A stretch of 64,000 bases of DNA, from the NCBI GenBank assembly GCA_010093995.1, contig ML992502.1, positions 124,001 through 188,000 on the forward strand. Reading direction: 5' to 3'. Source of the stretch: Elsinoe ampelina. Its lineage: Eukaryota. Shown piece after piece: positions 1 to 64,000 of this stretch (positions within the stretch are counted from its first letter, which is position 1; every line of letters starts with the position of its first letter). The position numbers and the translations under genes are program-made. Under the pieces are notes generated by a model. The model ran no database searches. It was not told where the DNA came from and was given only the letters and a program-made list of their open reading frames with translations.

Positions 1-499
1 ACGCCCCTAGGCTATTCGGTACTATAACACTAGTTTACGTAATAAGCCTCTAAACTCCTTATATACAAAGGACAAAAAATTTATCTATGTCTATGTATTT
101 AAGAAATCCTTCCACCGTGCCTCTATTATTAGTAAATTGCTATTAGGTTCTTAGGACGGTATAGCACGCGTATAATCGAGTAGCCCGTAAGGATGTTGTT
201 AACGAGTCTATTAATCCTTCTCGTGTGCTTTAACTACGACCTAACCTAGTTTAGGAGCAGTTATAGTTACAGTTATAGTTACGGCGAGGTTGTTGTCTAT
301 ATTAGGCACTTACGCTAGTTGCGCTTATGCCGTGGGAGTAGCTATATAGTGTTTTAGTACTCCGTTCCTATATGCGAACTAAGTAGTACCTTAATATATA
401 GCGATTAAGTATTTGTTATTAGCTTAACGCTCTTCTCTATCTATTTGTGTTAAGACTAAAAAGCCGATAGGACGATTAAGCCTACCTTGTACTAGCTGC

Positions 500-1800
500 T
501 TAGTAGAAGCATTACATGCCGGCGCTATGTTATAGCTATCCCCTTTGTAATTAGGTCCGCCCTTAAGCACGTAACTTCTCTATAGGTCAGTTTAAATTTA
601 GGTAGACCGAACTAAAATAGGAAGGTATCTATGTACCTTTAGCGTGTATCCTCCTTATCTAATAACCCTTCTATAGTAGCAGCGTAAAGGGAGATATTCG
701 ATACTACTACAATAATAGTGAGCCTATTCTTCTCGACACACTCGGTAAAGCTAAGCTTTAGCTAACGAAAAATAAGAGCTTGTCTCTAGCTAATCTACGC
801 GAGGAAGTTATTTTAAATACTTAGTCGGACATAATCGAGTTCTAAGGGTTTAATGTAATAGAACACTACTACTCCCTTAGGTAAGTAGGACTTAATACTA
901 TCTACTTACTTAACTAAGAGCACATAAATTGTCGCTAGGAGGGAGGAGACGAGAAAGAATATCGGTTCCTAGAAGTAATAGCGAGTGCTATCTATTATAG
1001 CTAAGCCCCTATGTTCGACAAAGGCTACTCGGAAGGCTTTATATATTAAAGAACTCCTAAAGCGTTTCCGCTACTATACGTTAGTAGTTAATTAACAAGT
1101 ACATCTATCGCGTACTAGATCGCTATTCTTGCATTAATATATTTATTCCTCTAGTAGCTTACGTGCCTAATTCGGTAGCTCGCTATTCTTTAGCCCTTAT
1201 ATAAGCTATTCGCGCTAGAGCATCTCGCTTACTAATTATGTAATGTTATTACGACTGTAGTAGAGCACCTCTCGGAGCTAGACGTTGTTAGCGAGTAATT
1301 AACTTTAGCAAGTAATATACTTTGCTAGCTATAATTACGAAAGGGTATTTGCCTATTGTCCTCTATAGATAAGCTACTAGTAGCTGCTTATAGATCGAGC
1401 GCTAGTGCCTTGTAATTCGCGTAAGAAGCTATCGATTACTTAACGTTAGTAACATTATATTATAATTCTACCTAATAGCTATACTTACATGTAATTCGTC
1501 TTACACCGCTGCGAAGATGTCGCTATACTTGTTTAGTATGTCCTATAAATGTCGTTTTACTAACCGAACTAGCATAGAGGCTAACGCTAGGCTATTCTTA
1601 TCGGCTTATAGCTCTCTTAATCTTAGATCGAGCGTAGCGATGTCCGATCTATGCCTTCTCCTTTGTCTTTGATATTGTGTTTACGGCCTGCGTAGTTAGC
1701 CTAGCTCTCCTTACTAATAAAGCTATACTCTTCTTCGTCCTAGTCTACCTAACTTGAATTGTCGTCTTTGTAATAATTATCGGCCTTATAGCCTAAGCTA
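500..1800 (-). pseudogene. RIP-degraded unknown gene, possibly DUF6532-like
   Basis: Minus strand reads RKRFRSSLIYKAFRVAFVEHRGLAIIDSTRYYF*EPIFFLVSSLLATIYVLLVK, followed by a GTAAGT donor. This loosely resembles my recollection of the DUF6532 pattern; not verified. Confidence 0.3.
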
Positions 1801-3229
1801 TACTAACGCTAACGTAACTAGGACATTACTTATCCTAATCGTTTTAGTTAAGAGATATATAGGTATAAGAGAGTTTAGTACGACAGGCCCTAACAATATA
1901 TACTATAACGGGAATAGTCGTCTTATGCGAGTTATAGTGACTTAGCGTTAGTTTAAGTTAGATAATAGCTTAGTTTAGTATTTAAAGTACGCAACTTTCT
2001 TCTAATTAAATCTAGTTATACTCGCCTATACCCTACGGAAATTGTAACTAGCAAGAGTATTAAATTAAACTTGTAGCTAGTTCTAACTCGCGGCGTGCTA
2101 ATTATTAGAACCTAAACTAAAAAAGAAAGATACTCGAACTTACTTAGACTAAATGCTTAAACTAAACAAGGCATTCGTAGTTATATTAAGCAACACTAGA
2201 GGTAGAATATCGTAGAGAGAAATTGCAGATTAAACTTATACCGAGCAATTATAAACTAATTCGAGAGACTATAGGCATTAGCCCTTCTATATGTAGATAG
2301 GTAGCACAATTTATACTATAGCTCCCTCACTAATTACGCTAGTAGCTCCCCCTTTACCGAGTAGAATGTCTTCTAAGTGTTAAAAGCACTAATCGCTCTC
2401 TACCTCGTAGTCCGGTGTGTCTAAATAGAGTACGCTAGATAGAGATACTTGTTGTCTACTAATTATGTTACTACGAGGGGCAGGCGTTAATTAGCTATTA
2501 GTAACTATACTTAGTAATAGTAGAGTAGCACTATTAGTGTAGCGCCGTGTACTCTTGTCTAATCTAAATAAGCCTCTAAACTCTCTAGTAAGGTTTATAG
2601 AGGCGACGCTAAACCCCCGAAAAGCTTTACTAATATGCTTCCTAAGTACGAAGTTCTCTTACTATAGTTGTCTAATTACACTAGCGTTTTTCTCTATTAT
2701 TATTCGCAATTGGCCTACCTCCTACTACACAAGTGTAATATCTTCCTCTAAGAGTTGCTATCTATTAAGCTATTTAGGCCACTAAGTCCTATATTGCTTT
2801 TGCTAGCTACTAACGTAATTATGCTCTTCTTCTTACGTGTCTAGCGGAGAGCTTCTAAGCTAAGGCCTAGACTAGTTAGGTAGACTGTCGGAAGACTATA
2901 CTTCTACACCTAAACAAATAAGAGAAGCCTACGTGCTTAATTCTATAGTCTAGATGTTAGCCGCTAAAGAAACAAGGTTGGTATAGTTAATATATATACT
3001 TAGAAGCCTTATATAAGGATACTACTAGACTAAACAAATTAATTGTAGAAAGATAGCTTATACGAATAATTCTATAGGTCGATCTAGTTAGAAGGTAAGG
3101 AAGGATAAAGCGTGCTAGTTAAACTAAATCCTTGGGGTTTAGTAGTAGGTATAGCTTAGTAGGGCTTACCCGCTGCGTTTTAGTTCGACTTAGTCTACTA
3201 CTAGACTATTATACTTTATACTTGTCTCC

Positions 3230-3975
3230 GCTGGATGCTTCTCTTGATCTTGTCGCCTTATTAGAATATATAGGGGCGAACTATGTAATATCTTAGACAA
3301 GATAATAGTCTTAAACTAAATAGCATTCTCTATCGTAGCGAAATGTAGCGTTCTATCGTCCTTCTACCCTATTACATTGCTTTGCCTATTGTATATATAG
3401 TAGTCCGTCATAATCGATATTACTCTTAGCTAATTGAACTTGATATCTATATTCTTTTTAGATATGTTAGCTATAGCTTTGCGACGTATAAGTAGGAGAT
3501 CTCTAATCGAGTAGATAGGGCATATCTCTCTATCCTTACGAACTACTAATAGCATGTCGTCTAATTGATTAGAGAGCAAAGGCGCTTATAATTACAATTA
3601 GCAATCCGAGGATTTAATCGAGGTAGGCGTATTAGTATTGTTCTATGTCTCTCTAGGCTTATATAATCTTAAGTATAACTATACCTACCGACGTCTAAAG
3701 TTCGTGCTTATCTTATAGACAAGAGCACGGAAGGCAGCTTAACTGTCGCTGCTCTCTAATAGCTCTATCGTATGCTAAAACGTGCATCGGATGTTATTAC
3801 TATCTAGTGCTACTAGAAGCACCTCCTTCTCTAGCCTTCTCCTATTAGAAATTGACCTAAATGTTCTTCTAACTATGCCTTTACTTACTATAATATCCTC
3901 TAAGAGACTATATAAGTCTCTATAGCCTTTGTCGTCGAGGGCGAGAGCTTACTTAATAGCTTCGATTAAGCACAT
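3230..3975 (-). pseudogene. RIP-degraded ORF of unknown function
   Basis: From an ATG at 3975: MCLIEAIK*ALALDDKGYRDLYSLLEDIIVSKG...AAFRALVYKISTNFRRR. Protein-like, with stops of RIP type. Confidence 0.45.
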
Positions 3976-4233
3976 TACTAGTTAATAAGAAGTAGATATA
4001 AGTATAGCTAAGGAGGGCAGAGAGGGGAGGGAGAAGTAGTAGTATAGTTAGTAGTTAGGTAGGAGTGTTACTCGAGATAGATTAGCCTTAGAAGTTATAA
4101 GTCTTAGTTTGTAAGAGGTATATACCTAAGTGTTACTTAGTTATAATTAGTTAGCCTAAACTAAAACTTGCAAAATTTTAAAGTTCGATATACCTAACTC
4201 TATCTCTCTATATTTATGTTGTATGCTTGATCT

Positions 4234-5221
4234 GTAGCGATAGAGCTACATCGTATATACAATGCGTAATGACGCCTTAGTTCGTACTCTTCGCCTATAC
4301 CGACCTAATTATAGACGTTAGTGTCACTAGCGTAACCTATGCCCTCCCCTCTATCTAACCTCGACAATAGCTAACTATCTATTAAAGCGACGCCCCTACC
4401 TAGTATACTATAATTATCTATTGTCGTATCTATAATAGCGACGTTAATATTAACTCCTCTCTCGCCGCCGCTACTACCTCTATTAGTATCCTCTATACCG
4501 GTAGCGTAGTGTTAGTAGAATTAAACACCGTCTCCTCCTAGTAGTTATACCTAAGCAAATCTGTTATAGTGTACCTCTCTATTATACTAACTACGCCGCC
4601 GCGCGCCTAAGTATATGTAGGGAGACCTCGATACCTCCTCCCCTCTCGACGTTACTACTGCCCTCTATAGCATCCTCTATACTAATAGCGTAGTGTTAGT
4701 AGAATTAAACACCGTCTCTACCTAGTAGTTATACCTAAGTAAAGCTATGTTAATATACCTCTCTATCTTGCTAACTACGCCGATATAGGCTTCTACGTAC
4801 GTAGGAGATTTCAATAGCTCTCTCTCTTTTGCCGTCTCTACCTTCCTCTATAGCATTCTCTACACTAGCTACGTAGTATTAGTGAAATCTAATACCGTCT
4901 CCGCCTAGTAGCTACGACTAACCAAATCTATTATAGAGCGTCCGCCTACGCTACTAACTACGCTATTAGAGGTTCTAGCATATACGAAGAGAATAGAGAA
5001 GAAGGCGTCTACTAGAGATTATCTGCCTTATAAGATAAGAATGTTTAGGAGAGGTTAGTAGAGTTACAACTAGTGTAACAAAGGGGGAGAGATAGAGGCG
5101 CGTCGTAGGTAAGGCTACGTCTACTACCTCCTACTAGATATAAGCTTATAGTAGAAGGCATCGTAGGCGGAGCTATACTAGCTATGTCCTCCTTCGCTAT
5201 TGCCTTTATAGCGGGCCTAGG
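4234..5221 (+). repeat. Direct repeat R1, copy a (~1 kb), with three internal ~184-bp units
   Basis: Aligns colinearly with 11479-12466, differing mainly by transitions. Internal units start at ~4491, 4675 and 4858 (ctcta..c....agcgtagtgttagtagaattaaacaccgtctc). Confidence 0.9.
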
Positions 5222-6002
5222 TTATTAATAGCGCATTGTTATAACTCCCTAGTGTTAATAATATATTTCTTTCTACGCGGACTATACGCTTATTACTTTA
5301 ATTCGCCTTCTCTAACTAGTAACAAAATCTCCTTATCTACCGTATCTAAGTATAGTATATGTCTCTTTGTTCCTTAGTGTTTGTTTTGTCTATTGTCCGC
5401 TATAAAGATATTTAGATTGTCGCTTTACATAATACTACTCTTTATTAACACATCTGCTAAATGTTCTAGATATATATAACTCTACGTAAAGCGCCGATAT
5501 ACGTAGGAGAGATATATAAGCCTTCGGCATAGCTAACTACGTACCTTTAGTTAGACATATTTTGTTTGCTTACCTAATTTACGCCGTGTAAGATTTGTTA
5601 GTTGTAAACTAACTTAGTTCCTTTTAGTTCTAGCATCGAACTAATACTACTTACTGTTATATGCTATAATTAGCATATACGAAACATAGACTCTATTAAC
5701 TTAGTTTACTTTAGGTCGAGGCCCGAACTAGTTTTTAGTTACAAATTCAACTACCTACTTTAGTATATTATATTAAATATAACCTTTACCTAATTAAAGA
5801 ACTTGTTATTTACTTTCTACTTAGCATTTTAAATCTATATCGGATAATAGGTATGTATTATTACCGCCGATTACTCTATAGCGCTTACCTTACTATCCTT
5901 AGCTCCTAGCTATATAATCTCGACCTCTCTAAGTTTACCTATTCTACATAGCGTCTCTACTAGTTAATATTCTTATAAACATTAAATACATATATTAGTA
6001 CT

Positions 6003-7250
6003 ATGCCGAAAACGAAGAAGTTAACCGATACGCCCGGACCTATAGAAAAGATTCTACTTAACAAACTTACTCTAGCTATTGTTAAGAATGTGCTTATAGA
6101 GAACAATGTTAGTAAGAAATCCCTCTAATTCTTCTTTAAATAGGACAACTAGGAGTACTAGACTACGTTCGCGAGGATAAAGGAAATAATCTTAAAAGTC
6201 TTTACCGATTATAGTATTAAAATCGAGAAATAAGACAGAAGAAGTTTACGCAATAAAAATATACTTAATACACGCCTTAAAGTTAAGACTAACCTACTAG
6301 GTGGTATAGCATAGGATATAAAGCTCTTTATTAACTAACTAGATCGGAAAGATCTAGACTAGTTTATAGAGAACTTACGAACTATAAGTAGTATTGACAA
6401 GATAAAGGCTATATAGCAATTACTCCGAAATGTTATACAATTAATAAGGTTAGGTATTCTACTGTCGCTTAAAAGGGAGAGGATAACCTTACTAGGCAGA
6501 GGAGGCACCTAGAGTCTATATCCTTTAGCTACCTCGTCTACGTAAATACTAATACTCTCTAAAGTAAGAATACTGTCCTTAGAGAGATACACCGCTTATG
6601 TAAAGACAGGCGATAGGAGATTAGACTTACATACATAGTCTTATTATAGGGTCTTAAGCTTTAACTAGGCGTTAGTGTCTAATCATGTCCGGATCGATAT
6701 TAAATTTGCTATAATTTAGATTATAGAGGTTATCGAAACGGAATCTATCTCGTACCTAACATCGAGAAAGAATATTTACATCTACAACTTAAGGTTGCCT
6801 AGTCCTAGCAAGAACAATAATTATTGCATTATATACTTTATAAGTATACTTAGGTAGATCCTTAATCTTAAAGGTGATTTTCTCCGCCTCTACTAGATCG
6901 ATCCGTATAACTCTATATAGGTCTTCGCTATTGAAGACTCTTTCGATCTAGACGCCGCTATTACTAAGTATGTTATAGCTCTTGTCCCTAGTACCTACGA
7001 GATCTTTCTCTATCTTACCTCTTCTACAGCATTTATTAAAGACCTTCCTAACTTTATACGAAGTAAGTTAACCCCTTTACTATTCGTCTATATATACTAA
7101 CACTTATAGACAACTCTTATTAATATTGTAGTAGTTAGCAAGCACCTCCTATTGTCGAGACTAGTATAGAAGAGAACTTAGAAGTGCTTACTACTCCTAA
7201 GAAGCTTTGCTTCGTAGACATTAGCACGGAAAAAGAGTATAAAGGAGATT
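6003..7250 (+). pseudogene. RIP-degraded unknown ORF X, copy 1
   Basis: MPKTKKLTDTPGPIEKILLNKL...LY*IDPYNSI*VFAIEDSFDLDAAITKYVIALVPSTYEIFLYLTSSTAFIKDLP. Similar at protein level to 13287-14600. Confidence 0.6.
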
Positions 7251-10200
7251 AGCATAGAGAGAAACATAGAGAGAACATCGAGATGCTAGATATATAATAT
7301 ATATAATAGCGACAAAAACGCTAAAGGTAAGAGTAGTAATGTTATTATGTTTTATTTACTATTATATTATTCATAAAACAGTTTAGTTCTTAACTAATAA
7401 AGTTCTCTTAGTTTATTCTGCCCCTAAGGGACTACGGCCCCTATAAAGCCTATAATATCCCTATTGTCGTTATCGGAGGTAAATTTGCTTAATAGTTCTC
7501 CGACTATAGTTCGATAAATCTTAATCAACCTAGTAACTTAGTCTAGGATAGAGTCTTAGTTTACACAGCTTAAGAGAATATAGTCCCTACTTTCTCGCTA
7601 TAAGAACATAGCTAGTTTAGAACATAGCGTCGGCTACTAAGGTATTACTTATACTTATACTACTTTTACAACTTTAAGGATACCTTAGAAGCTATTGTAC
7701 ACCTATAGTCGGCTATTGATCTAGACGAACATAATCTCTCGGAGCTCTCTAATATCTCTCCTAGCTTCTACTTCTAAACTAGTAACTTCCTATATCCTGT
7801 TAGGCATACTATAATATAAGCGAGTAGAGAGAGCAAATTCGAGAATATTATACTATAGGGCACTAACTACTACAACATCAATATCGAGGAGGAGATTATC
7901 TCCTTTATATTATCGACAAGAGAGACCGAGTAATATTATAGTACTTTTAATAGATAAGGGCATTTAATAATAAGTAGGATAAGTTAGTAGGATAGGATCT
8001 CTTTCCCTAGTAATACTAGGAGCAATTATATAAGACTTAGTCCATGCTAAACTTAGCGTTAACTAAATTAAATAACAATAGTATAGTACTGTTAAGGAGC
8101 GCCGAGGCGTTACTACTAATATTATTAATATTTTACACTCTCGAGTGCTAGCGAGATTTATACATAGCATACTCGGAAATTAATTATAGTATAGAGTCCT
8201 TGTCGACTATTATTAGTGCTAGCTACTACCTCCTAACAAATAGCAGAGTTGCTTTAGGTTAGGCCGCGCCTCCTCTACTAACTACAAACTTAACTTAGTT
8301 CGATTAGCCTTAAGCTAGGGATAGATTTATTCTATATTAGGCCGAATAAGTCCTCCGGAGAAACACCCTAACGCTCTACTATCTTATGCCCCTCCCTGTT
8401 AGGCAATCGCTACTCGGCATTAGTATAGCTTTACTAACCACATACGTAGAAATAGTATTAAGCTTAACATTCGGTATAAGGTTAATTAGCCTAAGGGAAT
8501 AGATATAAACGCCTACTAGTTAACGACGGCAGCTTCGACATAGTAGAAGCTATTCTCTAGCTATAGACGGTAAAGACGTACCTATCGGAGGAAATAAGAG
8601 AGAATAAACTAGACACGATTTAACTTGAGATTACTATATAATATAACAAGAGGTAGCTCTCTATATATGCGATAGTAATATAAGGATAGCTAGAGCCTAT
8701 TAGGGCTCCCTTTTCGTAAACGGGATAGCCGCTTTCTACTTCTAGTTTAAAATCTTCGCTTTAGTCCCTATATAGGTAGCTAGACTTTTAAACATTTCTC
8801 TCGCGATGTAATTTAACCTAATTACGAAACATCTAGTAGCTACGCCTACTTCCGAGGCTTATTAGGTACAAGATATTTCTAACTCTAACTCTAAAGTTTT
8901 AATTAAGAACAAACATCTTATTTCTTTAGTAGTACTATAGACATAAATCGCTCCGCGTATAAGAGCAGGTATATAAACTATAGTTATAGAGACGTAGCAT
9001 AAGAAAGAGTAGTCCGAGGATGTAATCTGTTTAGAGAGCAAAAAGAATTTAGTAGTACAAATGCTAGATGTTGTTACAAGCTTACTTCCTTTACCTATTT
9101 ACCCCGCTAGTGTAGAAGGAACTATATAATCTACTAACATTATAGAAGAGCTTAGGAACTTTAACAATTGCTCTATAGACTCTCTTCGAAATATACCTAG
9201 GGTAGAAGCAATAAATAAGCATATATACTAGTACTATACTAGCTTAGGAATATAGGTCCTTTGTGTTATTATTCCTAAGATTATAGAATAGAACATCTGC
9301 GAGTTAAAGACTATAAAGTAGCGAATTATCGTCTATATACGTACGACTATAGTGCTAGTAGTAGCTACAATAGTTAGTTCGACCTATGTAGTTCAGTTCG
9401 GTTATTACTAACTAGAGTAAAGTATTAGGGATGCCTCGAGAGACTTCTAAGAAGCTAAGTAATTAGGATTAATAAGGGCGCTAAAGTCGTTATAGTTTAC
9501 TATAGAAAGACACTAACAGAGAAACGCCTAGACATTATTAAAGTAGCTATATCTAACTAATTTTACTTCGAGGAGGTTATACTAGTTAGTTTGCAACTTT
9601 AGATTGCGCTTAGTCCGGTAATACAAATAGAGTAATAGTACTCTTGCCTTAATACTATAATCTTGCTCGATAGGGATTTAGTTTATAGATCTATTCGTTA
9701 GGCCTTTAACAGTCGGTAGAGAATACAATATCTACCTACGTAGATGCGAAAGATATATTTATACTTAAACTAACTACTCTATCCTCGTAGTTGAAGAAGT
9801 AGCTTAATAGTACCTACGGTACACTAACGATAATATAGAATATTATATATAATAATATAGCAAAGTAGACAATTGAACTAAGCATAGTTATTTAAACTAA
9901 AAAGTAAATCACCGAAGGTTATTTTATTAGTTTACTCTTGTTAAATATAGTTACGGGAAACCCGGTACTACTTTTCACCTAAAATTTAAAGTTTTAGTTT
10001 AGCGAACTAATCGCCTACCCCTAAAAGGCATAAACTACCTAACGTTACGCAGCCGAAATAGGTTTACCTACCCCCTTTACTCTCTATTAGTGGAGGCTAT
10101 TTATAACCGACTTAATATACTACCGGCGACAAGTCGAGACATAATATAGTAAGAACTATAAATTATTTACTAGCTAGAATAATAGGGCCTACGTAGCACC

Positions 10201-10380
10201 TCTACTCTATAATTGCTATAATAGTCTCGGCTAAGCATAATAGCGCGACAATAGCTAATTAAACATATTAGCTAATATTGTCATTAGCGGAGAGCTAGTC
10301 GATAATCTCTATTATATAGATACACTAGAGTAAACTCTATCGTAATAGGTCTAGTACTATAGTAAGGACATAATTTTAGC

Positions 10381-10885
10381 TATAATCCGTTAACGCTATC
10401 CGATAACTTAGTTCGTTTAGCTCTACTACAAACTACAAGGACTAAGAATCGAACTAAGTAATAAGGTAGAGACAATAGTCTATAGTTAGCGCGGGGTGTC
10501 CTCCCCCCTTCGCCTACTATATAGTATAACACACCGGACAATCCCCTTAGTCTCTTTACTAACCTTAACTATTATCCTCTAGCACGTAGAGTAGATAGCG
10601 ATAGTAGTAGTAGGCTTAACTACGTCGCGCACGAGGAAGAGAAAGGCACAGAAGAGGTTATAAGAGAAGGTATATACAAGGAAGAGCAAGTAATTACAGT
10701 AAGTATAACTAGTAGTATATCTACGGGGCGGAGTGCTAGGAGATTATCCTCGTCTAGTAGGGCTACATTCGATTATACCACGTTTAAGATAGCTACTAGT
10801 ATACTAGCTAGTAGCGAAGAGTTAGTAATAGATAGTTTATACTCAGTTTGCGTAGACTAATATTGTCTAGGTCTCCTACGTATAA
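10381..10885 (+). repeat. Direct repeat R2, copy a (~0.5 kb); matches the 5' part of the Plavaka ORF region
   Basis: Colinear with 17727-18237 (e.g. actacaaggactaagaa..gaactaa...aaggtagagacaatagtctatagttagc). Confidence 0.9.
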
Positions 10886-11478
10886 GACACATTCTCTAGC
10901 CCGAGTAATCGACAAGATATAGCTTTTAGCTAGGTACTTTAATCTCGGTTCGACGCTCTAACGTCTAATAAATAGTAAGCCACTAAACGCATAAATCACA
11001 CTCGAGGGGGTCGTTATAGTATAGGAACTTCTAGTAGGATACACTTATAGCGAACTACTAGCCCTATATATAGCGCTTTAACTACGATACTACTACCTAA
11101 GGGTGCTAAAGATATATTTAAATTGCACGTGCAAAGTATGTAGTGGTCTAAATAACTACAAAACATGGCTTGCTAGTAGGAATCTTAGTCGGCTAGAATT
11201 TAGCAGGGCTAATTGTTGCTTTACTCTCTCTAGCTTGTTATATTTAGCAGCGGTAAGTGTCGGCCAGCAGAGAGAGCTAGTAGTTTATCACGTCGAACTA
11301 ACAAGTTGTTAGTCTACTCTTTCGAAGTTTAAGAATGACCTAAATTTCAGCTACGGGCGACTAAGCAAACCGAAGTACACTTACGAAATGCCGTCCGGTT
11401 TTAGTCCTCTCTAAAGTGTCTTCTCGTTTAGAGACTAGTAATCTCTATAGCATTATAAACGCGTTATATACCGTGTAC

Positions 11479-12466
11479 GTAGCGATATAGTTTTATTATA
11501 GATACGACTCGTAATAACGCCTTAGTTCGCCCCCTTTGCCTGTACTAACCTAAACGTAGGCGTTAGTATTACTAGCGTAACCTCCGCTCTCCTCTCTATC
11601 TAAGCTCGACAATAGCTAGCTAGCTATTATAGCAACGCCCCCGCCTAGTGCACTATAATTATTCGTTGTTGTATCTACAATAATAACTTAAATATTGACT
11701 TCTCTCTCGCTGCTACTACTACCTCTATTAGCATTCTCTATACTAGTAGCGTAGTATTAGTAGAATTAAATAACGTCTCTACCTTATAGTTACACCTAAG
11801 CAAATCTGTTCTAGTGTACCTCTCTATTATGCCGACTACGCCGCTACGGACCTAAGCGTACATAGGGAGACCTTAATACCTTCTTCCCTCTCGACGTTAC
11901 TACCGCCCCCTACTATATCCTCTACACTAGTAGCGTAGTGTTAGTAGAATTAAACAACATCTCTACCTAGTAGTTATACCTAAGTAAAGCTATGTCAATA
12001 TACCTCTCTATCTTACTAACTACGCCGATATAGGCTTCTACGTACGTAGGAGATTTCGATAGCTCTCTCCCTTTTACTGTCTCTACCTTCCTCTATAGCA
12101 TTCTCTACACCGGCCGCGTAGTATCGGTAGAATCTAATACTATCTCTACCTAGTAGCCACGACTAAACAAATCTATCGTAGAGCGCTCTCCTACGCTACT
12201 AACTACGCCGTTAGAGGTTCTAGCGTATATAAAGAGAATAGAGAAGGAGGTGTCTACTAGGGAGTGCCTGCCTTATAAGACAAGAATGTTTAGGACAGGA
12301 TAGTAGAGTTACAACCGGTGTAATAAAGGGGGAAATATAGAAGTATATCGTAGGTAAGGGTACGCCTGCTACCTCCTTCGAGCTATAAGCTTATAGTAGA
12401 AGGCATCTTAGGTAAAGCTATACCTATAGCGTCCTTCTTTACCGTTGCCTCTATAGTAGAGCTAGG
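11479..12466 (+). repeat. Direct repeat R1, copy b
   Basis: Colinear match to 4234-5221, including the three internal units. Confidence 0.9.
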
Positions 12467-13286
12467 CAAGGAATAAAGCGCATATATAATTTTGTAGAAT
12501 ATACTATTAATTGCTTATTACGCGGAATGTATAGCTATTGCTCTACTCTACCCCTTAGCTCCGTATATAGCAATTGTAAAGTTTAGACAATTAGATAGTA
12601 GTATATAACTTTCTTTGTTTCTTTGCTAGCGTCTATAAGCTATGCTATGTCCCTTATTCCGCTATATGCTGTCTAATTACATTCTATTTATACCTCGTAT
12701 ACGAATTTAGTTCCGCTACTAAAATATAGTTTAATCTATTTACGTTAAGTGCCTAATAATAATAGTAGTATCCTCGGTTTATACATTATATAAAACAAAA
12801 GGTAACTAAGTGCACGGACTATAGTTACTATTAGTTTAGTGTCTAAACTAAGTTATCTACTATTACGTGTATACTATATCTAGTACACTACCTACGTACT
12901 TAGTTCGGAGCCCGACCTAAATCGACTAAATTTAGGTTACTACTCTTCTTACTTGTCGCTATTATTTATCTTTATTTACTCTCTCTTAGCTATAAACAAG
13001 TAACTTATGTAGTTCTTTAGCACTTCTTTAACCTCTTTAACCTCTATTTTAAGTGCTCTTAAATAGGATATTTCTTCTTTTAGTTAAGTCTTAGTTAGAC
13101 ATATATTACGAAGTGTATAGACCTACTATATTAACAAATTCTCTTCTTAATTCTTCTAAACTTATAAATACGCTATACCTTCGCAAGATCTCTTACTTAA
13201 CATCTATTATACCTACTTAATCTATTTACTAGACATTATTTAAAGTCTTATTTATAGCACATACTAAGCTTATAAACGTACGTAAT

Positions 13287-14600
13287 ATGTCTAAGAATTA
13301 GCCTAATAGTGCTAGCTAGGCCATAAGCGAAATTCCGCTCCACGAGAGATCTTCTATAGATATTTAAGCATAGCTCAATTAGAACATTAAGCTTAAGGCA
13401 TTCTTCCTTAAATTCTTTAACTAGGACGACGATATATATACTACCGCACACATAAGGGTATAGGAACTATATAAGGATACCTATACGTCTTTCGAATTAA
13501 ATTATAAGGAACCTTAGACTAGTAACGCTAATATAGCTACAATTATAATTAACATTAAGAACAACCTATAGGACTCTTAGTAAGGCTATATAGAGATCTT
13601 CTTCGGGAGACTAAACTATTAAGATTAAGACTAGTTTAAGAAGAACATCGGCATTATAAATAATATATCTAGCTATAATGTTATTAAGGATTTCGTTCTT
13701 AGCATTAAGGCGTAAGAGCTTAGAAACGAGAAGAACTAGACTAAAGTAGACAAGAGAGCACATCCTAAGAAGTAGATTAGAAAGTGCTACTCCGCTACCT
13801 AGTCTAATAGCGGACTCTCCGAAAGATTAGAGACTTCTATACTTAGTAGCGGACTCGCGGGTATAGGTCTTAATAGCTGCACTAGTTAGCCTATACGTTA
13901 GTAGTAAATGCTAGAAGACATATCCTGTCTAGTCTAGAGTATTATTAACAAAACTATTATCGAGTTTATAAGTGTTAAGCATTTAGACGTTAGTCCGGGC
14001 GTAATTATAAAAAGAGAATGTTTGTGTTGTCTATAGGCGTTAAGTCTATAGTACTATCGACGAGATAAGGACACTTACGATCTAAATGTATATAGCCTTA
14101 ACAAAATTAGGCTATTTCTAAAGGAGAAGAAATTAATTAGCAATAATATTATACTTGTATAGATAGACTATGTAGAGCTATATAAGATCCTCCCTATCAC
14201 TAACAATTATAACCTACGTGCCGCTATTATTAACTATGTTAACTCCCTAATAGAAGGTTCTAACCTAATCTTCTTCTATCTTACGCCTAGCACAAATCTC
14301 GTTAAGAAACTTCCTACTAAAGTACTTTATAAGTTTAATACTTAGTTTAACTCGGGTGTTTACTAACATACTTAGTCGACTCTCTCTAGTATTGTAATAG
14401 TTAGAAGCTATTAGCCCTAGTCAAGGGTAAAGAAGAAGATAATCCTCTAGCTCCTCTATCTCCGACTAAGATTATACTACCGCGTAACTCTACCTCTAAA
14501 AAGCGAATTACCTCTCTACTACTAGCTAACGATAATTCTACTATCGAGTAGCGCCCTACTCGAGTAACAGAAGACAAATACCACAAGCAATGCCGAGACA
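13287..14600 (+). pseudogene. RIP-degraded unknown ORF X, copy 2 (divergent paralogue of 6003-7250)
   Basis: MSKN*PNSAS*AISEIPLHERSS...LV*IDYVELYKILPITNNYNLRAAIINYVNSLIEGSNLIFFYLTPSTNLVKKLP. It lies the same distance (~0.8 kb) downstream of R1 as copy 1. Confidence 0.6.
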
Positions 14601-14899
14601 TAGATAAATATCCCTTTATAGTTATACTAAGCGAAGAGTTAGCTAGATACTATATTCCGCTAGTCCCTAAGGAGCTATCTATACCTATACTAGCACTAGC
14701 AAAATGCACGTTTAATAAGACCCTTAGCAGCTTAGACTTTATTAAACTTTACACTATTAATAACAATAACGACGAGTAAACTAGTAATAATCTAGCCTAC
14801 TAGAGCTTTATCCCCGTAGGTACTAGAATCGATTACTAGTCCGAAGAGTTCTAGGAAAGAGGCTACAACTTTATAGGCTTTAAGAAAGACATTTACTTA

Positions 14900-17270
14900 C
14901 TAAACGCTAGTATATTTTATTAGCATTAGAACAAGAAGTATCTAGTTAAGGTAGCATAGATATACTTAGCACTTGTTATAATTAAGAAGTACCTCGAAGG
15001 CTACCTAGCATTTATGTTTATATATAAGATAGAATTCAGGAAGACTCTAATAGGCCTCTTTATGCTCTATCTCCTTTTACTCTTAAATAAAGAGGTGCTA
15101 AAGAATCGTAGATACGCTACTATATCTAAGGAGTAATAGAGCAAGTACCGGAAGGCAATAACACTTATCGACGACCTATAGCTAACCGTTGGTTCTGCCG
15201 ATACTATTAGCTACAATCTGATTCTTAGAGAATTAAACGTAATAAAACAGTAGGCGCGAGAGACACGTAAGTTTATACCTAAGGCAAAGATCGTCCTATG
15301 CTAGGGAAATTTAAACAAAGAAGTATAAAAGACAGAGTATAGCAACGTATATAATATAGACTCTTTAGTTCGCAAAGAGGATCTGCCTAAAGGCTGCCGT
15401 AAATAGGAGACTTAGCTAAAGGATCGAAAGACTAGTAAGCTTGTTAATACTATTAGAGTTATAGACCTCGTCGACATACGTAATAAGCACCCTAAGAAAG
15501 TATAGATAAATAATTAGTTCTTCTTTACTACTTGCAATACTATAATTAACTACTTCCTCGGCAAAGACGATATAGATACTAATAACTAGGACTTTGTTCC
15601 TAGGGGAGCTAAGAGGAAGAAGGGGGCTATCTCTATCTATTAGGCCGCTATTATCTTCGATGAGTTCTACTAGGTCACTAGCTAGAAGACGCAGACCTAG
15701 TCCTGTCTAGGAATGCTACTAGAGAGGCCTTTTATACTAGGTATAAGTAGGACGCTATTTATTAAGTGCTTAAACGTAGTAGCGTTCTTAATAGCTGCTA
15801 TATATAAGGACTTTAGGTTAGAGAAGCTCAAAAATAGAAAAGGAATAGAACAATATATTAACACCTATATCTATAAATCTAGTTAGGAGCTAACTAAGTC
15901 TAAAGATAACCTAGTTCGAGCAAGGCTAAAGAAAGAACTAGATGCTACTCGATAAGCTATTACTAACAAGCTTAACTTCTAAGAGGTATTAGACTATACC
16001 TACGTAATTAACAAATAGTATAAGGCGAATAACGACTCTAGTAAGTTTAATAAAAAGGGGAGTACGGAGTTTATAGTAGAGATCTCTATAACAGTTACTA
16101 AATAGGGCTATATCCTTACTGAAATTCTTATTAAGATAAATGTAGACTATGTCTAGAGACTATTCGATGCTGCCCCCGGTCTACTAGTAGTTAGAGTCCT
16201 ACTACATTCGACATTCGACCTAGAGATTACTATCGAGGATAAGTATCTTTATAGTCTTATAGCTATATAGAAGAAGATCGAAAAGAATATAGATAAGAGT
16301 ATATAGGAGACAATCGAGAAGTAAAAGGATAAACCTAATAAGTCCGAAGTTACATTAGAGACAATTCTTAATAAGAAGACTAAGGAGCAAATACTAAGCC
16401 TAGTTACGCCGCTACTGCTTTTCTCTATGTTCCTCGCTCTTATAGATATCTTCTAGGACAGCCCTACGGTTAAAGAGGAGTTTAGCAACTACACTGTTAA
16501 GTACGCCTATAATATTATACATAACTCCTCGGCAATAGTGTTATAGTAGCATATAGACAAGATTTACGCTAGTCCTTAGATGTAAGTCCTTTATAGTGTT
16601 ATTTCCGAGATTATTAAGTAGAATATCTCCTACTCGAAGCAGTTAAAGAGGTAAGTAATTGTCTATACGTTTACACCTTTAGTGCTAGCAGTCGCTACAA
16701 CGGTTAGTTTAGACTATTTAGTCTAATTAGGTCATTACTAATAAGGGCATAGTATCTAAAATAGCTTAAGTAGTACCTAGACGGCAAAGCAATTAGGATC
16801 GATAAGGATTCTAATGTGGTTGTTATCTACTATAGAATAACACCTATACCTTCCCGTATAGACATCGTCGACGTAGCTATATCTAATAACATGTTTATTA
16901 AGCCCCCGAGGCTAGAAGGTTTAAGGATCCTAATTGCTTAGGGTAGGGCGATTAAGACTAGTCTAAACCTTAACCGCTTCGACACTATAATCTTGCTTAA
17001 TATAGCGTCGGTGCTATAATTAGTTCTCTAGTGTCTCGCCTAGGTCTATAGGAATATTAAGTCTTAGAAGGCTAACTATATAGAGGCGTTTATAATAAAG
17101 CCGACAGCCCTATTCTATAGGCCTTAGAAGTAGCTTAATAATAGACAGGGTAGGCCGTCGATAGTATAGAAAGTTATCTACGAAGAAATAGAGAAGTAGA
17201 GAGCTAAGATATAGGTACGCGTACGAGCTATAGCGAAGAAGGATACGGTTAATCTAGAGAAATAATTAAT
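14900..17270 (+). pseudogene. RIP-degraded SNF2/SF2 helicase-ATPase
   Basis: Motifs occur in the expected order. ~15020 YKIEFRKT de-RIPs to HEMGFGKT (motif I). ~15650 AIIFDEFY de-RIPs to DEFH (II). ~15740 GISRTLF de-RIPs to GISGTPF (III). ~16960 SLNL de-RIPs to GLNL (V). ~17029 *CLA*VYR de-RIPs to QCLARVHR (VI). Confidence 0.8.
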
Positions 17271-17620
17271 ATTGCTAGATAAATAGCCTAACTATATCAC
17301 TTAAGAATATGATTCCTTAGTTTAGTAGACCGATTTAGGTGCTAGTACATGTTAAACTATCTTTTAGGTGAACTAACATAATATAGCGCCTAAACGTCTT
17401 ACTTCCTACTGTCGTTACAAATCTAAAGCGCTAATTCTAACTATAAATACAAATATTAAGCGATAAGAACTAATATGCTAAAGCATATCACTAAATGCTC
17501 GGCCTATAGAAAGATTATATAATCTAGTAGAGGCCTTGTCTAACATCTACTATATTGCTAGAGAAGAGAGCTACTAATAAGTAACAAGGTATAAGTCTTA
17601 CTAGATTAATGTACTAATAG

Positions 17621-20600
17621 ATATCTCCGCGAAGACGACGCTAGTAATAACTCTCTCTTCTCTAATAGGGGAGAGCGCTTACTGTCTAATAAAGACTAAC
17701 GAGGTAGCATTAGTAGCAATAGTTAGTATAATCCGCCAACGCTAAATAACCTAGTAGTCTACTTAACTCCGCCGCTAACTACAAGGACTAAGAACCGAAC
17801 TAAACAACAAGGTAGAGACAATAGTCTATAGTTAGCATAGAGTGTTCTCCCCCCTTTGCCTACTATATAGCATACCACAGCGGACAATCCCCTTAGTCTC
17901 TTTACCGACCTTAACTATTATTCCCTAGCACGTGGAGTAGATAGCGATAGTAGCGGTAGACTCGGCTATATTACGCACAAGGAAGAGGAGGGCACGGAAG
18001 AGGTTATAAGAGAAGGCATATACAAGGAAGAGTAAGTAATTATAGCAAGTACAACTAGCGGTACATCTATAGGGCGGAGTACTAGAAGATTATCCTCGTC
18101 TAGTAGAGCTATATCCGATCGTATTACGTTCGAGACAGTTACTAGTATACTAGCTAGTAGCGAAGAGTTAGTAATAGATATAGTTTATACTTAGTCTACA
18201 TTAACTAACGTTGTCTAGATCTTCTTAAGTGTATAACATGTACACTAACATATATAATAAACTAAATCATAATTAGTTAGGCGATACTTAACTAAAGGAA
18301 GCCTTTATTAATAGTATAGACGCTAGTCTTGCCTAGTGGCTTATTAAGGAAAAACTTAGTAAAGCCGTAATTACGTAATTACTTAAAGACCTACGTATAT
18401 AACCTCTAGTAGAGAGCCTTAGTTAGCAAACTACGAATAAACTAGTAGAGAAGATAGAAAATTTAGATACGGCCGGAGGCATTAATAGCTAGCAGACCTC
18501 GAGCTTTATACTAAACACTAATCGTGGGCCTAAAAGATATACGTTCTAGTATCTAGATATCCTCCTAGCGATACGCTTCTTGCTTAGTCATTGTAGCTTT
18601 ATAGTAGACATAGACTATAGCCCGTATAGAGTCTTTATAGAAGCTGTCGAGGGTAAGCCGCTACGACAAGTGTACACTAAAATAGTAAGTAGCGACTAGT
18701 AGTAGGACATATAAGAGCGACTTAGGATAGCTAGAGCTACTATTATCCTATTAATCGTCGCGAGTAATTAGACCTAGGTAATAAACCATTAAGGGGATCT
18801 TATAGCACATGCTATCTATCTATTATTAGGCAACCTAAAGGCAGAAGCACGTAATAGCAACAACTAGCCGGGGTAGTTACTAATCGGCTTACTTTCTATT
18901 ATTAAAGACAGTAGGAATGTCGTTAAGGAGAAGACCTACTACGCTTATATAAAGAAAATCTTTAACCCTATTATCGATTACTACTCGAGAGGGGGTAAAA
19001 CAATCTCCTATACGGATAGAAAGAGGTAGAGGTGCTTCCCTATACTTGCCGCTATACCTACGAATTACGCTAAACAGGTTACTATAACAGGTATAAAGTT
19101 ACTATATTATTATATAAGCTACCTTATTAGCAAAGATAAGAGAGAGAACCTAGTAGTTACTATACTATTCCGAACTTACTACTCTACGTAGCGATAATAG
19201 CACTTATAGAGAGAGGCACGCGAGAGTTAGTAGTAGAGCAAAAAGCTAGATATAAGCTCTTAGGTTTATAAGGTTAGTTACTTCGCGTAGGATCTTCCGT
19301 ATACTAATATTTACTACGTAATAGTACTAGATATTCTATACTAACTTCTTAAAGGCGTTTTAATACACGTCCTATGCTAGATTTAAAAATTGCTCTAGGA
19401 TTTAATACCTATATACAAATTACTACGGTATATAAAGGCTAGAGAGACTATGTAGCAAATAAGCTACTAGCGCTTAGCAAAGGAGATTATACTTAATATT
19501 ATTAACAAGCGCTTCGATAGCATACTAGTGTTTCCTAGCATCTAACACTTCTCGTACTACTTGGCTATTAAGCAATAGACAGGTTAAGAGTAGAAGAGTA
19601 TTATACGCTAGATACTTCTAGTATTTGTACTATTACTCGAGGAGGTTAAGGCGCCTTAAGCTATTAAATTTATACGCGCACTAGTCGACTTTATATTGCT
19701 AGCGAACTATAAGACCTACAACGACGATATACTCCGGTATATTAACCTTGCGCTCTTTAGAATAAACAAGTACAAAGAGACCTTCCGGGCCTACTATAGC
19801 AACAGGAAAGAAGAAAGTAACTTTAACTTTCCGAAATAGTACTTAATAATACATTTTTTAAAGGCTATCTATGATTTTAGAGTAGTTACTAGCCTCGATT
19901 CTAATTATTTAGAGCATAACTATGTCTACTTTATTAAGGACGCCTTTAAACTTACAAACAAGAAGGCTAGATAGGAAGACTAGGTTACTACTTATAACAC
20001 TAAACTAGTAAATATATTAGCGGCATTCGACAACCCCTCGAAGTTAGTTAGGCTATCGGCTACTAAACTAATTAAGATCTAGAGTACGTCGGTTAGCGTA
20101 AGCGATACAGTTAATGTCACTTCTTAGTTCGGCTAGCCTAGTACTAAGGGGGGGGCTATATAGCGTATAGTTAGAGAACTAGAGGCGCTTATTAATATAC
20201 TACCTAGGCTATTATTATAGTAAGTGATAGCAGTGTTTGTCCGCGAGGCTTGTTAAGGTATAGCCGACATAGGCTCTAGCTCGATAACTAAATACCCTAA
20301 TTAGTTCAACGCCGAACTAGATCCTAATAGACTCGAACTAGATTCTTCCTAGGTTAGCGACCTCTACGTTAAGTTCTACTATTCTTTAAAGTGTAGAAAG
20401 CTATCCGACTATAATTCTAATAATCCTAATGTAGACGAACTAAACTTTATCCGGTATATAACTAAATAGCAAGAGATACGTAGTAATAAGAGGCAAGACT
20501 AGCTCTAGGTGCAAGAATAGACAACGAATAATAAAGGCACTATCGGAGCATTACCCGATAGCCTCTAAGGTAAGTTACTAGCTCGAATTATATTTATAAT

Positions 20601-21012
20601 AACTATAGAGGATAGCTTCTAGTCTAGTAGATCGGGTCGACGTTAATGCCTATACTACATAGGAGCGCTAGTAGATCTATACTAGCCTACTCGGCCGGAT
20701 AGAGCAGCTAATCGAGAGCATAGTATAACACTAATTAAGCCTTAGACGAATCGATGCGATAGAGCTAGACGAAACGTACTTACCGGTAGGCGTATCTACT
20801 CTACTTCGTAAATCTACTATAGTATCTACATCGTACCGGTAGATAAGACAAGGCCGAATAGCTAGATATATATTAATAACACAGCCGACTTTAATATATA
20901 TAACATACTATAGAATAAGTCGTAGGAGTCTAAGTAGCTCTACCTAGCTAAGGCTTCTAAACGAGAGAGGCTAAGATCCCTAGGCGTAGTTAGTAAGCGT
21001 AAGAGGCATTAA
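17621..21012 (+). pseudogene. Plavaka-family transposase, RIP-inactivated
   Basis: VYTKIVSSD***DI*ERL de-RIPs to VYTEM.SGDWWWDMQ. Also ATIILLIVASN*T*V, AIYLLLGNL, LDILY*LLKGV (PDILHQLLKG), KQ*TG*E*K, RALVDFILLANY, NFNFPK*Y, FIKDAFKLTNK and C-terminal YINNTADFNIYNIL. These are motifs I recall from Plavaka transposases. Start approximate. Confidence 0.88.
17727..18237 (+). repeat. Direct repeat R2, copy b (low-complexity 5' part of the Plavaka ORF region)
   Basis: Colinear with 10381-10885. Confidence 0.9.
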
Positions 21013-21369
21013 CGAAGCTTAAGCACTCCTTCCGTAGCTAGAATAGTTGTCTCTTACGTCGACCGCCTTGCCTTAGGTACGCTTAGGTCAACTACTAAAC
21101 TATATTAGGTAAAAAGGATAAGATAATATCCGTAGGTATTACCCTAGCTAGTTAGTTTACACCTATACGTTATTAGGTTAGTCGCTAAACTATATATAGT
21201 AGGCGGCATAAGACGCCTTACAACAATCTCCTATTAAAGGGCTAGTTTGCCTCTATACTAATTACAATAGCTTAGGAAATTATAGCAAGGCGTTATAGAT
21301 GTCTCTTAGCTTTTAAGAAGTTTAGGTATCCTATACATATTTTGCAACGGCAGTAAAAAGTGTAGGTAA

Positions 21370-23000
21370 ATAAGTAGTTATTAGGTTAGTTTCGTAGATA
21401 GACTTAGGTCGGCGATCTAAGAGGTTTGCTTCTTCTCTATTATAAGTCCCCCGATAAGACTAGCTTATAAGACCCTCTCTAAAAGATGCTTATTAATTTT
21501 AATATCTATTCTAGCTACGGGAAGCTTATCGAAGAAGGACTTGCCCCTATAGAGAGTAACAACGCTAGAGAGTTTCTACTTAATGCCTTCTAGGGAGTAG
21601 GGGACAACATAGTATATAACTATAACTATAAGTAGCTACGTAATATAGGTATAGAGCTACTTAAGCCTAGGAGAAGAGAAAACTTAGGTGTCATCTTCGT
21701 TAGTATAGTAAGTAGCCTCTTCCTTATTCTCTAAAGCCTCCTCTATATCTACGTAGATCGTAAGTATTTACTTATAAGATCTTTAATGTATAATATATGT
21801 AATAGATCCTATCTATAAAATTATAAACTAGATTATCCTTATACGTACTATTACTAGCTCTACTACTACTACTACTTAGTAGTAGTTATAGTAGAGTAGC
21901 GGGATGTAGTGAAAGAAAGTGTCGTTATACTTGCCTCTACGTAGGGAATATCCCTCTCCTCTCCTTTGCCCTTATCCGCGCCCTCTGCTATAGGGAGGTA
22001 TACCGTAGCTAAAGCTACTACTACTACGTCCTCCGCGGAAGCTACTACCGCTACCTTATCTACTATAGGCACGACCTTATAGCAGGTCACGCCGGAGAGA
22101 TTAGTGCGCTTTAAGGTGGCCTCGTCTTTAACATATAGCACTACATTTAAGAGTAGTAAGCTTAACCTAGGTACTACTTCCTTTACTTCTCCGATTGCTA
22201 GAACTAGCACCGGACAGGCCGGCAAGGCAGGGGCTAACGCTAGTATCAAGCTAGGAGGAGGTTAAGGAGGGGGAAGAGAAGGAGCTTATAGTTATTAGTA
22301 GTTACCTCCTTACCGGCTATATTATATAGCGAGGTAATCGAGGGGGCAGTATAAGGATAAGGCAGCTCCCCTTAATAGAGAGTAGATGTCCCTAGTACTA
22401 CCTTCTAGGCTACTCTAAGAGTATACTAAGATCTGTTAGGCCTTGCTTCTTAAGCTACTCTTTAGCGGCCCTAAAGTGCGTCTTTTAGTAGGTGTACTAG
22501 TCGGTGTTAGTCGACCTAAAAGAAGTCGGCTTAACCTGAACTAGATATCTACTATATCTCTTATACCTGTCCGTGTTAGTGTTAATCTTCTTAGAGTAGG
22601 CCTTAACCTTGCTACTACGGCCGCCGTTAACGTAGTACATCTAGCTTCTGTCGTTGTTCTCCTCCTACGTAACTGCTATAGACTAATAGCTGCTAGAACA
22701 GACCTAAAGGTATACGTACTCTATCTTATACCTAGCCTTAGCTATTATAACAAACTTCTTTTCTAGGAACGCTACTTTACATTTACAACTCTAGCTTAGG
22801 AATACTACTCTATAAGAGTCCTCTATACTAGTAACAATACGGGTTGCTAGGTAGCAGAACTTATAGGCGACAGCTATATAGAGCTACTTCTCGTTGTAAA
22901 TAAGCTTAGTCCCTAGCTAGATAGTCGCACGAAACTACTTATAGCTAATAACACCGAGCCTCTTAGTAGTAGAGCAGAGATAGTAGAGTATAATAAAACA
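21370..23000 (-). pseudogene. RIP-degraded unknown gene convergent with the transposase
   Basis: Includes surviving ORF 21872-22249 and an upstream protein-like frame (LYIAVAYKFCYLATRIVTSIEDSYRVVF...). No family recognised. Confidence 0.4.
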
Positions 23001-23112
23001 AGGTTATTTTAGTTTAGTCTATTACTTATGTCGGAAGGTAGAGAACTAAGCAGGAAATGTCTACTTTTATACCCTTGTAAAAGTGCTTCTACGCTTAATC
23101 TCGCTAACGCCT

Positions 23113-23191
23113 TTAACTAAATTTAGGTAGGTTTAGTGCGTTAAACTAAATTTAAGTAGGTAGGGGTGCGTTGAACTAAATTCAGGTAGGT
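23113..23191. repeat. Three ~30-bp tandem repeats (consensus gtgcgtt[a/g]aactaaatt[t/c]aggtaggt), candidate subterminal repeats
   Basis: Three copies are directly visible between 23113 and 23191. Confidence 0.7.
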
Positions 23192-24548
23192 AAGATACGT
23201 TTATAGCGACCTAACGTAGTTAAACTTAGTCTAACGCGGGGAAACCTAATATTCTAACTCTCTACGCTTAGGGATTTCGTAACGTAGTTAAGGGCCTTAA
23301 GCTTAGTAACTATATTAAAGGCGTTAATATATATATTATATAGGATAGATAGAAGTAGCTTATATACGTACTTACTATAGGCGTAGTATTTACACTTATA
23401 ATAGAAAAAGATACTAAAGTTGCCTCTAGTATAGATATAACCTACTACGAATTAGTTATATCTCTTATAAGAGCTCTATTAGCTTACCCTTAGTAATACT
23501 ATTAGTATACCTAGTATAGGTGTTAGCCTTCTCTTTAGGAAGTAAGAGAGTTATAGAGTTAGCGCTAGTAGTAATAGCTCCCTAGGCGCTAGTAGACCTT
23601 ACGCTATAAGTATTAGCTATAGAGAGGCTAGAGTTAAATAATATAATAGTTATAGGTAGTATACTTATATAGTAAGAGGTTAAGAAAATATAAATATATT
23701 TTAGATAGAAAAGAAAAATATAAGAGAGAATAATAAGATTATATAGACTAACCTCTAGTATACTATATCTTTATTATAGCTACTAGTATAAGGTATATAT
23801 CTCTTATAATACTACTAGAAATTCTAAGAAAAGTAATATTATTACTACTAATTAGCTTTAGCGCTATAGTAACTAGACAAATACTCCCCTAGGAACTAGA
23901 TTCCTAGGACTACTACTACTAGATATTATATAAGACATATATAAGGCCTTTATAAAAATACCTTAACTATCTTATACCTATATTACTTCTAAATAATACT
24001 ATACATTATACACTTCTAGTCGAGAGCTAAGGATAGCTCTCCTAGAGGAGGAGGCAATTATAAGAGCTTAGTATTAGAGCGACACTTAGTAGCGGCTAGT
24101 CCCGCTTATATAATATACTTAAATATCCTACGTAGCGCTTATACCTAGAGCTTAATAGTAATTAGTTCTACTACTAACAGACTATTCGGTTAGATAGGCG
24201 TTCTCTATATTACGATATATATAGCTTTAATATAAGGCATTAACACTAAACTTAGTAATTAGTTTAAGTATAGTTAGTAGAGTTAGTAAATTTAGATTAA
24301 TAAGGTACTTATTAGTAAATACTAGTTTAGTCTTTAAGATAGAGAGTAAGAAGTCTCTCTATAGCCTTAAGCCTTAAGCTTCTAGTTAGAGCCTTTATAT
24401 GCCCTCTATAGAGAGTATATAAAGGCTTAACACGTAGCTACCCGGGCTAGTCCGCCTATCGACGCGAGACAGCTAGCGTCCGGTCGAGATCTAAGGTGCA
24501 CGATAGGTCTATAAGTGACTACCCCGGCGGCTATATAGTTCCCTTAAA

Positions 24549-24912
24549 GAGTATAGTAATTACAACGTGACTTTTCGTGAAATTTTCGTGTTTTTTGATG
24601 TTTTTACGTGTATTAGTAAGCTTCTTTTATAATCTAAAGTATTTTTTCTATACTATAAAAAAATCTACATTTTTTGGTACTACTTTCGCTTACGTAATCC
24701 TAGATCCTGATTTTTAGAAGAAGAAAGAAATTTGAAATCACTACTAAAAATCAGGATCTAAGATTACATAAGCAAAAATAGTACTAAAAAATGCAGAATT
24801 TTTGATAGTATAGACAAAATATCTTTATTAGTAAAATACGCTTACTAATGCACGTTAAAATATCAAAAAACACGAGAATTTCACGAAAAGTCACGTGGTA
24901 ATTACTATACTC
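24549..24912. mobile_element. Foldback/MITE-like element with ~169-bp inverted arms and a ~26-nt spacer
   Basis: The left end gagtatagtaattacaacgtgacttttcgtgaaatt pairs with the right end aatttcacgaaaagtcacgtggtaattactatactc. TAAA flanks both sides (24545-24548, 24913-24916). No coding capacity. Confidence 0.85.
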
Positions 24913-25335
24913 TAAAGAGTATAGTAATTACCCACTCAACCACCCTATACTAAAAGATAGCTAAATTAAAAGAACTCCTTAATAGTAGTAGATTAAGACA
25001 ATAATTATCTAATTTGATTATAGATTAGTAAAATAGTGAGATAGTGTTTAGTTTAATCTTGGGATGAACTGAATCAGGGTCTTCTTGGCGCTCCAGCTTA
25101 TGCCTCGGTTGACAGGTGGGGTCGCTCACGTGACCTGCCACCAAAATACCGGCGCACGACAGGCAGGGCTGCTTGCAGTCTTCTTGAAACATCATCGGAT
25201 GACGTAGGTATCTTTTGATTTACTTCACTGCCTCTACTGATGCTACCATACAGTCGCTGCGGTGTCATCACCCAGAGTGAGGCATCTCACAACCAGTCGG
25301 CCTCGCGACTCTCCGGAGCTTCAGACTATCCTTCA

Positions 25336-28300
25336 TCATGAAGACCCAATCGCCTCCTTCTTCGGTCGATATTCATCCCGCAGAACCCACTTCCCCCTCC
25401 CCTCCGCTGTCGCTCTGCTTCTCTGCCCCAATCGTCCTCCTCTCCCTCTACCTGCCTCATCACCCTTCTCCAGATAAGCAATCTTCTTCAACATCTCCTT
25501 GAACTCTGCAGTCCTTGCAGGCGTCCCACAGTAGCGGTTGAAGTGATCGATCAGCATCTTGGTGTACACCTTGCCTCCATGAGCGAGCAGGTAGTCCCTG
25601 ATCAGTGCAATGAACTCCCTGCCTTTTGGCTGTGTCTCAGCTTCGCTTGCAGAAGTGGCACCAGACTGTGGGGTGGAGGTGCGCTGGAACCTGCTAGAAG
25701 TACCAGCGGGAACGATACCCTGTCGTGCTGAGAGATTGGCGAGAATGTTTGCTGAGCTAGGTCCCGCTCGACCCGAGTGACCACCACCGCGACCGCGAGA
25801 TGAGATAGCTCCTCTCGCTGGAGACTCGGGTCGACCACCGCTGCCGTAAACGCCGGTCCAGGTGACTGTACCTGGTGCAATCGAGCGGGCTTGTTCACCA
25901 GCGCGCTGAAGCTCGCGAGCTGCGGCGGCTGCTACACGCTTGGCTTCTCTGGAGATGATCTCTTCGTCGGCTCGGAGAGGTCGATTTGTGGAAGGCCCAT
26001 TGATAATCTCGTCGTGAGATAAAGCAGACGTCACACCCGAACGGGCAAACAGGGTTGTCATCAGACGGTCGTCCTTGCGGGTGGCGCCTCCTTCTTCGGT
26101 CGTCTCTTCTTCGCCCGGAGCTTGAAACTCCGCGGTATGGGAGATGCCGACGATCTTGGATGTGTCAGATGGATCATTCGGCGGAGTCGGAATACCAGTG
26201 ATAGAACTCGACGGCTGTTTTGCATCTGTTGATACCGCAGATGGACGTTTGTCGAACTGCACTTCCGTTCCACGAAACAAAGTGCCTGTTTCGGTCTCAC
26301 CCTCGTTGGCATCGCCCAAGGTAAACAAATCATGGAGGTCTCGCATCTGAAACGTTTGACGCTGCTTTGGGTCCTTCAGAATCTTGTTGGTGAGGAATTG
26401 CTTGAAGATCTGGCGATGGTAGATCTTCTCTTCGATCGTGCCTGCTGTCATGAGTCGGTATATCTCCACCTCTCTCTTCTGACCAAGACGCCACGCTCTC
26501 TCACGAGCTTGCACATCGGTCGAAGGGTTCCAGTCAGGGTCGTAGATGATGACCCGGTCAGCTCCAGTCAGATTGACACCAAGGCCTCCGACTTTGGTTG
26601 TGAGAAGGAAGACGTGGAGGTCAGGGTCATTGTTGAATTCGTCAACCAGATCTTGCCGGTCCTTGATGGAGGTATTGCCGTCCATTCGACGGAAGCGAAA
26701 GCCAGGCAAGCTTGAGACGAAAGACTGGAGGATGTCCAGCATGATACGATGCTGGGCAAAGAGCAGTGTCTTGTGGCCGTTGCGCTTCCAGATCTCAAGC
26801 AGAGCTTTCACCACTTGCATCTTGCCGCTTTTGACTGGATTTCCATAATTGTAGCCCTCCTTGATCGAAAGTGTCTTGTGTTCAGTAAGGTCAGGATGAT
26901 TGCAGATCTTTCGCAAGATATCCACGCCGTACAAAGCCTGTCGCTTACCAGCCATGATTGATTTCATCTCCTCTGACTCGAGAAAAAACTCATAGGCATC
27001 GCGCTGCAGCTTAGTGAGTTTGCAGAACAACACCCGTTCGCTCTTCTTTGGTAGATCCGAGGCCACGTCGACCTTGAAGCGTTGTAGCAGGTACGGACTG
27101 ATAGTATCCTTGAGCGTCTCAGCACACTTCATGGCAGTCTCGACCTGTAAATTCGAAGCATTTGCGTAGCCACCTTGCTTGATGGGAAACTCAAATTGTT
27201 GCCGGAAGTTGACCAGTGTTCCAAGCCGCATGGGAAAGACAAAGTCGAATAGCGACCATAACTCTGTCAAATTGTTCTGCATGGGTGTACCAGATAGGAT
27301 GATCCGATTGTGAGTGCGTAACTCTTTGCAGTAGATAGTGATCGCTGTGTTCGGGTTGCGAATTTTGTGTCCCTCGTCCAGTACAGCATACTCCCAATCT
27401 ACAGGGATGAGTAGATCGGCGTAAGTCTGCAGGCCTGAATAAGTTGTGACCAGAATATGCCCGTCTCTTACAACTCTATTCACGATGCGCTGAGCTGCCT
27501 TGCTACCCTTAGAGCTCTTCGATCTCGTTCCGGAGAAGTCTCTGAGCTCGAGGTCGTCCTCAAGGCTGTTCTCCCGTTTCAAGTCGAGCATACCACTTCC
27601 AGAAGTGTGCAGTATAGAGACTCTCATAGGTGGCCACCATTGGTGAAACTCATTGACCCACTGCTTCATGACAGTAGCTGGGCAGACTACGACAACAGGC
27701 TTCTCGAGCTTCTTGGAGTAGTGCAGTCCGGCCAGGAAGGAGATAATCTGTATCGTCTTGCCCAAACCCATCTCGTCGCCCACAATGCCGCCAACCTGCT
27801 GCGAGTACAGTTCCCACAGCCATTGCACGCCAGTCTTTTGATAGTCGAAGAGCGAGTGGAATATGTCACCTGGAATCTTGTAGCCCCCTTCGAACTCGGC
27901 ATCAGACCGTGTAGGGTGTGGTTGGTGCCATTCTTTCTCATCGGGGCTCTCGTCAGTATCCATCTCGTCCACATCTCCATCTCCAGTACCGATTTCCCGG
28001 GCTCGTTTCCTTGCTGCGCTTCTCCGCCGACTCCAGCTTTCCAGTCTTGATTGGTAGACATGTTCATTCCCATCGTCGATGCCGGCGAAATCCTCTTGAT
28101 TCGTGCTTGTTTGCAGGAGCTGCTTGCCCCTCCTACGCTTCTTGATGCCAGGTGTCGTAAGCTTCAAATCAATAGCCGCCTCGTCATCTTCCTCCACCGG
28201 TGCATCAGGCGCTTCTTCCGACTCGCCCCCGTCGGATTTGGGCATGTAAGCCTCTTCCGACTCGTCGCTGAAGTCCTCTCTCGGTCTTGACTTCGATGCC

Positions 28301-29109
28301 GTCGTCTGTCGAGCTTCTCCTCGTGTTTGAATGCGGCGACGCTTGGATGGTCTCTCATCAGCAAACTCGGCAAGCGCATCATTGATAGCTTTCTGATCTT
28401 CTTCGGTGACATCCTCGAATCCGGGCTTGATCAAGTTCCGATGCGAACGCTGAGGATCAGCAAGTGCAGCTTCCTCTAGCTCTACTTCATCATCGTGCTC
28501 CTGCTCAGCTTCAAGCATGACATCTGCAAGATCACTCGATTGCCTGACCATCTGCTTGCCCATATTTGAGAATGGTGTGATCTTGCCAGTCCTGATGAGG
28601 AATTCGCGCTGACTCTCGCCCGCCTGCTTGCCATCGGCAGCTTTGGTGGCTTCATATCCTTCTTCTCCTTGGTGCCTGCTTTCGATGCGCTTGGAGATCT
28701 GCTCAAGATCGGTATCTAGGCTCCTGATCTGAGCCTGGTAGTTTTCAATCTCTGCACGGTACCTATCCTTGACAGGTTTGCTTCCGAATGCCGTGAGTTT
28801 CGTCTCAAGGCGCTTGATTAAGCCAAGGAGTCGAGCTCTGTCAGTCCGTGTCTTCTCTAGACGTTTGTTGTCGCGTTCATCGGCCTGTTCGGTCAGCAGA
28901 GCATCTGCCTGCTTCCCGATGTCTCTTTCGAGATCATCTTGGTCCCGCGTGCCAGCACCTAGCGCAGCCAGTCGTGTCGCTTCATCCGCATCGTCTGAGT
29001 AATTTGGTACTGCTTCCTCAAAGTTGCTAATCTCAGTTGTGGCGTCCGTCTGAGCTGTGATGACATTGTCGTCTGTCGTGGGATTTCTTTCAGTGCTCTC
29101 CTCAGCCAT
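25336..29109 (-). CDS. RAD26: Rad26/Rhp26/CSB (ERCC6-like) transcription-coupled repair SNF2 ATPase
   Basis: 1257-aa ORF with LFDYQKTGVQWLWELY, GDEMGLGKT, LDEGHKIRNP, SGTPMQNNL, GGLGVNLTGADRVIIYDPDWNPSTDVQARERAWRLGQ, IYHRQIFKQFLTNKIL. Confidence 0.93.
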   Translation of the reverse strand: MAEESTERNPTTDDNVITAQTDATTEISNFEEAVPNYSDDADEATRLAALGAGTRDQDDLERDIGKQADALLTEQADERDNKRLEKTRTDRARLLGLIKRLETKLTAFGSKPVKDRYRAEIENYQAQIRSLDTDLEQISKRIESRHQGEEGYEATKAADGKQAGESQREFLIRTGKITPFSNMGKQMVRQSSDLADVMLEAEQEHDDEVELEEAALADPQRSHRNLIKPGFEDVTEEDQKAINDALAEFADERPSKRRRIQTRGEARQTTASKSRPREDFSDESEEAYMPKSDGGESEEAPDAPVEEDDEAAIDLKLTTPGIKKRRRGKQLLQTSTNQEDFAGIDDGNEHVYQSRLESWSRRRSAARKRAREIGTGDGDVDEMDTDESPDEKEWHQPHPTRSDAEFEGGYKIPGDIFHSLFDYQKTGVQWLWELYSQQVGGIVGDEMGLGKTIQIISFLAGLHYSKKLEKPVVVVCPATVMKQWVNEFHQWWPPMRVSILHTSGSGMLDLKRENSLEDDLELRDFSGTRSKSSKGSKAAQRIVNRVVRDGHILVTTYSGLQTYADLLIPVDWEYAVLDEGHKIRNPNTAITIYCKELRTHNRIILSGTPMQNNLTELWSLFDFVFPMRLGTLVNFRQQFEFPIKQGGYANASNLQVETAMKCAETLKDTISPYLLQRFKVDVASDLPKKSERVLFCKLTKLQRDAYEFFLESEEMKSIMAGKRQALYGVDILRKICNHPDLTEHKTLSIKEGYNYGNPVKSGKMQVVKALLEIWKRNGHKTLLFAQHRIMLDILQSFVSSLPGFRFRRMDGNTSIKDRQDLVDEFNNDPDLHVFLLTTKVGGLGVNLTGADRVIIYDPDWNPSTDVQARERAWRLGQKREVEIYRLMTAGTIEEKIYHRQIFKQFLTNKILKDPKQRQTFQMRDLHDLFTLGDANEGETETGTLFRGTEVQFDKRPSAVSTDAKQPSSSITGIPTPPNDPSDTSKIVGISHTAEFQAPGEEETTEEGGATRKDDRLMTTLFARSGVTSALSHDEIINGPSTNRPLRADEEIISREAKRVAAAAARELQRAGEQARSIAPGTVTWTGVYGSGGRPESPARGAISSRGRGGGHSGRAGPSSANILANLSARQGIVPAGTSSRFQRTSTPQSGATSASEAETQPKGREFIALIRDYLLAHGGKVYTKMLIDHFNRYCGTPARTAEFKEMLKKIAYLEKGDEAGRGRGGRLGQRSRATAEGRGKWVLRDEYRPKKEAIGSS

Positions 29110-29789
29110 CGTGATGACTTTACGCCAGAGTGGCGTCTCTCTCGGATCCCTTTCAGCTCGATCTCATCGTATTTGAGGTGAAGTTGTCACAGCACTCGAG
29201 AGAAGCAACCAAATTCGAGTGATCCGAGGTTAACCTAGAAGGTGCACGACGCTGAACAGGAATCTCTGCGATGGCTGGTGAGAGGCCTTACCTCAATCCT
29301 CAATCCTCATCTCAAGTCGAAAAGCGATGTGTGACGTCATGCTGAGATTCATTGGAGCCGCATGCAGGTTAGATTCTGACTCGCACGGCCGCGGAGCGAA
29401 TCATATAATTTGCATCGTGAATGCACAACGAGACGTCTTCAGCTATCATCGTGATTTCAGCGAGATCATGACCTCTGCGAAGCATTACCGGACAGTCTGA
29501 CGTCTAACAGGGCTCATCATGCTTTGAACAGGCTTGCTGATCACCGTCAATTTGTGAATGGACAGAATCTGGGGAAGCGACGGATGGAATGGAAACATGC
29601 CGAGGCATAACGTTAGAGATGGAAACAAAGCCGAAAGCTGGGGGAAGCTCTGTCCATCCATCGAGCAATAGCCGCACCTCCGCTCACATCACTGACGTCT
29701 CCGCATCCTCTGCAATTGTAGGTAATCTTCGTTCCTTGTGAATACACAGTCCTCTCCTACCCTGTACATACCGCACCCTAGCCGCTACC

Positions 29790-30727
29790 ATGTCGTACAG
29801 CAAACGCGCCGAGCAAATCGCCGGCCACCTCAACTACCCCAAAGGCATGCTGGCGGGTCAAGTCGCCATCATCACAGGCAGCGGACAAGGCATCGGCGCC
29901 GAAGCAGCACGCCTCTTTGCCAATGAAGGCGCGAAAGTAGTCGTCTCGGACGTAGACAAAGGTTGCACCCCTCCCCGCTTCCCCCTCTCCAGGCCCACCC
30001 ACCACTAACCCCATCCCCAGCCAAATGCGAATCCGTCGCCAACTCCATCAACTCCTCCGGCGGCTCCGCCCTCGCCGTCCCCGCCGACATGCTCTCCGAC
30101 AGCGACATCACCAACCTCGTCTCCCGCGCCGCCGACTTCGGCTCCGGCAAGATCCACATCATCGTCAACAACGCGGGCTTCACCTGGGACGGCGTCATCC
30201 ACAAAATGACCGACAAGCAATGGGACACGATCATCGCCTTGCACGGTACCGCACCCTTCAAGCTCGTCCGGGCAGCCGCGCCCTACTTCCGCGTCAAAGA
30301 CGGCGAGCCCCGGAACATCATCAACATCTCCTCCACCTCCGGGTTGCACGGCAACGCGGGACAAGCGAACTACGCGCTGGGCAAGGCGGGCGTGACGGGG
30401 TTGACGAAGACGATTGCAAAGGAGTGGGGTCCCGCGTTCGGGGTGCGGGCGAATACGATTGCGTTTGGGCATATCATGACTAGGTTGACGGCTGCCAAGG
30501 AGGAGGGGGCGTTTGTCACGACGCCGGATGGGCAGAAGGTGGCGCTGGGGATACCGCAGGCGCAGAAGGCGGCGAGGGAGGAAGGCGGGACCGCGTTCAA
30601 GGACATACCCCTTGGCAGGGCAGGGACGGCGACCGAGGCGGCGGGCGCGATTTTGGCCGTGGTGAGTCCGTTGTTTAGCTATGTGAGTGGACAGACGATT
30701 AGTGTGACGGGTGGGAGGAATATTTAG
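29790..30727 (+). CDS. Short-chain dehydrogenase/reductase (3-oxoacyl-ACP reductase-like); exons 29790-29961 and 30021-30727
   Basis: TGSGQGIG, NNAG and YALGK (YxxxK) motifs. A GT...CTAAC...CAG intron at 29962-30020 joins the two ORFs in frame. Confidence 0.9.
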
Positions 30728-31096
30728 GTTACGGTATGTGTACAGCTTATGAAATGTATTGACGAGTGTGTGATGTGTGGAACGATAGTCTACAATGATA
30801 CTGTCCAGCTCTATGAATGTGGGTATAGCTACCACGAATGGACAGACTGGATCTATCCTCTAAAACCCAACGAATGATTTCCAAGAATGATTGCAGTCCC
30901 TCCCGGTGCATCACAAGCCGAGAATTCCACCAAGTCTAAAGATAGTGCCACCAGGGCGGGCAGTAGTAATGCCAGATGCCTCACCAGTATTACCAGGTCT
31001 GTGTCCAGAACCATTCCTGCACCATCAGGTCTCAAACCGGTGTGACCAGAATCATCCAGAACCCTACCATGATGCATGTTTCTAACCGTGACAAAA

Positions 31097-34000
31097 TCAA
31101 TGCGCAGGCGCAATCGGACTCGCCTGCTCGACCTTCGCCTCTTCCACCTCCCCGTCAGCGCCCTTCTCCGGCGGCCTGCCAAAAGCTCCGGGCACCTTCT
31201 CACTCAGATTCACCGCCAAGAAGCTCTTCGGGAGCTTGACAGTATGGAACTTCTCCTTCAACGTGGTGATTACACTGGTCCATTCTCCATGCGGCGTCAA
31301 GCTCCTACGCTGAGCACATCCGATGCAGTGTTTGCTATCGAGCTGGACGTCCAGGGGGTCGAAGGTGTGGCAGCCCGGCGAGATTGTGATGCGGATGGAG
31401 TAATTGAATGGGTCGAGCGGTTTGTTCTCGGATGTGGGTGTGCCGTGGGTGGGATCAGAGCTGCTGAGAGGGACGGGTGGCGGCTCGTTCTCAGATTCGT
31501 AGAGCTCGAAGCAGATTTGGGAAAGGTAGTCGAGCTCGGGAATGGCATTGCGAGCAATCTTCGTCTGCACACCACCCTCGAGAATGCAATTGAGAAGAGT
31601 ATAGACGTGGGACTCTTTTGTGAAATAGATGAAGGACTTTGCGTCAGGAGCTGCTTGCACATCCTCGAGATCTTTCACAATCTCTTTGAGCAGCGGAAGT
31701 GAAGTCAGGAGACCGATTTCGAGCTTCTCGCTGTCGAGCATGCCATATTCCTGAGGGCCGATATAATCGAAAAGAATCTTGGACAAGCGATACATCTCTC
31801 GCAGCCGGGACAGTCGAGCATCGTTACGAGTCTTTGGAACAGGGGCCGCAGGATTTCCAGTGAAGAGGTTGAAATATGACTCTCCAGGATGTATGGCCGA
31901 CGCTGCAGCATTGCGACCTAGGAGATTGCGTGCAGTCTCTGATGGTCGGCGGAAACTGCCAGCTTTGATGGCGTTTCGCTCATCGGAGATTCTTTCTCGC
32001 AGCGAGCGATCAGCCGATTTATCTAACGACTGCTCCGACGTATTGCGTGATGGGTTCGTCGAAGTCGATGCAGATTGGTCACCATGAGTAGCTTTCCATT
32101 CTTTGCGTTGAGTCGCAGATAGTGTTCGCTGGAGTCCTTCTCTGTCGGACGTCTCCTCTTCAATCATCTCGTCGCGAGGTGTGAAGATCCACTCGAGGAA
32201 TTGTCGATTATGTAGGGCGTCGAACTTCATGGTGTCATAAAGCTCCGAGATCTTGGAAGGGTCGACCTTTTCGGCATCGACAAACTCATCGAACAGCTTC
32301 TCCCAACGCTCTTTGAAAAGCTCTGCATCTTCTCCCGCGCACCATCGCGATTGGATAGTCTTGACGTCAACTTTGGATGCGTCGGCCTTGTCATTCGCGT
32401 CTGTGATAACGAGCGATGGATCTTCGTCCGTCTTTGTGAACTTCTCCAGCGATGCTTGTGCTTCGGTCCGTAAGCGACCAAAGTTTCTGCGCATGACCCG
32501 TCGATGAAATTTCATCAGCTCAACCACGTCGCGGGCGACCAGGTAAGGTTCCGGTGTGCCATCTCTCGGCCAAGCAAATTGTTCAGGTGCCTGTTTGCCT
32601 TGACGGAGTAGGCCCTTGAGCTTCTTCTTGACCTTGTCCATCTCATCTTTGGCCGCATTGGAGTCATCTAGGAGATCTTTTCGGACACTGATGGAATTCG
32701 GATCCATCTCCTTGTCGTCCAAGAATGCCGATGCGAAGATCTGAGCTGAGGTCGTAACACGCCGCTCCGAGGACGAGAAAATTGATACATCGTTGAGTAC
32801 CTCACGATTCATGAGCATGAGATCGTTCCTCATGTTCTCGCCGAGATCTTGAGCCTGATATCTCGCAGAATGTGTGGGTTCTCCACCCCACTTCATCACA
32901 AGTTGTAGTTTCTCTAGCACCAGATTGTCCTCGGCAGCCGTGATCCTCGACAATGTCGTCTCGGAGATCGACTCACTACGTGTCGGCTTGTAGTCCTTGA
33001 GAAAGTGGTCGACAGGAGATCCAGGCTCGAGATCACTGTGGTCCTTTGGCAGCAACTTGGGCGATGCAGATGCTGGCTTCTCCTTTGCTTTCTCTTGCTC
33101 AGCCTCTTTGGCTTCTTTCTTCTTCTTCCTGAACATCGGCTTGATCTGCACCTTTGTACCGAGCCAAGAACCTTTCTTCTGCAGCGCATTGAGCAGAGTT
33201 CGCAGCTTCTGCTGGTCCTCAATGCCTTCACGCAGAGCTTGCTTGACGGCATCCTGGACGCTAAGAAGTGCAGCTTCGCCAACAAGCAGGACCTCCTCAC
33301 GATGACCTTTCAATAGGTCAACAAAGGGCTTCGTGTGGAAGGTAAATTTGAACTTCTGCTTGGGTGTTCTGTCAGCATGGCGGATGACAGCTACCATGCC
33401 TTTCAGCTTCCATTGGGATTTAGAAGCAGGAGCTGGCGCAGTCTCTGGGGCCAATGCATCCTCTGACAGCGATTTCTGCAGGTCCAATGCCTCGACAGTG
33501 TCTTCCGCGATTGCCGGCGGTGGTAGGTGCTCCGAAGAAGGTGGAAAAGTCCTCGTCCGAGGGATGGGTTGGAAGTCCTTTTCAAAGTTCGGCGGTGTCG
33601 TAAGAGGGCTCGTCTTTGCACTTGTGTCTGGACTTGCGCCTTGTCTTCTATGGTGATGGCTCAAGTCTTTTAGCTTCGTCACACTAGGAGAGCGTAGGAC
33701 AGACGCCAATGCCCCACGATGACCGAGGCTGATGCTCTTTCTACCAGATTCTCTCTCTGTGGCGGAGTCGCCTTCGATCTGAGCGGCAATTTTGCTTTCC
33801 CATCTCATCTTCTCCCGGATGAACATCCCTTTCATGATACTGGCGCACTTGTCGTAGTAGTCGTTATTGTCCTTGACAAAGCTCCAGCCATTGACGTCGA
33901 TCACGAAGCTTTTGTCACCGACCCTAAGTAAGTCGAAGCCGCAGACTCTCTGCCCGAAACCCTCAGCGATCCTGGCGGCCATGGCCATTTCCTCTTTGGT

Positions 34001-36053
34001 CAAGCTCGTCACATATCTGATCTCTTTCCCGTTGGGGTTCCGCTTCACGACGCCGTCGACCACGGGCGATTTGCGCGTCTCTGCATGACAGTAGTCTGGA
34101 CCGACGGTGTACGCTTTGACATCTTCGGCATTGTCGACCTTAAGGAATTGCTCGTAGATGAAGCTCTCCTCAGGATGACGAATCGCCCTGGGTATGACAA
34201 GTTTCTCATCCTTCTCCGAGCTCTTGTTGTTGATCTTGCGAAATAGTCGTCGACCACCTCCACCCTGACTTTTGGGATAATAGATATAAATGTTGTGATC
34301 TTCTCCACTGGTGGGCTTTTCGACAAATGGTTTGGTGAGCTTCCGGCCATCGACCACGATGGTATCGTCGTCATCGATCATCTTGACGTCAGGCATACGA
34401 GGTGTTGTCTGCGTCTGCGACTGGTCTCCAGCTGATAGAAATCGAAGACCGGTCTTCTGGAAGATGCGCTCAGCGATATCGGCAGACATGGCTCGGGGGC
34501 CACCATCACGGCTGACTTCGACTCTTCTGGGCGTTGGCACGTCGAGCCTATCGAGTATTGACAAGCAGATTCTGCGATCCCATAGGACGGTCTGCATTGG
34601 TAGGTCGTTGACGCAGAAAGGCCGTCGTAATTTGGCGTACGCTATTGCTTTGTCCAGTGGGAAGCCGTCTGAAAAGAATGAGATCAGGAAGTCGCATACT
34701 GGCCAGTTTTCGACTGCTTCGTCCAGAATGACCTTGTCTCCAAATACAACCACCTCGAACTCCCCATTCTGGATCATGCGGTTCAGTATGTTGCGGCTTG
34801 GCTTCGATCGAGCTTTGCTGTCCAAGGCGCATATCCCGATCTTTCCAATAGGCGGCGGCTTGTTTGGATCTTCTTCCCTACTCCTATCTGTGCTTGGGCT
34901 GGCTGATGGCACATAACTACCAGAAGGCTTCCGAGACGTCGCTGCTCTACCACGCGCAGATGAAGCCGCCGATGGCGGTGGTGCTGCTAGACGTGATGAA
35001 GGGTCCGGAGGAGCAAGTTGTGGCATCTCACTGCCAGAGATGGGTGGTGGTGAGAGAGCGCCATTTTGCGATTGTGTCGTGACTGAGAGAGAAGTCGTTG
35101 CTGTGGTACCGCCATTCTCTTGCTTGGCTACGTCAAGTTAGTACCACACTGAGAAGAGGTATCCAGCAATGTTGTTGCAAGAGTGCTCGACGTTCCGAGT
35201 TTGCTCGTCGACATTGAAGAGTACAGGCGGAGAGATGGATGAGAGCCCTTCTCTTTTGACGCGACTTGTGCAGTCCCGACGGATAGCCATAATGACGATC
35301 AGATACCACTGAGTGGACGCGGGAGTGCGCGCAAGTCGCGACGGTGCTGTATTATCGCGAATCCTCGGTGTCGCAGGATTGGCTGAATGTCGAAAGCGTC
35401 GTCATGGCCAAGGGGGCACGCGAGCAGGTTGTGGGGGAGGGGTGTTGGGGGACTCACCATCTATCTCTGACCCAGCGACAGAGCTGGGAGTGCTAGTCAT
35501 GACTCCTCTTGCTCTATCATATAATACAGAACCGAAACTGCAAAAGGAAGATAGGGATAATCGGTTGGATTCAAGATCTGGTTCGGATCTGGGAACTAGG
35601 GCGGTATCGGGCGGCGAGCTTGTGGTAGGCGAAACATTCCCGCGTTGTGAAATCTGATCCGGCATGCGTCAGTGGTCGCTCAGAATGTCAATGACCCCGG
35701 CTGCAGTGCACGGCAGACCTGATAATACTATGGGAATAAGAGGAGGATTTTCTTAGACTCACGGAATCGTGGTGAATACCGCTGGCCCCACTGGCAGCTC
35801 CCGCTGTGGAGAAGGGAAAGCCGTTGACAGATGCTCTTGACAGGCGACGGGTAGTATATTGCATAGGCGATTTGCTCGCTGGAGGCGGCATGCTGATGCT
35901 GGCTTTGTCGACATCTCCAGCCGTGGTGCCAGCATCGACCTGGCGCCCCTTCCTAGCAGCATAGCTTGGAGACCTCGACGCGGCGCTGAGATGATGGGAG
36001 CTAGCCTTGGAGCGAATGCTCTCTGCGCTGGTAGTTCTCTCCAGCTCGTCCAT
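31097..36053 (-). CDS. VIP1: Vip1/Asp1 (PPIP5K) inositol pyrophosphate kinase/phosphatase; predicted exons 36053-35763, 35653-35458, 35127-31097
   Basis: ATP-grasp kinase (KPFVEKPTSGEDHN, HAETRKSPVVDG, IDVNGWSFVK) plus histidine acid-phosphatase domain (RHADRTPKQK). Two GTGAGT-donor introns give a phase-consistent N-terminal extension; the 5' exons are less certain than the core. Confidence 0.93.
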
Positions 36054-36617
36054 GATGACAGGGACGGGAAAAATGGGTTTATTGGCGGCTCAGCATCCTG
36101 GCGGGAGGTGGTGTGGTGGTACAGGAATTTGTAAGACCAGGAAAGTGAAGTATACAAGAGAGAGGTGGTAAATGGGTCTGGCCAGGAAGGCAGTCACATG
36201 AAAAAAGATGCAGCCACAGCGCCGCAGCAAGAGACGTAAAGGGAAAGCTATCTGCTGCACCCGCGACCATCCCGCGTCTTGGTTCGTCACTTTGCATGCA
36301 TGTAAACTTCGAACAGCTCTGATCCTATTTGCTACGACGGGTACATAGTCGAGAACAGCGATAGCGCTCATGAAACGTATCGTGGGACCCTGCATTCTTC
36401 TACACGTCCTCCACTACCAATTGAATATCCTCAAGACAATATATGCGACTTCTGCTTAATCTGTGTGTAATTATGCTCATTCTTCGCTCACCAATTTAAG
36501 CTCGACATAGCGTGGGTGCGGGCGTCGATCATCGCGGGGCATCTCTCCGAGGTCTTGGCACCATCAAAAAATTATCGACTTCGGCTGGAAATTCTATGAG
36601 ACGCAAGCAAAATCGAG

Positions 36618-39600
36618 ATGCCGGACATTGATGGCGCCCACAATGCCGACGAGCAACGAGTCGTCAAACGAGCGAGAAGAGACGTCGATCATTCTGTCAC
36701 GTTGAAGTCACGCAAACAGCCCGGAAGTTCACGTCTTTTCGTCCCATACAGAACAGTTGGACTCGTTTCACCTAGTCACGTTCCCTTTACCAGTATCGGG
36801 CTAGGAAAGACTACTTTTCAAATTACAACATCTGTCGGGAACGCATTGCAAACGTACGACCTACGACGAGGTCTGAACTTGGTTTTCATCACGAGGCCCC
36901 AGACTCCTGGCCCGATCACCGCCACGTTAGCATGGAAGGATCGTGTCTTTGCTGCATACGGAGGCCAAAGTCCGGGCATCGCCATTTTCAAGCGAGGAAA
37001 GGTCGTGGACGAGCTCGAAGTACCTGCTGATCATACTGAGGAGATCTCAGCCTTTCGAATCTTTGGCTCTTGGATCATAGCTGTCTGTTCAACCAGTGTG
37101 CTCGTTTGGAAACTTGCTTCTCTCGAGCACTATACAACCATCCAATGTATGCCTGGCTCTGTGTACACCGGCGCTATTGCAACTGTACCTACTCTGCTCA
37201 ACAAGGTCCTGCTCGGAAAGGACGACGGCAGCGTGGAGATTTGGAATGTGGCGAGCGGGAAGCTGATCTATACCATTCTACCCGAATCTGCAGACACAGG
37301 GGCTGTTACTGCCCTTGAGCCGGCACCTGCGCTGGGACTGGTAGCATTTGGATACAAGGACGGCAGTGTAGTCATCCACGATGTCTGCTCAGACCAAAGG
37401 ATCATGTCAATTTTCGCAGGCAGTGACTCAAAGGGCACATATCCAATCACAAGTATTGCATTCCGTACAGATGGTCTCGGAGCCGGAGATGATGGTAGAA
37501 CTCCCGGTGTGATGGCCACCGCGTCCATCAGATCAGGCGACATTACCATGTGGGATCTCAATGGAGGTGGACGCAAGGCTGGTGTTCTTCGGGGTGCTCA
37601 TGCTCGCCCCACGAGTTCAACGCCAGGCGGTGTGGGCAAGATCGAATTCCTACCCGGTCAAGCCGTACTAGTATCAAGCGGTCTCGACAATCACCTCAAT
37701 ACTTGGATTTTTGACGAAACCCCTTTCTCTCCAACACCTCGCATGCTCCATTCCCGGGGCGGTCACGGCGCTCCTGTCTCGAAGCTCCATTTCCTCCCTT
37801 CTGCCTCTGACGGCTCTGACATGAGCGGCAAATGGCTCCTCGCATCTAGCCACGACCGCAGCCTCTGGGGCTGGTCCCTGCGTCGAGATGGTCAAAGTAG
37901 CGAGCTCTCTCAGGGTGCAGTCAAGAAGAAAGCACGAAAATCCGGTATCATGTCCTCGGAGGGTCGTGACTCGATCGAAGCACTGAAAGCCCCACCCATC
38001 ACCAGCATTGCATGCAGCCTGAATCGTGACGGCGGCATAGGCGCTGTACCTGGCAAGCAACCTGTCTGGCAGGCCCCCGGATCCTCCAAGACACAACAGC
38101 GAGACGCTGAGAGTAGCGGCATGACAGGTTGGGAGAGCGTCCTGACAGCACACGAAAACGACAGCAAAGCCCGGACGTGGTTCTGGGGGCGCAAGCGAGC
38201 GGGGCGGTGGGCATTTGAGACCAGCGACAAGAGCAATGTCACCAGCGTGGCCATCTCGCCATGTGGGACATTCGCAGTCGTAGGGTCTGCGACCGGTGGG
38301 ATTGATGTGTTCAATCTGCAGTCGGGTTTGCATCGACAAAGGTTCCCGCCGCGGTTGACACCTCGGCAGGCCAAAACCTTGAAGCTGAAACTGTTGCAAG
38401 AAGGGCAGTCGATCGACCTGGACACCGAGCCGGGGCAGCAGAAGTTTTATCGCGGTCAGGGACGGCATTCAGCGCCGGTGACTGGAGTGGTCGTGGACAA
38501 TCTCAACCAGGTACTCATCTCTGCCGACAGCACTGGGACGTTGAAATACTGGAACTTTCGGGATGGCTCGCTTTTGCATTCGCACAACTATCCTAGTATC
38601 ACCGCTCTGGCTTTCCATCGACCTTCAGAGCTCCTTGCTTTGACATGTTCTGATGGTGCAATTCGCATTCTCGATATTACCACCAGGAAGCTCGTTCGTG
38701 AGCTCCGTGTATCTAAAGTCTCCAGCAATCCACTAGCGGCTGCCTCATGGAGCGATACCACTTTCTCCCCAGATGGCCGATGGCTAGTAGCAAGCGCAGA
38801 CACATTCGTCTGCGCCTGGGACCTTCCCACCGGACACCTCGTCGATCTCTTCCGCCTTCCTTCCCCAGCCACAGCCCTCGCCTTCTCACCCACCGGTGGA
38901 TACCTCGCCACAGCCACCACCTCCTCCGTCGGCGTCGACATTTGGTCCAACCTCACGCTCTACACCCACGTCCCCACTCGCCACCTCGGCGAATCGGACA
39001 TTACCACCATCCTCTCCTCCGCGGCCACCCAAGTCCCCACCGCAGCTGGCTCCACAGACCCTCTCTCCCTCACCAACCCCTCTTCAAGCGCCGAAGACTC
39101 AGACCTCGACCTCGACCTCACCACCCCCATAGACCCAGCAGACGAACTCTCCACCCTCTCCTCCTCCCTCTTAACCCTCTCCCTCCTCCCGCGCTCTCGC
39201 ACCCAAAACCTGCTCTACCTCGACACCCTCCGCGCGCGCAACAAACCCATCGCCCCGCCCAAGAAACCCGAGAAAGTACCCTTCTTCCTCCCTAGCACAA
39301 CTGGCCCCGCGACTTTACCGGCCGCAGAGCAGAAAGCTGCCGATGAAGCCCGTGATGCAGCAGAGGTAGAGAAGGAGAGGAGCAGGATTATGAAGATGGA
39401 TAGGTCCGCGGGGAGAGGGGAGGGGACGAGGGTTCTGGCTGTTGCGTCGAAGGGTGATGCGGAGGGGTGGAGAGGGTTGGTGGAGTACTTCAAGACGCTG
39501 TCGCCTGCGGCTGCGGACGTGGAGATTCGGAGCTTGAGTACTGGTGGTTTAGGAGGGGTTAATGAGGCGGCGGTGTTTGTTGAGGCGTTGTGCTGGTTGT

Positions 39601-39806
39601 TGCGGGAGAGGCGGGATTTCGAGATCGGACAGGTGTGGATGAATGTGTTCTTGCGGGTGCATGGTGAGTTGGTGGTGGGGAACGAGGAGGTGAGGAAGGG
39701 AGTGGAGGAGTGGAGACGGTTGGTGGGAGAAGAGAAGGAGAGGGTGGGGAGGTTGGTGGAATACTGTGCTGGTATGGTGGGGTTTTTGAGGGCCGGGAGG
39801 GTTTAG
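36618..39806 (+). CDS. UTP21: U3 snoRNP / SSU processome WD40 protein Utp21
   Basis: 1062-aa WD-repeat ORF with an N-terminal SRLFVPYRTVGLVS..VPF and a C-terminal RNKPIAPPKKPEKVPFFLPS, LSPAAADVEIRSL, RRDFEIGQVWMNVFL. Confidence 0.92.
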   Translation: MPDIDGAHNADEQRVVKRARRDVDHSVTLKSRKQPGSSRLFVPYRTVGLVSPSHVPFTSIGLGKTTFQITTSVGNALQTYDLRRGLNLVFITRPQTPGPITATLAWKDRVFAAYGGQSPGIAIFKRGKVVDELEVPADHTEEISAFRIFGSWIIAVCSTSVLVWKLASLEHYTTIQCMPGSVYTGAIATVPTLLNKVLLGKDDGSVEIWNVASGKLIYTILPESADTGAVTALEPAPALGLVAFGYKDGSVVIHDVCSDQRIMSIFAGSDSKGTYPITSIAFRTDGLGAGDDGRTPGVMATASIRSGDITMWDLNGGGRKAGVLRGAHARPTSSTPGGVGKIEFLPGQAVLVSSGLDNHLNTWIFDETPFSPTPRMLHSRGGHGAPVSKLHFLPSASDGSDMSGKWLLASSHDRSLWGWSLRRDGQSSELSQGAVKKKARKSGIMSSEGRDSIEALKAPPITSIACSLNRDGGIGAVPGKQPVWQAPGSSKTQQRDAESSGMTGWESVLTAHENDSKARTWFWGRKRAGRWAFETSDKSNVTSVAISPCGTFAVVGSATGGIDVFNLQSGLHRQRFPPRLTPRQAKTLKLKLLQEGQSIDLDTEPGQQKFYRGQGRHSAPVTGVVVDNLNQVLISADSTGTLKYWNFRDGSLLHSHNYPSITALAFHRPSELLALTCSDGAIRILDITTRKLVRELRVSKVSSNPLAAASWSDTTFSPDGRWLVASADTFVCAWDLPTGHLVDLFRLPSPATALAFSPTGGYLATATTSSVGVDIWSNLTLYTHVPTRHLGESDITTILSSAATQVPTAAGSTDPLSLTNPSSSAEDSDLDLDLTTPIDPADELSTLSSSLLTLSLLPRSRTQNLLYLDTLRARNKPIAPPKKPEKVPFFLPSTTGPATLPAAEQKAADEARDAAEVEKERSRIMKMDRSAGRGEGTRVLAVASKGDAEGWRGLVEYFKTLSPAAADVEIRSLSTGGLGGVNEAAVFVEALCWLLRERRDFEIGQVWMNVFLRVHGELVVGNEEVRKGVEEWRRLVGEEKERVGRLVEYCAGMVGFLRAGRV

Positions 39807-41026
39807 TGGAGGAGTTGGAGGACTTTGAGAAGGTCGGAGGTGACGCCCATGGCGGTGACTTCGCCGCCGGCACTGTGAATGTTAGATAACTGGCAATTCA
39901 GATAGAAGGGGTGAACTTGCCCTGCACCCTGAATGATCAAAGGGTTTGCTCCATATCTCTTGGTGTAGAAGTTGATGATGTTATCACTCCCTTTGAGCGC
40001 CGCGATAGGGTGACTGGCATCAAACTTCTCAAGCCCAACCTTGACATCCCCCTTCTGCACATCAATGCTCCCAACGAACCTCACCACCTTCCCCTCCGCA
40101 GCAGCCTCCGACTTCAACTTCTCCATCCTATCATCAAACTCCCCCAACCTCTCCACAAACTCGTCCCCAGACTTACACCCCTCCAACTCCTTCGGAATCA
40201 AGCTCTGCACGTCGAAACTCGTCGGACTCTCCACCTTCAACCCGGCCAACCTCGCCAGAATGGTCAACTTCCTCGCCACATCCAACCCATTCAAATCATC
40301 CCTCGGATCCGGCTCCGTGTACCCCAACTCTTTCGCCTTCTTGACTTCCGCGGCGAACTTACCCCCACCACCCCCGACAGGCATGAAACTATTGAACAAG
40401 AAACTCATCGTGCCACTGAAGACGCCTTCGATGCGCGTGACTTCGTCGCCGGTCTGCACGAGATCTTTCAGGGAGGAAAGCACAGGCAATCCTGCTCCGA
40501 CGGTGGATTCGTGGAAGACATACCCTCCTCTTCCGGTGCCGTTGGATGCTGCGGCGAATATATCCTGCCACAGCCCGAGGGAAGAGGAGAAGCCCTTTTT
40601 GTTCGGCGTGACGATGCTGATTCCTCGGGAGAGAAACTGGGGGTAGGACGAAGCGAGGTCTTCGGACGAGGTGTTGTCCACGAGGACGACTTTCTCGGGA
40701 GCGGTGGCGAGGTACTCGAGGAGTTCGTTGGTGGGGAGCACGGGTTGGGTGGACGAGGACAGGGCGTCGGACCAGGAGCTCATGGAGAGAGGCCGGTAGT
40801 TCTCGGAGAGGAGCATCTTTTTAGAGCGGGCGAGGAGGATGAGCGTGAGGTAGATGGGGGCGGGGGCTTGGGAGAGGCGCGAGCTGAGGGATTGGAGTTG
40901 GGTGAGGAAGCTGGTTCCTACGCCGCCGACGCCTGGGAGGGGGTTAGGGAGGGGTATAGCTGGCGAAGGGGAGGATGATTGGGACTTACCGATGACGGCT
41001 ATGAAGATTTGACGTGGAGCTGGCAT
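39803..41026 (-). CDS. HOM6: Homoserine dehydrogenase; introns 40933-40989 (GT-AG) and 39873-39920 (GC-AG)
   Basis: Splicing gives IAVIGVGGVG and IIQGAGAGGEVTAMGV. Also TPNKK, ESTVGAGLP, GYTEPDPRDDLNGLDVARK. Confidence 0.95.
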   Translation of the reverse strand: MPAPRQIFIAVIGKSQSSSPSPAIPLPNPLPGVGGVGTSFLTQLQSLSSRLSQAPAPIYLTLILLARSKKMLLSENYRPLSMSSWSDALSSSTQPVLPTNELLEYLATAPEKVVLVDNTSSEDLASSYPQFLSRGISIVTPNKKGFSSSLGLWQDIFAAASNGTGRGGYVFHESTVGAGLPVLSSLKDLVQTGDEVTRIEGVFSGTMSFLFNSFMPVGGGGGKFAAEVKKAKELGYTEPDPRDDLNGLDVARKLTILARLAGLKVESPTSFDVQSLIPKELEGCKSGDEFVERLGEFDDRMEKLKSEAAAEGKVVRFVGSIDVQKGDVKVGLEKFDASHPIAALKGSDNIINFYTKRYGANPLIIQGAGQVHPFYLNCQLSNIHSAGGEVTAMGVTSDLLKVLQLLH

Positions 41027-41627
41027 GGTGATTGGTTTGTGACTGTGCTGCGATGGTTCGGAGTGGATTGAGTGTAATGGGAGAAGTCAATGGCGTTTAT
41101 ATAACAGTTCGTGGTGAGCTATGCCCCCGTCTTTAAAATTCATCGCGGGGCAGCGTGTCCGGCGGCGGCGTCGTCGGGCGATGTCGGCCATGTCACTGCG
41201 GGGCAAGCATATAACCGTGGCCAAAAGTCCTCGATGCTTCATCATTGATCTTCACGGCATCGTCATGATGGACATTCAAGCTTCTCTGAACCACTGGGGA
41301 AGGGCTTGATGCACATGCAAGTACTTCAGCAATCCCTGTCATGCGATAATACTCGGATCTGATCTGATCTGATCTGGCTGCTGGAGGGGTCTTCGGATCG
41401 AGCATCCTCTGGCTTCACACTTGGTTCACTGCTCTCTGAGCCACAGGTCTAGATGAGCCACAGCTCGTCAACTTCTCAGACGGACTTTAAGTCCTACCAG
41501 CGACAGCCAGTCACGACCTAACACGGGTGGGAGAGTTCATAGACTCGGGCAACGTCTCAATATTTTCTTGCTCTGGCATCGCCTCTGCATCATCTCGGAG
41601 CCTTCATTCCCTCCGTCTCCCACCAAA

Positions 41628-42629
41628 ATGTCCTCCAAAGACAACCACCTCTACCACGTCCCGCACTCCAAGAAACAAAAGACCACCCACGACACCTCCT
41701 CCAGCCTAGCCTTCACCTCACAACTCTCCTCCCTCATCTCCACGGCCAAGACCTCCTCCCGCCCCACCACCGGTCGCTCTCACAAGAAGAAAGACGACAT
41801 CTTCGCCTCCCACAACCGCAACAGCGCAAAGCGGGCAAAGAAGGACCTCGAAAATAATGGTGCCCTGACAACTCGCCAGGACAGTGAGGCAGTGGACAGT
41901 GCCGCGTGGGCACGAAGTAAGCGGAAGATGGAGGAGAAGGCGCGGCTGTACGCTGCCATGAAGCGGGGCGACGTGGAGGACGACGATGGAAAGTTGATGG
42001 TAGACTTCGATTCGAAGTGGGCAGCCGAACAAGAGAAGAATGGCGACAACAGATGGGACAACGAGTCTTCGGAAGGTTCAGAGGAGGACGACGAGGTGAT
42101 CGAGTGGGAGGACGAGTTCGGCCGGACGCGCAAGGGCAAGAAGAGTGAGATGATGAAGCAACAAAGACGGAAAGCACTAGAAGCGGAGATCGCAGAGCGG
42201 AAGAGACCTGTGGCGCCTGACAAGGTCATCTGGGGAGATACGGTGCAGGCGGATGCTTTCAACCCAGACAGGGACATACAGGATAAGATGGATGAGTTGG
42301 CGAGGAAGAGGGATAAGAGCTTGACGCCGCCGCCGGACGAGCACTTTGACTCTAACAAGGAGGTGCGGAGTAAAGGTGTGGGATTCATGCAATTCAGTAT
42401 GGATGCCGAGGAGAGGAAGAAGCAGATGGAAGGCTTGGAGAAGGAGAGGGAGGAGACGGAGAGGAAGAGGATGGAGAGGGACGAAGTGATGGATGAGAGA
42501 AGGAGGAAGCTGGAAGAGAGGAAGAGGTTGATCGAGGAGAAGAGGGGTAAGAGGAGAGCTGACGACTTCTTGAATAATTTGGGCGAGGAGATGGCAAATG
42601 AGGTTGGCAGCGGAGTAATGAATAGATGA
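41628..42629 (+). CDS. CCDC174/DUF4078-like coiled-coil protein
   Basis: SKRKMEEKARLYAAMKRG, LMVDFDSKW, EWEDEFGRTR, HFDSNKEVRSKGVGFMQFS and a charged C-terminal coiled coil. ATG at 41628. Confidence 0.75.
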   Translation: MSSKDNHLYHVPHSKKQKTTHDTSSSLAFTSQLSSLISTAKTSSRPTTGRSHKKKDDIFASHNRNSAKRAKKDLENNGALTTRQDSEAVDSAAWARSKRKMEEKARLYAAMKRGDVEDDDGKLMVDFDSKWAAEQEKNGDNRWDNESSEGSEEDDEVIEWEDEFGRTRKGKKSEMMKQQRRKALEAEIAERKRPVAPDKVIWGDTVQADAFNPDRDIQDKMDELARKRDKSLTPPPDEHFDSNKEVRSKGVGFMQFSMDAEERKKQMEGLEKEREETERKRMERDEVMDERRRKLEERKRLIEEKRGKRRADDFLNNLGEEMANEVGSGVMNR

Positions 42630-43161
42630 GAGGGAGCGAAAGTGGCCGAGGAGACGTGACACGTCCGCAAGATGTTCAGGTGAGGAAACTATGCTTCATT
42701 GTTCCATACTTCTTCACCATTCCAGACACTCCAGTGGTGGTGAGAACGAACACCGCCTCCGAGAAGAACTACCAGGATCTTGTGGCCTGCAGTGATAAGT
42801 GTCAAGCACAACGAGGACTGGGGTCCGCTGAGTGTCATACTGCGTCTGAAATGGTGCATGATCTGAGCACAACGAGCATCAGTGGCGGAGAACGTTGGCC
42901 TGGTATGCGCTCTTTGGGTGCAGAGTACCCCTCTGCCTACTTCAGGGGCTTTTCGCTCTGCCTCGCTGCCAGCTCATTGCTGTGCTCTTCTTCCTGCCAT
43001 TGTTGGAGTATATGGCTGTGCCGCTCCTTCGGAACAGCTATGCCCTGCAAGCCCTTGGAGGCATTTCCATCGAGGCAGCTAGCACGATTTGGTGAGCGAC
43101 ACGACGAATATGGCTCGTGGCTTGGGAGTCTCGTTCGAACCCACAGTATATATACAACCTA

Positions 43162-44381
43162 CTATGCCTCGGGCTTCCTATCAATCCAATCCGTATTCCC
43201 AAACTTGCCGGTGAAGGGATACTGGAACACCTTCTCCAACGAGCTATACGGCTCATACTGGTTGTCATCAAACACCTTTGTGACATTCGCCGCCAATCTT
43301 CCAGTGAGATTGAACCCCGGTCCAAAGTCCTTGTACTCGGCCATCGTGGTATCTATCACTGTCAGTCCCTCATTCCATCACTCATATATATCACCAAGTA
43401 CTCACTAATCCCATACCTCGGATCCGTCGCGCTCCAAATAATATACCCACTATCCCTGACACTATCATCCAACTCGCACCTCGCGAAAATACTCCTATGC
43501 AACGCATTCCACGGCCTCCCCAACGCACACTGCTTGGCGACACTCAACGTCGCATTCTCCTTGCGCACACTGCTATCATGGATATACACCCCGTACTTGT
43601 TCTCAAACGTGGTATTCGAGCCCTTCCACGCCGTGATTCCGCCCCCGCAGCCGCGGAGCACCACGTCGCTGCTCTGCACCCACAGCGTGCCGAAACCGTA
43701 GAAAAAATCCGTCTGCCCCGCGATGACCGAGTGGTACATGTAGCTGTTGCCGAGCTTGCCGACGTAGACCGTGTCTTGGTACGAGTAGAAGCCGCAGTAG
43801 TAGAAGCCCGCGTTGGCGTAGCTGACGGAGAGGGCGAGGGCGGGCCCGGCGCTGTAGGGCCGGTACACGTTGCGGAAGTCGATGTTGTAGGCGCGGAAGT
43901 TTGTGTTGCCGAAGGGGGTGTCGGCGGGGACGGGGTTGCCTTGCGGGCCGGCGCCGGTGGCGCTGGAGTTGAGGGTGGGCGCGATGGTGAGGGTGGAGGT
44001 GTAGAGGTTGTCGTAGGTGCCGGTTGTGGCGGTGCCGGTGGCGTTGGACCAGATGATGTTGACGGTGTTTAGGGTGGCGATGTTGGGGTGGCGGGTTTGG
44101 CCCAGTAGGGTGATGGGGCCGGGGCGGGTGACATTGAGTTGCTCGGTGTAGTTGCCGGGGGCGATGAGGATGGTGTAGGGGACGGTGTTGTTGGGGAGGG
44201 AGAGAATGGCGGATTGGACGGTGGTGAACTTGGAGGAGGGACCGACGAGGATGGTGCCTTTGGGGCAGCCGGAGAGTGGATCGCGAGTGGGGAGTTGACA
44301 GGCGCGGCGAGAGTAGGCGGCGGTGGGTTCGAGGAGGGTGAGGGTAGCCAATGCAGTGGCAAACAAGTGAGAGGACACCAT
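43162..44381 (-). CDS. Secreted pectinesterase (carbohydrate esterase family 8); intron ~43353-43405
   Basis: Signal-peptide-like N-terminus, PGNYTEQL, ALAL, YSYQDTVY, GQTDFFYGFG, LGRPW, AEYKDFGPG. Confidence 0.9.
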
Positions 44382-45124
44382 GGTTGTCAGTATGTCCCTC
44401 TCAGGATATGGTACAGTAAGTCGTGAATCAAGCTCTTCCAAGAGTGCGAATGAGGAGCTTATAGCAGTTTGACATGGACGGCCCTACAGTACCTGCTTGT
44501 ATCAAACTTACCGACCATCAGGTCACGGAAAATCTAGTCGACGACTGGAACTTCGGCACGCGTATAGCAGGGCCAGTAGTGCAATTTCGGCAGCGCTGGC
44601 CAGGGACAAAGGTCGGGGCATCATGGTGGTGACCGTGGTGGAGAAGCGGAGGAGAGGCGAATGTGTGGAAAAGGCGACAAAACATCCACCAATGAGCGCC
44701 AAGCATCTCGTGATCTGCCTTTTGGAGCATAATCTCGTTTAGACCGAGCGTCACCGAGTCACCGACAAGAAAATGACAGGGTCTCTTGATGACGCTGTAG
44801 CCCGGATCAAAGTCTAGATGGATGTAAAATCATCTGTACGAGTGGGGTATCTACAGTGTGCTGCCTGTTTGTCCCATACCATTTGCTTCCTGCGAAGCTG
44901 TCCTTGAACCTCACTTTTTTGCCCTAGCCAACACTGGTAGTTCATACCCTACAATTCACCCCTTCGACCCACAACAATTTTATATCCTACATGTCACAAA
45001 AGTCGCCCTGTGCTCTAAATGCCCTGACCCTGATTGCTAACGAATACAATGATACACTTTGAAACCCGAGGAACTTGAGGATATCGAATCATGACGTCGT
45101 GGCGAAAGCTCTGTCGTCCAGCGA

Positions 45125-45709
45125 TCAGACAATTGTTGACATGCGATTCTTCTTCTTTGTGCTGCCCCAACGACCTAGCATCATCATGCTGCCTCTCCGG
45201 CCAAAAGTCGAGCTGTCGCTTGACTCCTTCTTCTGCAGGGCTGGCTTGGTAGTCCGCTTGATCGAGGCCTTGCGACTGGGAATTTCATCCGGGACCGCGG
45301 TCGTGATGTACGCGTCGATACGTCTGTTCATCATTTGGTTGCGCTCTGCCCGCTCGTTGTCTGCTCGCTCCGTCGAGTCCTGGCTGCTTGATCGTGACGT
45401 GATGGCAGAGAATGTGGAGATGCTGTTTGTCCTTCCCCGGACGAGCGAATCCATGGATGCGACAGTCGAGTCGCTTCGTCGTCGGGCCTCGGAGAAGTCG
45501 TTACCTCCGAATAATTTGTGTGTAGCGACATTGATGTCTGTCGTGTCGGTCCCACACCAAGGGCAGTCTTGTACCCTCGTCTCCCATCCTTCTAACCGGA
45601 CCTTATTGGAGCAGTTGGATAGGTTGGTCGATTCTGAGCAAGGGCGGACCAGTGTGTACCATCTATGCGAGCATGGTTGAAGCGTTACATTGAGGTTTGC
45701 GACACACAT
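45125..45709 (-). CDS. Hypothetical protein with N-terminal Cys/His cluster and Ser/Arg-rich tail
   Basis: MCVANLNVTLQPCSHRWYTLVRPC...C...LEGWETRVQDCPWC; single clean ORF. An alternative in-frame start at 45748 is possible. Confidence 0.65.
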   Translation of the reverse strand: MCVANLNVTLQPCSHRWYTLVRPCSESTNLSNCSNKVRLEGWETRVQDCPWCGTDTTDINVATHKLFGGNDFSEARRRSDSTVASMDSLVRGRTNSISTFSAITSRSSSQDSTERADNERAERNQMMNRRIDAYITTAVPDEIPSRKASIKRTTKPALQKKESSDSSTFGRRGSMMMLGRWGSTKKKNRMSTIV

Positions 45710-47437
45710 GTTGCTGGTGATTGTGGTTTGTGGTAGGTTATGGATCAAAAAAGCCCTGAAAGACGAGCAGGGGGAATGTCAAATGATAAAACCTTCAGCT
45801 GTCAACCCAGGTCATCCAAAAAGACCAAAGACGCCCCCAATCTGCCGTGGCGATCAGTACATCAAAATCCCGTCAGACGACAGGGGGTTTCTGTCGGTGC
45901 TGCAGCTCTTGTGGAATCGTCAGAGGTGAGTGGCTGTGCGCCTCGTGCCAACTTCAGATCTTTTTGGCTTTTGGGACACGCGGGGTAGGGGGCGGGAGAA
46001 TCTGCGAGATCCGATTTGCTGCACAAAGTGGAAGACAGAGAACTGCCTGTTTGCGAACCGTGGCTTGCTTTTGATCTGCTCCTCCTTCGGTCCTTCGGTC
46101 CTTCCTGCATGTCCAGCTGTCAATTCGACTTGCTTTTGTATCGTTTGTCTCGACTGGTGACCCCGCATTTGACCCATGTGCCTTTGTCTTTGGTCACAGG
46201 TCAGGTGAGCTGGCCTGGTAGTCTAGATTCTTTGTTCGGTATCCGCCGTATCGCTTGTCGCTTCTGGCTGGATTATCAAGACATCCAAGACACGGACAGT
46301 GGAGTTGCTTGTCGGGCTTGGTGCTCATACCATCCAATGAGCATTATACAGGCGATAGCTGCCTGACATTTGCTTCCTGGGCGCAGGATGCTAGCCCTGA
46401 GAGAGGCTTGCCCCTAGTGCAAGGACGGCAAGACGGACCACACCGGCTTGTGGATCCCTTTGTCTGAGATGACTGGCCCTGGGTTGGTGGAGCCGGTCTG
46501 CAGATTGGCAGCTCGCCATCGCCAGAGAGGTTCATGCAGCGACGTGGCTGTTCTGCCTGTCCAGACCGACAGAGCTGCATATGGAAAGATGGGCGATATT
46601 CCTTTTGCCGTATCGCCTCCTTAACCCATTAGGAGTACATTCCGAGAATCCGACCATATCTTGGTAGTACCTGGCCCTAATGACAGCCGCCTGATCAGCC
46701 CTGCTGAAACACATTTCTGAAGCCCATGAGTCGTTGACATGTGAAAACCCAGCGTCATGCTTACCATTCTGGGTCGCACAATCTCAAGCAAGGTTGCTTG
46801 TGGCCATGCGAAGTCTTGGTATCATCTCCTTTGGGCTGAAAATAGATGCCAAATTCACATTGCGATAGGAACCGTTCGGAGAGCACAACCATCCCGTCGC
46901 AACACGACCTCGGACCTCGTTGCTGTTTCCGAGGTGGAGGTTTTTTCCAAGCACGTGGCAGAAGCAGACGACCTCGTCATTCCCCAACATCACTTGCGGT
47001 GTGGTAGTACGCATGGCGGTTGAGATTAAGGAACAACCTCAACAGCACTGCAGCCATCCATCAAACGTCGATCTCTTGCAGCTCTATCCTCCTCGGACGC
47101 ATGATGTGTTGTCAACCTGCAACCTGCAACTCGTCCCGTTGCGTCGTCGTAAGCTTTGTCGTGCAAAAGATAATGGTGCATTTGGACTCTGCAGCACATA
47201 GTCAGGCGGTGAAGACGAATGCAGTGTTGCGTCCCGTCCGCGCTGACTGGGCTATTGGCTGCTGGAGCACTGAGGTCGAGAAACTACCAGGCAGCTTCGG
47301 GATACATTCCAACAGGACTCGACTTACGGACCACTGAGTGTGCTCGACCTGCGCATCCACACTCGCTGCGGTAGGGCAGGGCTCGTTTGGAGTGACATTG
47401 ACAGTAGAGACATTCACAACGATATACACCCCTCTCC

Positions 47438-48703
47438 CTACACGTACACATAACAAAACGGGCCCCCGATCGTCCGCACCAACTCCCCCAATTTCCTCCC
47501 CTGCCCCAACACCCCCAACTCCACCTCATCCTCAAGCGTCGCCTCCGCACTCGGCGGCCGATCGAACATCGTCCTCGTCCCCGCCACCACCTCCTCCCTC
47601 GACCCATCCTCCACCAGGTTCTGCCAAACCCACCACACCCGATCAATCATGGCGTGATGCAACCAAAACCACGGGTCGCCCGGGCTGGTGTAAAAATCGC
47701 CCCCCGGCGCCCCGCCGACGATGTAGTGGCCCGAGTTGTGCACCCCGTAGATACCTTCCGCGAAGATGCCCTGCATGACGCTTTGGAAGCGGGCGATGTC
47801 TTGCGCCTCCGTGATGAGGGAGACGACGTTGGCGTCGCTGGCTTGGTGCGCGGCCGAGGGGTTGAGGTCGCGGATGAGGCATTGTGGGTTGAAGCCGAGG
47901 CCGGAGGGGAGGGGGTTGGGGGTGAGGTAGGGGAGGTAGCCGGCCACGGGGCCGAGGTTGACGGTTGTGTTGGCGAAGGGGCCGGAGGTGATGCATGAGC
48001 CTCCGAGGCCGGGGGGGAAGGAGAGGGTGGTGTTGTGGGAGGTGGGGCCGAGGGTGATGCCTGGGTGGGGACGATAGGCGCCGTCGCCGCCGATGGAGGA
48101 GGGGGTGCCATCGAAGACAGGCGCGGCGATGGGGTTGGTGGAGAATTTGCTCCAATTGATGTAGGGTTGGTAGGAGGTGTAGTTGCATTCGTTACGAAGG
48201 GCTTGTTCGAAGGCCCAGGTGTAGTAGCGGTGCCAGGTCAGGAAGTTGCCGGTTTTGTGGATGGTCAAGGTCTGCTGGATGTGCTTGGATGGTGTCAGTG
48301 AAGCTTGGTCAGGTCTGGTAGGTGCCGCTTACAATTGCAACAAAGTCGTCGTATCTTGTCCGAGCACCTGGTGCAGACTCTCCTATCTTCGATGGCTTTT
48401 TCTGCAGACACAGTACTGCGTCTATCCATTGTCGTCTTTGTCGCTTTGACAGGTCATGCCTGCATTGTCAATGATTATAGCAATGGCGGAATGGCCGACG
48501 TACCATTCCCGTCGCTTGACGGCAGTCTTGTATGAGCATGTGGAGTTGCTGCCATAGGGACTGGATCCATGTCTACCAGCGACGTTCTCCAAAGCGATAT
48601 CAGCAAGTCTTTGACTTGCCGACACGTCGTCCGGTATCCATCTTGTGGTAGGTACTGCTTGGACCGAGCACGCCAAGAGTGCAAAGACGGCGACGAGATG
48701 CAT
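47438..48703 (-). CDS. Secreted tyrosinase-like di-copper oxidase (3 exons)
   Basis: Spliced product reads RREWHDLS..WIDAVLCLQKKP..RYDDFVAIHIQQTLTIHKTGNFLTWHRYY (CuA), then HNSGH and SPGDPWFWLHHAMIDRVW (CuB). Signal-peptide-like start. Confidence 0.88.
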
Positions 48704-49832
48704 GATTCAATGAGGAAAAGATTGACTTGCCATCGTTGTTCTGGAGCGTCGTCTTATGCATTAATGTTCTGCTCACAAGATTGATAATCCGGTAGCTTTA
48801 GAAACCCTAGCTCTCGTGCTGTTTCATCCATAACGTGGTAGTGGAGAGCCTTGCGTAGCAATGCAGACCCGAGTCGATCCATTGATCGCACGTGTTTACC
48901 TCATCTATCGTTGCCTTACTTTCGAGGAACCGGCATATGACTTTGCGGCGACAATGATGAAGGTCGACTGGTAGTTTAAAAGCTTCCCGAGTAGTACGCA
49001 AGTACCCAGGGCACATTCTTTTCGGCCGAACATCCTGCCGTTCGACTTGATATGCGCCACGATGTCATAGTCGAGCCTCTGAAGAAAGCATGAATGGCTA
49101 CCTGACGAAGGCTGCCTTGTGCCTGGAGACAAGCAACTCTCCAAGAAGTCCCTGGTGGAGTGTCTGGATGATCTCTCGAAGCAAATACTGTCTGGTGAGG
49201 CAACTGCGCGGAAAATGATAACAAGCCGATCCAATAATGCGCCGTGCAATCGTAGAATAATTACCAGATGTGGCATTGTGTTGACTTATCTCGTAGGGTA
49301 GTGTTCAATGATGAGATGAGTGGAACAGCGTTGAGCTTCATATGTGATACCGAGATTTTCAGGTTGTCAGTCACACCTCGAAACATACTCAATTTCTAAG
49401 GACCGCCAGTTCTAGTAGGACCTATAGTATAATAACTACCAGAACCTAGTATCCAAGTACAACTAGCCGACTTTCAGATTCGCCATTCACATCTGGTAGT
49501 ATTTGCACTAATATTCCTACCAGATGCTGACAGTTCTACAATTCTTGCCTCTCTGAGGTGTGACTGACAACCTGAAAATTGCAGTAGCCAAAGTCAACAC
49601 GGTCGTCTCAGGCTCCTTAGGGCTAAACAACCTTCGTTGCTGATTGCGTATGGTTCCGCAAGGCGATGCAGATCGAAGAAGAGGCAGCATCGTTCTATTA
49701 CGTAGATTGACCCGCCCTCTCACGGCAGAGTAGGGCAGGCATGATAGCCACACCTCTCGTCGGTATGATCCCATGCATGAGATGGAAGACATAGCGAACC
49801 ATGATTGCCATGCATGTCAGCCAACAAATTCC

Positions 49833-51376
49833 TCACTTCCTCAACCTTGAACTCCTCCTCCCACTCCTCGGCGCCCTCCCCGGCAACGGCGGCCGCAGCA
49901 CATAATCCTCCACCTCCCTATCGGGATCCATCTCCAACAACTCCCTCTCCAACGGCCACAGCGGACTCTCCGGCAACACCCTCGTGGTCACATTACTCTG
50001 CTTCGTCCTCAGCTCCCAGAAAATATCCGGCCTGCCCCCTTCCTCGGCCGGCTCGATCATCAGCTTCCAATCCTTGAGCGCGCGAGGCTGGTAGGTCCCT
50101 TTGTCGTCGATACCTGGTCCGCCGAGCTTGAGTCGCGCCCTCACGCTGGGATGGATGTACTCGTGTGTCTCGTCGAGGGGTTGGTCCGTCTCGGTGCCGG
50201 AACGGGGTTCGCGCACGAAGAAGCGACCCGGCGTGCGGTCTTCTGCGCCGCCTAGGACGTAGATGCCCGTGAAGCTGTTCCAGATTTTACCCCAGCTCCA
50301 GGGGCGGGGGCGTTCATTGTTGCGTTCGTAGTAGGTCTCGGTCTTTTCTTGCTCGTCGAGGATGTAGTCCAGGTCCATGTCCAGAAGTTCGCGGACTTGG
50401 CTCATCATCCATGCGAGTGTTATGTTGGCTAGTTCTTGGTCGTCGTAGCCGCCGCCGATGTTGCTGTGTACGCCGGGGAACCATACCTGCCGCAGACGGG
50501 TCTTGTTGTCTCGGGCTTTCTCCCAGATTGCTGGAGCGAAGGCGGCGCGGCGTTCGTCGAGGGCGAGAGCCTGGAAGGCATTCTCGATGCAGTTGGCGAG
50601 TTTGGTGTCGTAGAAGGACATCTCTCGACTAGCAGTGCCTTGTAGACCGACTTTCTCAAGCCAGCCAATGCGAGGGGTGCCGAGAGCGCCGACGGTATCC
50701 CACACGCCAACGGCTTTGACAGACACTCCTAGAGTGGTGTAGCCTCGGCGGCGGAGTTCAGACTTGTAGCGTGGATCATTCGCAGAGGGCTTGTTTCGGA
50801 AGGGCTTGTTGGGTTGAGCAGGCTGATAGTCTGGATTTCGACGGTTCATCACGTCTTTGTAGATTTCTGGTAGGTACTGGTGACCCTCTTTTGAGAGCAC
50901 CCCGATTTCGTCGATCAGACCGGCGATAGCACGGGCAGTGAATGCGCCGCGCGAGAAGCCGAAGAGAAAGATCTCGTCGCCACGTTGGTAGTTATTGCAG
51001 ATGAAGCCGTATGCTTCGCGTACCATTTCGGCTAGGCCTTCACCAGTGATGCCGCCGTAGAGGCGGTCAACGAGTCCACCATGAGAGCCAACACCGTGAC
51101 TGTAATAGACAACTTGCTTGATGCCATACTCGCTTTGAGGCTTGATCGCTCTACCGATCCGTGTCACATTTGATGGGTTTTCTTTGCCCGACTTGCGCGG
51201 ACTCTCGTCCGAATTCAGCCATGTCCCTGTCATGCAGATTAGTCCGAGCTCAAAATTATACGATTCCGTCCATACGAACCATCTGCACAGATGATGATGC
51301 GCTTAAAGTCTTCAGGCTGGTCAATTTCACTAGGTGCTACGCGTGAGCCTTGACCGACACTCCGAGCGCGGATCAT
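49833..51376 (-). CDS. DUF2235 (Tle1-like alpha/beta hydrolase) protein; intron 51227-51279
   Basis: Splicing gives KRIIICADGTW. Also SNVTRI, YYSHGVG, FGFSRGAFTAR, GVWDTVGALG, ALALDERR, QVWFPGVHSNIGGG. Confidence 0.9.
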
Positions 51377-51771
51377 GAGACGACGGTGGAAGGGACAGAG
51401 GGGTTGCTGAGAGTGAAATGGCGATGCGGCTCGGCGGAGGGCTGGCGATCAGGGTCTTCTGAGGTGAATACTGCATTGCCAGGCCTGAGTTGAAGACTGC
51501 TGAATGTGCGGATTACCTTTGTGGTTTCTTCGGACGTTGAGGGTAGAGTGAAGCATAAGGCCAGGTGATTGACATGCTCACTTGGCGGTGCCTGGCGTGC
51601 AAGTGGATGTGGCTGAAACCTCTTTCATTGGTCACGAGCTTTGGGCATCACGCGACGAAGTACACATTGCACTCTTGAATGTAGTTGTGGTATATTACAT
51701 GAAGAATGGCATCGTGAACCGTAACGACATGGATGAGCAAGTGCACAACACCAAATTTGTCATGCTTCATC

Positions 51772-52956
51772 TTAGGTCGTGGTTGCATCCACAGCTGTGC
51801 CACTCTCCGAAGTGTCCTGTGCTGACTCCTCATTCGCCTTCTGAGCCGCCATTTGCCATGCTGGGATCTTCGCGCGTCCATTCAATCTTGCACTGTACGG
51901 ACTAGCCGCCGCAGATCTTGCTGGCGTTTGCGAAGCGGAAAGGGAGTGATCGCCATTCTGCTCGACAGAAGCGCCATTCGTGATACCCGCAGTAGGAGGG
52001 GCTGGGAATGCAGAGGCGGTAGCACTACCATTCATTGCTGGAGTCGTTGGATTCTCGAAAGATGTAGACACTTGAGGTTGCTGAGGCTGAGGTGCTCGAC
52101 CTGGGTTCACCCGGTTCGCAATCAACGTTTTGAGACTCTGCATCTCTTTTGCCAACTCCTTCAATCTTGTGTCCGCGCTCTCTTCCTGGGCCTTGATGGC
52201 CTTTGGTATCAGGTCACGGAGGGACCGGACTTCATCATTCGTACGTCTCACTTCCTCATCTCTCCGTCGCGTCGCATCTTTCATATATGTAATGACAGAT
52301 TCAACCTCGGTGAGTGCAACATCCAGTCTCTCTGTCCTTGACTTTTCCGAAGCTTTGAGTTCCTCTGTGTCCGTGCTGAGCTGTTCGAGGAGTGCAAACG
52401 CCTTGTCGAATGAAGCGTCGATGCTTGCCTTGTCTTGCTCCAGTTGGGGCGGCGTCGGTGGTGCAATGACAGGGTAGATGTATCGTTTGGCCAGAACATA
52501 GGCGCCATATCCTACTCCTCCTACGACTGTTGCCATGATGAACCAATCTCGCCAATCGCGTCGCGGTGCCTCTGGAGGTGGCGGCGGTTGCCAGTAGCCA
52601 TTGGGATAGTTGCCGTACCCTCCTCCACCTTGCCGATACTGTTGTGGCGGATAGTTGTAGCCCTGAGTTCCTTGTGATGGGCTTGAGGGTGCGACGCTCT
52701 CCGATCCGACTCGTTGTAATGAGACATCAATCTCTTCTTGTGTGAGGTTCTTCGATTTGAGGAAGGCGATGCGTTGTTCAAGCGGTGCCGACGCTACGCT
52801 CGGATCTTGGAGGACTAGTGACATGATCAGTATCGCATCTTCGGTAAAGAAGCGGATGATCTAACAGGATACCTGCAATCGTGATTAGCTTCTATTACCA
52901 ATACTACTCGCCGGCGCACTACTTACAGCTCCACTGATGAGGTCCTCCCGGACCAT
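51772..52956 (-). CDS. PEX14: Peroxin Pex14; exons 52956-52927, 52872-52866, 52814-51772
   Basis: Spliced N-terminus [42 protein letters not shown], then RDWRDWFIMA, a hydrophobic segment, a coiled coil and C-terminal IPAWQ. Confidence 0.93.
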
Positions 52957-53372
52957 GGCTGCTTTGGTCGACGCAGATGCGCATCAACAAGCTAGGTCGT
53001 ATCGCAGAGGTTGAGAGTACTGTTGCAAATGTGAGGTTGAACAAATGCAGGGATGCTTGCCAGAATGCTTCGAGCAGAGCAAAAGATGGCTGGCACCTGG
53101 TCATCAACCGGCGCCCTCGGTCAACCTCGGCTTCTCGTGATGCTTGGCATTGCGGAGGACCTGCTTCGTAGCTTAGGATAACGTGCACCGTACGTCGAAG
53201 CTCGGGCCCTGACAACCGTTTATCCGTTTGTTTACTCGAGGTTTGGCGCGCATACCGACTTTCATAAATCTTGAATAGTACAACTCGTCGGCGCATTCGA
53301 CATTCGGCGTCGCATCATCGATATCGCACTTGAGCAAGGATAATCCGAGATAGCTTACCGTTCCTACTCATC

Positions 53373-55688
53373 ATGGCGCAAGACGCGCATCTCTTCTCGG
53401 TGCGTCGCCCGCGCGAGACACTCGGATCCATCAGCAACAATGTCTCCGCTATACCTATGCCACCCTCTGCCATGAAGCGCTCGAACTCGATAGGCCATAT
53501 TCAGCAAGTGCCAGGAACAGCGCAACACAAGCGGTCAACATCAGGATCTAGAATGTCCCTTGCGCCAGGTCGACCAAACCAGCCAGTCTTTGGAAGGTCT
53601 TCATCGGGAAACAATCTGGCAGACTTTGGTCTTTCGACTGTGCAGCGAGCGTCCTCTCAAAATTTGCTCGCAAGTACCGGTCGAAAGAGTCTGATGCCGG
53701 GAAGCTTCTCACTTGCGACGTCTACACCAGGACCATCACAGCAGTCGTCACAAGACACGCAGCGGAGATCGTCAGTGTACAATTCGCGTCCTTCGGTCGG
53801 TCATGGCCCGACAGCACATCAGTCGTTCTTTGCGACTGCACCACCTCAGACTGGTATGCCCGTTGATCCGCGACGACTCAAGGACCCATCAACGCGCGCT
53901 CAAATGGGCCAGGAGATCATGGAGTTCCTCACACAGCGCAATTTTGAGTTGGATATGAAGCATACCCTCACGCACAAGACAATGACATCTCCAACACAGA
54001 AGGACTTCAACCTTGTCTTTCAGTTTCTTTACCATTGTATCGATCCAGCCTACCGGTTTCAGAAAAACATTGATGCTGAAGTCCCTCCACTACTCAAGCA
54101 AATGCGCTATCCGTTTGAAAAGAACATCTCAAAGTCGCAGCTTGCTGCTGTGGGTGGGAACAATTGGTCGACGTTTCTGGGACTGCTGCACTGGATGATG
54201 CAACTTGCAAAGATGATGGAGGCATACGCGGTTGGACAATTCGACGACGCTTGCGCAGAAGCAGGATTCGATGTTGCGGCAGATCGAATCACGTTCCAGT
54301 TCCTCAGCGATGCATATCGGACGTGGCTTTCCGTGGAGGACGACGAAGAGGATGAGGAGGAAGCGCAGAAGCTCATACAGCCCCATGTCGAAGCCATGGC
54401 CGCAGCTTTCGAGGCCGCCAATAGTGCCAATCTGGAACAGCTCAAGCTACTGGAAGAGGAGGGACGAGAGCTACAGAAGCAGATCGATGATCTGGGCAAA
54501 AGTGCGCCACGATTAGCGAAGCTTGACGAGCAGATCAAAGTGTTGGAGGAAGATCGTGGCAAGTTTGAGAACTACAATATGAGCATGGAAGGAAAGGTGG
54601 AGAAGTATGAGCATCGTGCGAAGGTGCTGGACGAGGAAATTGCGAAGATCGAAGCAGAGCTCCAAGAAGCAGACGAGGAGCGAAGAGCACTCCAGGATGC
54701 TGTGGACAGGCAAGGGCTCTCTGTACAGGACATTGACCGCATGAACACCGAAAGGAAGAGGCTACAGACGGGCGTCGAGACTGCTGCAGCCAGATTGGAC
54801 GAGTGTAGGGAAGCTGTCGGGCAGCGAGAAGCAGAGACTGGCCAGAAGCTGGAAGAGCTCGAAGACGCCGTGTCAAAGTACAACTCACTGGGCTACCAGA
54901 TCGGTATCATCCCGTCAGACGCGCCCAACGCAAAGGGCAACCAATACGAGCTTCTTCTGACAGTAAACCGCGGGCCAGAGTTCGGTAGCTCTCAGATGGG
55001 CGGATCGCAGAGTCAAGAATCCGACAGACTGCTTGCTGATGCTGGCAACGGATACCAACCACATCACCTCCTGAACCTCGACCTCCGAGGATCTGTTAAG
55101 AGCAACATCCTCTCTCTTCGCAAGGAGGTCAGTGAGCGACGAACCAACGCTTTCGAGCAAGACATGAACAACCACGAGCTACTCGACAAGATCAAAGAAG
55201 CCATCGACGACAAGCAGGCTGAAGTCGAGACACTCGGTCACCGCGTCCGCGCAGCCGAGCAAGAGTTCGAAAGCACCAAGGAGACCACAAATGCGCAAAA
55301 GATGAAGTCTGATGCTCAAATCGAGAAGATGGAGAAGGAGCTGCAACGCATGCGATCCGGTCTCACGGAAAGTGTCCAGCTCATGGAACAGCGCGAGATG
55401 AATACCAACCTCGAGTAAGCCCTCCCCTTCTCCCTCTGCCTCCTCCCAGCATCCTCCTAACAACCTCACAGATACGAACAACTCACGCTCAAATCCGCCA
55501 CCCTGCGAGAAGAACTCCACACCGAGCTCGAGAAGATGCTCAACGACATTATCAAGTTCAAAGTCCACGTGCAGACTAGTCTCGAGGGCTACGAGGAATT
55601 TGTCGCGCAGGAGGTGGAGGCTGAGTGCGAGGAGCAAGAAGCTGCTGAGGCTGCCGAGATGGCAGGGGAAGAAGGGGGGGAGGCGTGA
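53373..55688 (+). CDS. NDC80: Kinetochore protein Ndc80/Hec1; intron 55415-55471
   Basis: [50 protein letters not shown] (HEC1 CH domain), followed by a long coiled coil. A GTAAGC..CTAAC..CAG intron extends the frame to TGA at 55688. Confidence 0.93.
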
Positions 55689-56473
55689 GGTGGTTCGTGG
55701 AGATGGATATGATTGATGATGAGCGATGGAATTTTTGTGATTGGATCAAGGAGGAGCGATGATACCACTATCTTTTTTGTGTAATGACATATTGCTTGAG
55801 ATGCATGTGGTGTTTTGGATCTACTGCTAGTGCACGGTGATGGATAAGCAGTGTTGCGTGTGACCTCTTGTGCGTACATGTACGAAGATGCCATCCTGAG
55901 AGTAGCTGTGTGCTACATGCTAGCGAGCAAAGGCTTCCAATCCGTCACTGGCTTCTCTTTGCGAGAGTCCGACGAACACAGGAGCGACTGCTTTGAAAGC
56001 ATTGCTGAAGCGCTGCTTGTCCAGCCCTGGCTGAACCACGATGGAGATGCGCTGGAGCCGCCGGGTGTGAGGTCGACTGTGATCATCTGGAGTGAAGAGG
56101 GGTTGTGGGGGTATAAAAGTGTGGCTGGATTTGGGCGTGTTCGTGGGAAGGGTTTGGTGTGTACAATACATACACAGGACACTGCAATGCTATGAGGGCA
56201 TATTTCGCTAAGCCAATGCTTGGAAAAGTCCCAATCGCCCGATCTATGCCTCAGGCAGTGGGGTGATATGCATGTATTGCAGACTTCACCTGCGCGACGA
56301 CAGAGGGGTCCCGTCCAGCGATGCTGATGGAAGATGCACAGGACGGCAAAGGACGAAGTTGAGTTACTACCACATGCACTGCACGCTGGCACCCTACACA
56401 TCCACCGACTCCAATCTCGAACGCACGCGGCGATCAACCACTCAAGTCTGTATGGAAAACGCTCCACCACCCA

Positions 56474-58162
56474 TCACACCTTCCCCCCCTGCCTCTGACT
56501 CAACGGCCCCTGCGGAAAATCCAACACATCCGGCACCTCGACCCTCCCCCCCTTCGCCTCCCTCATGGCCCTCACCTTCTCCCTCGGGGTAAACACCAAA
56601 TCACACCTATCATGCCTAGAGCGATACCCATTCGCCTCAAACGGAGCCATCTTGTCCGGCGTCGTCTCCGGCGCCAACGTGATGCGGAACTGCCTGAACG
56701 TCGCCACGAGAATCAACCGCATCTGGTACGTCGCCATGTTGCCCCCCGGACACCTGCGCGCGCCCACCCCGAACGGCACCAGCAGGCGTCGTTTCTCGGC
56801 CACGTTTTCGTCGTCCAGCCAGCGGCGTGGGTTGTAGCTGTCGAAATCCGGGAAGAGGTCCGGGCGCTGGCGGCTCATGGAGAGGGATTGGGTCGTGACG
56901 ACGGTGCCGGCGGGGAGGTAGTGGCCTAGGATCTCGAGGCCGCCGGCGGGGACGAGGCGGCTGCCGGTGAGGGCGACGGGGGGCCGGAAGCGGAGGCCTT
57001 CTTTGATGCAGGCGTCGAGGAACTTGAGGGAGTCGAGGTCGGTGTAGCCGTCGTGGGAGGAGATTTCGTCGTAGAGGTCTTGTTGGAGGGATTGGTTCTT
57101 GGCGAGCTCGTAGTAGATGAAGGCGAGGGCCGAGGAGGTGGTTTCGGTGGCCGCGAGAACTGGATGTAAGGGTCAGTAAGATTATCTTCGTGATACCGCC
57201 GACGTGAACATACCCTGGCCGGCCATCTCGGCGCCAATCTCCGAGTCGGACCACTCCTGCGTGGGATATTTGGCATCGGTATCGGTGAAGAGCTTGTAAA
57301 TGCTTGGATCTTCTTCAAAGGTGGAATTCCCTTGAGCCTTTGCCGCTTGTTTGCACAGATCATCGCCCAGTTGGAATAATTTGTCGCTAGAACGCACGCG
57401 GAAGCTAGCGTGGGAGAACGGACTCCATTGGAGCCAGGTGAAGAGCCATTCTGGCAGGCAAAGCCGCCAAACTACCAGAAAGTTGTATTCGCCAACGACG
57501 TGCGGGAACGTGGTGGCGTCCAGGTCGACTACTGAACCTCCCATGATGACTTGTGAGTTCTTCAGAGTACAGATACGAAGGTGCCAGACGATATCCTCGG
57601 ACTTTTCTCCTTCGGATCGGCCGAGGTTGTGGACCATCTCCTCGATGTGCTTGACAAAGACGTCGTGTCGGAGCTTGAGATTCTTGGTGGTAGTGGCGAT
57701 CATGACTGGATGGCGGCGTTGTCGGGCGATTGGGTGCTGTGGGTACGTCACTGTCCAGTCGTGGCCACCAACGCGGAGAGCGCGAATGGACGTTGGGGAC
57801 GTATCAAGATCCTTCCTGATGAAGACCTTTTCTACAGCCTCTGGATCGTTGAGGATGACGAGGTTGGGAGCGATCCTGACGATTGGCCCGTATTTTGCCA
57901 TGAGGGCATCTGCCTCGAAGGACAGTCTCCCGTGCCATCTCTGCCATCTGATCCAGAGGGAGGTCGCCGAGCTATGCCAGGGGCCAGGAATGGATCGAAG
58001 AGGGCCGAGATTGGCACGATAGATCATAGTACCAGCTCGGAATAGTACCGAGGAGGCCAGGACAGCCCAAAGCAGTTCCCAGCGGAAGCCATCTCGGACA
58101 TCGAGTTGTGTCTGCGGCGAGGGAACGCCGAAGAGGATCGAGCTTGAGTTGTCAAAATTCAT
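56474..58162 (-). CDS. Cytochrome P450; intron 57160-57213
   Basis: KYGPIVRIAPN, I-helix LAATETTS after splicing, K-helix KEGLR, YNPRRW and heme motif PFGVGARRCPG. Confidence 0.92.
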
Positions 58163-59350
58163 GGTCGAGCAATGTCTTCCAAACGTCAACAACGCAGTGC
58201 ATGCACAAGTGACGGGACAGAACACCATTTATGTCTGACGAGGGAAATCATGTCGTCGGGATCTGCGGTATTCAACCATCGGCGGTGTTGTCTAGGGCTG
58301 CATATGCCATCGCCTCCGGTAGTAAGAAATGTATCTTCAGCACGTATCCCTCGTCGTATGTCGATGAGGAACGCATCACACCTACCAGACATTTTGATAC
58401 GACGCATCCATTGCCTTGATAGCGAGACAGTAGCGTCGCCGACATGTGGTTGTATGCCAAAGAGTGACTCCTCGCATGCCATCAAAGTCTTCGTGGGTAG
58501 GTGGAATGGGGTGCTAGGTCAGATTTGTCGAATTGATTGCACTGGATTGGACGAGCGTGAAGTGCCCTAAACGGGACTTTCCTCTCATCGAAGACAGAGT
58601 CATGCCAAGGTGCTTGAAGGGACATCCACGTTGCGTGTGGCGTATGTGGTAGGATCAGGGCGTTATGATTCGCTCGTCCAGTCCGCAAGGTTACCTCCGG
58701 CCTCCTGTTCCATTGCAACATTTACTCTTGGATGAAGGGTCGTAGATAGACTGCTGCAAAAGGGCTGATAGTGCGTGCACAATACACGCAGGAGGGAATA
58801 GTCTGAAGTGATCTGTGACACGGGCCTGCTACAGTACAAGCGCAGCATCGACTCACTATCGTGCCGATGTGGTGTCACGATCGCGACTCGTATGACTGAC
58901 CGCCGGTTGTGCCGGTGAGTTCCACTCACTGATACGGAGGTGTGCGAGGTCGTTTCGGCGTCTTCCTGAGTTGGGTGGATGGGAAAAATTGCGCCAGGAA
59001 TGGAAAGCCCCCGAACTTGACACGCGAATTGTCACTACGTAAGCAGATTGGACATTCCAATTGGTCAGACTGCGGCTCTCTCGACGACTGCCCGATCGAG
59101 CTAGCGGCGGTCAGGGCCGCACTTCGCCTCGCTCGGGCACAGCCATTCCCTTGATTGGTCAGAATTGCTCCAAAACTTGAAGTTGACAAGCTGTGACGTT
59201 GTTGAGCTCGGCAACGTCTTTTCGGCTTCAAGTTCCGTTTGGCGTGTGACAGACGTTTTGCATGTGACAGACGCGCTTGACAACAGGTCGCGTCTCCTAT
59301 CCATCACCACACAATGTAGTTGATCCTTGTACATCTCTTCGCCAGTCACA

Positions 59351-60855
59351 ATGGCACGAAGAGACGCAGACCAAGACAATGCGCAGTCGCAGAGACCGCT
59401 TGTGCGACTCTACCACACCATACTGGCACGTAAATGCACTCAACACGCTCAAAGCATGGCTAATCGGTGATACAGGACAAGCTCCTTCTACCCGTCCGGC
59501 TTCTCACCTCCAAATTCGCTCTTCGCGCATACCTGACCTCGATCCTCTTCTTCATCACAGGCCTGCTGCTCTTTGCTTTCGCGGTGATCGCGTACGTCCT
59601 ATTCTACTGGTCGTACGTCCCACGCATCGGCTTCTCAAGAGATGTTCACCTTCAATATGATCCAATGCCTGTCGAGTGCCGCGCATATCTGGGAAGCGCG
59701 AATCCTTACTCGACCCCGTATCTGCCGCCATTGACAGGCGCTACACCTCCGCCACAGAGAAAGAGCGAGCTCACGGCGTCATTATCTACAAGATGCGCCG
59801 GGACACCTTCACCCTGGGGAACAGCGCCGGTTTCTCCAGAAGTCATCTCTCAGCAAGCTTATGATGTTGTCGTCGAGCTCACCATGCCACTCACTCCGCT
59901 CAACACTGAGGCTGGCAACTTCATGATTGACGCCCGCTTCCTCTCATCCCCAGCGCCCACCGAGTCTCTGCCCAAATACATCAACGACTACGACCCATTC
60001 TCTCCTCCGCCATCCACAGCCACCGACCTGGACGTTGAGCGTCCACTTGCTCACGCTCGCCGACCTGCGCTCATCCCCTATCACCCGCCTCTCATCTCCC
60101 TCTTCTCTTCATTCACTGCACTTCCACGATACGTCCTCGGCCTGCCGACCTCAACAACCACCCTCCGCGTGCCACTATTCACCCAAGTCTCCTTCCCACG
60201 CGGCCGCCGCGCCGTCCCTTCTTCCATTCACATCCAACTCCAAAACCCTTCCGGCGTCCAGCTCCAGGTCTACACCCTAAAAGTACATTTCCGCGCCCGC
60301 TTCTCCGGCCTGCGGTACCTGATGTACAACTTCCGCACCGCCTCCGGAATAGCTTTCATATTGTCATTCTTCTTCATGGAAGTTGTGACAGCTCTCGGCA
60401 TCTACGGATTCCTGTCATTCGTTGTCTTCGGAGGAGATCGCCCCGAAGGTCAGAAGACAATCAAGGATGACCCTTCAGCCGACGACAGCGAGACGGCCAT
60501 CAAAGACGAAGAGACCGAAACTGAGGGGATGAGTACCACTGAGCGGACATTCCCCTCATATGGAGGCGGGATGGCAATGAGATACTCCCAGCCTGCCGTC
60601 AAGCGGGAAGGGGAAGCAAGCAAGTCGGCAGTGATCGAGGGGCTGGGCGGGCTGACCAACATGACGCCCGGTCCAGGTGGAGAGGCCGACGATGAAGACG
60701 ATGAGGATGCGGATTTTGTACTGGATGATACGGAGAGGTGGAGGGACAGTGGGCTCGGGACGAGTATGGAGAGTGGGAGGGAGAGGACCGCAGGGGTCAG
60801 GAGGCGGAAGAGTGGTCCCGGGAGTAGACCTGGGAGTAGAGGTGGTGGAAGATGA
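59351..60855 (+). CDS. Seipin (BSCL2/Fld1-like lipid-droplet protein); first exon/donor uncertain, main exon from ~59476
   Basis: TM1, YWSYVPRIGFSRDVHLQY, QAYDVVVELTMP.TP.N.EAGNFM, F.ARFSGLRYLMYNF, TM2 and an acidic tail with DSGLGTS. Confidence 0.85.
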
Positions 60856-61589
60856 GGACAAATGGTGTGGTGTTGAGATTATGACCTGCATGAGGAACGA
60901 TTGCTACTTTGCTGCGTTGTTGGGGACGGGTCACCAAAGCTGCTTGATAGAGCGTTACTCTCAACACTGCTGTTTACGATGCTCCTCCCGGTTCCATTCA
61001 TCTTCTCGACCACGATATTTCGTGGTGTCAGGACATGTCCTTGTTCAGCCCAACAGACTGAAAGCAAGTGTCGGGCTGTACACCTCGCTCTGCAAACCTC
61101 GCCATCAGCGATGATCAATGGCAATCGTACTGCTGTTATTTACCTTGTATCAATGACAGCTCGTGGACCTGCACCGCCCTCACCCGCGGCCAGGATAGCA
61201 CCAACGACCACGAGATCGCACGTAATCAACAGGAGCACCCTGGTGAGCCCGATGTCGTCAAGGACCAAGATCAGCGGCCCATCCTTGCTACTCCTCACGA
61301 GCGACGGCCTCTGGCGCAAATGTACAATTCAAGAAGCCGTGCATCTAGTTGCAGGACACCAAGCGTCGAGGTCGTCGACGAGACTGCATGTCGGCCACCA
61401 TCCAGCCAGCACCCGGTCAGGTGGGTCGACTTGGAGGCTCTCAATCACATTCGATCATAGACACAGCGACAGCGACAGCGACGGCTAGAGCCCCACGCAA
61501 TGCAATTCCCATGACGCGACATCACTCGCACTCTGCTGGCCCAGATTCGACGACACAGGCATTACGGTACTCCAACGCAACACCTAGCA

Positions 61590-64000
61590 CTAGGACCCTT
61601 CGAACCCACCGGCTTTTGGTTTCCATTGCCCTGCCACCTCGCCTTTCTCGACCGTGATGTACCCTCCCTCCCCCGCCTTGCCCCTCAGAACCATCCCGGC
61701 CGACGAACCAAACACGACCTTCCCGACCAACGACCCCTGCTTCTCCCCCTCGACCTGCCCCTTCCTCACTTTGGCATTCTTCAAGTATGGCTGCTCCGGC
61801 GTACGCACTGGCCTGCTCGCCCTCTCCGCCCCGACCGATTTCTCCTGCACGGCCGGCCCGGGGTCAGCAGTGATTGCCACTGAAGCTTCATGTGGGAGGT
61901 AGAACGACACCCTCTTGAACACGGGCGTGCCGTCTTCGCGTTCGAGCATGCGGTAGGTGAACTTTTGATCTGGTAGGTCGGGGGCGGAGGTACTACCAGA
62001 TAGGGCGGCTTGCTGGGCTGGAGTGGTGGGGGAAGCCGAGAAGAGAGGAGAGGACCATTGCGGGGCGTGACGGCCGGAGGAGGTGCGTTTGAGGATTGGG
62101 CCCGAGAGGGTACGCTTGGTAGGGGGTGAGGCATCACTTGGGGTTGGAGAAGTGGAGGCGGTGGGGAGGGGATGATCCGGGATGGATGGAGCGTGTGTCA
62201 GGGGCACTTTCTTGAAGATGGATGTGCCGTCGGGGCGGTCGACCAGGCGGTAGGTGAATTGCTCTGCGACTGGTTGTTCAGCTGTCGGGCTTCGGTTGAA
62301 GACCGGGCCACCCCATTGTGGTGCGTGCCTACCGGATGAGACACGCTTTCTGTTCTTGGGCCTGGTAGGCGTCGCTTGGGGACTGTCTGCAGGAGTCGCA
62401 GTGTCAGATCCTCTGGGTTCGAGAGGCACCTTCCTGAACACAGATGTCCCGTCTGCACGATCGACAAGACGATAGGTGAATTTATGCTCTACTGGTTGCT
62501 CGGCTGCTTTTGTCTGAGCAAAGGCTGGAGTGCTCCACTGCGGTGCGTGCCTACCAGAAGACACTCGCTTAAAGACAGGCGTGCCGTCTGCTCGTTCGAC
62601 CAGTCGATAGGTAGATGTCTCGTTCTCTGGGCTGACAACTTCGGTGCCAGAAGCTTCGTTGCTTGCAGCCGGTTTAGTCTTCTCCTCGGGCACTTTCTTG
62701 AAGAACGACGTCCCATCAGGCCGCTCCACGAGCCTGTATGTGAACTGCTGTTCTTCCGCGGCAGGCTCTGGAGCAGGCATCACCGGTTTCGTCTCCTGCA
62801 CCGGCACCTTCTTGAACACAAACGTACCATCCTCCCGTTCAACAAGTCGATACGTGAATTGCTCTTCCTCCTCTGCTTTCCCCGCTCTCGACTCCGCTTG
62901 CGCAAAGGCGGGAAAACTCCATTGCGGCACTGCCCTCCCAGACGATACCCGCTTGAACACCGGCGATCCATTCCGTTGTACCAGCTTGTACGCTCCATCG
63001 TCGTCTGAAGCCTTCCGCTTAAGGACCGTGATCGGTGCGTTATTATTGACAAGTGATGTTGGTGTCGGTGTCGGGCTCAACATTGGCTTGGCGAAATCGG
63101 GACTGCCCCATTGAGGCGCATGCCTCCCAGAGGACACGCGCTTGATACTACCAGGTCGTCCACGAGGAGTCAGATTGAATGAGGTGTCGGGTACGTCGAT
63201 GCTCTCCTCTTCAGGAACAGAGGCCCCGACCACAGCTGGCGAAGTCACGCTCCTCGTAGCAAACACTGGGGCATTCCATTGTGGTGCATGCCGACCACTC
63301 GAGACCCGCTTCATGATCGACGGACGAGTGCGTCGTACAAGAACATCCTCCTGGCTTGCTTCGTCGCCATTTACGCTCCCAGACCCGTTCAGTCTTGCTA
63401 TGCTCTCATCGAATTTGTTCCCGGTCGGCCACGTTGGTGTCCCCCAGTTCGGAGCATGTCTCCCGCTTGCTGTCCTTCTGAAGACGGGAGCTCCGTTGCG
63501 CTCGACAAGTGCACATGTAGAGTTGCCATTGTCTAGGGATCGTTCTTCGGGTACCTCACCTATGATGACCGAGCCGGCGTCCTCCTCTTTCGGCTGCCCG
63601 TACAGTGACTGTGTCCAGGTAGGCGTGCCCCAATTTGGCGCATACCTCCCACAGCTTGTCCTCTTGAGGATTGGTACCCGTTCTCTGCTCACCAGTGTGT
63701 ATGAGGCGCTCCTCGATCCCGAGACCGACTCTTGCTCCGTAGTGCCATTGGTATCGCGAGCAAGGTCCTGGTTGGATATTCCGTGTCTAGCTGGGAGAGG
63801 ACCTTCTGCTACAACTGTGCCGATAAAGTCCCTGATGTTGGGGGTCGATTGGTCACCAGCTTCGCTCCCAATGGCGATGAGCTTGACCAGGAGTTCTCCA
63901 GGTTTCAATTGAGTCCCAAGAGGTAGCTGCGGAACATTCGCATCCAGAGAAGTACCACCATCTCCGCGACGACCAATGGCCTCGGTCGTCAGGAATGGCA
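61590..64000 (-). CDS. Repeat protein: apparent GroES-like (ADH_N/MDR) domain split by a long two-motif repeat array; 5' end at the window edge
   Basis: The frame is open to position 64000: (M?)PFLTTEAIGRRGDGGTSLDANVPQLPLGTQLKPGELLVKLIAIG...DFIGTVVAEGP-[repeats]-LVGKVVFG...GEGGYITVEKGEVA. It carries 8 KRVSSGRHAPQW-type and ~8 TYRLVERxDGTxVFKKV-type motifs. Confidence 0.8.
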   Translation of the reverse strand, partial: PFLTTEAIGRRGDGGTSLDANVPQLPLGTQLKPGELLVKLIAIGSEAGDQSTPNIRDFIGTVVAEGPLPARHGISNQDLARDTNGTTEQESVSGSRSASYTLVSRERVPILKRTSCGRYAPNWGTPTWTQSLYGQPKEEDAGSVIIGEVPEERSLDNGNSTCALVERNGAPVFRRTASGRHAPNWGTPTWPTGNKFDESIARLNGSGSVNGDEASQEDVLVRRTRPSIMKRVSSGRHAPQWNAPVFATRSVTSPAVVGASVPEEESIDVPDTSFNLTPRGRPGSIKRVSSGRHAPQWGSPDFAKPMLSPTPTPTSLVNNNAPITVLKRKASDDDGAYKLVQRNGSPVFKRVSSGRAVPQWSFPAFAQAESRAGKAEEEEQFTYRLVEREDGTFVFKKVPVQETKPVMPAPEPAAEEQQFTYRLVERPDGTSFFKKVPEEKTKPAASNEASGTEVVSPENETSTYRLVERADGTPVFKRVSSGRHAPQWSTPAFAQTKAAEQPVEHKFTYRLVDRADGTSVFRKVPLEPRGSDTATPADSPQATPTRPKNRKRVSSGRHAPQWGGPVFNRSPTAEQPVAEQFTYRLVDRPDGTSIFKKVPLTHAPSIPDHPLPTASTSPTPSDASPPTKRTLSGPILKRTSSGRHAPQWSSPLFSASPTTPAQQAALSGSTSAPDLPDQKFTYRMLEREDGTPVFKRVSFYLPHEASVAITADPGPAVQEKSVGAERASRPVRTPEQPYLKNAKVRKGQVEGEKQGSLVGKVVFGSSAGMVLRGKAGEGGYITVEKGEVAGQWKPKAGGFEGS

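Follow-up and report, generated by a model that had tools for sequence, protein, structure and literature searches.

A RIP-degraded Plavaka transposase relic associated with a divergent SNF2 helicase relic in Elsinoe ampelina

In a 64-kb window of the Elsinoe ampelina genome (GCA_010093995.1, ML992502.1:124001-188000), by which we mean the whole stretch analysed, a long RIP-mutated tract has as its identifiable core a cut-and-paste DDE transposon of the Plavaka family, a relative of CACTA/EnSpm. Two degenerate genes were identified on one strand, an SNF2-family helicase followed by the transposase, and the same layout was found in one un-RIPed relative. The tract also has a two-copy structure, bears the marks of RIP and is matched by many diverged copies in one sample. 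We consider it probable that these observations reflect an element of ~9.6 kb (11479-~21050) containing both the SNF2 and transposase genes, accompanied by a truncated sister copy and by unrelated RIPed repeats.

The RIP tract and its genomic setting

GC content and RIP indices calculated in 1-kb windows delimit a RIP-mutated, AT-rich tract at positions 1-25000. All 25 windows of this interval have GC of 0.30-0.43, TpA/ApT of 1.57-3.06 and a composite RIP index of 1.05-2.71, while the 39 windows over 25001-64000 have GC of 0.50-0.61 and a negative composite index in every case. The initial annotation had described a continuous RIPed tract from 500 to 23300; the continuity is borne out by the indices throughout, but the extent is not, with the tract reaching ~25.0 kb. 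Contigs from a sequenced sample differ from this region by 291-340 changes per transition type and only 6-19 per transversion type. Both the CpA-to-TpA bias and the transition-dominated differences between copies that are proper to RIP-affected repeats are present. The tract is a graveyard of RIP-inactivated repeats. Its right edge lies ~330 bp from the stop codon of a RAD26-like SNF2 gene, which is followed on the right flank by other core genes (PPIP5K, Utp21, homoserine dehydrogenase, Pex14, Ndc80 and seipin). The locus today is a dead fossil, whose role is probably limited to that of an AT-rich, presumably heterochromatic block beside a DNA-repair gene.

On its left side the tract continues beyond the window. 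Starships are giant elements of fungi whose captain is a tyrosine recombinase with DUF3435, and a Starship or another giant element, with its captain to the left of the window and Plavaka and SNF2 genes as passengers, would agree with a tract continuing beyond that side. We regard this as hardly credible, given the core genes on the right flank and the lack of a match to DUF3435, or to any family other than Plavaka, in Pfam scans of 12 six-frame translations spanning 1-24902, the sensitivity of which is reduced by RIP. DUF3435 was also absent from the RAD26-like ORF and from 17 further ORFs scanned among the 54 listed in 25-64 kb (at least 150 aa), so the earlier statement that no captain is present holds for the regions scanned. 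Besides these modules the initial annotation had listed at least three more unknown ORF relics; frames of the tract outside the transposase and SNF2 relics returned no family and no homologue.

The Plavaka transposase relic

The transposase relic (18244..21027, + strand) was identified by its Pfam domain, its protein relatives and its match to the transposase of an un-RIPed metagenomic contig, L001. The relic covers the full length of the protein in one reading frame, which has 66 in-frame stops and no frameshift. The assignment to Plavaka made in the initial annotation is confirmed by a match to PF18759 at 18520-19371 (+), with an E-value of 3.3e-28 and 99.3 bits (cut-off 26.3), covering profile positions 38-321 of 325; this was the sole Pfam family matched in the six-frame scan of 1-24902. 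There are 980 database relatives, 33 of them at E <= 1e-30, and the best one (E 8.9e-115) aligns in one stretch through residues 3-892 of a 905-residue protein. PF18759 is present in all 16 database relatives scanned, and the 155 aligned segments, from 150 proteins, all share one frame (18133-21027). The L001 transposase matches the relic with an E-value of 2e-134. The stops comprise 49 TAG, 17 TAA and no TGA; 59 of the 66 align to the intact L001 protein, 35 of these being opposite W, Q or R.

In canonical Plavaka proteins, 130-340 residues precede the point aligning to ~18283-18304, and for this reason a 5' limit at 18.2 kb would cut the transposase gene. The block just upstream, R2b (17709..18250, +), is the probable first exon or N-terminal region of this gene, judging from the residues missing 5' of the frame and from a weak match to the upstream ORF of L001 (its score of 56.6 was attained by 1 of 60 shuffles). 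The same ORF did not match the corresponding block of the other local copy, R2a, the score being reached by 36 of 60 shuffles.

The SNF2 helicase relic

The second gene, an SNF2-family helicase relic, extends over ~14303..17262 (+), the start at 14303 being extrapolated. It had been proposed in the initial annotation and could be confirmed only with specific relatives, to which the un-RIPed L001 had led, the 6-7 more general tests made before having been negative. The relic itself was unmatched in Pfam at E <= 0.1, where Plavaka was matched and DUF3435 was not, in a word-indexed protein search and in a phmmer search of PDB at E <= 10. The full-length proteins P0151 and P0152, relatives of the L001 helicase, were compared with the window by RIP-aware alignments, in which every codon is compared against all its possible pre-RIP ancestors and shuffled controls provide the null. 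At 14822-16738 (+) the scores were 211.0 for P0151 (null 57.9±4.0) and 261.1 for P0152 (null 64.6±2.3).

This segment keeps the SNF2 N-terminal lobe and linker in one frame, aligned to P0152 residues 174-763, and after a frame change the helicase motifs V-VI are found at 16921-17262; the relic was also aligned to P0152 residues 807-903. The C-terminal lobe scored 52.3, and no shuffled control, in sets of 12 and of 40, attained this value. Within 646 alignment columns there are 114 identical and 126 RIP-compatible positions, and plain BLASTP recovered collinear segments with E-values of 2e-4, 1e-3 and 0.015. The unusual motif II DEFH appears in the relic as FDEFY, the H to Y replacement being a RIP-type change. 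An N-terminal lobe and a Helicase_C lobe with their motifs in order, as expected for the SNF2 family, are thus recognised by way of the P0152/L001 relatives. Three database members of this orphan SNF2 family were found, none of them near a solved structure. The named SNF2 relatives include P0151, P0152 and P0153, of which P0152 is encoded on a contig of 11.5 kb.

A RIPed duplicate of the neighboring RAD26-like gene was considered as the source of the relic and ruled out, since the comparisons with RAD26 stayed at null level. When the core of the RAD26-like protein from this window was used in a RIP-aware alignment, no frame stood out; a second alignment to this core gave 35.5 (null 33.1±3.8), and a six-block RAD26 motif chain gave 83.6 and 88.3 (null 88.5±4.9). 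Two DE.H + [ST]GTP motif pairs were counted, the null probability of at least one being 0.355. As all RAD26-based tests failed, the SNF2 relic is not close to RAD26.

Linkage of the two genes in an un-RIPed contig

L001 is a 5.8-kb un-RIPed contig with GC of 0.53. It begins inside an SNF2 gene, represented by a Helicase_C ORF at 3-632 (PF00271, E 1.6e-6), and includes an intact Plavaka ORF at 2207-5008 (934 codons, stop-to-stop) on the same strand, the SNF2 gene being ~1.6 kb upstream of the transposase; no element ends are found on the contig. Its helicase shares 95% identity with P0151 and 62% with P0152, both of which carry the Pfam domains SNF2-rel_dom (PF00176) and ResIII (PF04851). Order, strand and spacing (~1-1.6 kb) from SNF2 to transposase are the same in the window and in L001, so the gene order is conserved at one outside locus. 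Further loci were found neither in prokaryote-genome nor in viral contig collections, and the downstream ORFs of L001 and of another contig, L002, gave no signal against 20900-25200. The comparison supports that the Plavaka transposase and the SNF2 helicase belong together, L001 being the one contig outside the window in which this linkage is seen. An SNF2 protein as Plavaka accessory gene was not found in the literature searched.

Two copies of an upstream unit

Positions 4234-10900 and 11479-18250 are two head-to-tail, collinear copies of a ~6.7-kb unit, with an offset of 7245-7346. The paralogous segments seen in the initial annotation correspond to two pairs of blocks, R1 and R2, within this longer duplicated unit. 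Copy A (4234..10900, +) is a partial 5' part, with R1a, a degraded interior and R2a and without the transposase main frame. Copy B (11479..~21050, +), which we propose as the whole element, comprises R1b, an unassigned 1.8 kb, the SNF2 gene, R2b and the transposase gene.

R1a (4234..5281, +) and R1b (11479..12526, +), the 5' block of the unit, are 82% identical, with 817 identical positions, 133 transitions and 32 transversions among 982. Both contain tandem units of ~184 bp (periods 183-184), three of them in R1a (4424-5000), while those of R1b are at 11672-12247. R2a (10376..10900, +) is a copy of the block that in copy B immediately precedes the main frame of the transposase, and the R2 pair (10376-10877 vs 17723-18225) has 83% identity, with 376 identical positions, 67 transitions and 9 transversions. 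The interiors of the two units show 12-17% transversions, against a few per cent in R1 and R2 (3% and 2%, or 4-5% by another comparison). The sequences still match at DNA level from 8361-10845 to 15685-18191, although copy A has no significant SNF2 signal at protein level.

The homology of R2 stops at ~10900 in copy A and at ~18250 in copy B, where the transposase frame starts at 18244. As stated in the initial annotation, R2 ties the upstream region to the 5' region of the transposase, and the junction of the upstream module with the start of the transposase gene is supported in both local copies. A simple tandem duplication was rejected, because no homology continues past 10900/18250 and divergence in the interior far exceeds that in R1 and R2. 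R1 as the LTR of a retrotransposon was rejected as well, there being no reverse-transcriptase or integrase signal and no third R1. Between the copies there is a 578-bp spacer (10901..11478); in comparisons with 1-4233 and 20900-25400 on either strand, nothing rose above shuffled controls, and consequently copy A is not shown to be an internal-deletion derivative keeping a 3' end.

Abundance, limits and flanking repeats

Only two sequencing runs, X1 and X2, both from one sample, carry the region. Contigs matching 11300-24500 with at least 80% identity number 4810 in X1 and 3492 in X2, of which only 1040 and 538, respectively, are at least 99% alike; the differences are transitions. As a proxy of abundance, not a copy number, we used contig depth summed in 441-bp bins, by which Plavaka is multi-copy in this one sample. 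The depth is 6902-12309 over the transposase and 3475-6465 over the ~6.7-kb unit, climbing gradually from ~1800 at R1b to ~12000 over the transposase. This gradual climb counts against R1 as a shared terminus, because such a terminus would be expected to equal or exceed the interior in abundance. Just after the transposase frame ends, the depth falls about 4-fold, from 8226 (bin 20561-21001) to 1976 (bin 21002-21442), and it rises more than 10-fold at 23.2 kb, with another rise at 24.1 kb. The limits of copy B are thus indirect, 11479 being the start of R1 homology and ~21050 the depth drop, resolved to a 441-bp bin.

Terminal inverted repeats were not detected: RIP-tolerant inverted alignments of the R1 start with the R2 end, and of the 5' and 3' regions with the rest, were not above shuffled controls. 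The published ends of fungal Plavaka elements are TGT..ACA or CATCA..TGATG, with target-site duplications of 2-3 bp (PMC12730594); none of these termini was seen by eye at the R1 start or at ~21.0-21.3 kb, where RIP would blur such short sequences. An inverted pair at 18230-18259 / 23313-23342 was rejected as termini for being AT-rich and of low complexity. A motif that recurs in the R1 tandem units is found again, inverted, as a 15-mer at 20983..20997 (+). It has 5 matches against 0.18 expected, and the 4 others, in R1a and R1b, are on the - strand. When extended, its 37-nt alignment is borderline (37.0 vs a null maximum of 37.5). The 15-mer is shared by R1 and the end of the transposase frame, and is a candidate 3' subterminal site.

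These data bear on a nest of independent repeats, in which the ~6.7-kb SNF2 unit would be a separate family and a small Plavaka (~18.2-21.05 kb) would have landed beside it. The unequal depths of unit and transposase, the sharp end of R2 homology at ~18250, a few bases from the frame start, and the failure to find common termini would all be expected from such a nest. We nevertheless consider it unlikely, since the SNF2-then-transposase order, strand and spacing recur in L001, a limit at 18.2 kb would remove the residues that canonical Plavaka proteins need upstream of ~18290, and the inverted 15-mer connects the transposase frame, at its 3' end, with R1.

The initial annotation had favored instead a single cargo-carrying Plavaka element of more than 20 kb (~500-23300), the left end of which would lie beyond the window. 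The association of an SNF2 gene with the transposase survives, by virtue of L001, while the size and unity of that element do not. The RIP tract is unbroken, every block compared is multicopy, and in red algae there are Plavaka elements of 17-19 kb that contain accessory genes and tandem repeats (bioRxiv 10.1101/2025.02.11.637652). However, 4234-18250 does not hold unique cargo but one unit twice, the depth drops at 21.0 kb and rises at 23.2 kb, and no similarity or gene was found joining 1-4233 or 21.05-23.3 kb to the rest. Besides, further repeat families are RIPed as far as 25.0 kb, for which reason the continuous tract does not delimit one element, and we judge this reading very improbable.

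A lower-abundance RIPed repeat occupies 21051..23206 (summed depth 1068-2186) and includes the short tandem repeats already noticed at ~23.1 kb (23115-23192, period 30, 2.6 copies). From 23207 to 25000 there are other high-copy RIPed repeats (summed depth 12530-45494), with a palindrome at 24548-24913 of 85% self-complementarity. In the depth data, a loose end indicates that another genomic copy starts at ~24421 beside GC-rich DNA. The depth steps at 23.2 and 24.1 kb point to other repeat families, to which 1-4233 and 21.05-25.0 kb would belong.

Proposed history and significance

For the ~9.6-kb element that we prefer, the family would carry two genes on one strand, a divergent SNF2 ATPase/helicase and, ~1-1.6 kb downstream, the transposase. 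Copy B would keep both, and copy A, directly upstream in the same orientation, would end where the transposase main frame should start. R1 with its 184-bp tandem units may be the 5' subterminal region, and ~21.05 kb the 3' end. Multiplication of the family would have made it a target of RIP, which presumably filled each copy with C-to-T and G-to-A changes, turning TGG into TAG and CAA/CAG into TAA/TAG. The SNF2 protein could have aided transposition or countered chromatin silencing.

With somewhat more doubt than conviction, we suggest that this is an undescribed Plavaka lineage of filamentous ascomycetes, in which a highly divergent SNF2 chromatin-remodelling ATPase is a conserved accessory gene that opens chromatin for excision and integration or counters heterochromatic silencing. 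The lineage would survive in two forms, fossils left by RIP and, in environmental fungi, intact copies that may be active. Transposon genes acting on chromatin or DNA marks are a means of mobile DNA against host silencing, other such genes borne by transposons being TET/JBP in fungal KDZ and Plavaka elements, PAG1-3 in red-algal Plavaka and VANC in VANDAL elements. If our suggestion is true, a transposon-borne SNF2 remodeller would be a new kind of anti-silencing tool, as well as a handle on an orphan SNF2 family. For annotation, the lesson is that an un-RIPed relative, together with codon scoring against pre-RIP ancestors, can bring to light heavily RIPed relics that Pfam does not detect.

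Comparison with known systems

CACTA/En-Spm are two-gene elements with subterminal repeats, whose second gene encodes a TnpA-type DNA-binding protein. The proposed element resembles them in its two same-strand genes and in having motifs repeated towards one end, of which an inverted copy is found towards the opposite end, and differs in that no CACTA termini were found and the second gene is an SNF2 ATPase, not TnpA-type. Starships, too, are large insertions in the genomes of ascomycetes, rich in repeats and often RIPed; unlike them, the element described here has no captain that was found in the window, and its identifiable mobile gene is a DDE transposase.

Fungal Plavaka elements form the lineages PlavakaA and PlavakaB, related to CMCT/EnSpm, and some families carry an accessory TET/JBP dioxygenase gene (PMC12730594). 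The Plavaka Pfam domain, the close full-length transposase relatives and an accessory gene in some families are shared with the element described here, in which, however, the accessory gene is a divergent SNF2 ATPase instead of the dioxygenase and the copy is dead. The giant Plavaka elements of the red alga Bostrychia, of 17.4-19.1 kb, have the genes PAG1-3 and tandem repeats (bioRxiv 10.1101/2025.02.11.637652). They also combine a transposase with accessory genes acting on chromatin or DNA and internal tandem arrays, but their accessory proteins are a methylase/SET protein and a ParB/2OG-oxygenase protein where ours is SNF2, and the element proposed here is about half their size and resides in an ascomycete host with RIP.

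Organization of the RIPed tract

The tract mutated by RIP (repeat-induced point mutation) is best read as a full ~9.6-kb element, now dead (11479 to ~21050; SNF2 and transposase), a partial sister copy without transposase (4234-10900), a spacer of 578 bp between them, and flanking RIPed repeats to the left and right that are unrelated to the element. The initial annotation, which proposed one gene-carrying Plavaka element of more than 20 kb at 500-23300, was largely right in what it observed; a single element of that size is not supported, since 4234-18250 is a duplicated unit and depth steps occur near 21.0 and 23.2 kb.

All 25 1-kb windows of 1-25000 show GC of 0.30-0.43, TpA/ApT of 1.57-3.06, (CpA+TpG)/(ApC+GpT) of 0.12-0.52 and a composite RIP index of 1.05-2.71. 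From 25001 to 64000, GC is 0.50-0.61 and the RIP index is negative in 39 of 39 windows. This right flank holds core genes, starting with a RAD26-like SNF2 gene (25339-29109, minus strand; SNF2-rel_dom, E 4.7e-84), with short-chain dehydrogenase, PPIP5K, Utp21, homoserine dehydrogenase, Pex14, Ndc80, seipin and others. Because the composition switches at 25 kb with core genes beyond it, the RIPed tract abuts the core chromosome at ~25.0 kb, at the resolution of 1-kb composition windows, and the earlier limit of 23.3 kb was too short. Among ordinary fungal core genes in the flank lies a 489-codon stop-to-stop ORF (49836-51302, minus strand) with a domain resembling the catalytic domain of Tle1, a type VI secretion phospholipase effector (PF09994, E 1.2e-86).

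A Plavaka transposase relic

The six frames of 1-24902 were scanned against Pfam with stops as X (twelve translations of 4150 residues), and PF18759, the Plavaka transposase, was the only family matched (18520-19371, plus strand; E 3.3e-28). An exhaustive phmmer search with 17710-21300 gave 980 relatives at E <= 1e-3, of which 333 have E <= 1e-10 and 33 have E <= 1e-30, confirming the transposase relic reported previously; the top match covers residues 3-892 of a 905-residue protein in one stretch (E 8.9e-115). The 150 relatives among the matches listed gave 155 BLASTP segments, all of them in one frame (18133-21027) and none elsewhere in the tract, so that the relic is a complete gene without frameshift. 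Over 18244-21027 its 928 codons include 66 in-frame stops (49 TAG, 17 TAA and no TGA). Of the 59 stops with an aligned position in an intact relative, 35 fall at W (16), Q (11) or R (8) residues, a pattern that marks CpA-directed RIP, as in TGG to TAG; the lack of TGA fits a strict CpA preference, by which TGG becomes TAG and not TGA.

In databases, some Plavaka proteins appear as fused gene models, with an Ulp1 protease (P0094, 1656 residues) or DUF913 (P0124, 1919 residues). None of 16 scanned database Plavaka proteins has a helicase domain.

Two copies of a 6.7-kb unit

Self-comparison gave two direct repeat pairs: R1, the 5' repeat block of the unit (4234-5281 and 11479-12526, 82% identity), and R2, the block just upstream of the transposase frame (10376-10877 and 17723-18225, 83%), with nearly equal spacing. 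In a purine/pyrimidine recoding, which is blind to RIP transitions, the copies of R1 and R2 are 97-100% alike, and patchy similarity on the same diagonal exceeds controls at 6001-6450, 6901-7200, 7501-7800 and 8851-9900. Six-frame BLASTP joins 8361-10845 to 15685-18191, and all four interior segments score above reversed, shuffled and unrelated-RIP controls in global alignment. The homology starts sharply at 4234/11479 and ends at ~10900/18250, the flanks preceding R1 and following R2 being unrelated between copies. Because of the repeat pairs and the collinear interior similarity within defined limits, 4234-18250 consists of two head-to-tail copies of a ~6.7-kb unit, 578 bp apart, here copy A (4234-10900) and copy B (from 11479).

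The copies differ by 133 transitions and 32 transversions in R1, and by 67 and 9 in R2; since these are almost only transitions, both blocks were nearly identical between copies until RIP acted. In the interior, transversions reach 12-17%. The divergence is thus mosaic, which may reflect recombination or gene conversion between diverged members of the family.

An SNF2 helicase relic in copy B

SNF2-like motif strings are visible by eye in a plus-strand frame at 15.2-15.8 kb. No SNF2 signal was obtained in the relic by Pfam, word-indexed protein search, PDB search or motif-pair count, nor against the neighboring RAD26-like protein by RIP-aware alignments and a motif chain. We then scored two SNF2 database proteins, P0151 (873 residues) and P0152 (941 residues), both with Pfam SNF2-rel_dom and ResIII, against the window with a matrix that treats each codon as a mixture of possible pre-RIP ancestors (T from C, A from G). 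The scores, 211.0 and 261.1 in one plus frame, compare with nulls of 57.9±4.0 and 64.6±2.3 (6 shuffles each, best of six frames), which bears out the proposed helicase relic. Plain BLASTP with stops as X also gave collinear segments at 15218-15796 (E 1e-3), 15659-16681 (2e-4) and 16127-16738 (0.015), and a further one at 16927-17217 (E 1.4). Of the 646 columns in the traceback of 14822-16738 against residues 174-763 of P0152, 114 are identical and 126 RIP-compatible; motif II, unusually DEFH in this family, appears as FDEFY in the relic. Motifs V-VI are in a different frame at 16921-17262, with a score of 52.3 that no shuffle reached (0 of 12 and 0 of 40).

These alignments establish the SNF2 relic, a member of a small, divergent SNF2 family. 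Among 8000 candidates scored, only three proteins reached E <= 1e-10, one of them hypothetical, from Polychaeton citri, and no solved structure matched the family at E <= 1e-3. The counterpart region in copy A is homologous at the DNA level, while its protein-level SNF2 scores fall short of significance (63.9 and 58.6, which 1 and 12 of 25 shuffles also reached). In its linker region, the copy B relic contains a 36-bp tandem repeat (16264-16332, 1.9 copies).

Linkage of the SNF2 and transposase genes

With the closest relative of the transposase as query, a search of metagenome contigs retrieved L001 (5813 bp, GC 0.53), which is not RIPed. It has an intact Plavaka ORF (2207-5008, 934 codons stop-to-stop; Pfam E 2.2e-73), whose product aligns to 18244-20970 of the window (E 2e-134), and on the same strand a Helicase_C ORF cut off by the start of the contig (3-632; E 1.6e-6, 28.8 bits where the cut-off is 23.5), with 95% identity to P0151 and 62% to P0152. 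Neither end of its element is on the contig. The SNF2-then-transposase order, strand and spacing are common to two unrelated genomes, with gaps of ~1.0 kb in the window (17262 to 18244) and ~1.6 kb in L001.

The position of R2 corresponds in L001 to an upstream ORF (245 codons stop-to-stop) with a zinc-finger-like motif. This ORF has a weak match to R2 of copy B (score 56.6; 1 of 60 shuffles scores as high) and none to R2 of copy A. In canonical Plavaka proteins, 130-340 residues precede the position aligned to ~18290, and R2 and the L001 ORF are probably the first transposase exon.

A 15-mer occurs in four minus-strand copies in the 184-bp tandem units of R1 and in one plus-strand copy at the extreme 3' end of the transposase frame (20983-20997). 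These are 5 matches for 0.18 expected, with the four R1 copies not independent and the extended alignment only borderline. In CACTA-like elements, subterminal binding sites are expected as a repeated motif at one end and an inverted copy near the other, an arrangement that the 15-mer shows. No terminal inverted repeats of the proposed element were found, and inspection by eye revealed none of the published Plavaka end motifs. In L002, another metagenomic relative, the intact transposase is followed downstream by a direct repeat of ~320 bp (1376-1696 and 2551-2875, 80% identity), possibly a subterminal one.

The idea of a gene-carrying Plavaka is therefore supported for the SNF2 and transposase pair, by the same arrangement in the window and one outside contig, and not for a single fossil above 20 kb.

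Abundance and neighboring repeats

This DNA was present in only two sequencing runs, both of one sample. As an abundance proxy, contigs from these runs were matched to 11300-24500 at >=80% identity. There were 4810 and 3492 matching contigs, only 1040 and 538 of them >=99% alike. In the first run, X1, the differences were overwhelmingly transitions (A>G 292, C>T 340, G>A 293, T>C 291), with 6-19 for each transversion type. Since most contigs are below 99% and differ mainly by transitions, every block of 11300-24500 is multicopy with RIP-type divergence.

Summed X1 depth per 441-bp bin, a proxy for abundance and not a copy number, is 1793-2986 over 11300-13063, 3475-6465 over 13064-17914 and 6902-12309 over 17915-21001. 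It drops four-fold just past the end of the transposase frame (1068-2186 over 21002-23206) and later rises more than ten-fold (12530-17588 over 23207-24088; 45494 over 24089-24500); exact-match contigs have a depth of ~135-175. These steps fit a 3' end near 21.05 kb with different repeat families beyond. A separate family has one of its ends at ~24421, because a contig of the same sample joins the sequence to the right of this loose end to GC-rich, non-RIPed DNA on its left, and represents another copy of the right-most repeat that starts there. Other copies skip 59 bases at 23138-23198, a variation in repeat number at a 30-bp tandem repeat.

At the right edge of the tract there is a near-perfect palindrome of 366 bp (24548-24913, also 24377-24439; 85% self-complementary); the RAD26-like gene has its stop codon ~420 bp away. 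Its block has the highest abundance proxy, ~300 times the exact-match contig depth.

Comparison with known Plavaka elements

PMC12730594 describes Plavaka elements as cut-and-paste transposons related to EnSpm, with termini TGT..ACA or CATCA..TGATG and target-site duplications of 2-3 bp, some fungal families carrying a TET/JBP dioxygenase gene. Plavaka is widespread in Archaeplastida (bioRxiv 10.1101/2025.10.09.681428), and the dominant elements of one red-algal genome are Plavaka of 17-19 kb that combine tandem repeats with three accessory genes (bioRxiv 10.1101/2025.02.11.637652). No SNF2 gene in a Plavaka element is described in the passages and listings examined from the Plavaka and SNF2 literature. 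Since fungal TET/JBP and red-algal accessory-gene elements have been published, gene-carrying Plavaka is already known as a kind, and the interest of this element lies in its SNF2 accessory gene.

Follow-up and report, generated by a model that had tools for sequence, protein, structure and literature searches.

What is a gene whose product begins and ends like an oxidoreductase, carries a long array of repeats in between, and stops before any cofactor-binding domain? The question is raised by a minus-strand gene at the edge of the 64,000-nucleotide stretch of Elsinoe ampelina DNA analysed here (the window). With a probability of roughly 70%, we conclude that this 803-aa gene is an Elsinoe-specific derivative of a three-domain MDR–SfnG enzyme, in which inserted repeats would now be the working part.

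The gene is intact and expressed. A program-made list of open reading frames gives a minus-strand frame open for 802 codons plus a stop over 61590..63998, the frame that the initial annotation had picked out. The minus strand begins with TG CCA TTC CTG, that is (A)TG-P-F-L, and the gene's own product in the protein collection (P0001) has 803 aa and begins MPFLT; the start codon is therefore 63999..64001, with the A of the ATG at base 64001, just beyond the window, where it had been guessed to lie. Together with the RNA contigs, the frame defines a single-exon coding sequence (61590..64000, minus strand) with its stop codon at 61590..61592. Contigs from four runs in two studies cover 61281..63867 with no splice joint and no differing letter, and contigs of both studies cross the insert, which is thus exonic as the annotation had supposed. 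The 803-aa gene yields a transcript of a single, unspliced exon. Three contigs span the stop codon with no splice joint (X2 record 5, 61281-62101; X3 record 13, 61281-61618; X7 record 26, 61485-62450) and read through it for up to about 310 nt, revealing a transcribed 3' UTR colinear with the genome (61281..61589, minus strand). A convergent seipin gene comes next, starting some 735 bp beyond the stop codon. Its 50-nt intron is spliced out in contigs of all four runs and both studies, so cDNA is present in these runs, whose RNA nature we take from such spliced contigs. The contigs speak to presence rather than absence, and a rare spliced isoform may exist beside the unspliced form; single-run coverage gaps, and a contig end at 61281 common to two runs of one study, were not counted as evidence. 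A search of 60800-64000 against Rfam gave no match.

The product divides into two short ends and a very long middle. The N end carries VPQLPLGTQLKPGELLVKLIAIG...DFIGTVVAEGP and the C end LVGKVVFG...GGYITVEKGEVA, both as quoted in the annotation. Profile alignment with hhalign, BLASTP and invariant positions place the N-half of the GroES-like (ADH_N-type) domain at residues 31-66 (KPGELLVKLIAIG...RDFIGTVVAE; 36 aa; 63804..63911, minus strand), within a profile-aligned stretch of residues 28-72 (hhalign; 63786..63920, minus strand). The C-half, placed by hhalign and invariant positions, occupies residues 757-790 (SLVGKVVFGSS...GGYITVEKGEVA; 34 aa; 61632..61733, minus strand). DFIGTVVAE ends at residue 66 and SLVGKVVFGS starts at residue 757, and these domain boundaries enclose an insert of 689 aa (residues 67-756; 61734..63803, minus strand), close to the roughly 680 aa first estimated, which lies in a hairpin loop of the domain. 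The open reading frame and the alignment leave only a 13-residue tail, GQWKPKAGGFEGS (61593..61631, minus strand), in place of the parent enzyme's linker, Rossmann and SfnG parts.

We asked whether the ends could resemble an MDR N-domain by chance, the product being an unrelated repeat protein. With only about 35 aa apiece, the ends do not pass single-sequence or Pfam tests. At E<=10, Pfam gave no ADH_N or other relevant match to the whole protein, a 70-aa N piece or a 90-aa C piece, and NCBIfam gave none to P0001, so that no curated ADH_N model in either collection recognises the N-domain. The 803-aa protein matched none of the solved chains in sequence. A family HMM built from 96 uninterrupted domains was significant for P0003, the E. 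fawcettii relative described below (1.7e-23), and for it alone; the four truncated proteins were insignificant as whole sequences, and joined halves scored E 4-89 (E 23 at Z=10000). BLASTP of P0001 against P0006, an uninterrupted family member, was colinear but insignificant (E 0.19 and E 5). Plain HMMER searching, the check proposed in the annotation, thus does not recover the domain; a bridging homologue and profile–profile comparison are required. Because these direct family tests on P0001 fail, MDR membership rests on transitive and profile–profile homology.

That homology argues strongly against coincidence. When a profile of the four truncated proteins, P0003 excluded, was aligned by hhalign to the uninterrupted-family domain, the N-half matched columns 45-101 (P 7.4e-4) and the C-half columns 105-135 (P 0.013), abutting and colinear parts of one domain. 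Shuffled sequences reached these scores in 0 of 300 and 3 of 300 trials, respectively. With the insert deleted in silico, the joined halves of the four truncated proteins gave a single alignment over the junction (P 5.2e-6, 79 columns, 37% identity), a score reached by 0 of 150 shuffles. Moreover, in an orthologue the same ends are joined without interruption to the remaining enzyme (E 6e-109). By these measures the resemblance is beyond chance, and we reject coincidence as an explanation; the claim that the two ends are halves of one MDR GroES-like domain holds.

The bridging homologue is a hypothetical protein of 1237 aa from E. fawcettii (KAF4550902.1; P0003). Its N-half, repeats and C-half match the window by tblastn (E 2e-138 and 4e-59) up to P0003 residue 609, the window being orthologous to P0003 residues 38-609. 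The N-half of P0003 (7-73) matches residues 119-197 of P0006 by BLASTP (E 2e-4), and P0003 579-987 matches P0006 201-661 (45% identical, E 6e-109); since these segments flank a single point, the insert falls between P0006 residues 197 and 201. The P0003 equivalent of the C-half passes without a break into a Rossmann domain: Pfam finds ADH_zinc_N (E 1.5e-6) and then Bac_luciferase (E 1e-59), and the protein matches solved alcohol dehydrogenases at E 9e-8. Against TIGR04021, the SfnG equivalog model, P0003 scores 559 bits and the Cryoendolithus antarcticus protein P0007 566 bits, with a cutoff of 383. P0003 and P0007 are 56% identical over 91% coverage, with the MDR part of P0003 much diverged (24%, 45% and 32% identity) and its SfnG part well kept (76%); in a tree, this SfnG part groups among Dothideomycete sequences.

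P0003 thereby links the window to a family of uninterrupted ADH_N + ADH_zinc_N + SfnG fusions, with 175 matches at E<=1e-10, that is widespread in Dothideomycetes and also occurs in lichen fungi. Members such as C. antarcticus OQO14333.1 (P0007, 874 aa) are named in the sources 'dimethylsulfone monooxygenase', 'alkanesulfonate monooxygenase' or 'NADPH:quinone reductase-like'. Both P0006 and P0007 match ADH_N at E 2e-11, and the ends of the window's protein align to P0007 residues about 99-155 and 159-189, nearly the whole of its ADH_N match (104-192). Unlike the window's protein, these fusions have an uninterrupted domain and all three domains present, and repeat units occur in 0 of 274 other proteins compared, mostly fusion-family members or fragments. 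The annotation had placed the insert in the loop that links the '..VVxxG' and 'GDxVFG' strands, and the family agrees: its split site is a hairpin of 8-14 residues in 94 of 94 non-Elsinoe proteins carrying the N motif. The nearest solved relatives of the parental MDR module are zeta-crystallin / NADPH:quinone oxidoreductase (PDB 1yb5), 4ida and LovC (3b6z), with E values from 8e-13 to 2e-11; they differ in being complete two-domain NADPH enzymes with no insert, and in 1yb5 the equivalent of the split site is the hairpin AGVIEAVGDNASAFKKGDRVF. Taken on these alignments, the kept part is orthologous to the fusion family, and an MDR–SfnG origin with insertion at the hairpin loop is what they indicate. 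This origin was missed by the initial annotation.

Excursions from a GroES-like domain have a precedent. In zinc alcohol dehydrogenases, the structural-zinc lobe is such an excursion, about 20 residues long, folded and metal-bound. Here, by comparison, the excursion spans 490-690 residues of repeats and low-complexity linkers, and the enzyme has otherwise disappeared. The annotation knew of no described family with this architecture, and our literature and other searches found none.

Nothing of the downstream enzyme is left at the locus. P0003 and the window's protein share orthologous halves and a repeat array (9 units in P0003) inserted at the same loop; P0003, however, still has its Rossmann domain and a complete SfnG-type monooxygenase, whereas the window's protein ends 13 residues past the C-half. 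Pfam at E<=10 finds no NAD(P)-binding Rossmann domain (ADH_zinc_N) in the 803-aa protein, P0001 has no match to the SfnG-type monooxygenase models (TIGR04021 / PF00296), and tblastn with P0003 beyond residue 609 finds neither domain in the 64-kb window, returning at E<=10 only scattered matches (E 1.1-6.7) at unrelated places. The observation that the protein stops before any NAD(P)-binding domain is thus upheld. Because the gene ends so soon after the GroES-like domain, the locus no longer encodes the cofactor-binding and monooxygenase domains, and the 803-aa protein is presumably an oxidoreductase no longer.

Could the protein still be part of a working MDR–SfnG enzyme, completed by an unseen exon or, after gene fission, by a separate gene whose product would assemble with it? 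The E. fawcettii relative lends this idea some appeal, keeping all parts in one 1237-aa model with an SfnG part as close to P0007 as those of other lineages. Against it, nothing in the window resembles the missing portion, the contigs of three runs run past the stop codon with no joint, and the next gene is the convergent seipin gene. The break would also split the MDR module itself, separating the GroES-like from the Rossmann domain, which would be an unnatural boundary for two chains. We consider a surviving two-part enzyme improbable and favor loss of the catalytic domains.

What the gene retains is mostly repeats. A unit HMM delineates 13 units of a 31-aa basic/aromatic type, consensus TYRLVERDGTPVFKRVSSGRHAPQWGTPAFS, over 61905..63704 (minus strand); six are full, five have the A part only, and two are partial or B-only. 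In order along the protein, all on the minus strand, units 1-5 lie at 63612-63704, 63429-63518, 63258-63341, 63090-63182 and 62901-62993; units 6-10 at 62802-62855, 62688-62741, 62517-62612, 62424-62477 and 62295-62348; and units 11-13 at 62187-62255, 62037-62108 and 61905-61958. Acidic P/S/T/E/A-rich linkers separate them, with a net charge of +39 on the units and -22 on the linkers. Alignment and reading of the junctions reveal a block of 126 residues (391-516; 62454..62831, minus strand) that is not in P0002, the closest relative of P0001, and both of its junctions are in register within units (FTYRLVERE^DGTSVF). We considered whether the repeat unit was born by duplication of the local MDR hairpin and rejected this, since 47 units aligned by hhalign to the family domain gave P 0.48. 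For the units, the searches turned up neither a partner nor a known motif family nor a solved relative: the unit profile had one match among solved structures, at the noise level (E 1.6), and a search of the ESM Atlas by features gave no usable match for the insert or the N-half.

Unit copies are alike at just 60-74% in DNA, and paralogous units show pS of 0.72-0.81 (synonymous sites saturated) against pN of 0.14-0.28; read from these substitution patterns, they are under strong purifying selection. The protein contains 9 [KR][KR]x[ST] sites, compared to a mean of 2.3 and a maximum of 8 in shuffles. The working part would then be the array of 13 units, each with a KR-x-S-S site of basophilic-kinase type, set in acidic low-complexity linkers. 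From its composition and short consensus, we infer a multivalent docking array, probably controlled by phosphorylation.

A word-indexed search recovered only four relatives (P0002-P0005), three of them named Elsinoe, with inserts of 560, 505, 515 and 488 aa; insert length therefore varies among orthologues, from 488 to 689 aa, as anticipated. A profile search of 1.84 billion representatives found only P0002 and P0005 matching the repeat part among the best 150 matches listed (110 more lay below). The profile included P0003-specific columns, and 147 of these 150 matched best at profile positions 607-789, the monooxygenase part, which makes the absence of repeat relatives outside Elsinoe less firm. 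A scan of metagenome contigs with the alignment yielded 287 pattern matches, 0 of them confirmed. As far as these searches reached, they suggest a gene family confined to Elsinoe.

Conservation among these relatives is uneven. Identity of P0001 to P0002, P0003, P0004 and P0005 is 91, 71, 58 and 53% in the units, 83, 51, 42 and 40% in the N-half, 75, 32, 39 and 42% in the C-half, and 68, 40, 36 and 23% in the linkers; against P0004, the halves (42% and 39%) are modestly above the linkers (36%). Among the four truncated proteins, 106 of 320 positions are invariant in the units, 12 of 36 in the N-half, 13 of 34 in the C-half and 52 of 370 in the linkers. Selection, as gauged by these identities, is strongest on the units, intermediate on the barrel halves and weakest on the linkers. 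The repeats rather than the barrel are, on this measure, the best-conserved part of the protein, a point that the initial annotation also missed.

This pattern bears on a further reading, in which the gene is a decaying, functionless pseudogene, the stub of a deletion or rearrangement. Two of the parent's three domains are indeed missing at the locus, and what is left of the enzyme's sequence is matched by no curated family. Yet the frame is open for 803 codons, the truncated architecture recurs in three further proteins that are just 38-78% identical, the units are 53-91% conserved with paralogous copies combining synonymous saturation and low non-synonymous change, and the gene appears in RNA contigs of two studies. 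Decay is very improbable in our judgment, and selected retention of a truncated derivative remains the better account.

We propose the following history. The parent enzyme combined three domains: a GroES-like domain and a Rossmann domain, both of MDR type, and an FMNH2-dependent monooxygenase of the SfnG type. In the Elsinoe lineage, an insert of repeated 31-aa units, now 490-690 aa long, entered the 8-14-residue surface hairpin loop, after which constraint on the host domain would have relaxed. The catalytic domains would then have been lost as the insert became the selected part, with the barrel halves kept and perhaps holding the ends of the array together. Identity to the full-length E. 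fawcettii form is 52% for the window's form and 42% for the E. australis-type truncated form, so the enzyme domains may have been lost twice independently within Elsinoe. As available to us, PMC9677705 lists Elsinoe genomes and holds no species tree.

The locus offers an unusually clean, datable case of a new protein arising from an enzyme, with E. fawcettii as a living intermediate that still carries the whole enzyme. Elsinoe is a genus of crop scab pathogens, and the gene is expressed, which makes it a candidate lineage-specific regulator or scaffold. The widespread fusion of an MDR (quinone-reductase-like) module to SfnG in Dothideomycetes and lichen fungi appears to be undescribed and bears on fungal organosulfur use; in the accessible part of PMC5857272, SfnG occurs only in the reference list.

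Do the halves still form a barrel? We would put it at about even odds that the two conserved halves remain paired and so hold the array's ends together. A stronger proposal is that the split barrel is a true clasp: halves of 35 residues, 690 residues apart, would reassemble and close a multivalent, phosphorylation-controlled motif array into a loop, an arrangement retained as the enzyme domains dropped out, perhaps on two occasions. If so, it would be a new protein architecture, a 'closed-loop linear-motif array', and would show plainly how an enzyme domain can be reused as nothing but a structural tie; we regard it as tentative and rather doubtful. Somewhat unlikely, too, is that the protein shares this origin but has become a wholly disordered repeat protein, its ends relic sequence that no longer folds and its array unclasped. 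The ESM Atlas model of the whole protein is poor, as such disorder would predict (pTM 0.19, mean pLDDT 0.38), and the P0003 halves are only 24% and 45% identical to those of P0007, compared to 70-87% in other lineages (one N-half 37%). In MDR enzymes the catalytic domain usually packs against a Rossmann domain, and that partner is missing here. Retention of the halves is harder to reconcile with such disorder. All three named truncated species keep both, 33-38% of their positions are invariant, as against 14% in the linkers, across two lineages about 45% identical overall, and it is the Gly, Val and Leu of the strands that do not vary. As a lead only, the structural clusters closest to residues 22-75 of the ESM Atlas model are those of Cpn10/GroES, with a TM of 0.50 over 42 residues that does not reach the tool's threshold for naming. 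Beyond the C-half, W793 and A797 of the tail are likewise invariant among the truncated forms.

In P0001, the repeat protein at the end of the window, a giant repeat insertion splits an MDR/GroES-like domain and the enzyme has been secondarily lost; within the proteins and metagenomes searched this architecture is confined to one genus. The sequence is of fungal origin. Its gene lies on the minus strand, where 61590..63998 holds 802 open codons. The strand's first bases are (A)TG-CCA-TTC and the 803-aa product in the protein collection starts MPFLT; the start codon therefore straddles the window end, as the initial annotation had supposed. P0001 contains neither a signal peptide nor a membrane segment (its highest Kyte-Doolittle mean over 19 residues is 1.01). 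Neighboring ORFs in the window encode seipin, P450, Ndc80 and Pex14, and the convergent seipin gene (Pfam E 1e-51) ends ~735 bp past the repeat-gene stop.

A word-indexed protein search returned four relatives of P0001, every named one from an Elsinoe species: P0002 (E. batatas, 674 aa), P0003 (E. fawcettii, 1237 aa), P0004 (643 aa) and P0005 (E. australis, 616 aa). Residues 38–609 of P0003 align to the window from the N piece through the repeats to the C piece (tblastn, E 2e-138 and 4e-59). Unlike P0001, P0003 extends past the C piece. The added stretch resembles solved alcohol dehydrogenases in the correct register (E 9e-8) and includes ADH_zinc_N (E 1.5e-6; 28.6 bits, slightly below the Pfam cutoff of 31.8), while Pfam also finds Bac_luciferase (E 1e-59) and the SfnG equivalog TIGR04021 forms the C-terminal domain (559 bits against a cutoff of 383). 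Searching with the Rossmann part of P0003 yielded P0006, and a profile search yielded P0007 from Cryoendolithus antarcticus; both are uninterrupted fusions of ADH_N (E 2e-11), ADH_zinc_N and Bac_luciferase. P0003 matches P0006 in two colinear BLASTP segments, 7–73 to 119–197 (E 2e-4) and 579–987 to 201–661 (E 6e-109, 45% identity). Therefore ~500 P0003 residues lie between P0006 residues 197 and 201, at the site VVKAPRKPSR / IQQGDVVFG.

The two ends of the truncated proteins can also be placed independently of P0003. Neither P0001 as a whole nor its end pieces matched Pfam or NCBIfam, a family HMM of 96 sequences was insignificant on P0001, P0002, P0004 and P0005, and the top two BLASTP matches of P0001 to P0006 were colinear at E 0.19 and 5. 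In a profile-profile comparison whose input was the four truncated proteins only, the N-half (P0001 residues 31–66, with the alignment covering 28–72) matched family columns 45–101 (P 7.4e-4) and the C-half (P0001 residues 757–790) columns 105–135 (P 0.013), so that the matches adjoin exactly at the loop; column-shuffled controls scored as high in 0/300 and 3/300 cases, respectively. When the insert was deleted in silico, the joined halves gave a single alignment over the junction (79 columns, 37% identity, probability 86%, P 5.2e-6), and 0/150 shuffles scored as high. This match bears out the proposal that both ends belong to one MDR N-domain, with the deletion check succeeding at the profile-profile level and failing with the family HMM (E 4–89). 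Mapped onto P0007, the retained pieces fall at residues of about 99–155 and 159–189, nearly the whole ADH_N footprint of that protein (Pfam, 104–192). On profile evidence, the N and C ends are halves of a single MDR GroES-like domain.

The insertion site is a short loop throughout the parent family. The MDR–SfnG fusion family comprises 175 matches at E<=1e-10, and the 120 matches listed come from Dothideomycetes and lichen-forming fungi, only one being a named Elsinoe. Among 132 proteins checked for the loop, 33 lack the N motif and are unassessable. All 94 non-Elsinoe proteins with the motif have a short loop, of 11–13 residues in 83 (by pattern) and about 8 to 14 in the other 11 (read by eye), and the five Elsinoe proteins carry about 490–695 residues there. 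The solved structures nearest to the parental MDR module are the quinone oxidoreductase 1yb5, 4ida and LovC (E 8e-13 to 2e-11), and the VGDNASAF hairpin of 1yb5 is equivalent to the split site. A literature search found no paper on this architecture or on a fungal MDR–SfnG fusion. Across Dothideomycetes and lichen-forming fungi, proteins that join a quinone-reductase-like MDR to a dimethylsulfone monooxygenase of the SfnG type are widespread. SfnG is described in PMC11588060 as a two-component monooxygenase whose required NAD(P)H flavin reductase is separate; the fusion's MDR part might replace the reductase that bacterial SfnG needs.

The lack of a Rossmann domain noted in the initial annotation is upheld: P0001 ends 13 residues past its C-half, and no similarity to P0003 beyond residue 609 occurs anywhere in the 64-kb window. 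Logan contigs from four runs in two studies, mapped to window 56000–64000, address transcription. Seipin bases 59426–59475 (+) are missing from contigs in 4/4 runs, a 50-nt intron with GC..AG ends (after a permitted shift) and a CTAAT branch site. A second intron, 57160–57213 (-), belongs to the cytochrome P450 gene (exons 56477–56878 and 57185–58228, matching PF00067); it is 54 nt long, CT..AC or minus-strand GT..AG, and is spliced out in one run only, X3. Because introns have been removed from these contigs, the runs contain cDNA. The same runs cover 61281–63867 of the repeat gene without a joint or a differing letter; single contigs of 1256–1345 nt span much of the insert, and in three runs contigs continue past the stop codon by as much as about 310 nt. 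By these data the insert is exonic, as predicted, and no exon is added past the C-half, with contigs showing the presence, not the absence, of isoforms. The longest convergent seipin-transcript contig ends at 61078 and repeat-gene contigs reach 61281; a gap of about 200 bp seems to separate the ends of the two transcripts, the ends of contigs being weak evidence.

The insert is organized around 31-aa units with the consensus TYRLVERDGTPVFKRVSSGRHAPQWGTPAFS. An iterated unit HMM counts 13 units in P0001, 10 in P0002, 9 in P0003, 8 in P0004 and 7 in P0005, and none in 274 other collected proteins, mostly fusion-family members or fragments. Six P0001 units are full, five consist of the A part only (TYRLVERxDGTxVFKKV) and two are partial. 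Units are basic (net +39) and contain Y/F/W; the linkers between them are acidic (net -22), with 83% polar or disorder-promoting residues. Across species, units are conserved best, barrel halves next and linkers least, as judged from identities and invariant positions taken together. P0001 has 9 [KR][KR]x[ST] sites, whereas shuffled sequences average 2.3 and never exceed 8. At the DNA level unit copies are just 60–74% alike; paralogous units have pS of 0.72 and 0.81 (saturated) and pN of 0.14 and 0.28, with an A-part dN/dS of about 0.07. Because synonymous sites are saturated while pN is low, the substitution pattern indicates that the units are old and that every one is kept by selection. P0002 lacks 126 residues present in P0001 (391–516), with the junction FTYRLVERE^DGTSVF, and the extra P0001 block terminates in FTYRLVDRA. 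As read from this alignment, unit copy number shifts in register. In A3, the alignment of the Elsinoe proteins, the last-unit position (..EDGTPVFKRV.., window 61905–61958) aligns with '..GEGTRKFGVGDVVCGS' in P0004 and P0005 (residues about 590–612), which in E. australis-type proteins is the canonical MDR F.vGD.V.G strand. Derivation of the A part from that strand, hinted at by the alignment, found no support in a profile test (P 0.48).

P0003 records the fate of the enzyme within Elsinoe. Its SfnG domain is 76% identical to that of P0007 (other lineages, 74–86%), on a tree branch of not unusual length. Its GroES halves are only 24% and 45% identical (other lineages 70–87%, apart from one N-half at 37%), its Rossmann part 32% (49–64%), and its nucleotide-motif region reads WGAD-LAAQ against the family's WGASTTTGQ. 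Since the MDR parts are far diverged and SfnG is conserved, these comparisons indicate that constraint on the MDR module relaxed once it hosted the insert, earlier than the truncation seen in the window. The truncated proteins stop 6, 10 and 14 residues past a shared W793. P0003 is nearer P0001 and P0002 (52% and 49% identity) than P0004 and P0005 (both 42%), an unrooted comparison compatible with either one or two truncation events.

With no Rossmann domain, P0001 would be unable to act as an MDR oxidoreductase. The selected element is probably the multivalent array of basic/aromatic motifs, each with a [KR][KR]x[ST] site, a putative basophilic kinase site; such an array fits a docking scaffold that would be switched by basophilic kinases. 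Gly/Val/Leu strand positions are kept in both barrel halves, and for residues 22–75 of P0001, in a poor ESM Atlas model, the closest structural neighbors are Cpn10 clusters, at a TM of 0.50 across 42 residues, which falls short of the naming bar. Whether the halves pair, tying the array into a loop, is close to an even bet.

Elsewhere, window 1–24500 has 34–39% GC, against 51–59% in the gene-rich 26–64 kb, and no ORF of at least 230 aa; these features suggest a RIP-type AT isochore or a repeat-rich region adjoining the gene cluster. A 466-aa ORF at 49836–51233 (-) strongly matches the catalytic domain of Tle1-like phospholipases (PF09994, E 3e-85) and lies near a tyrosinase (47441–48268) and a pectinesterase (43365–44441).
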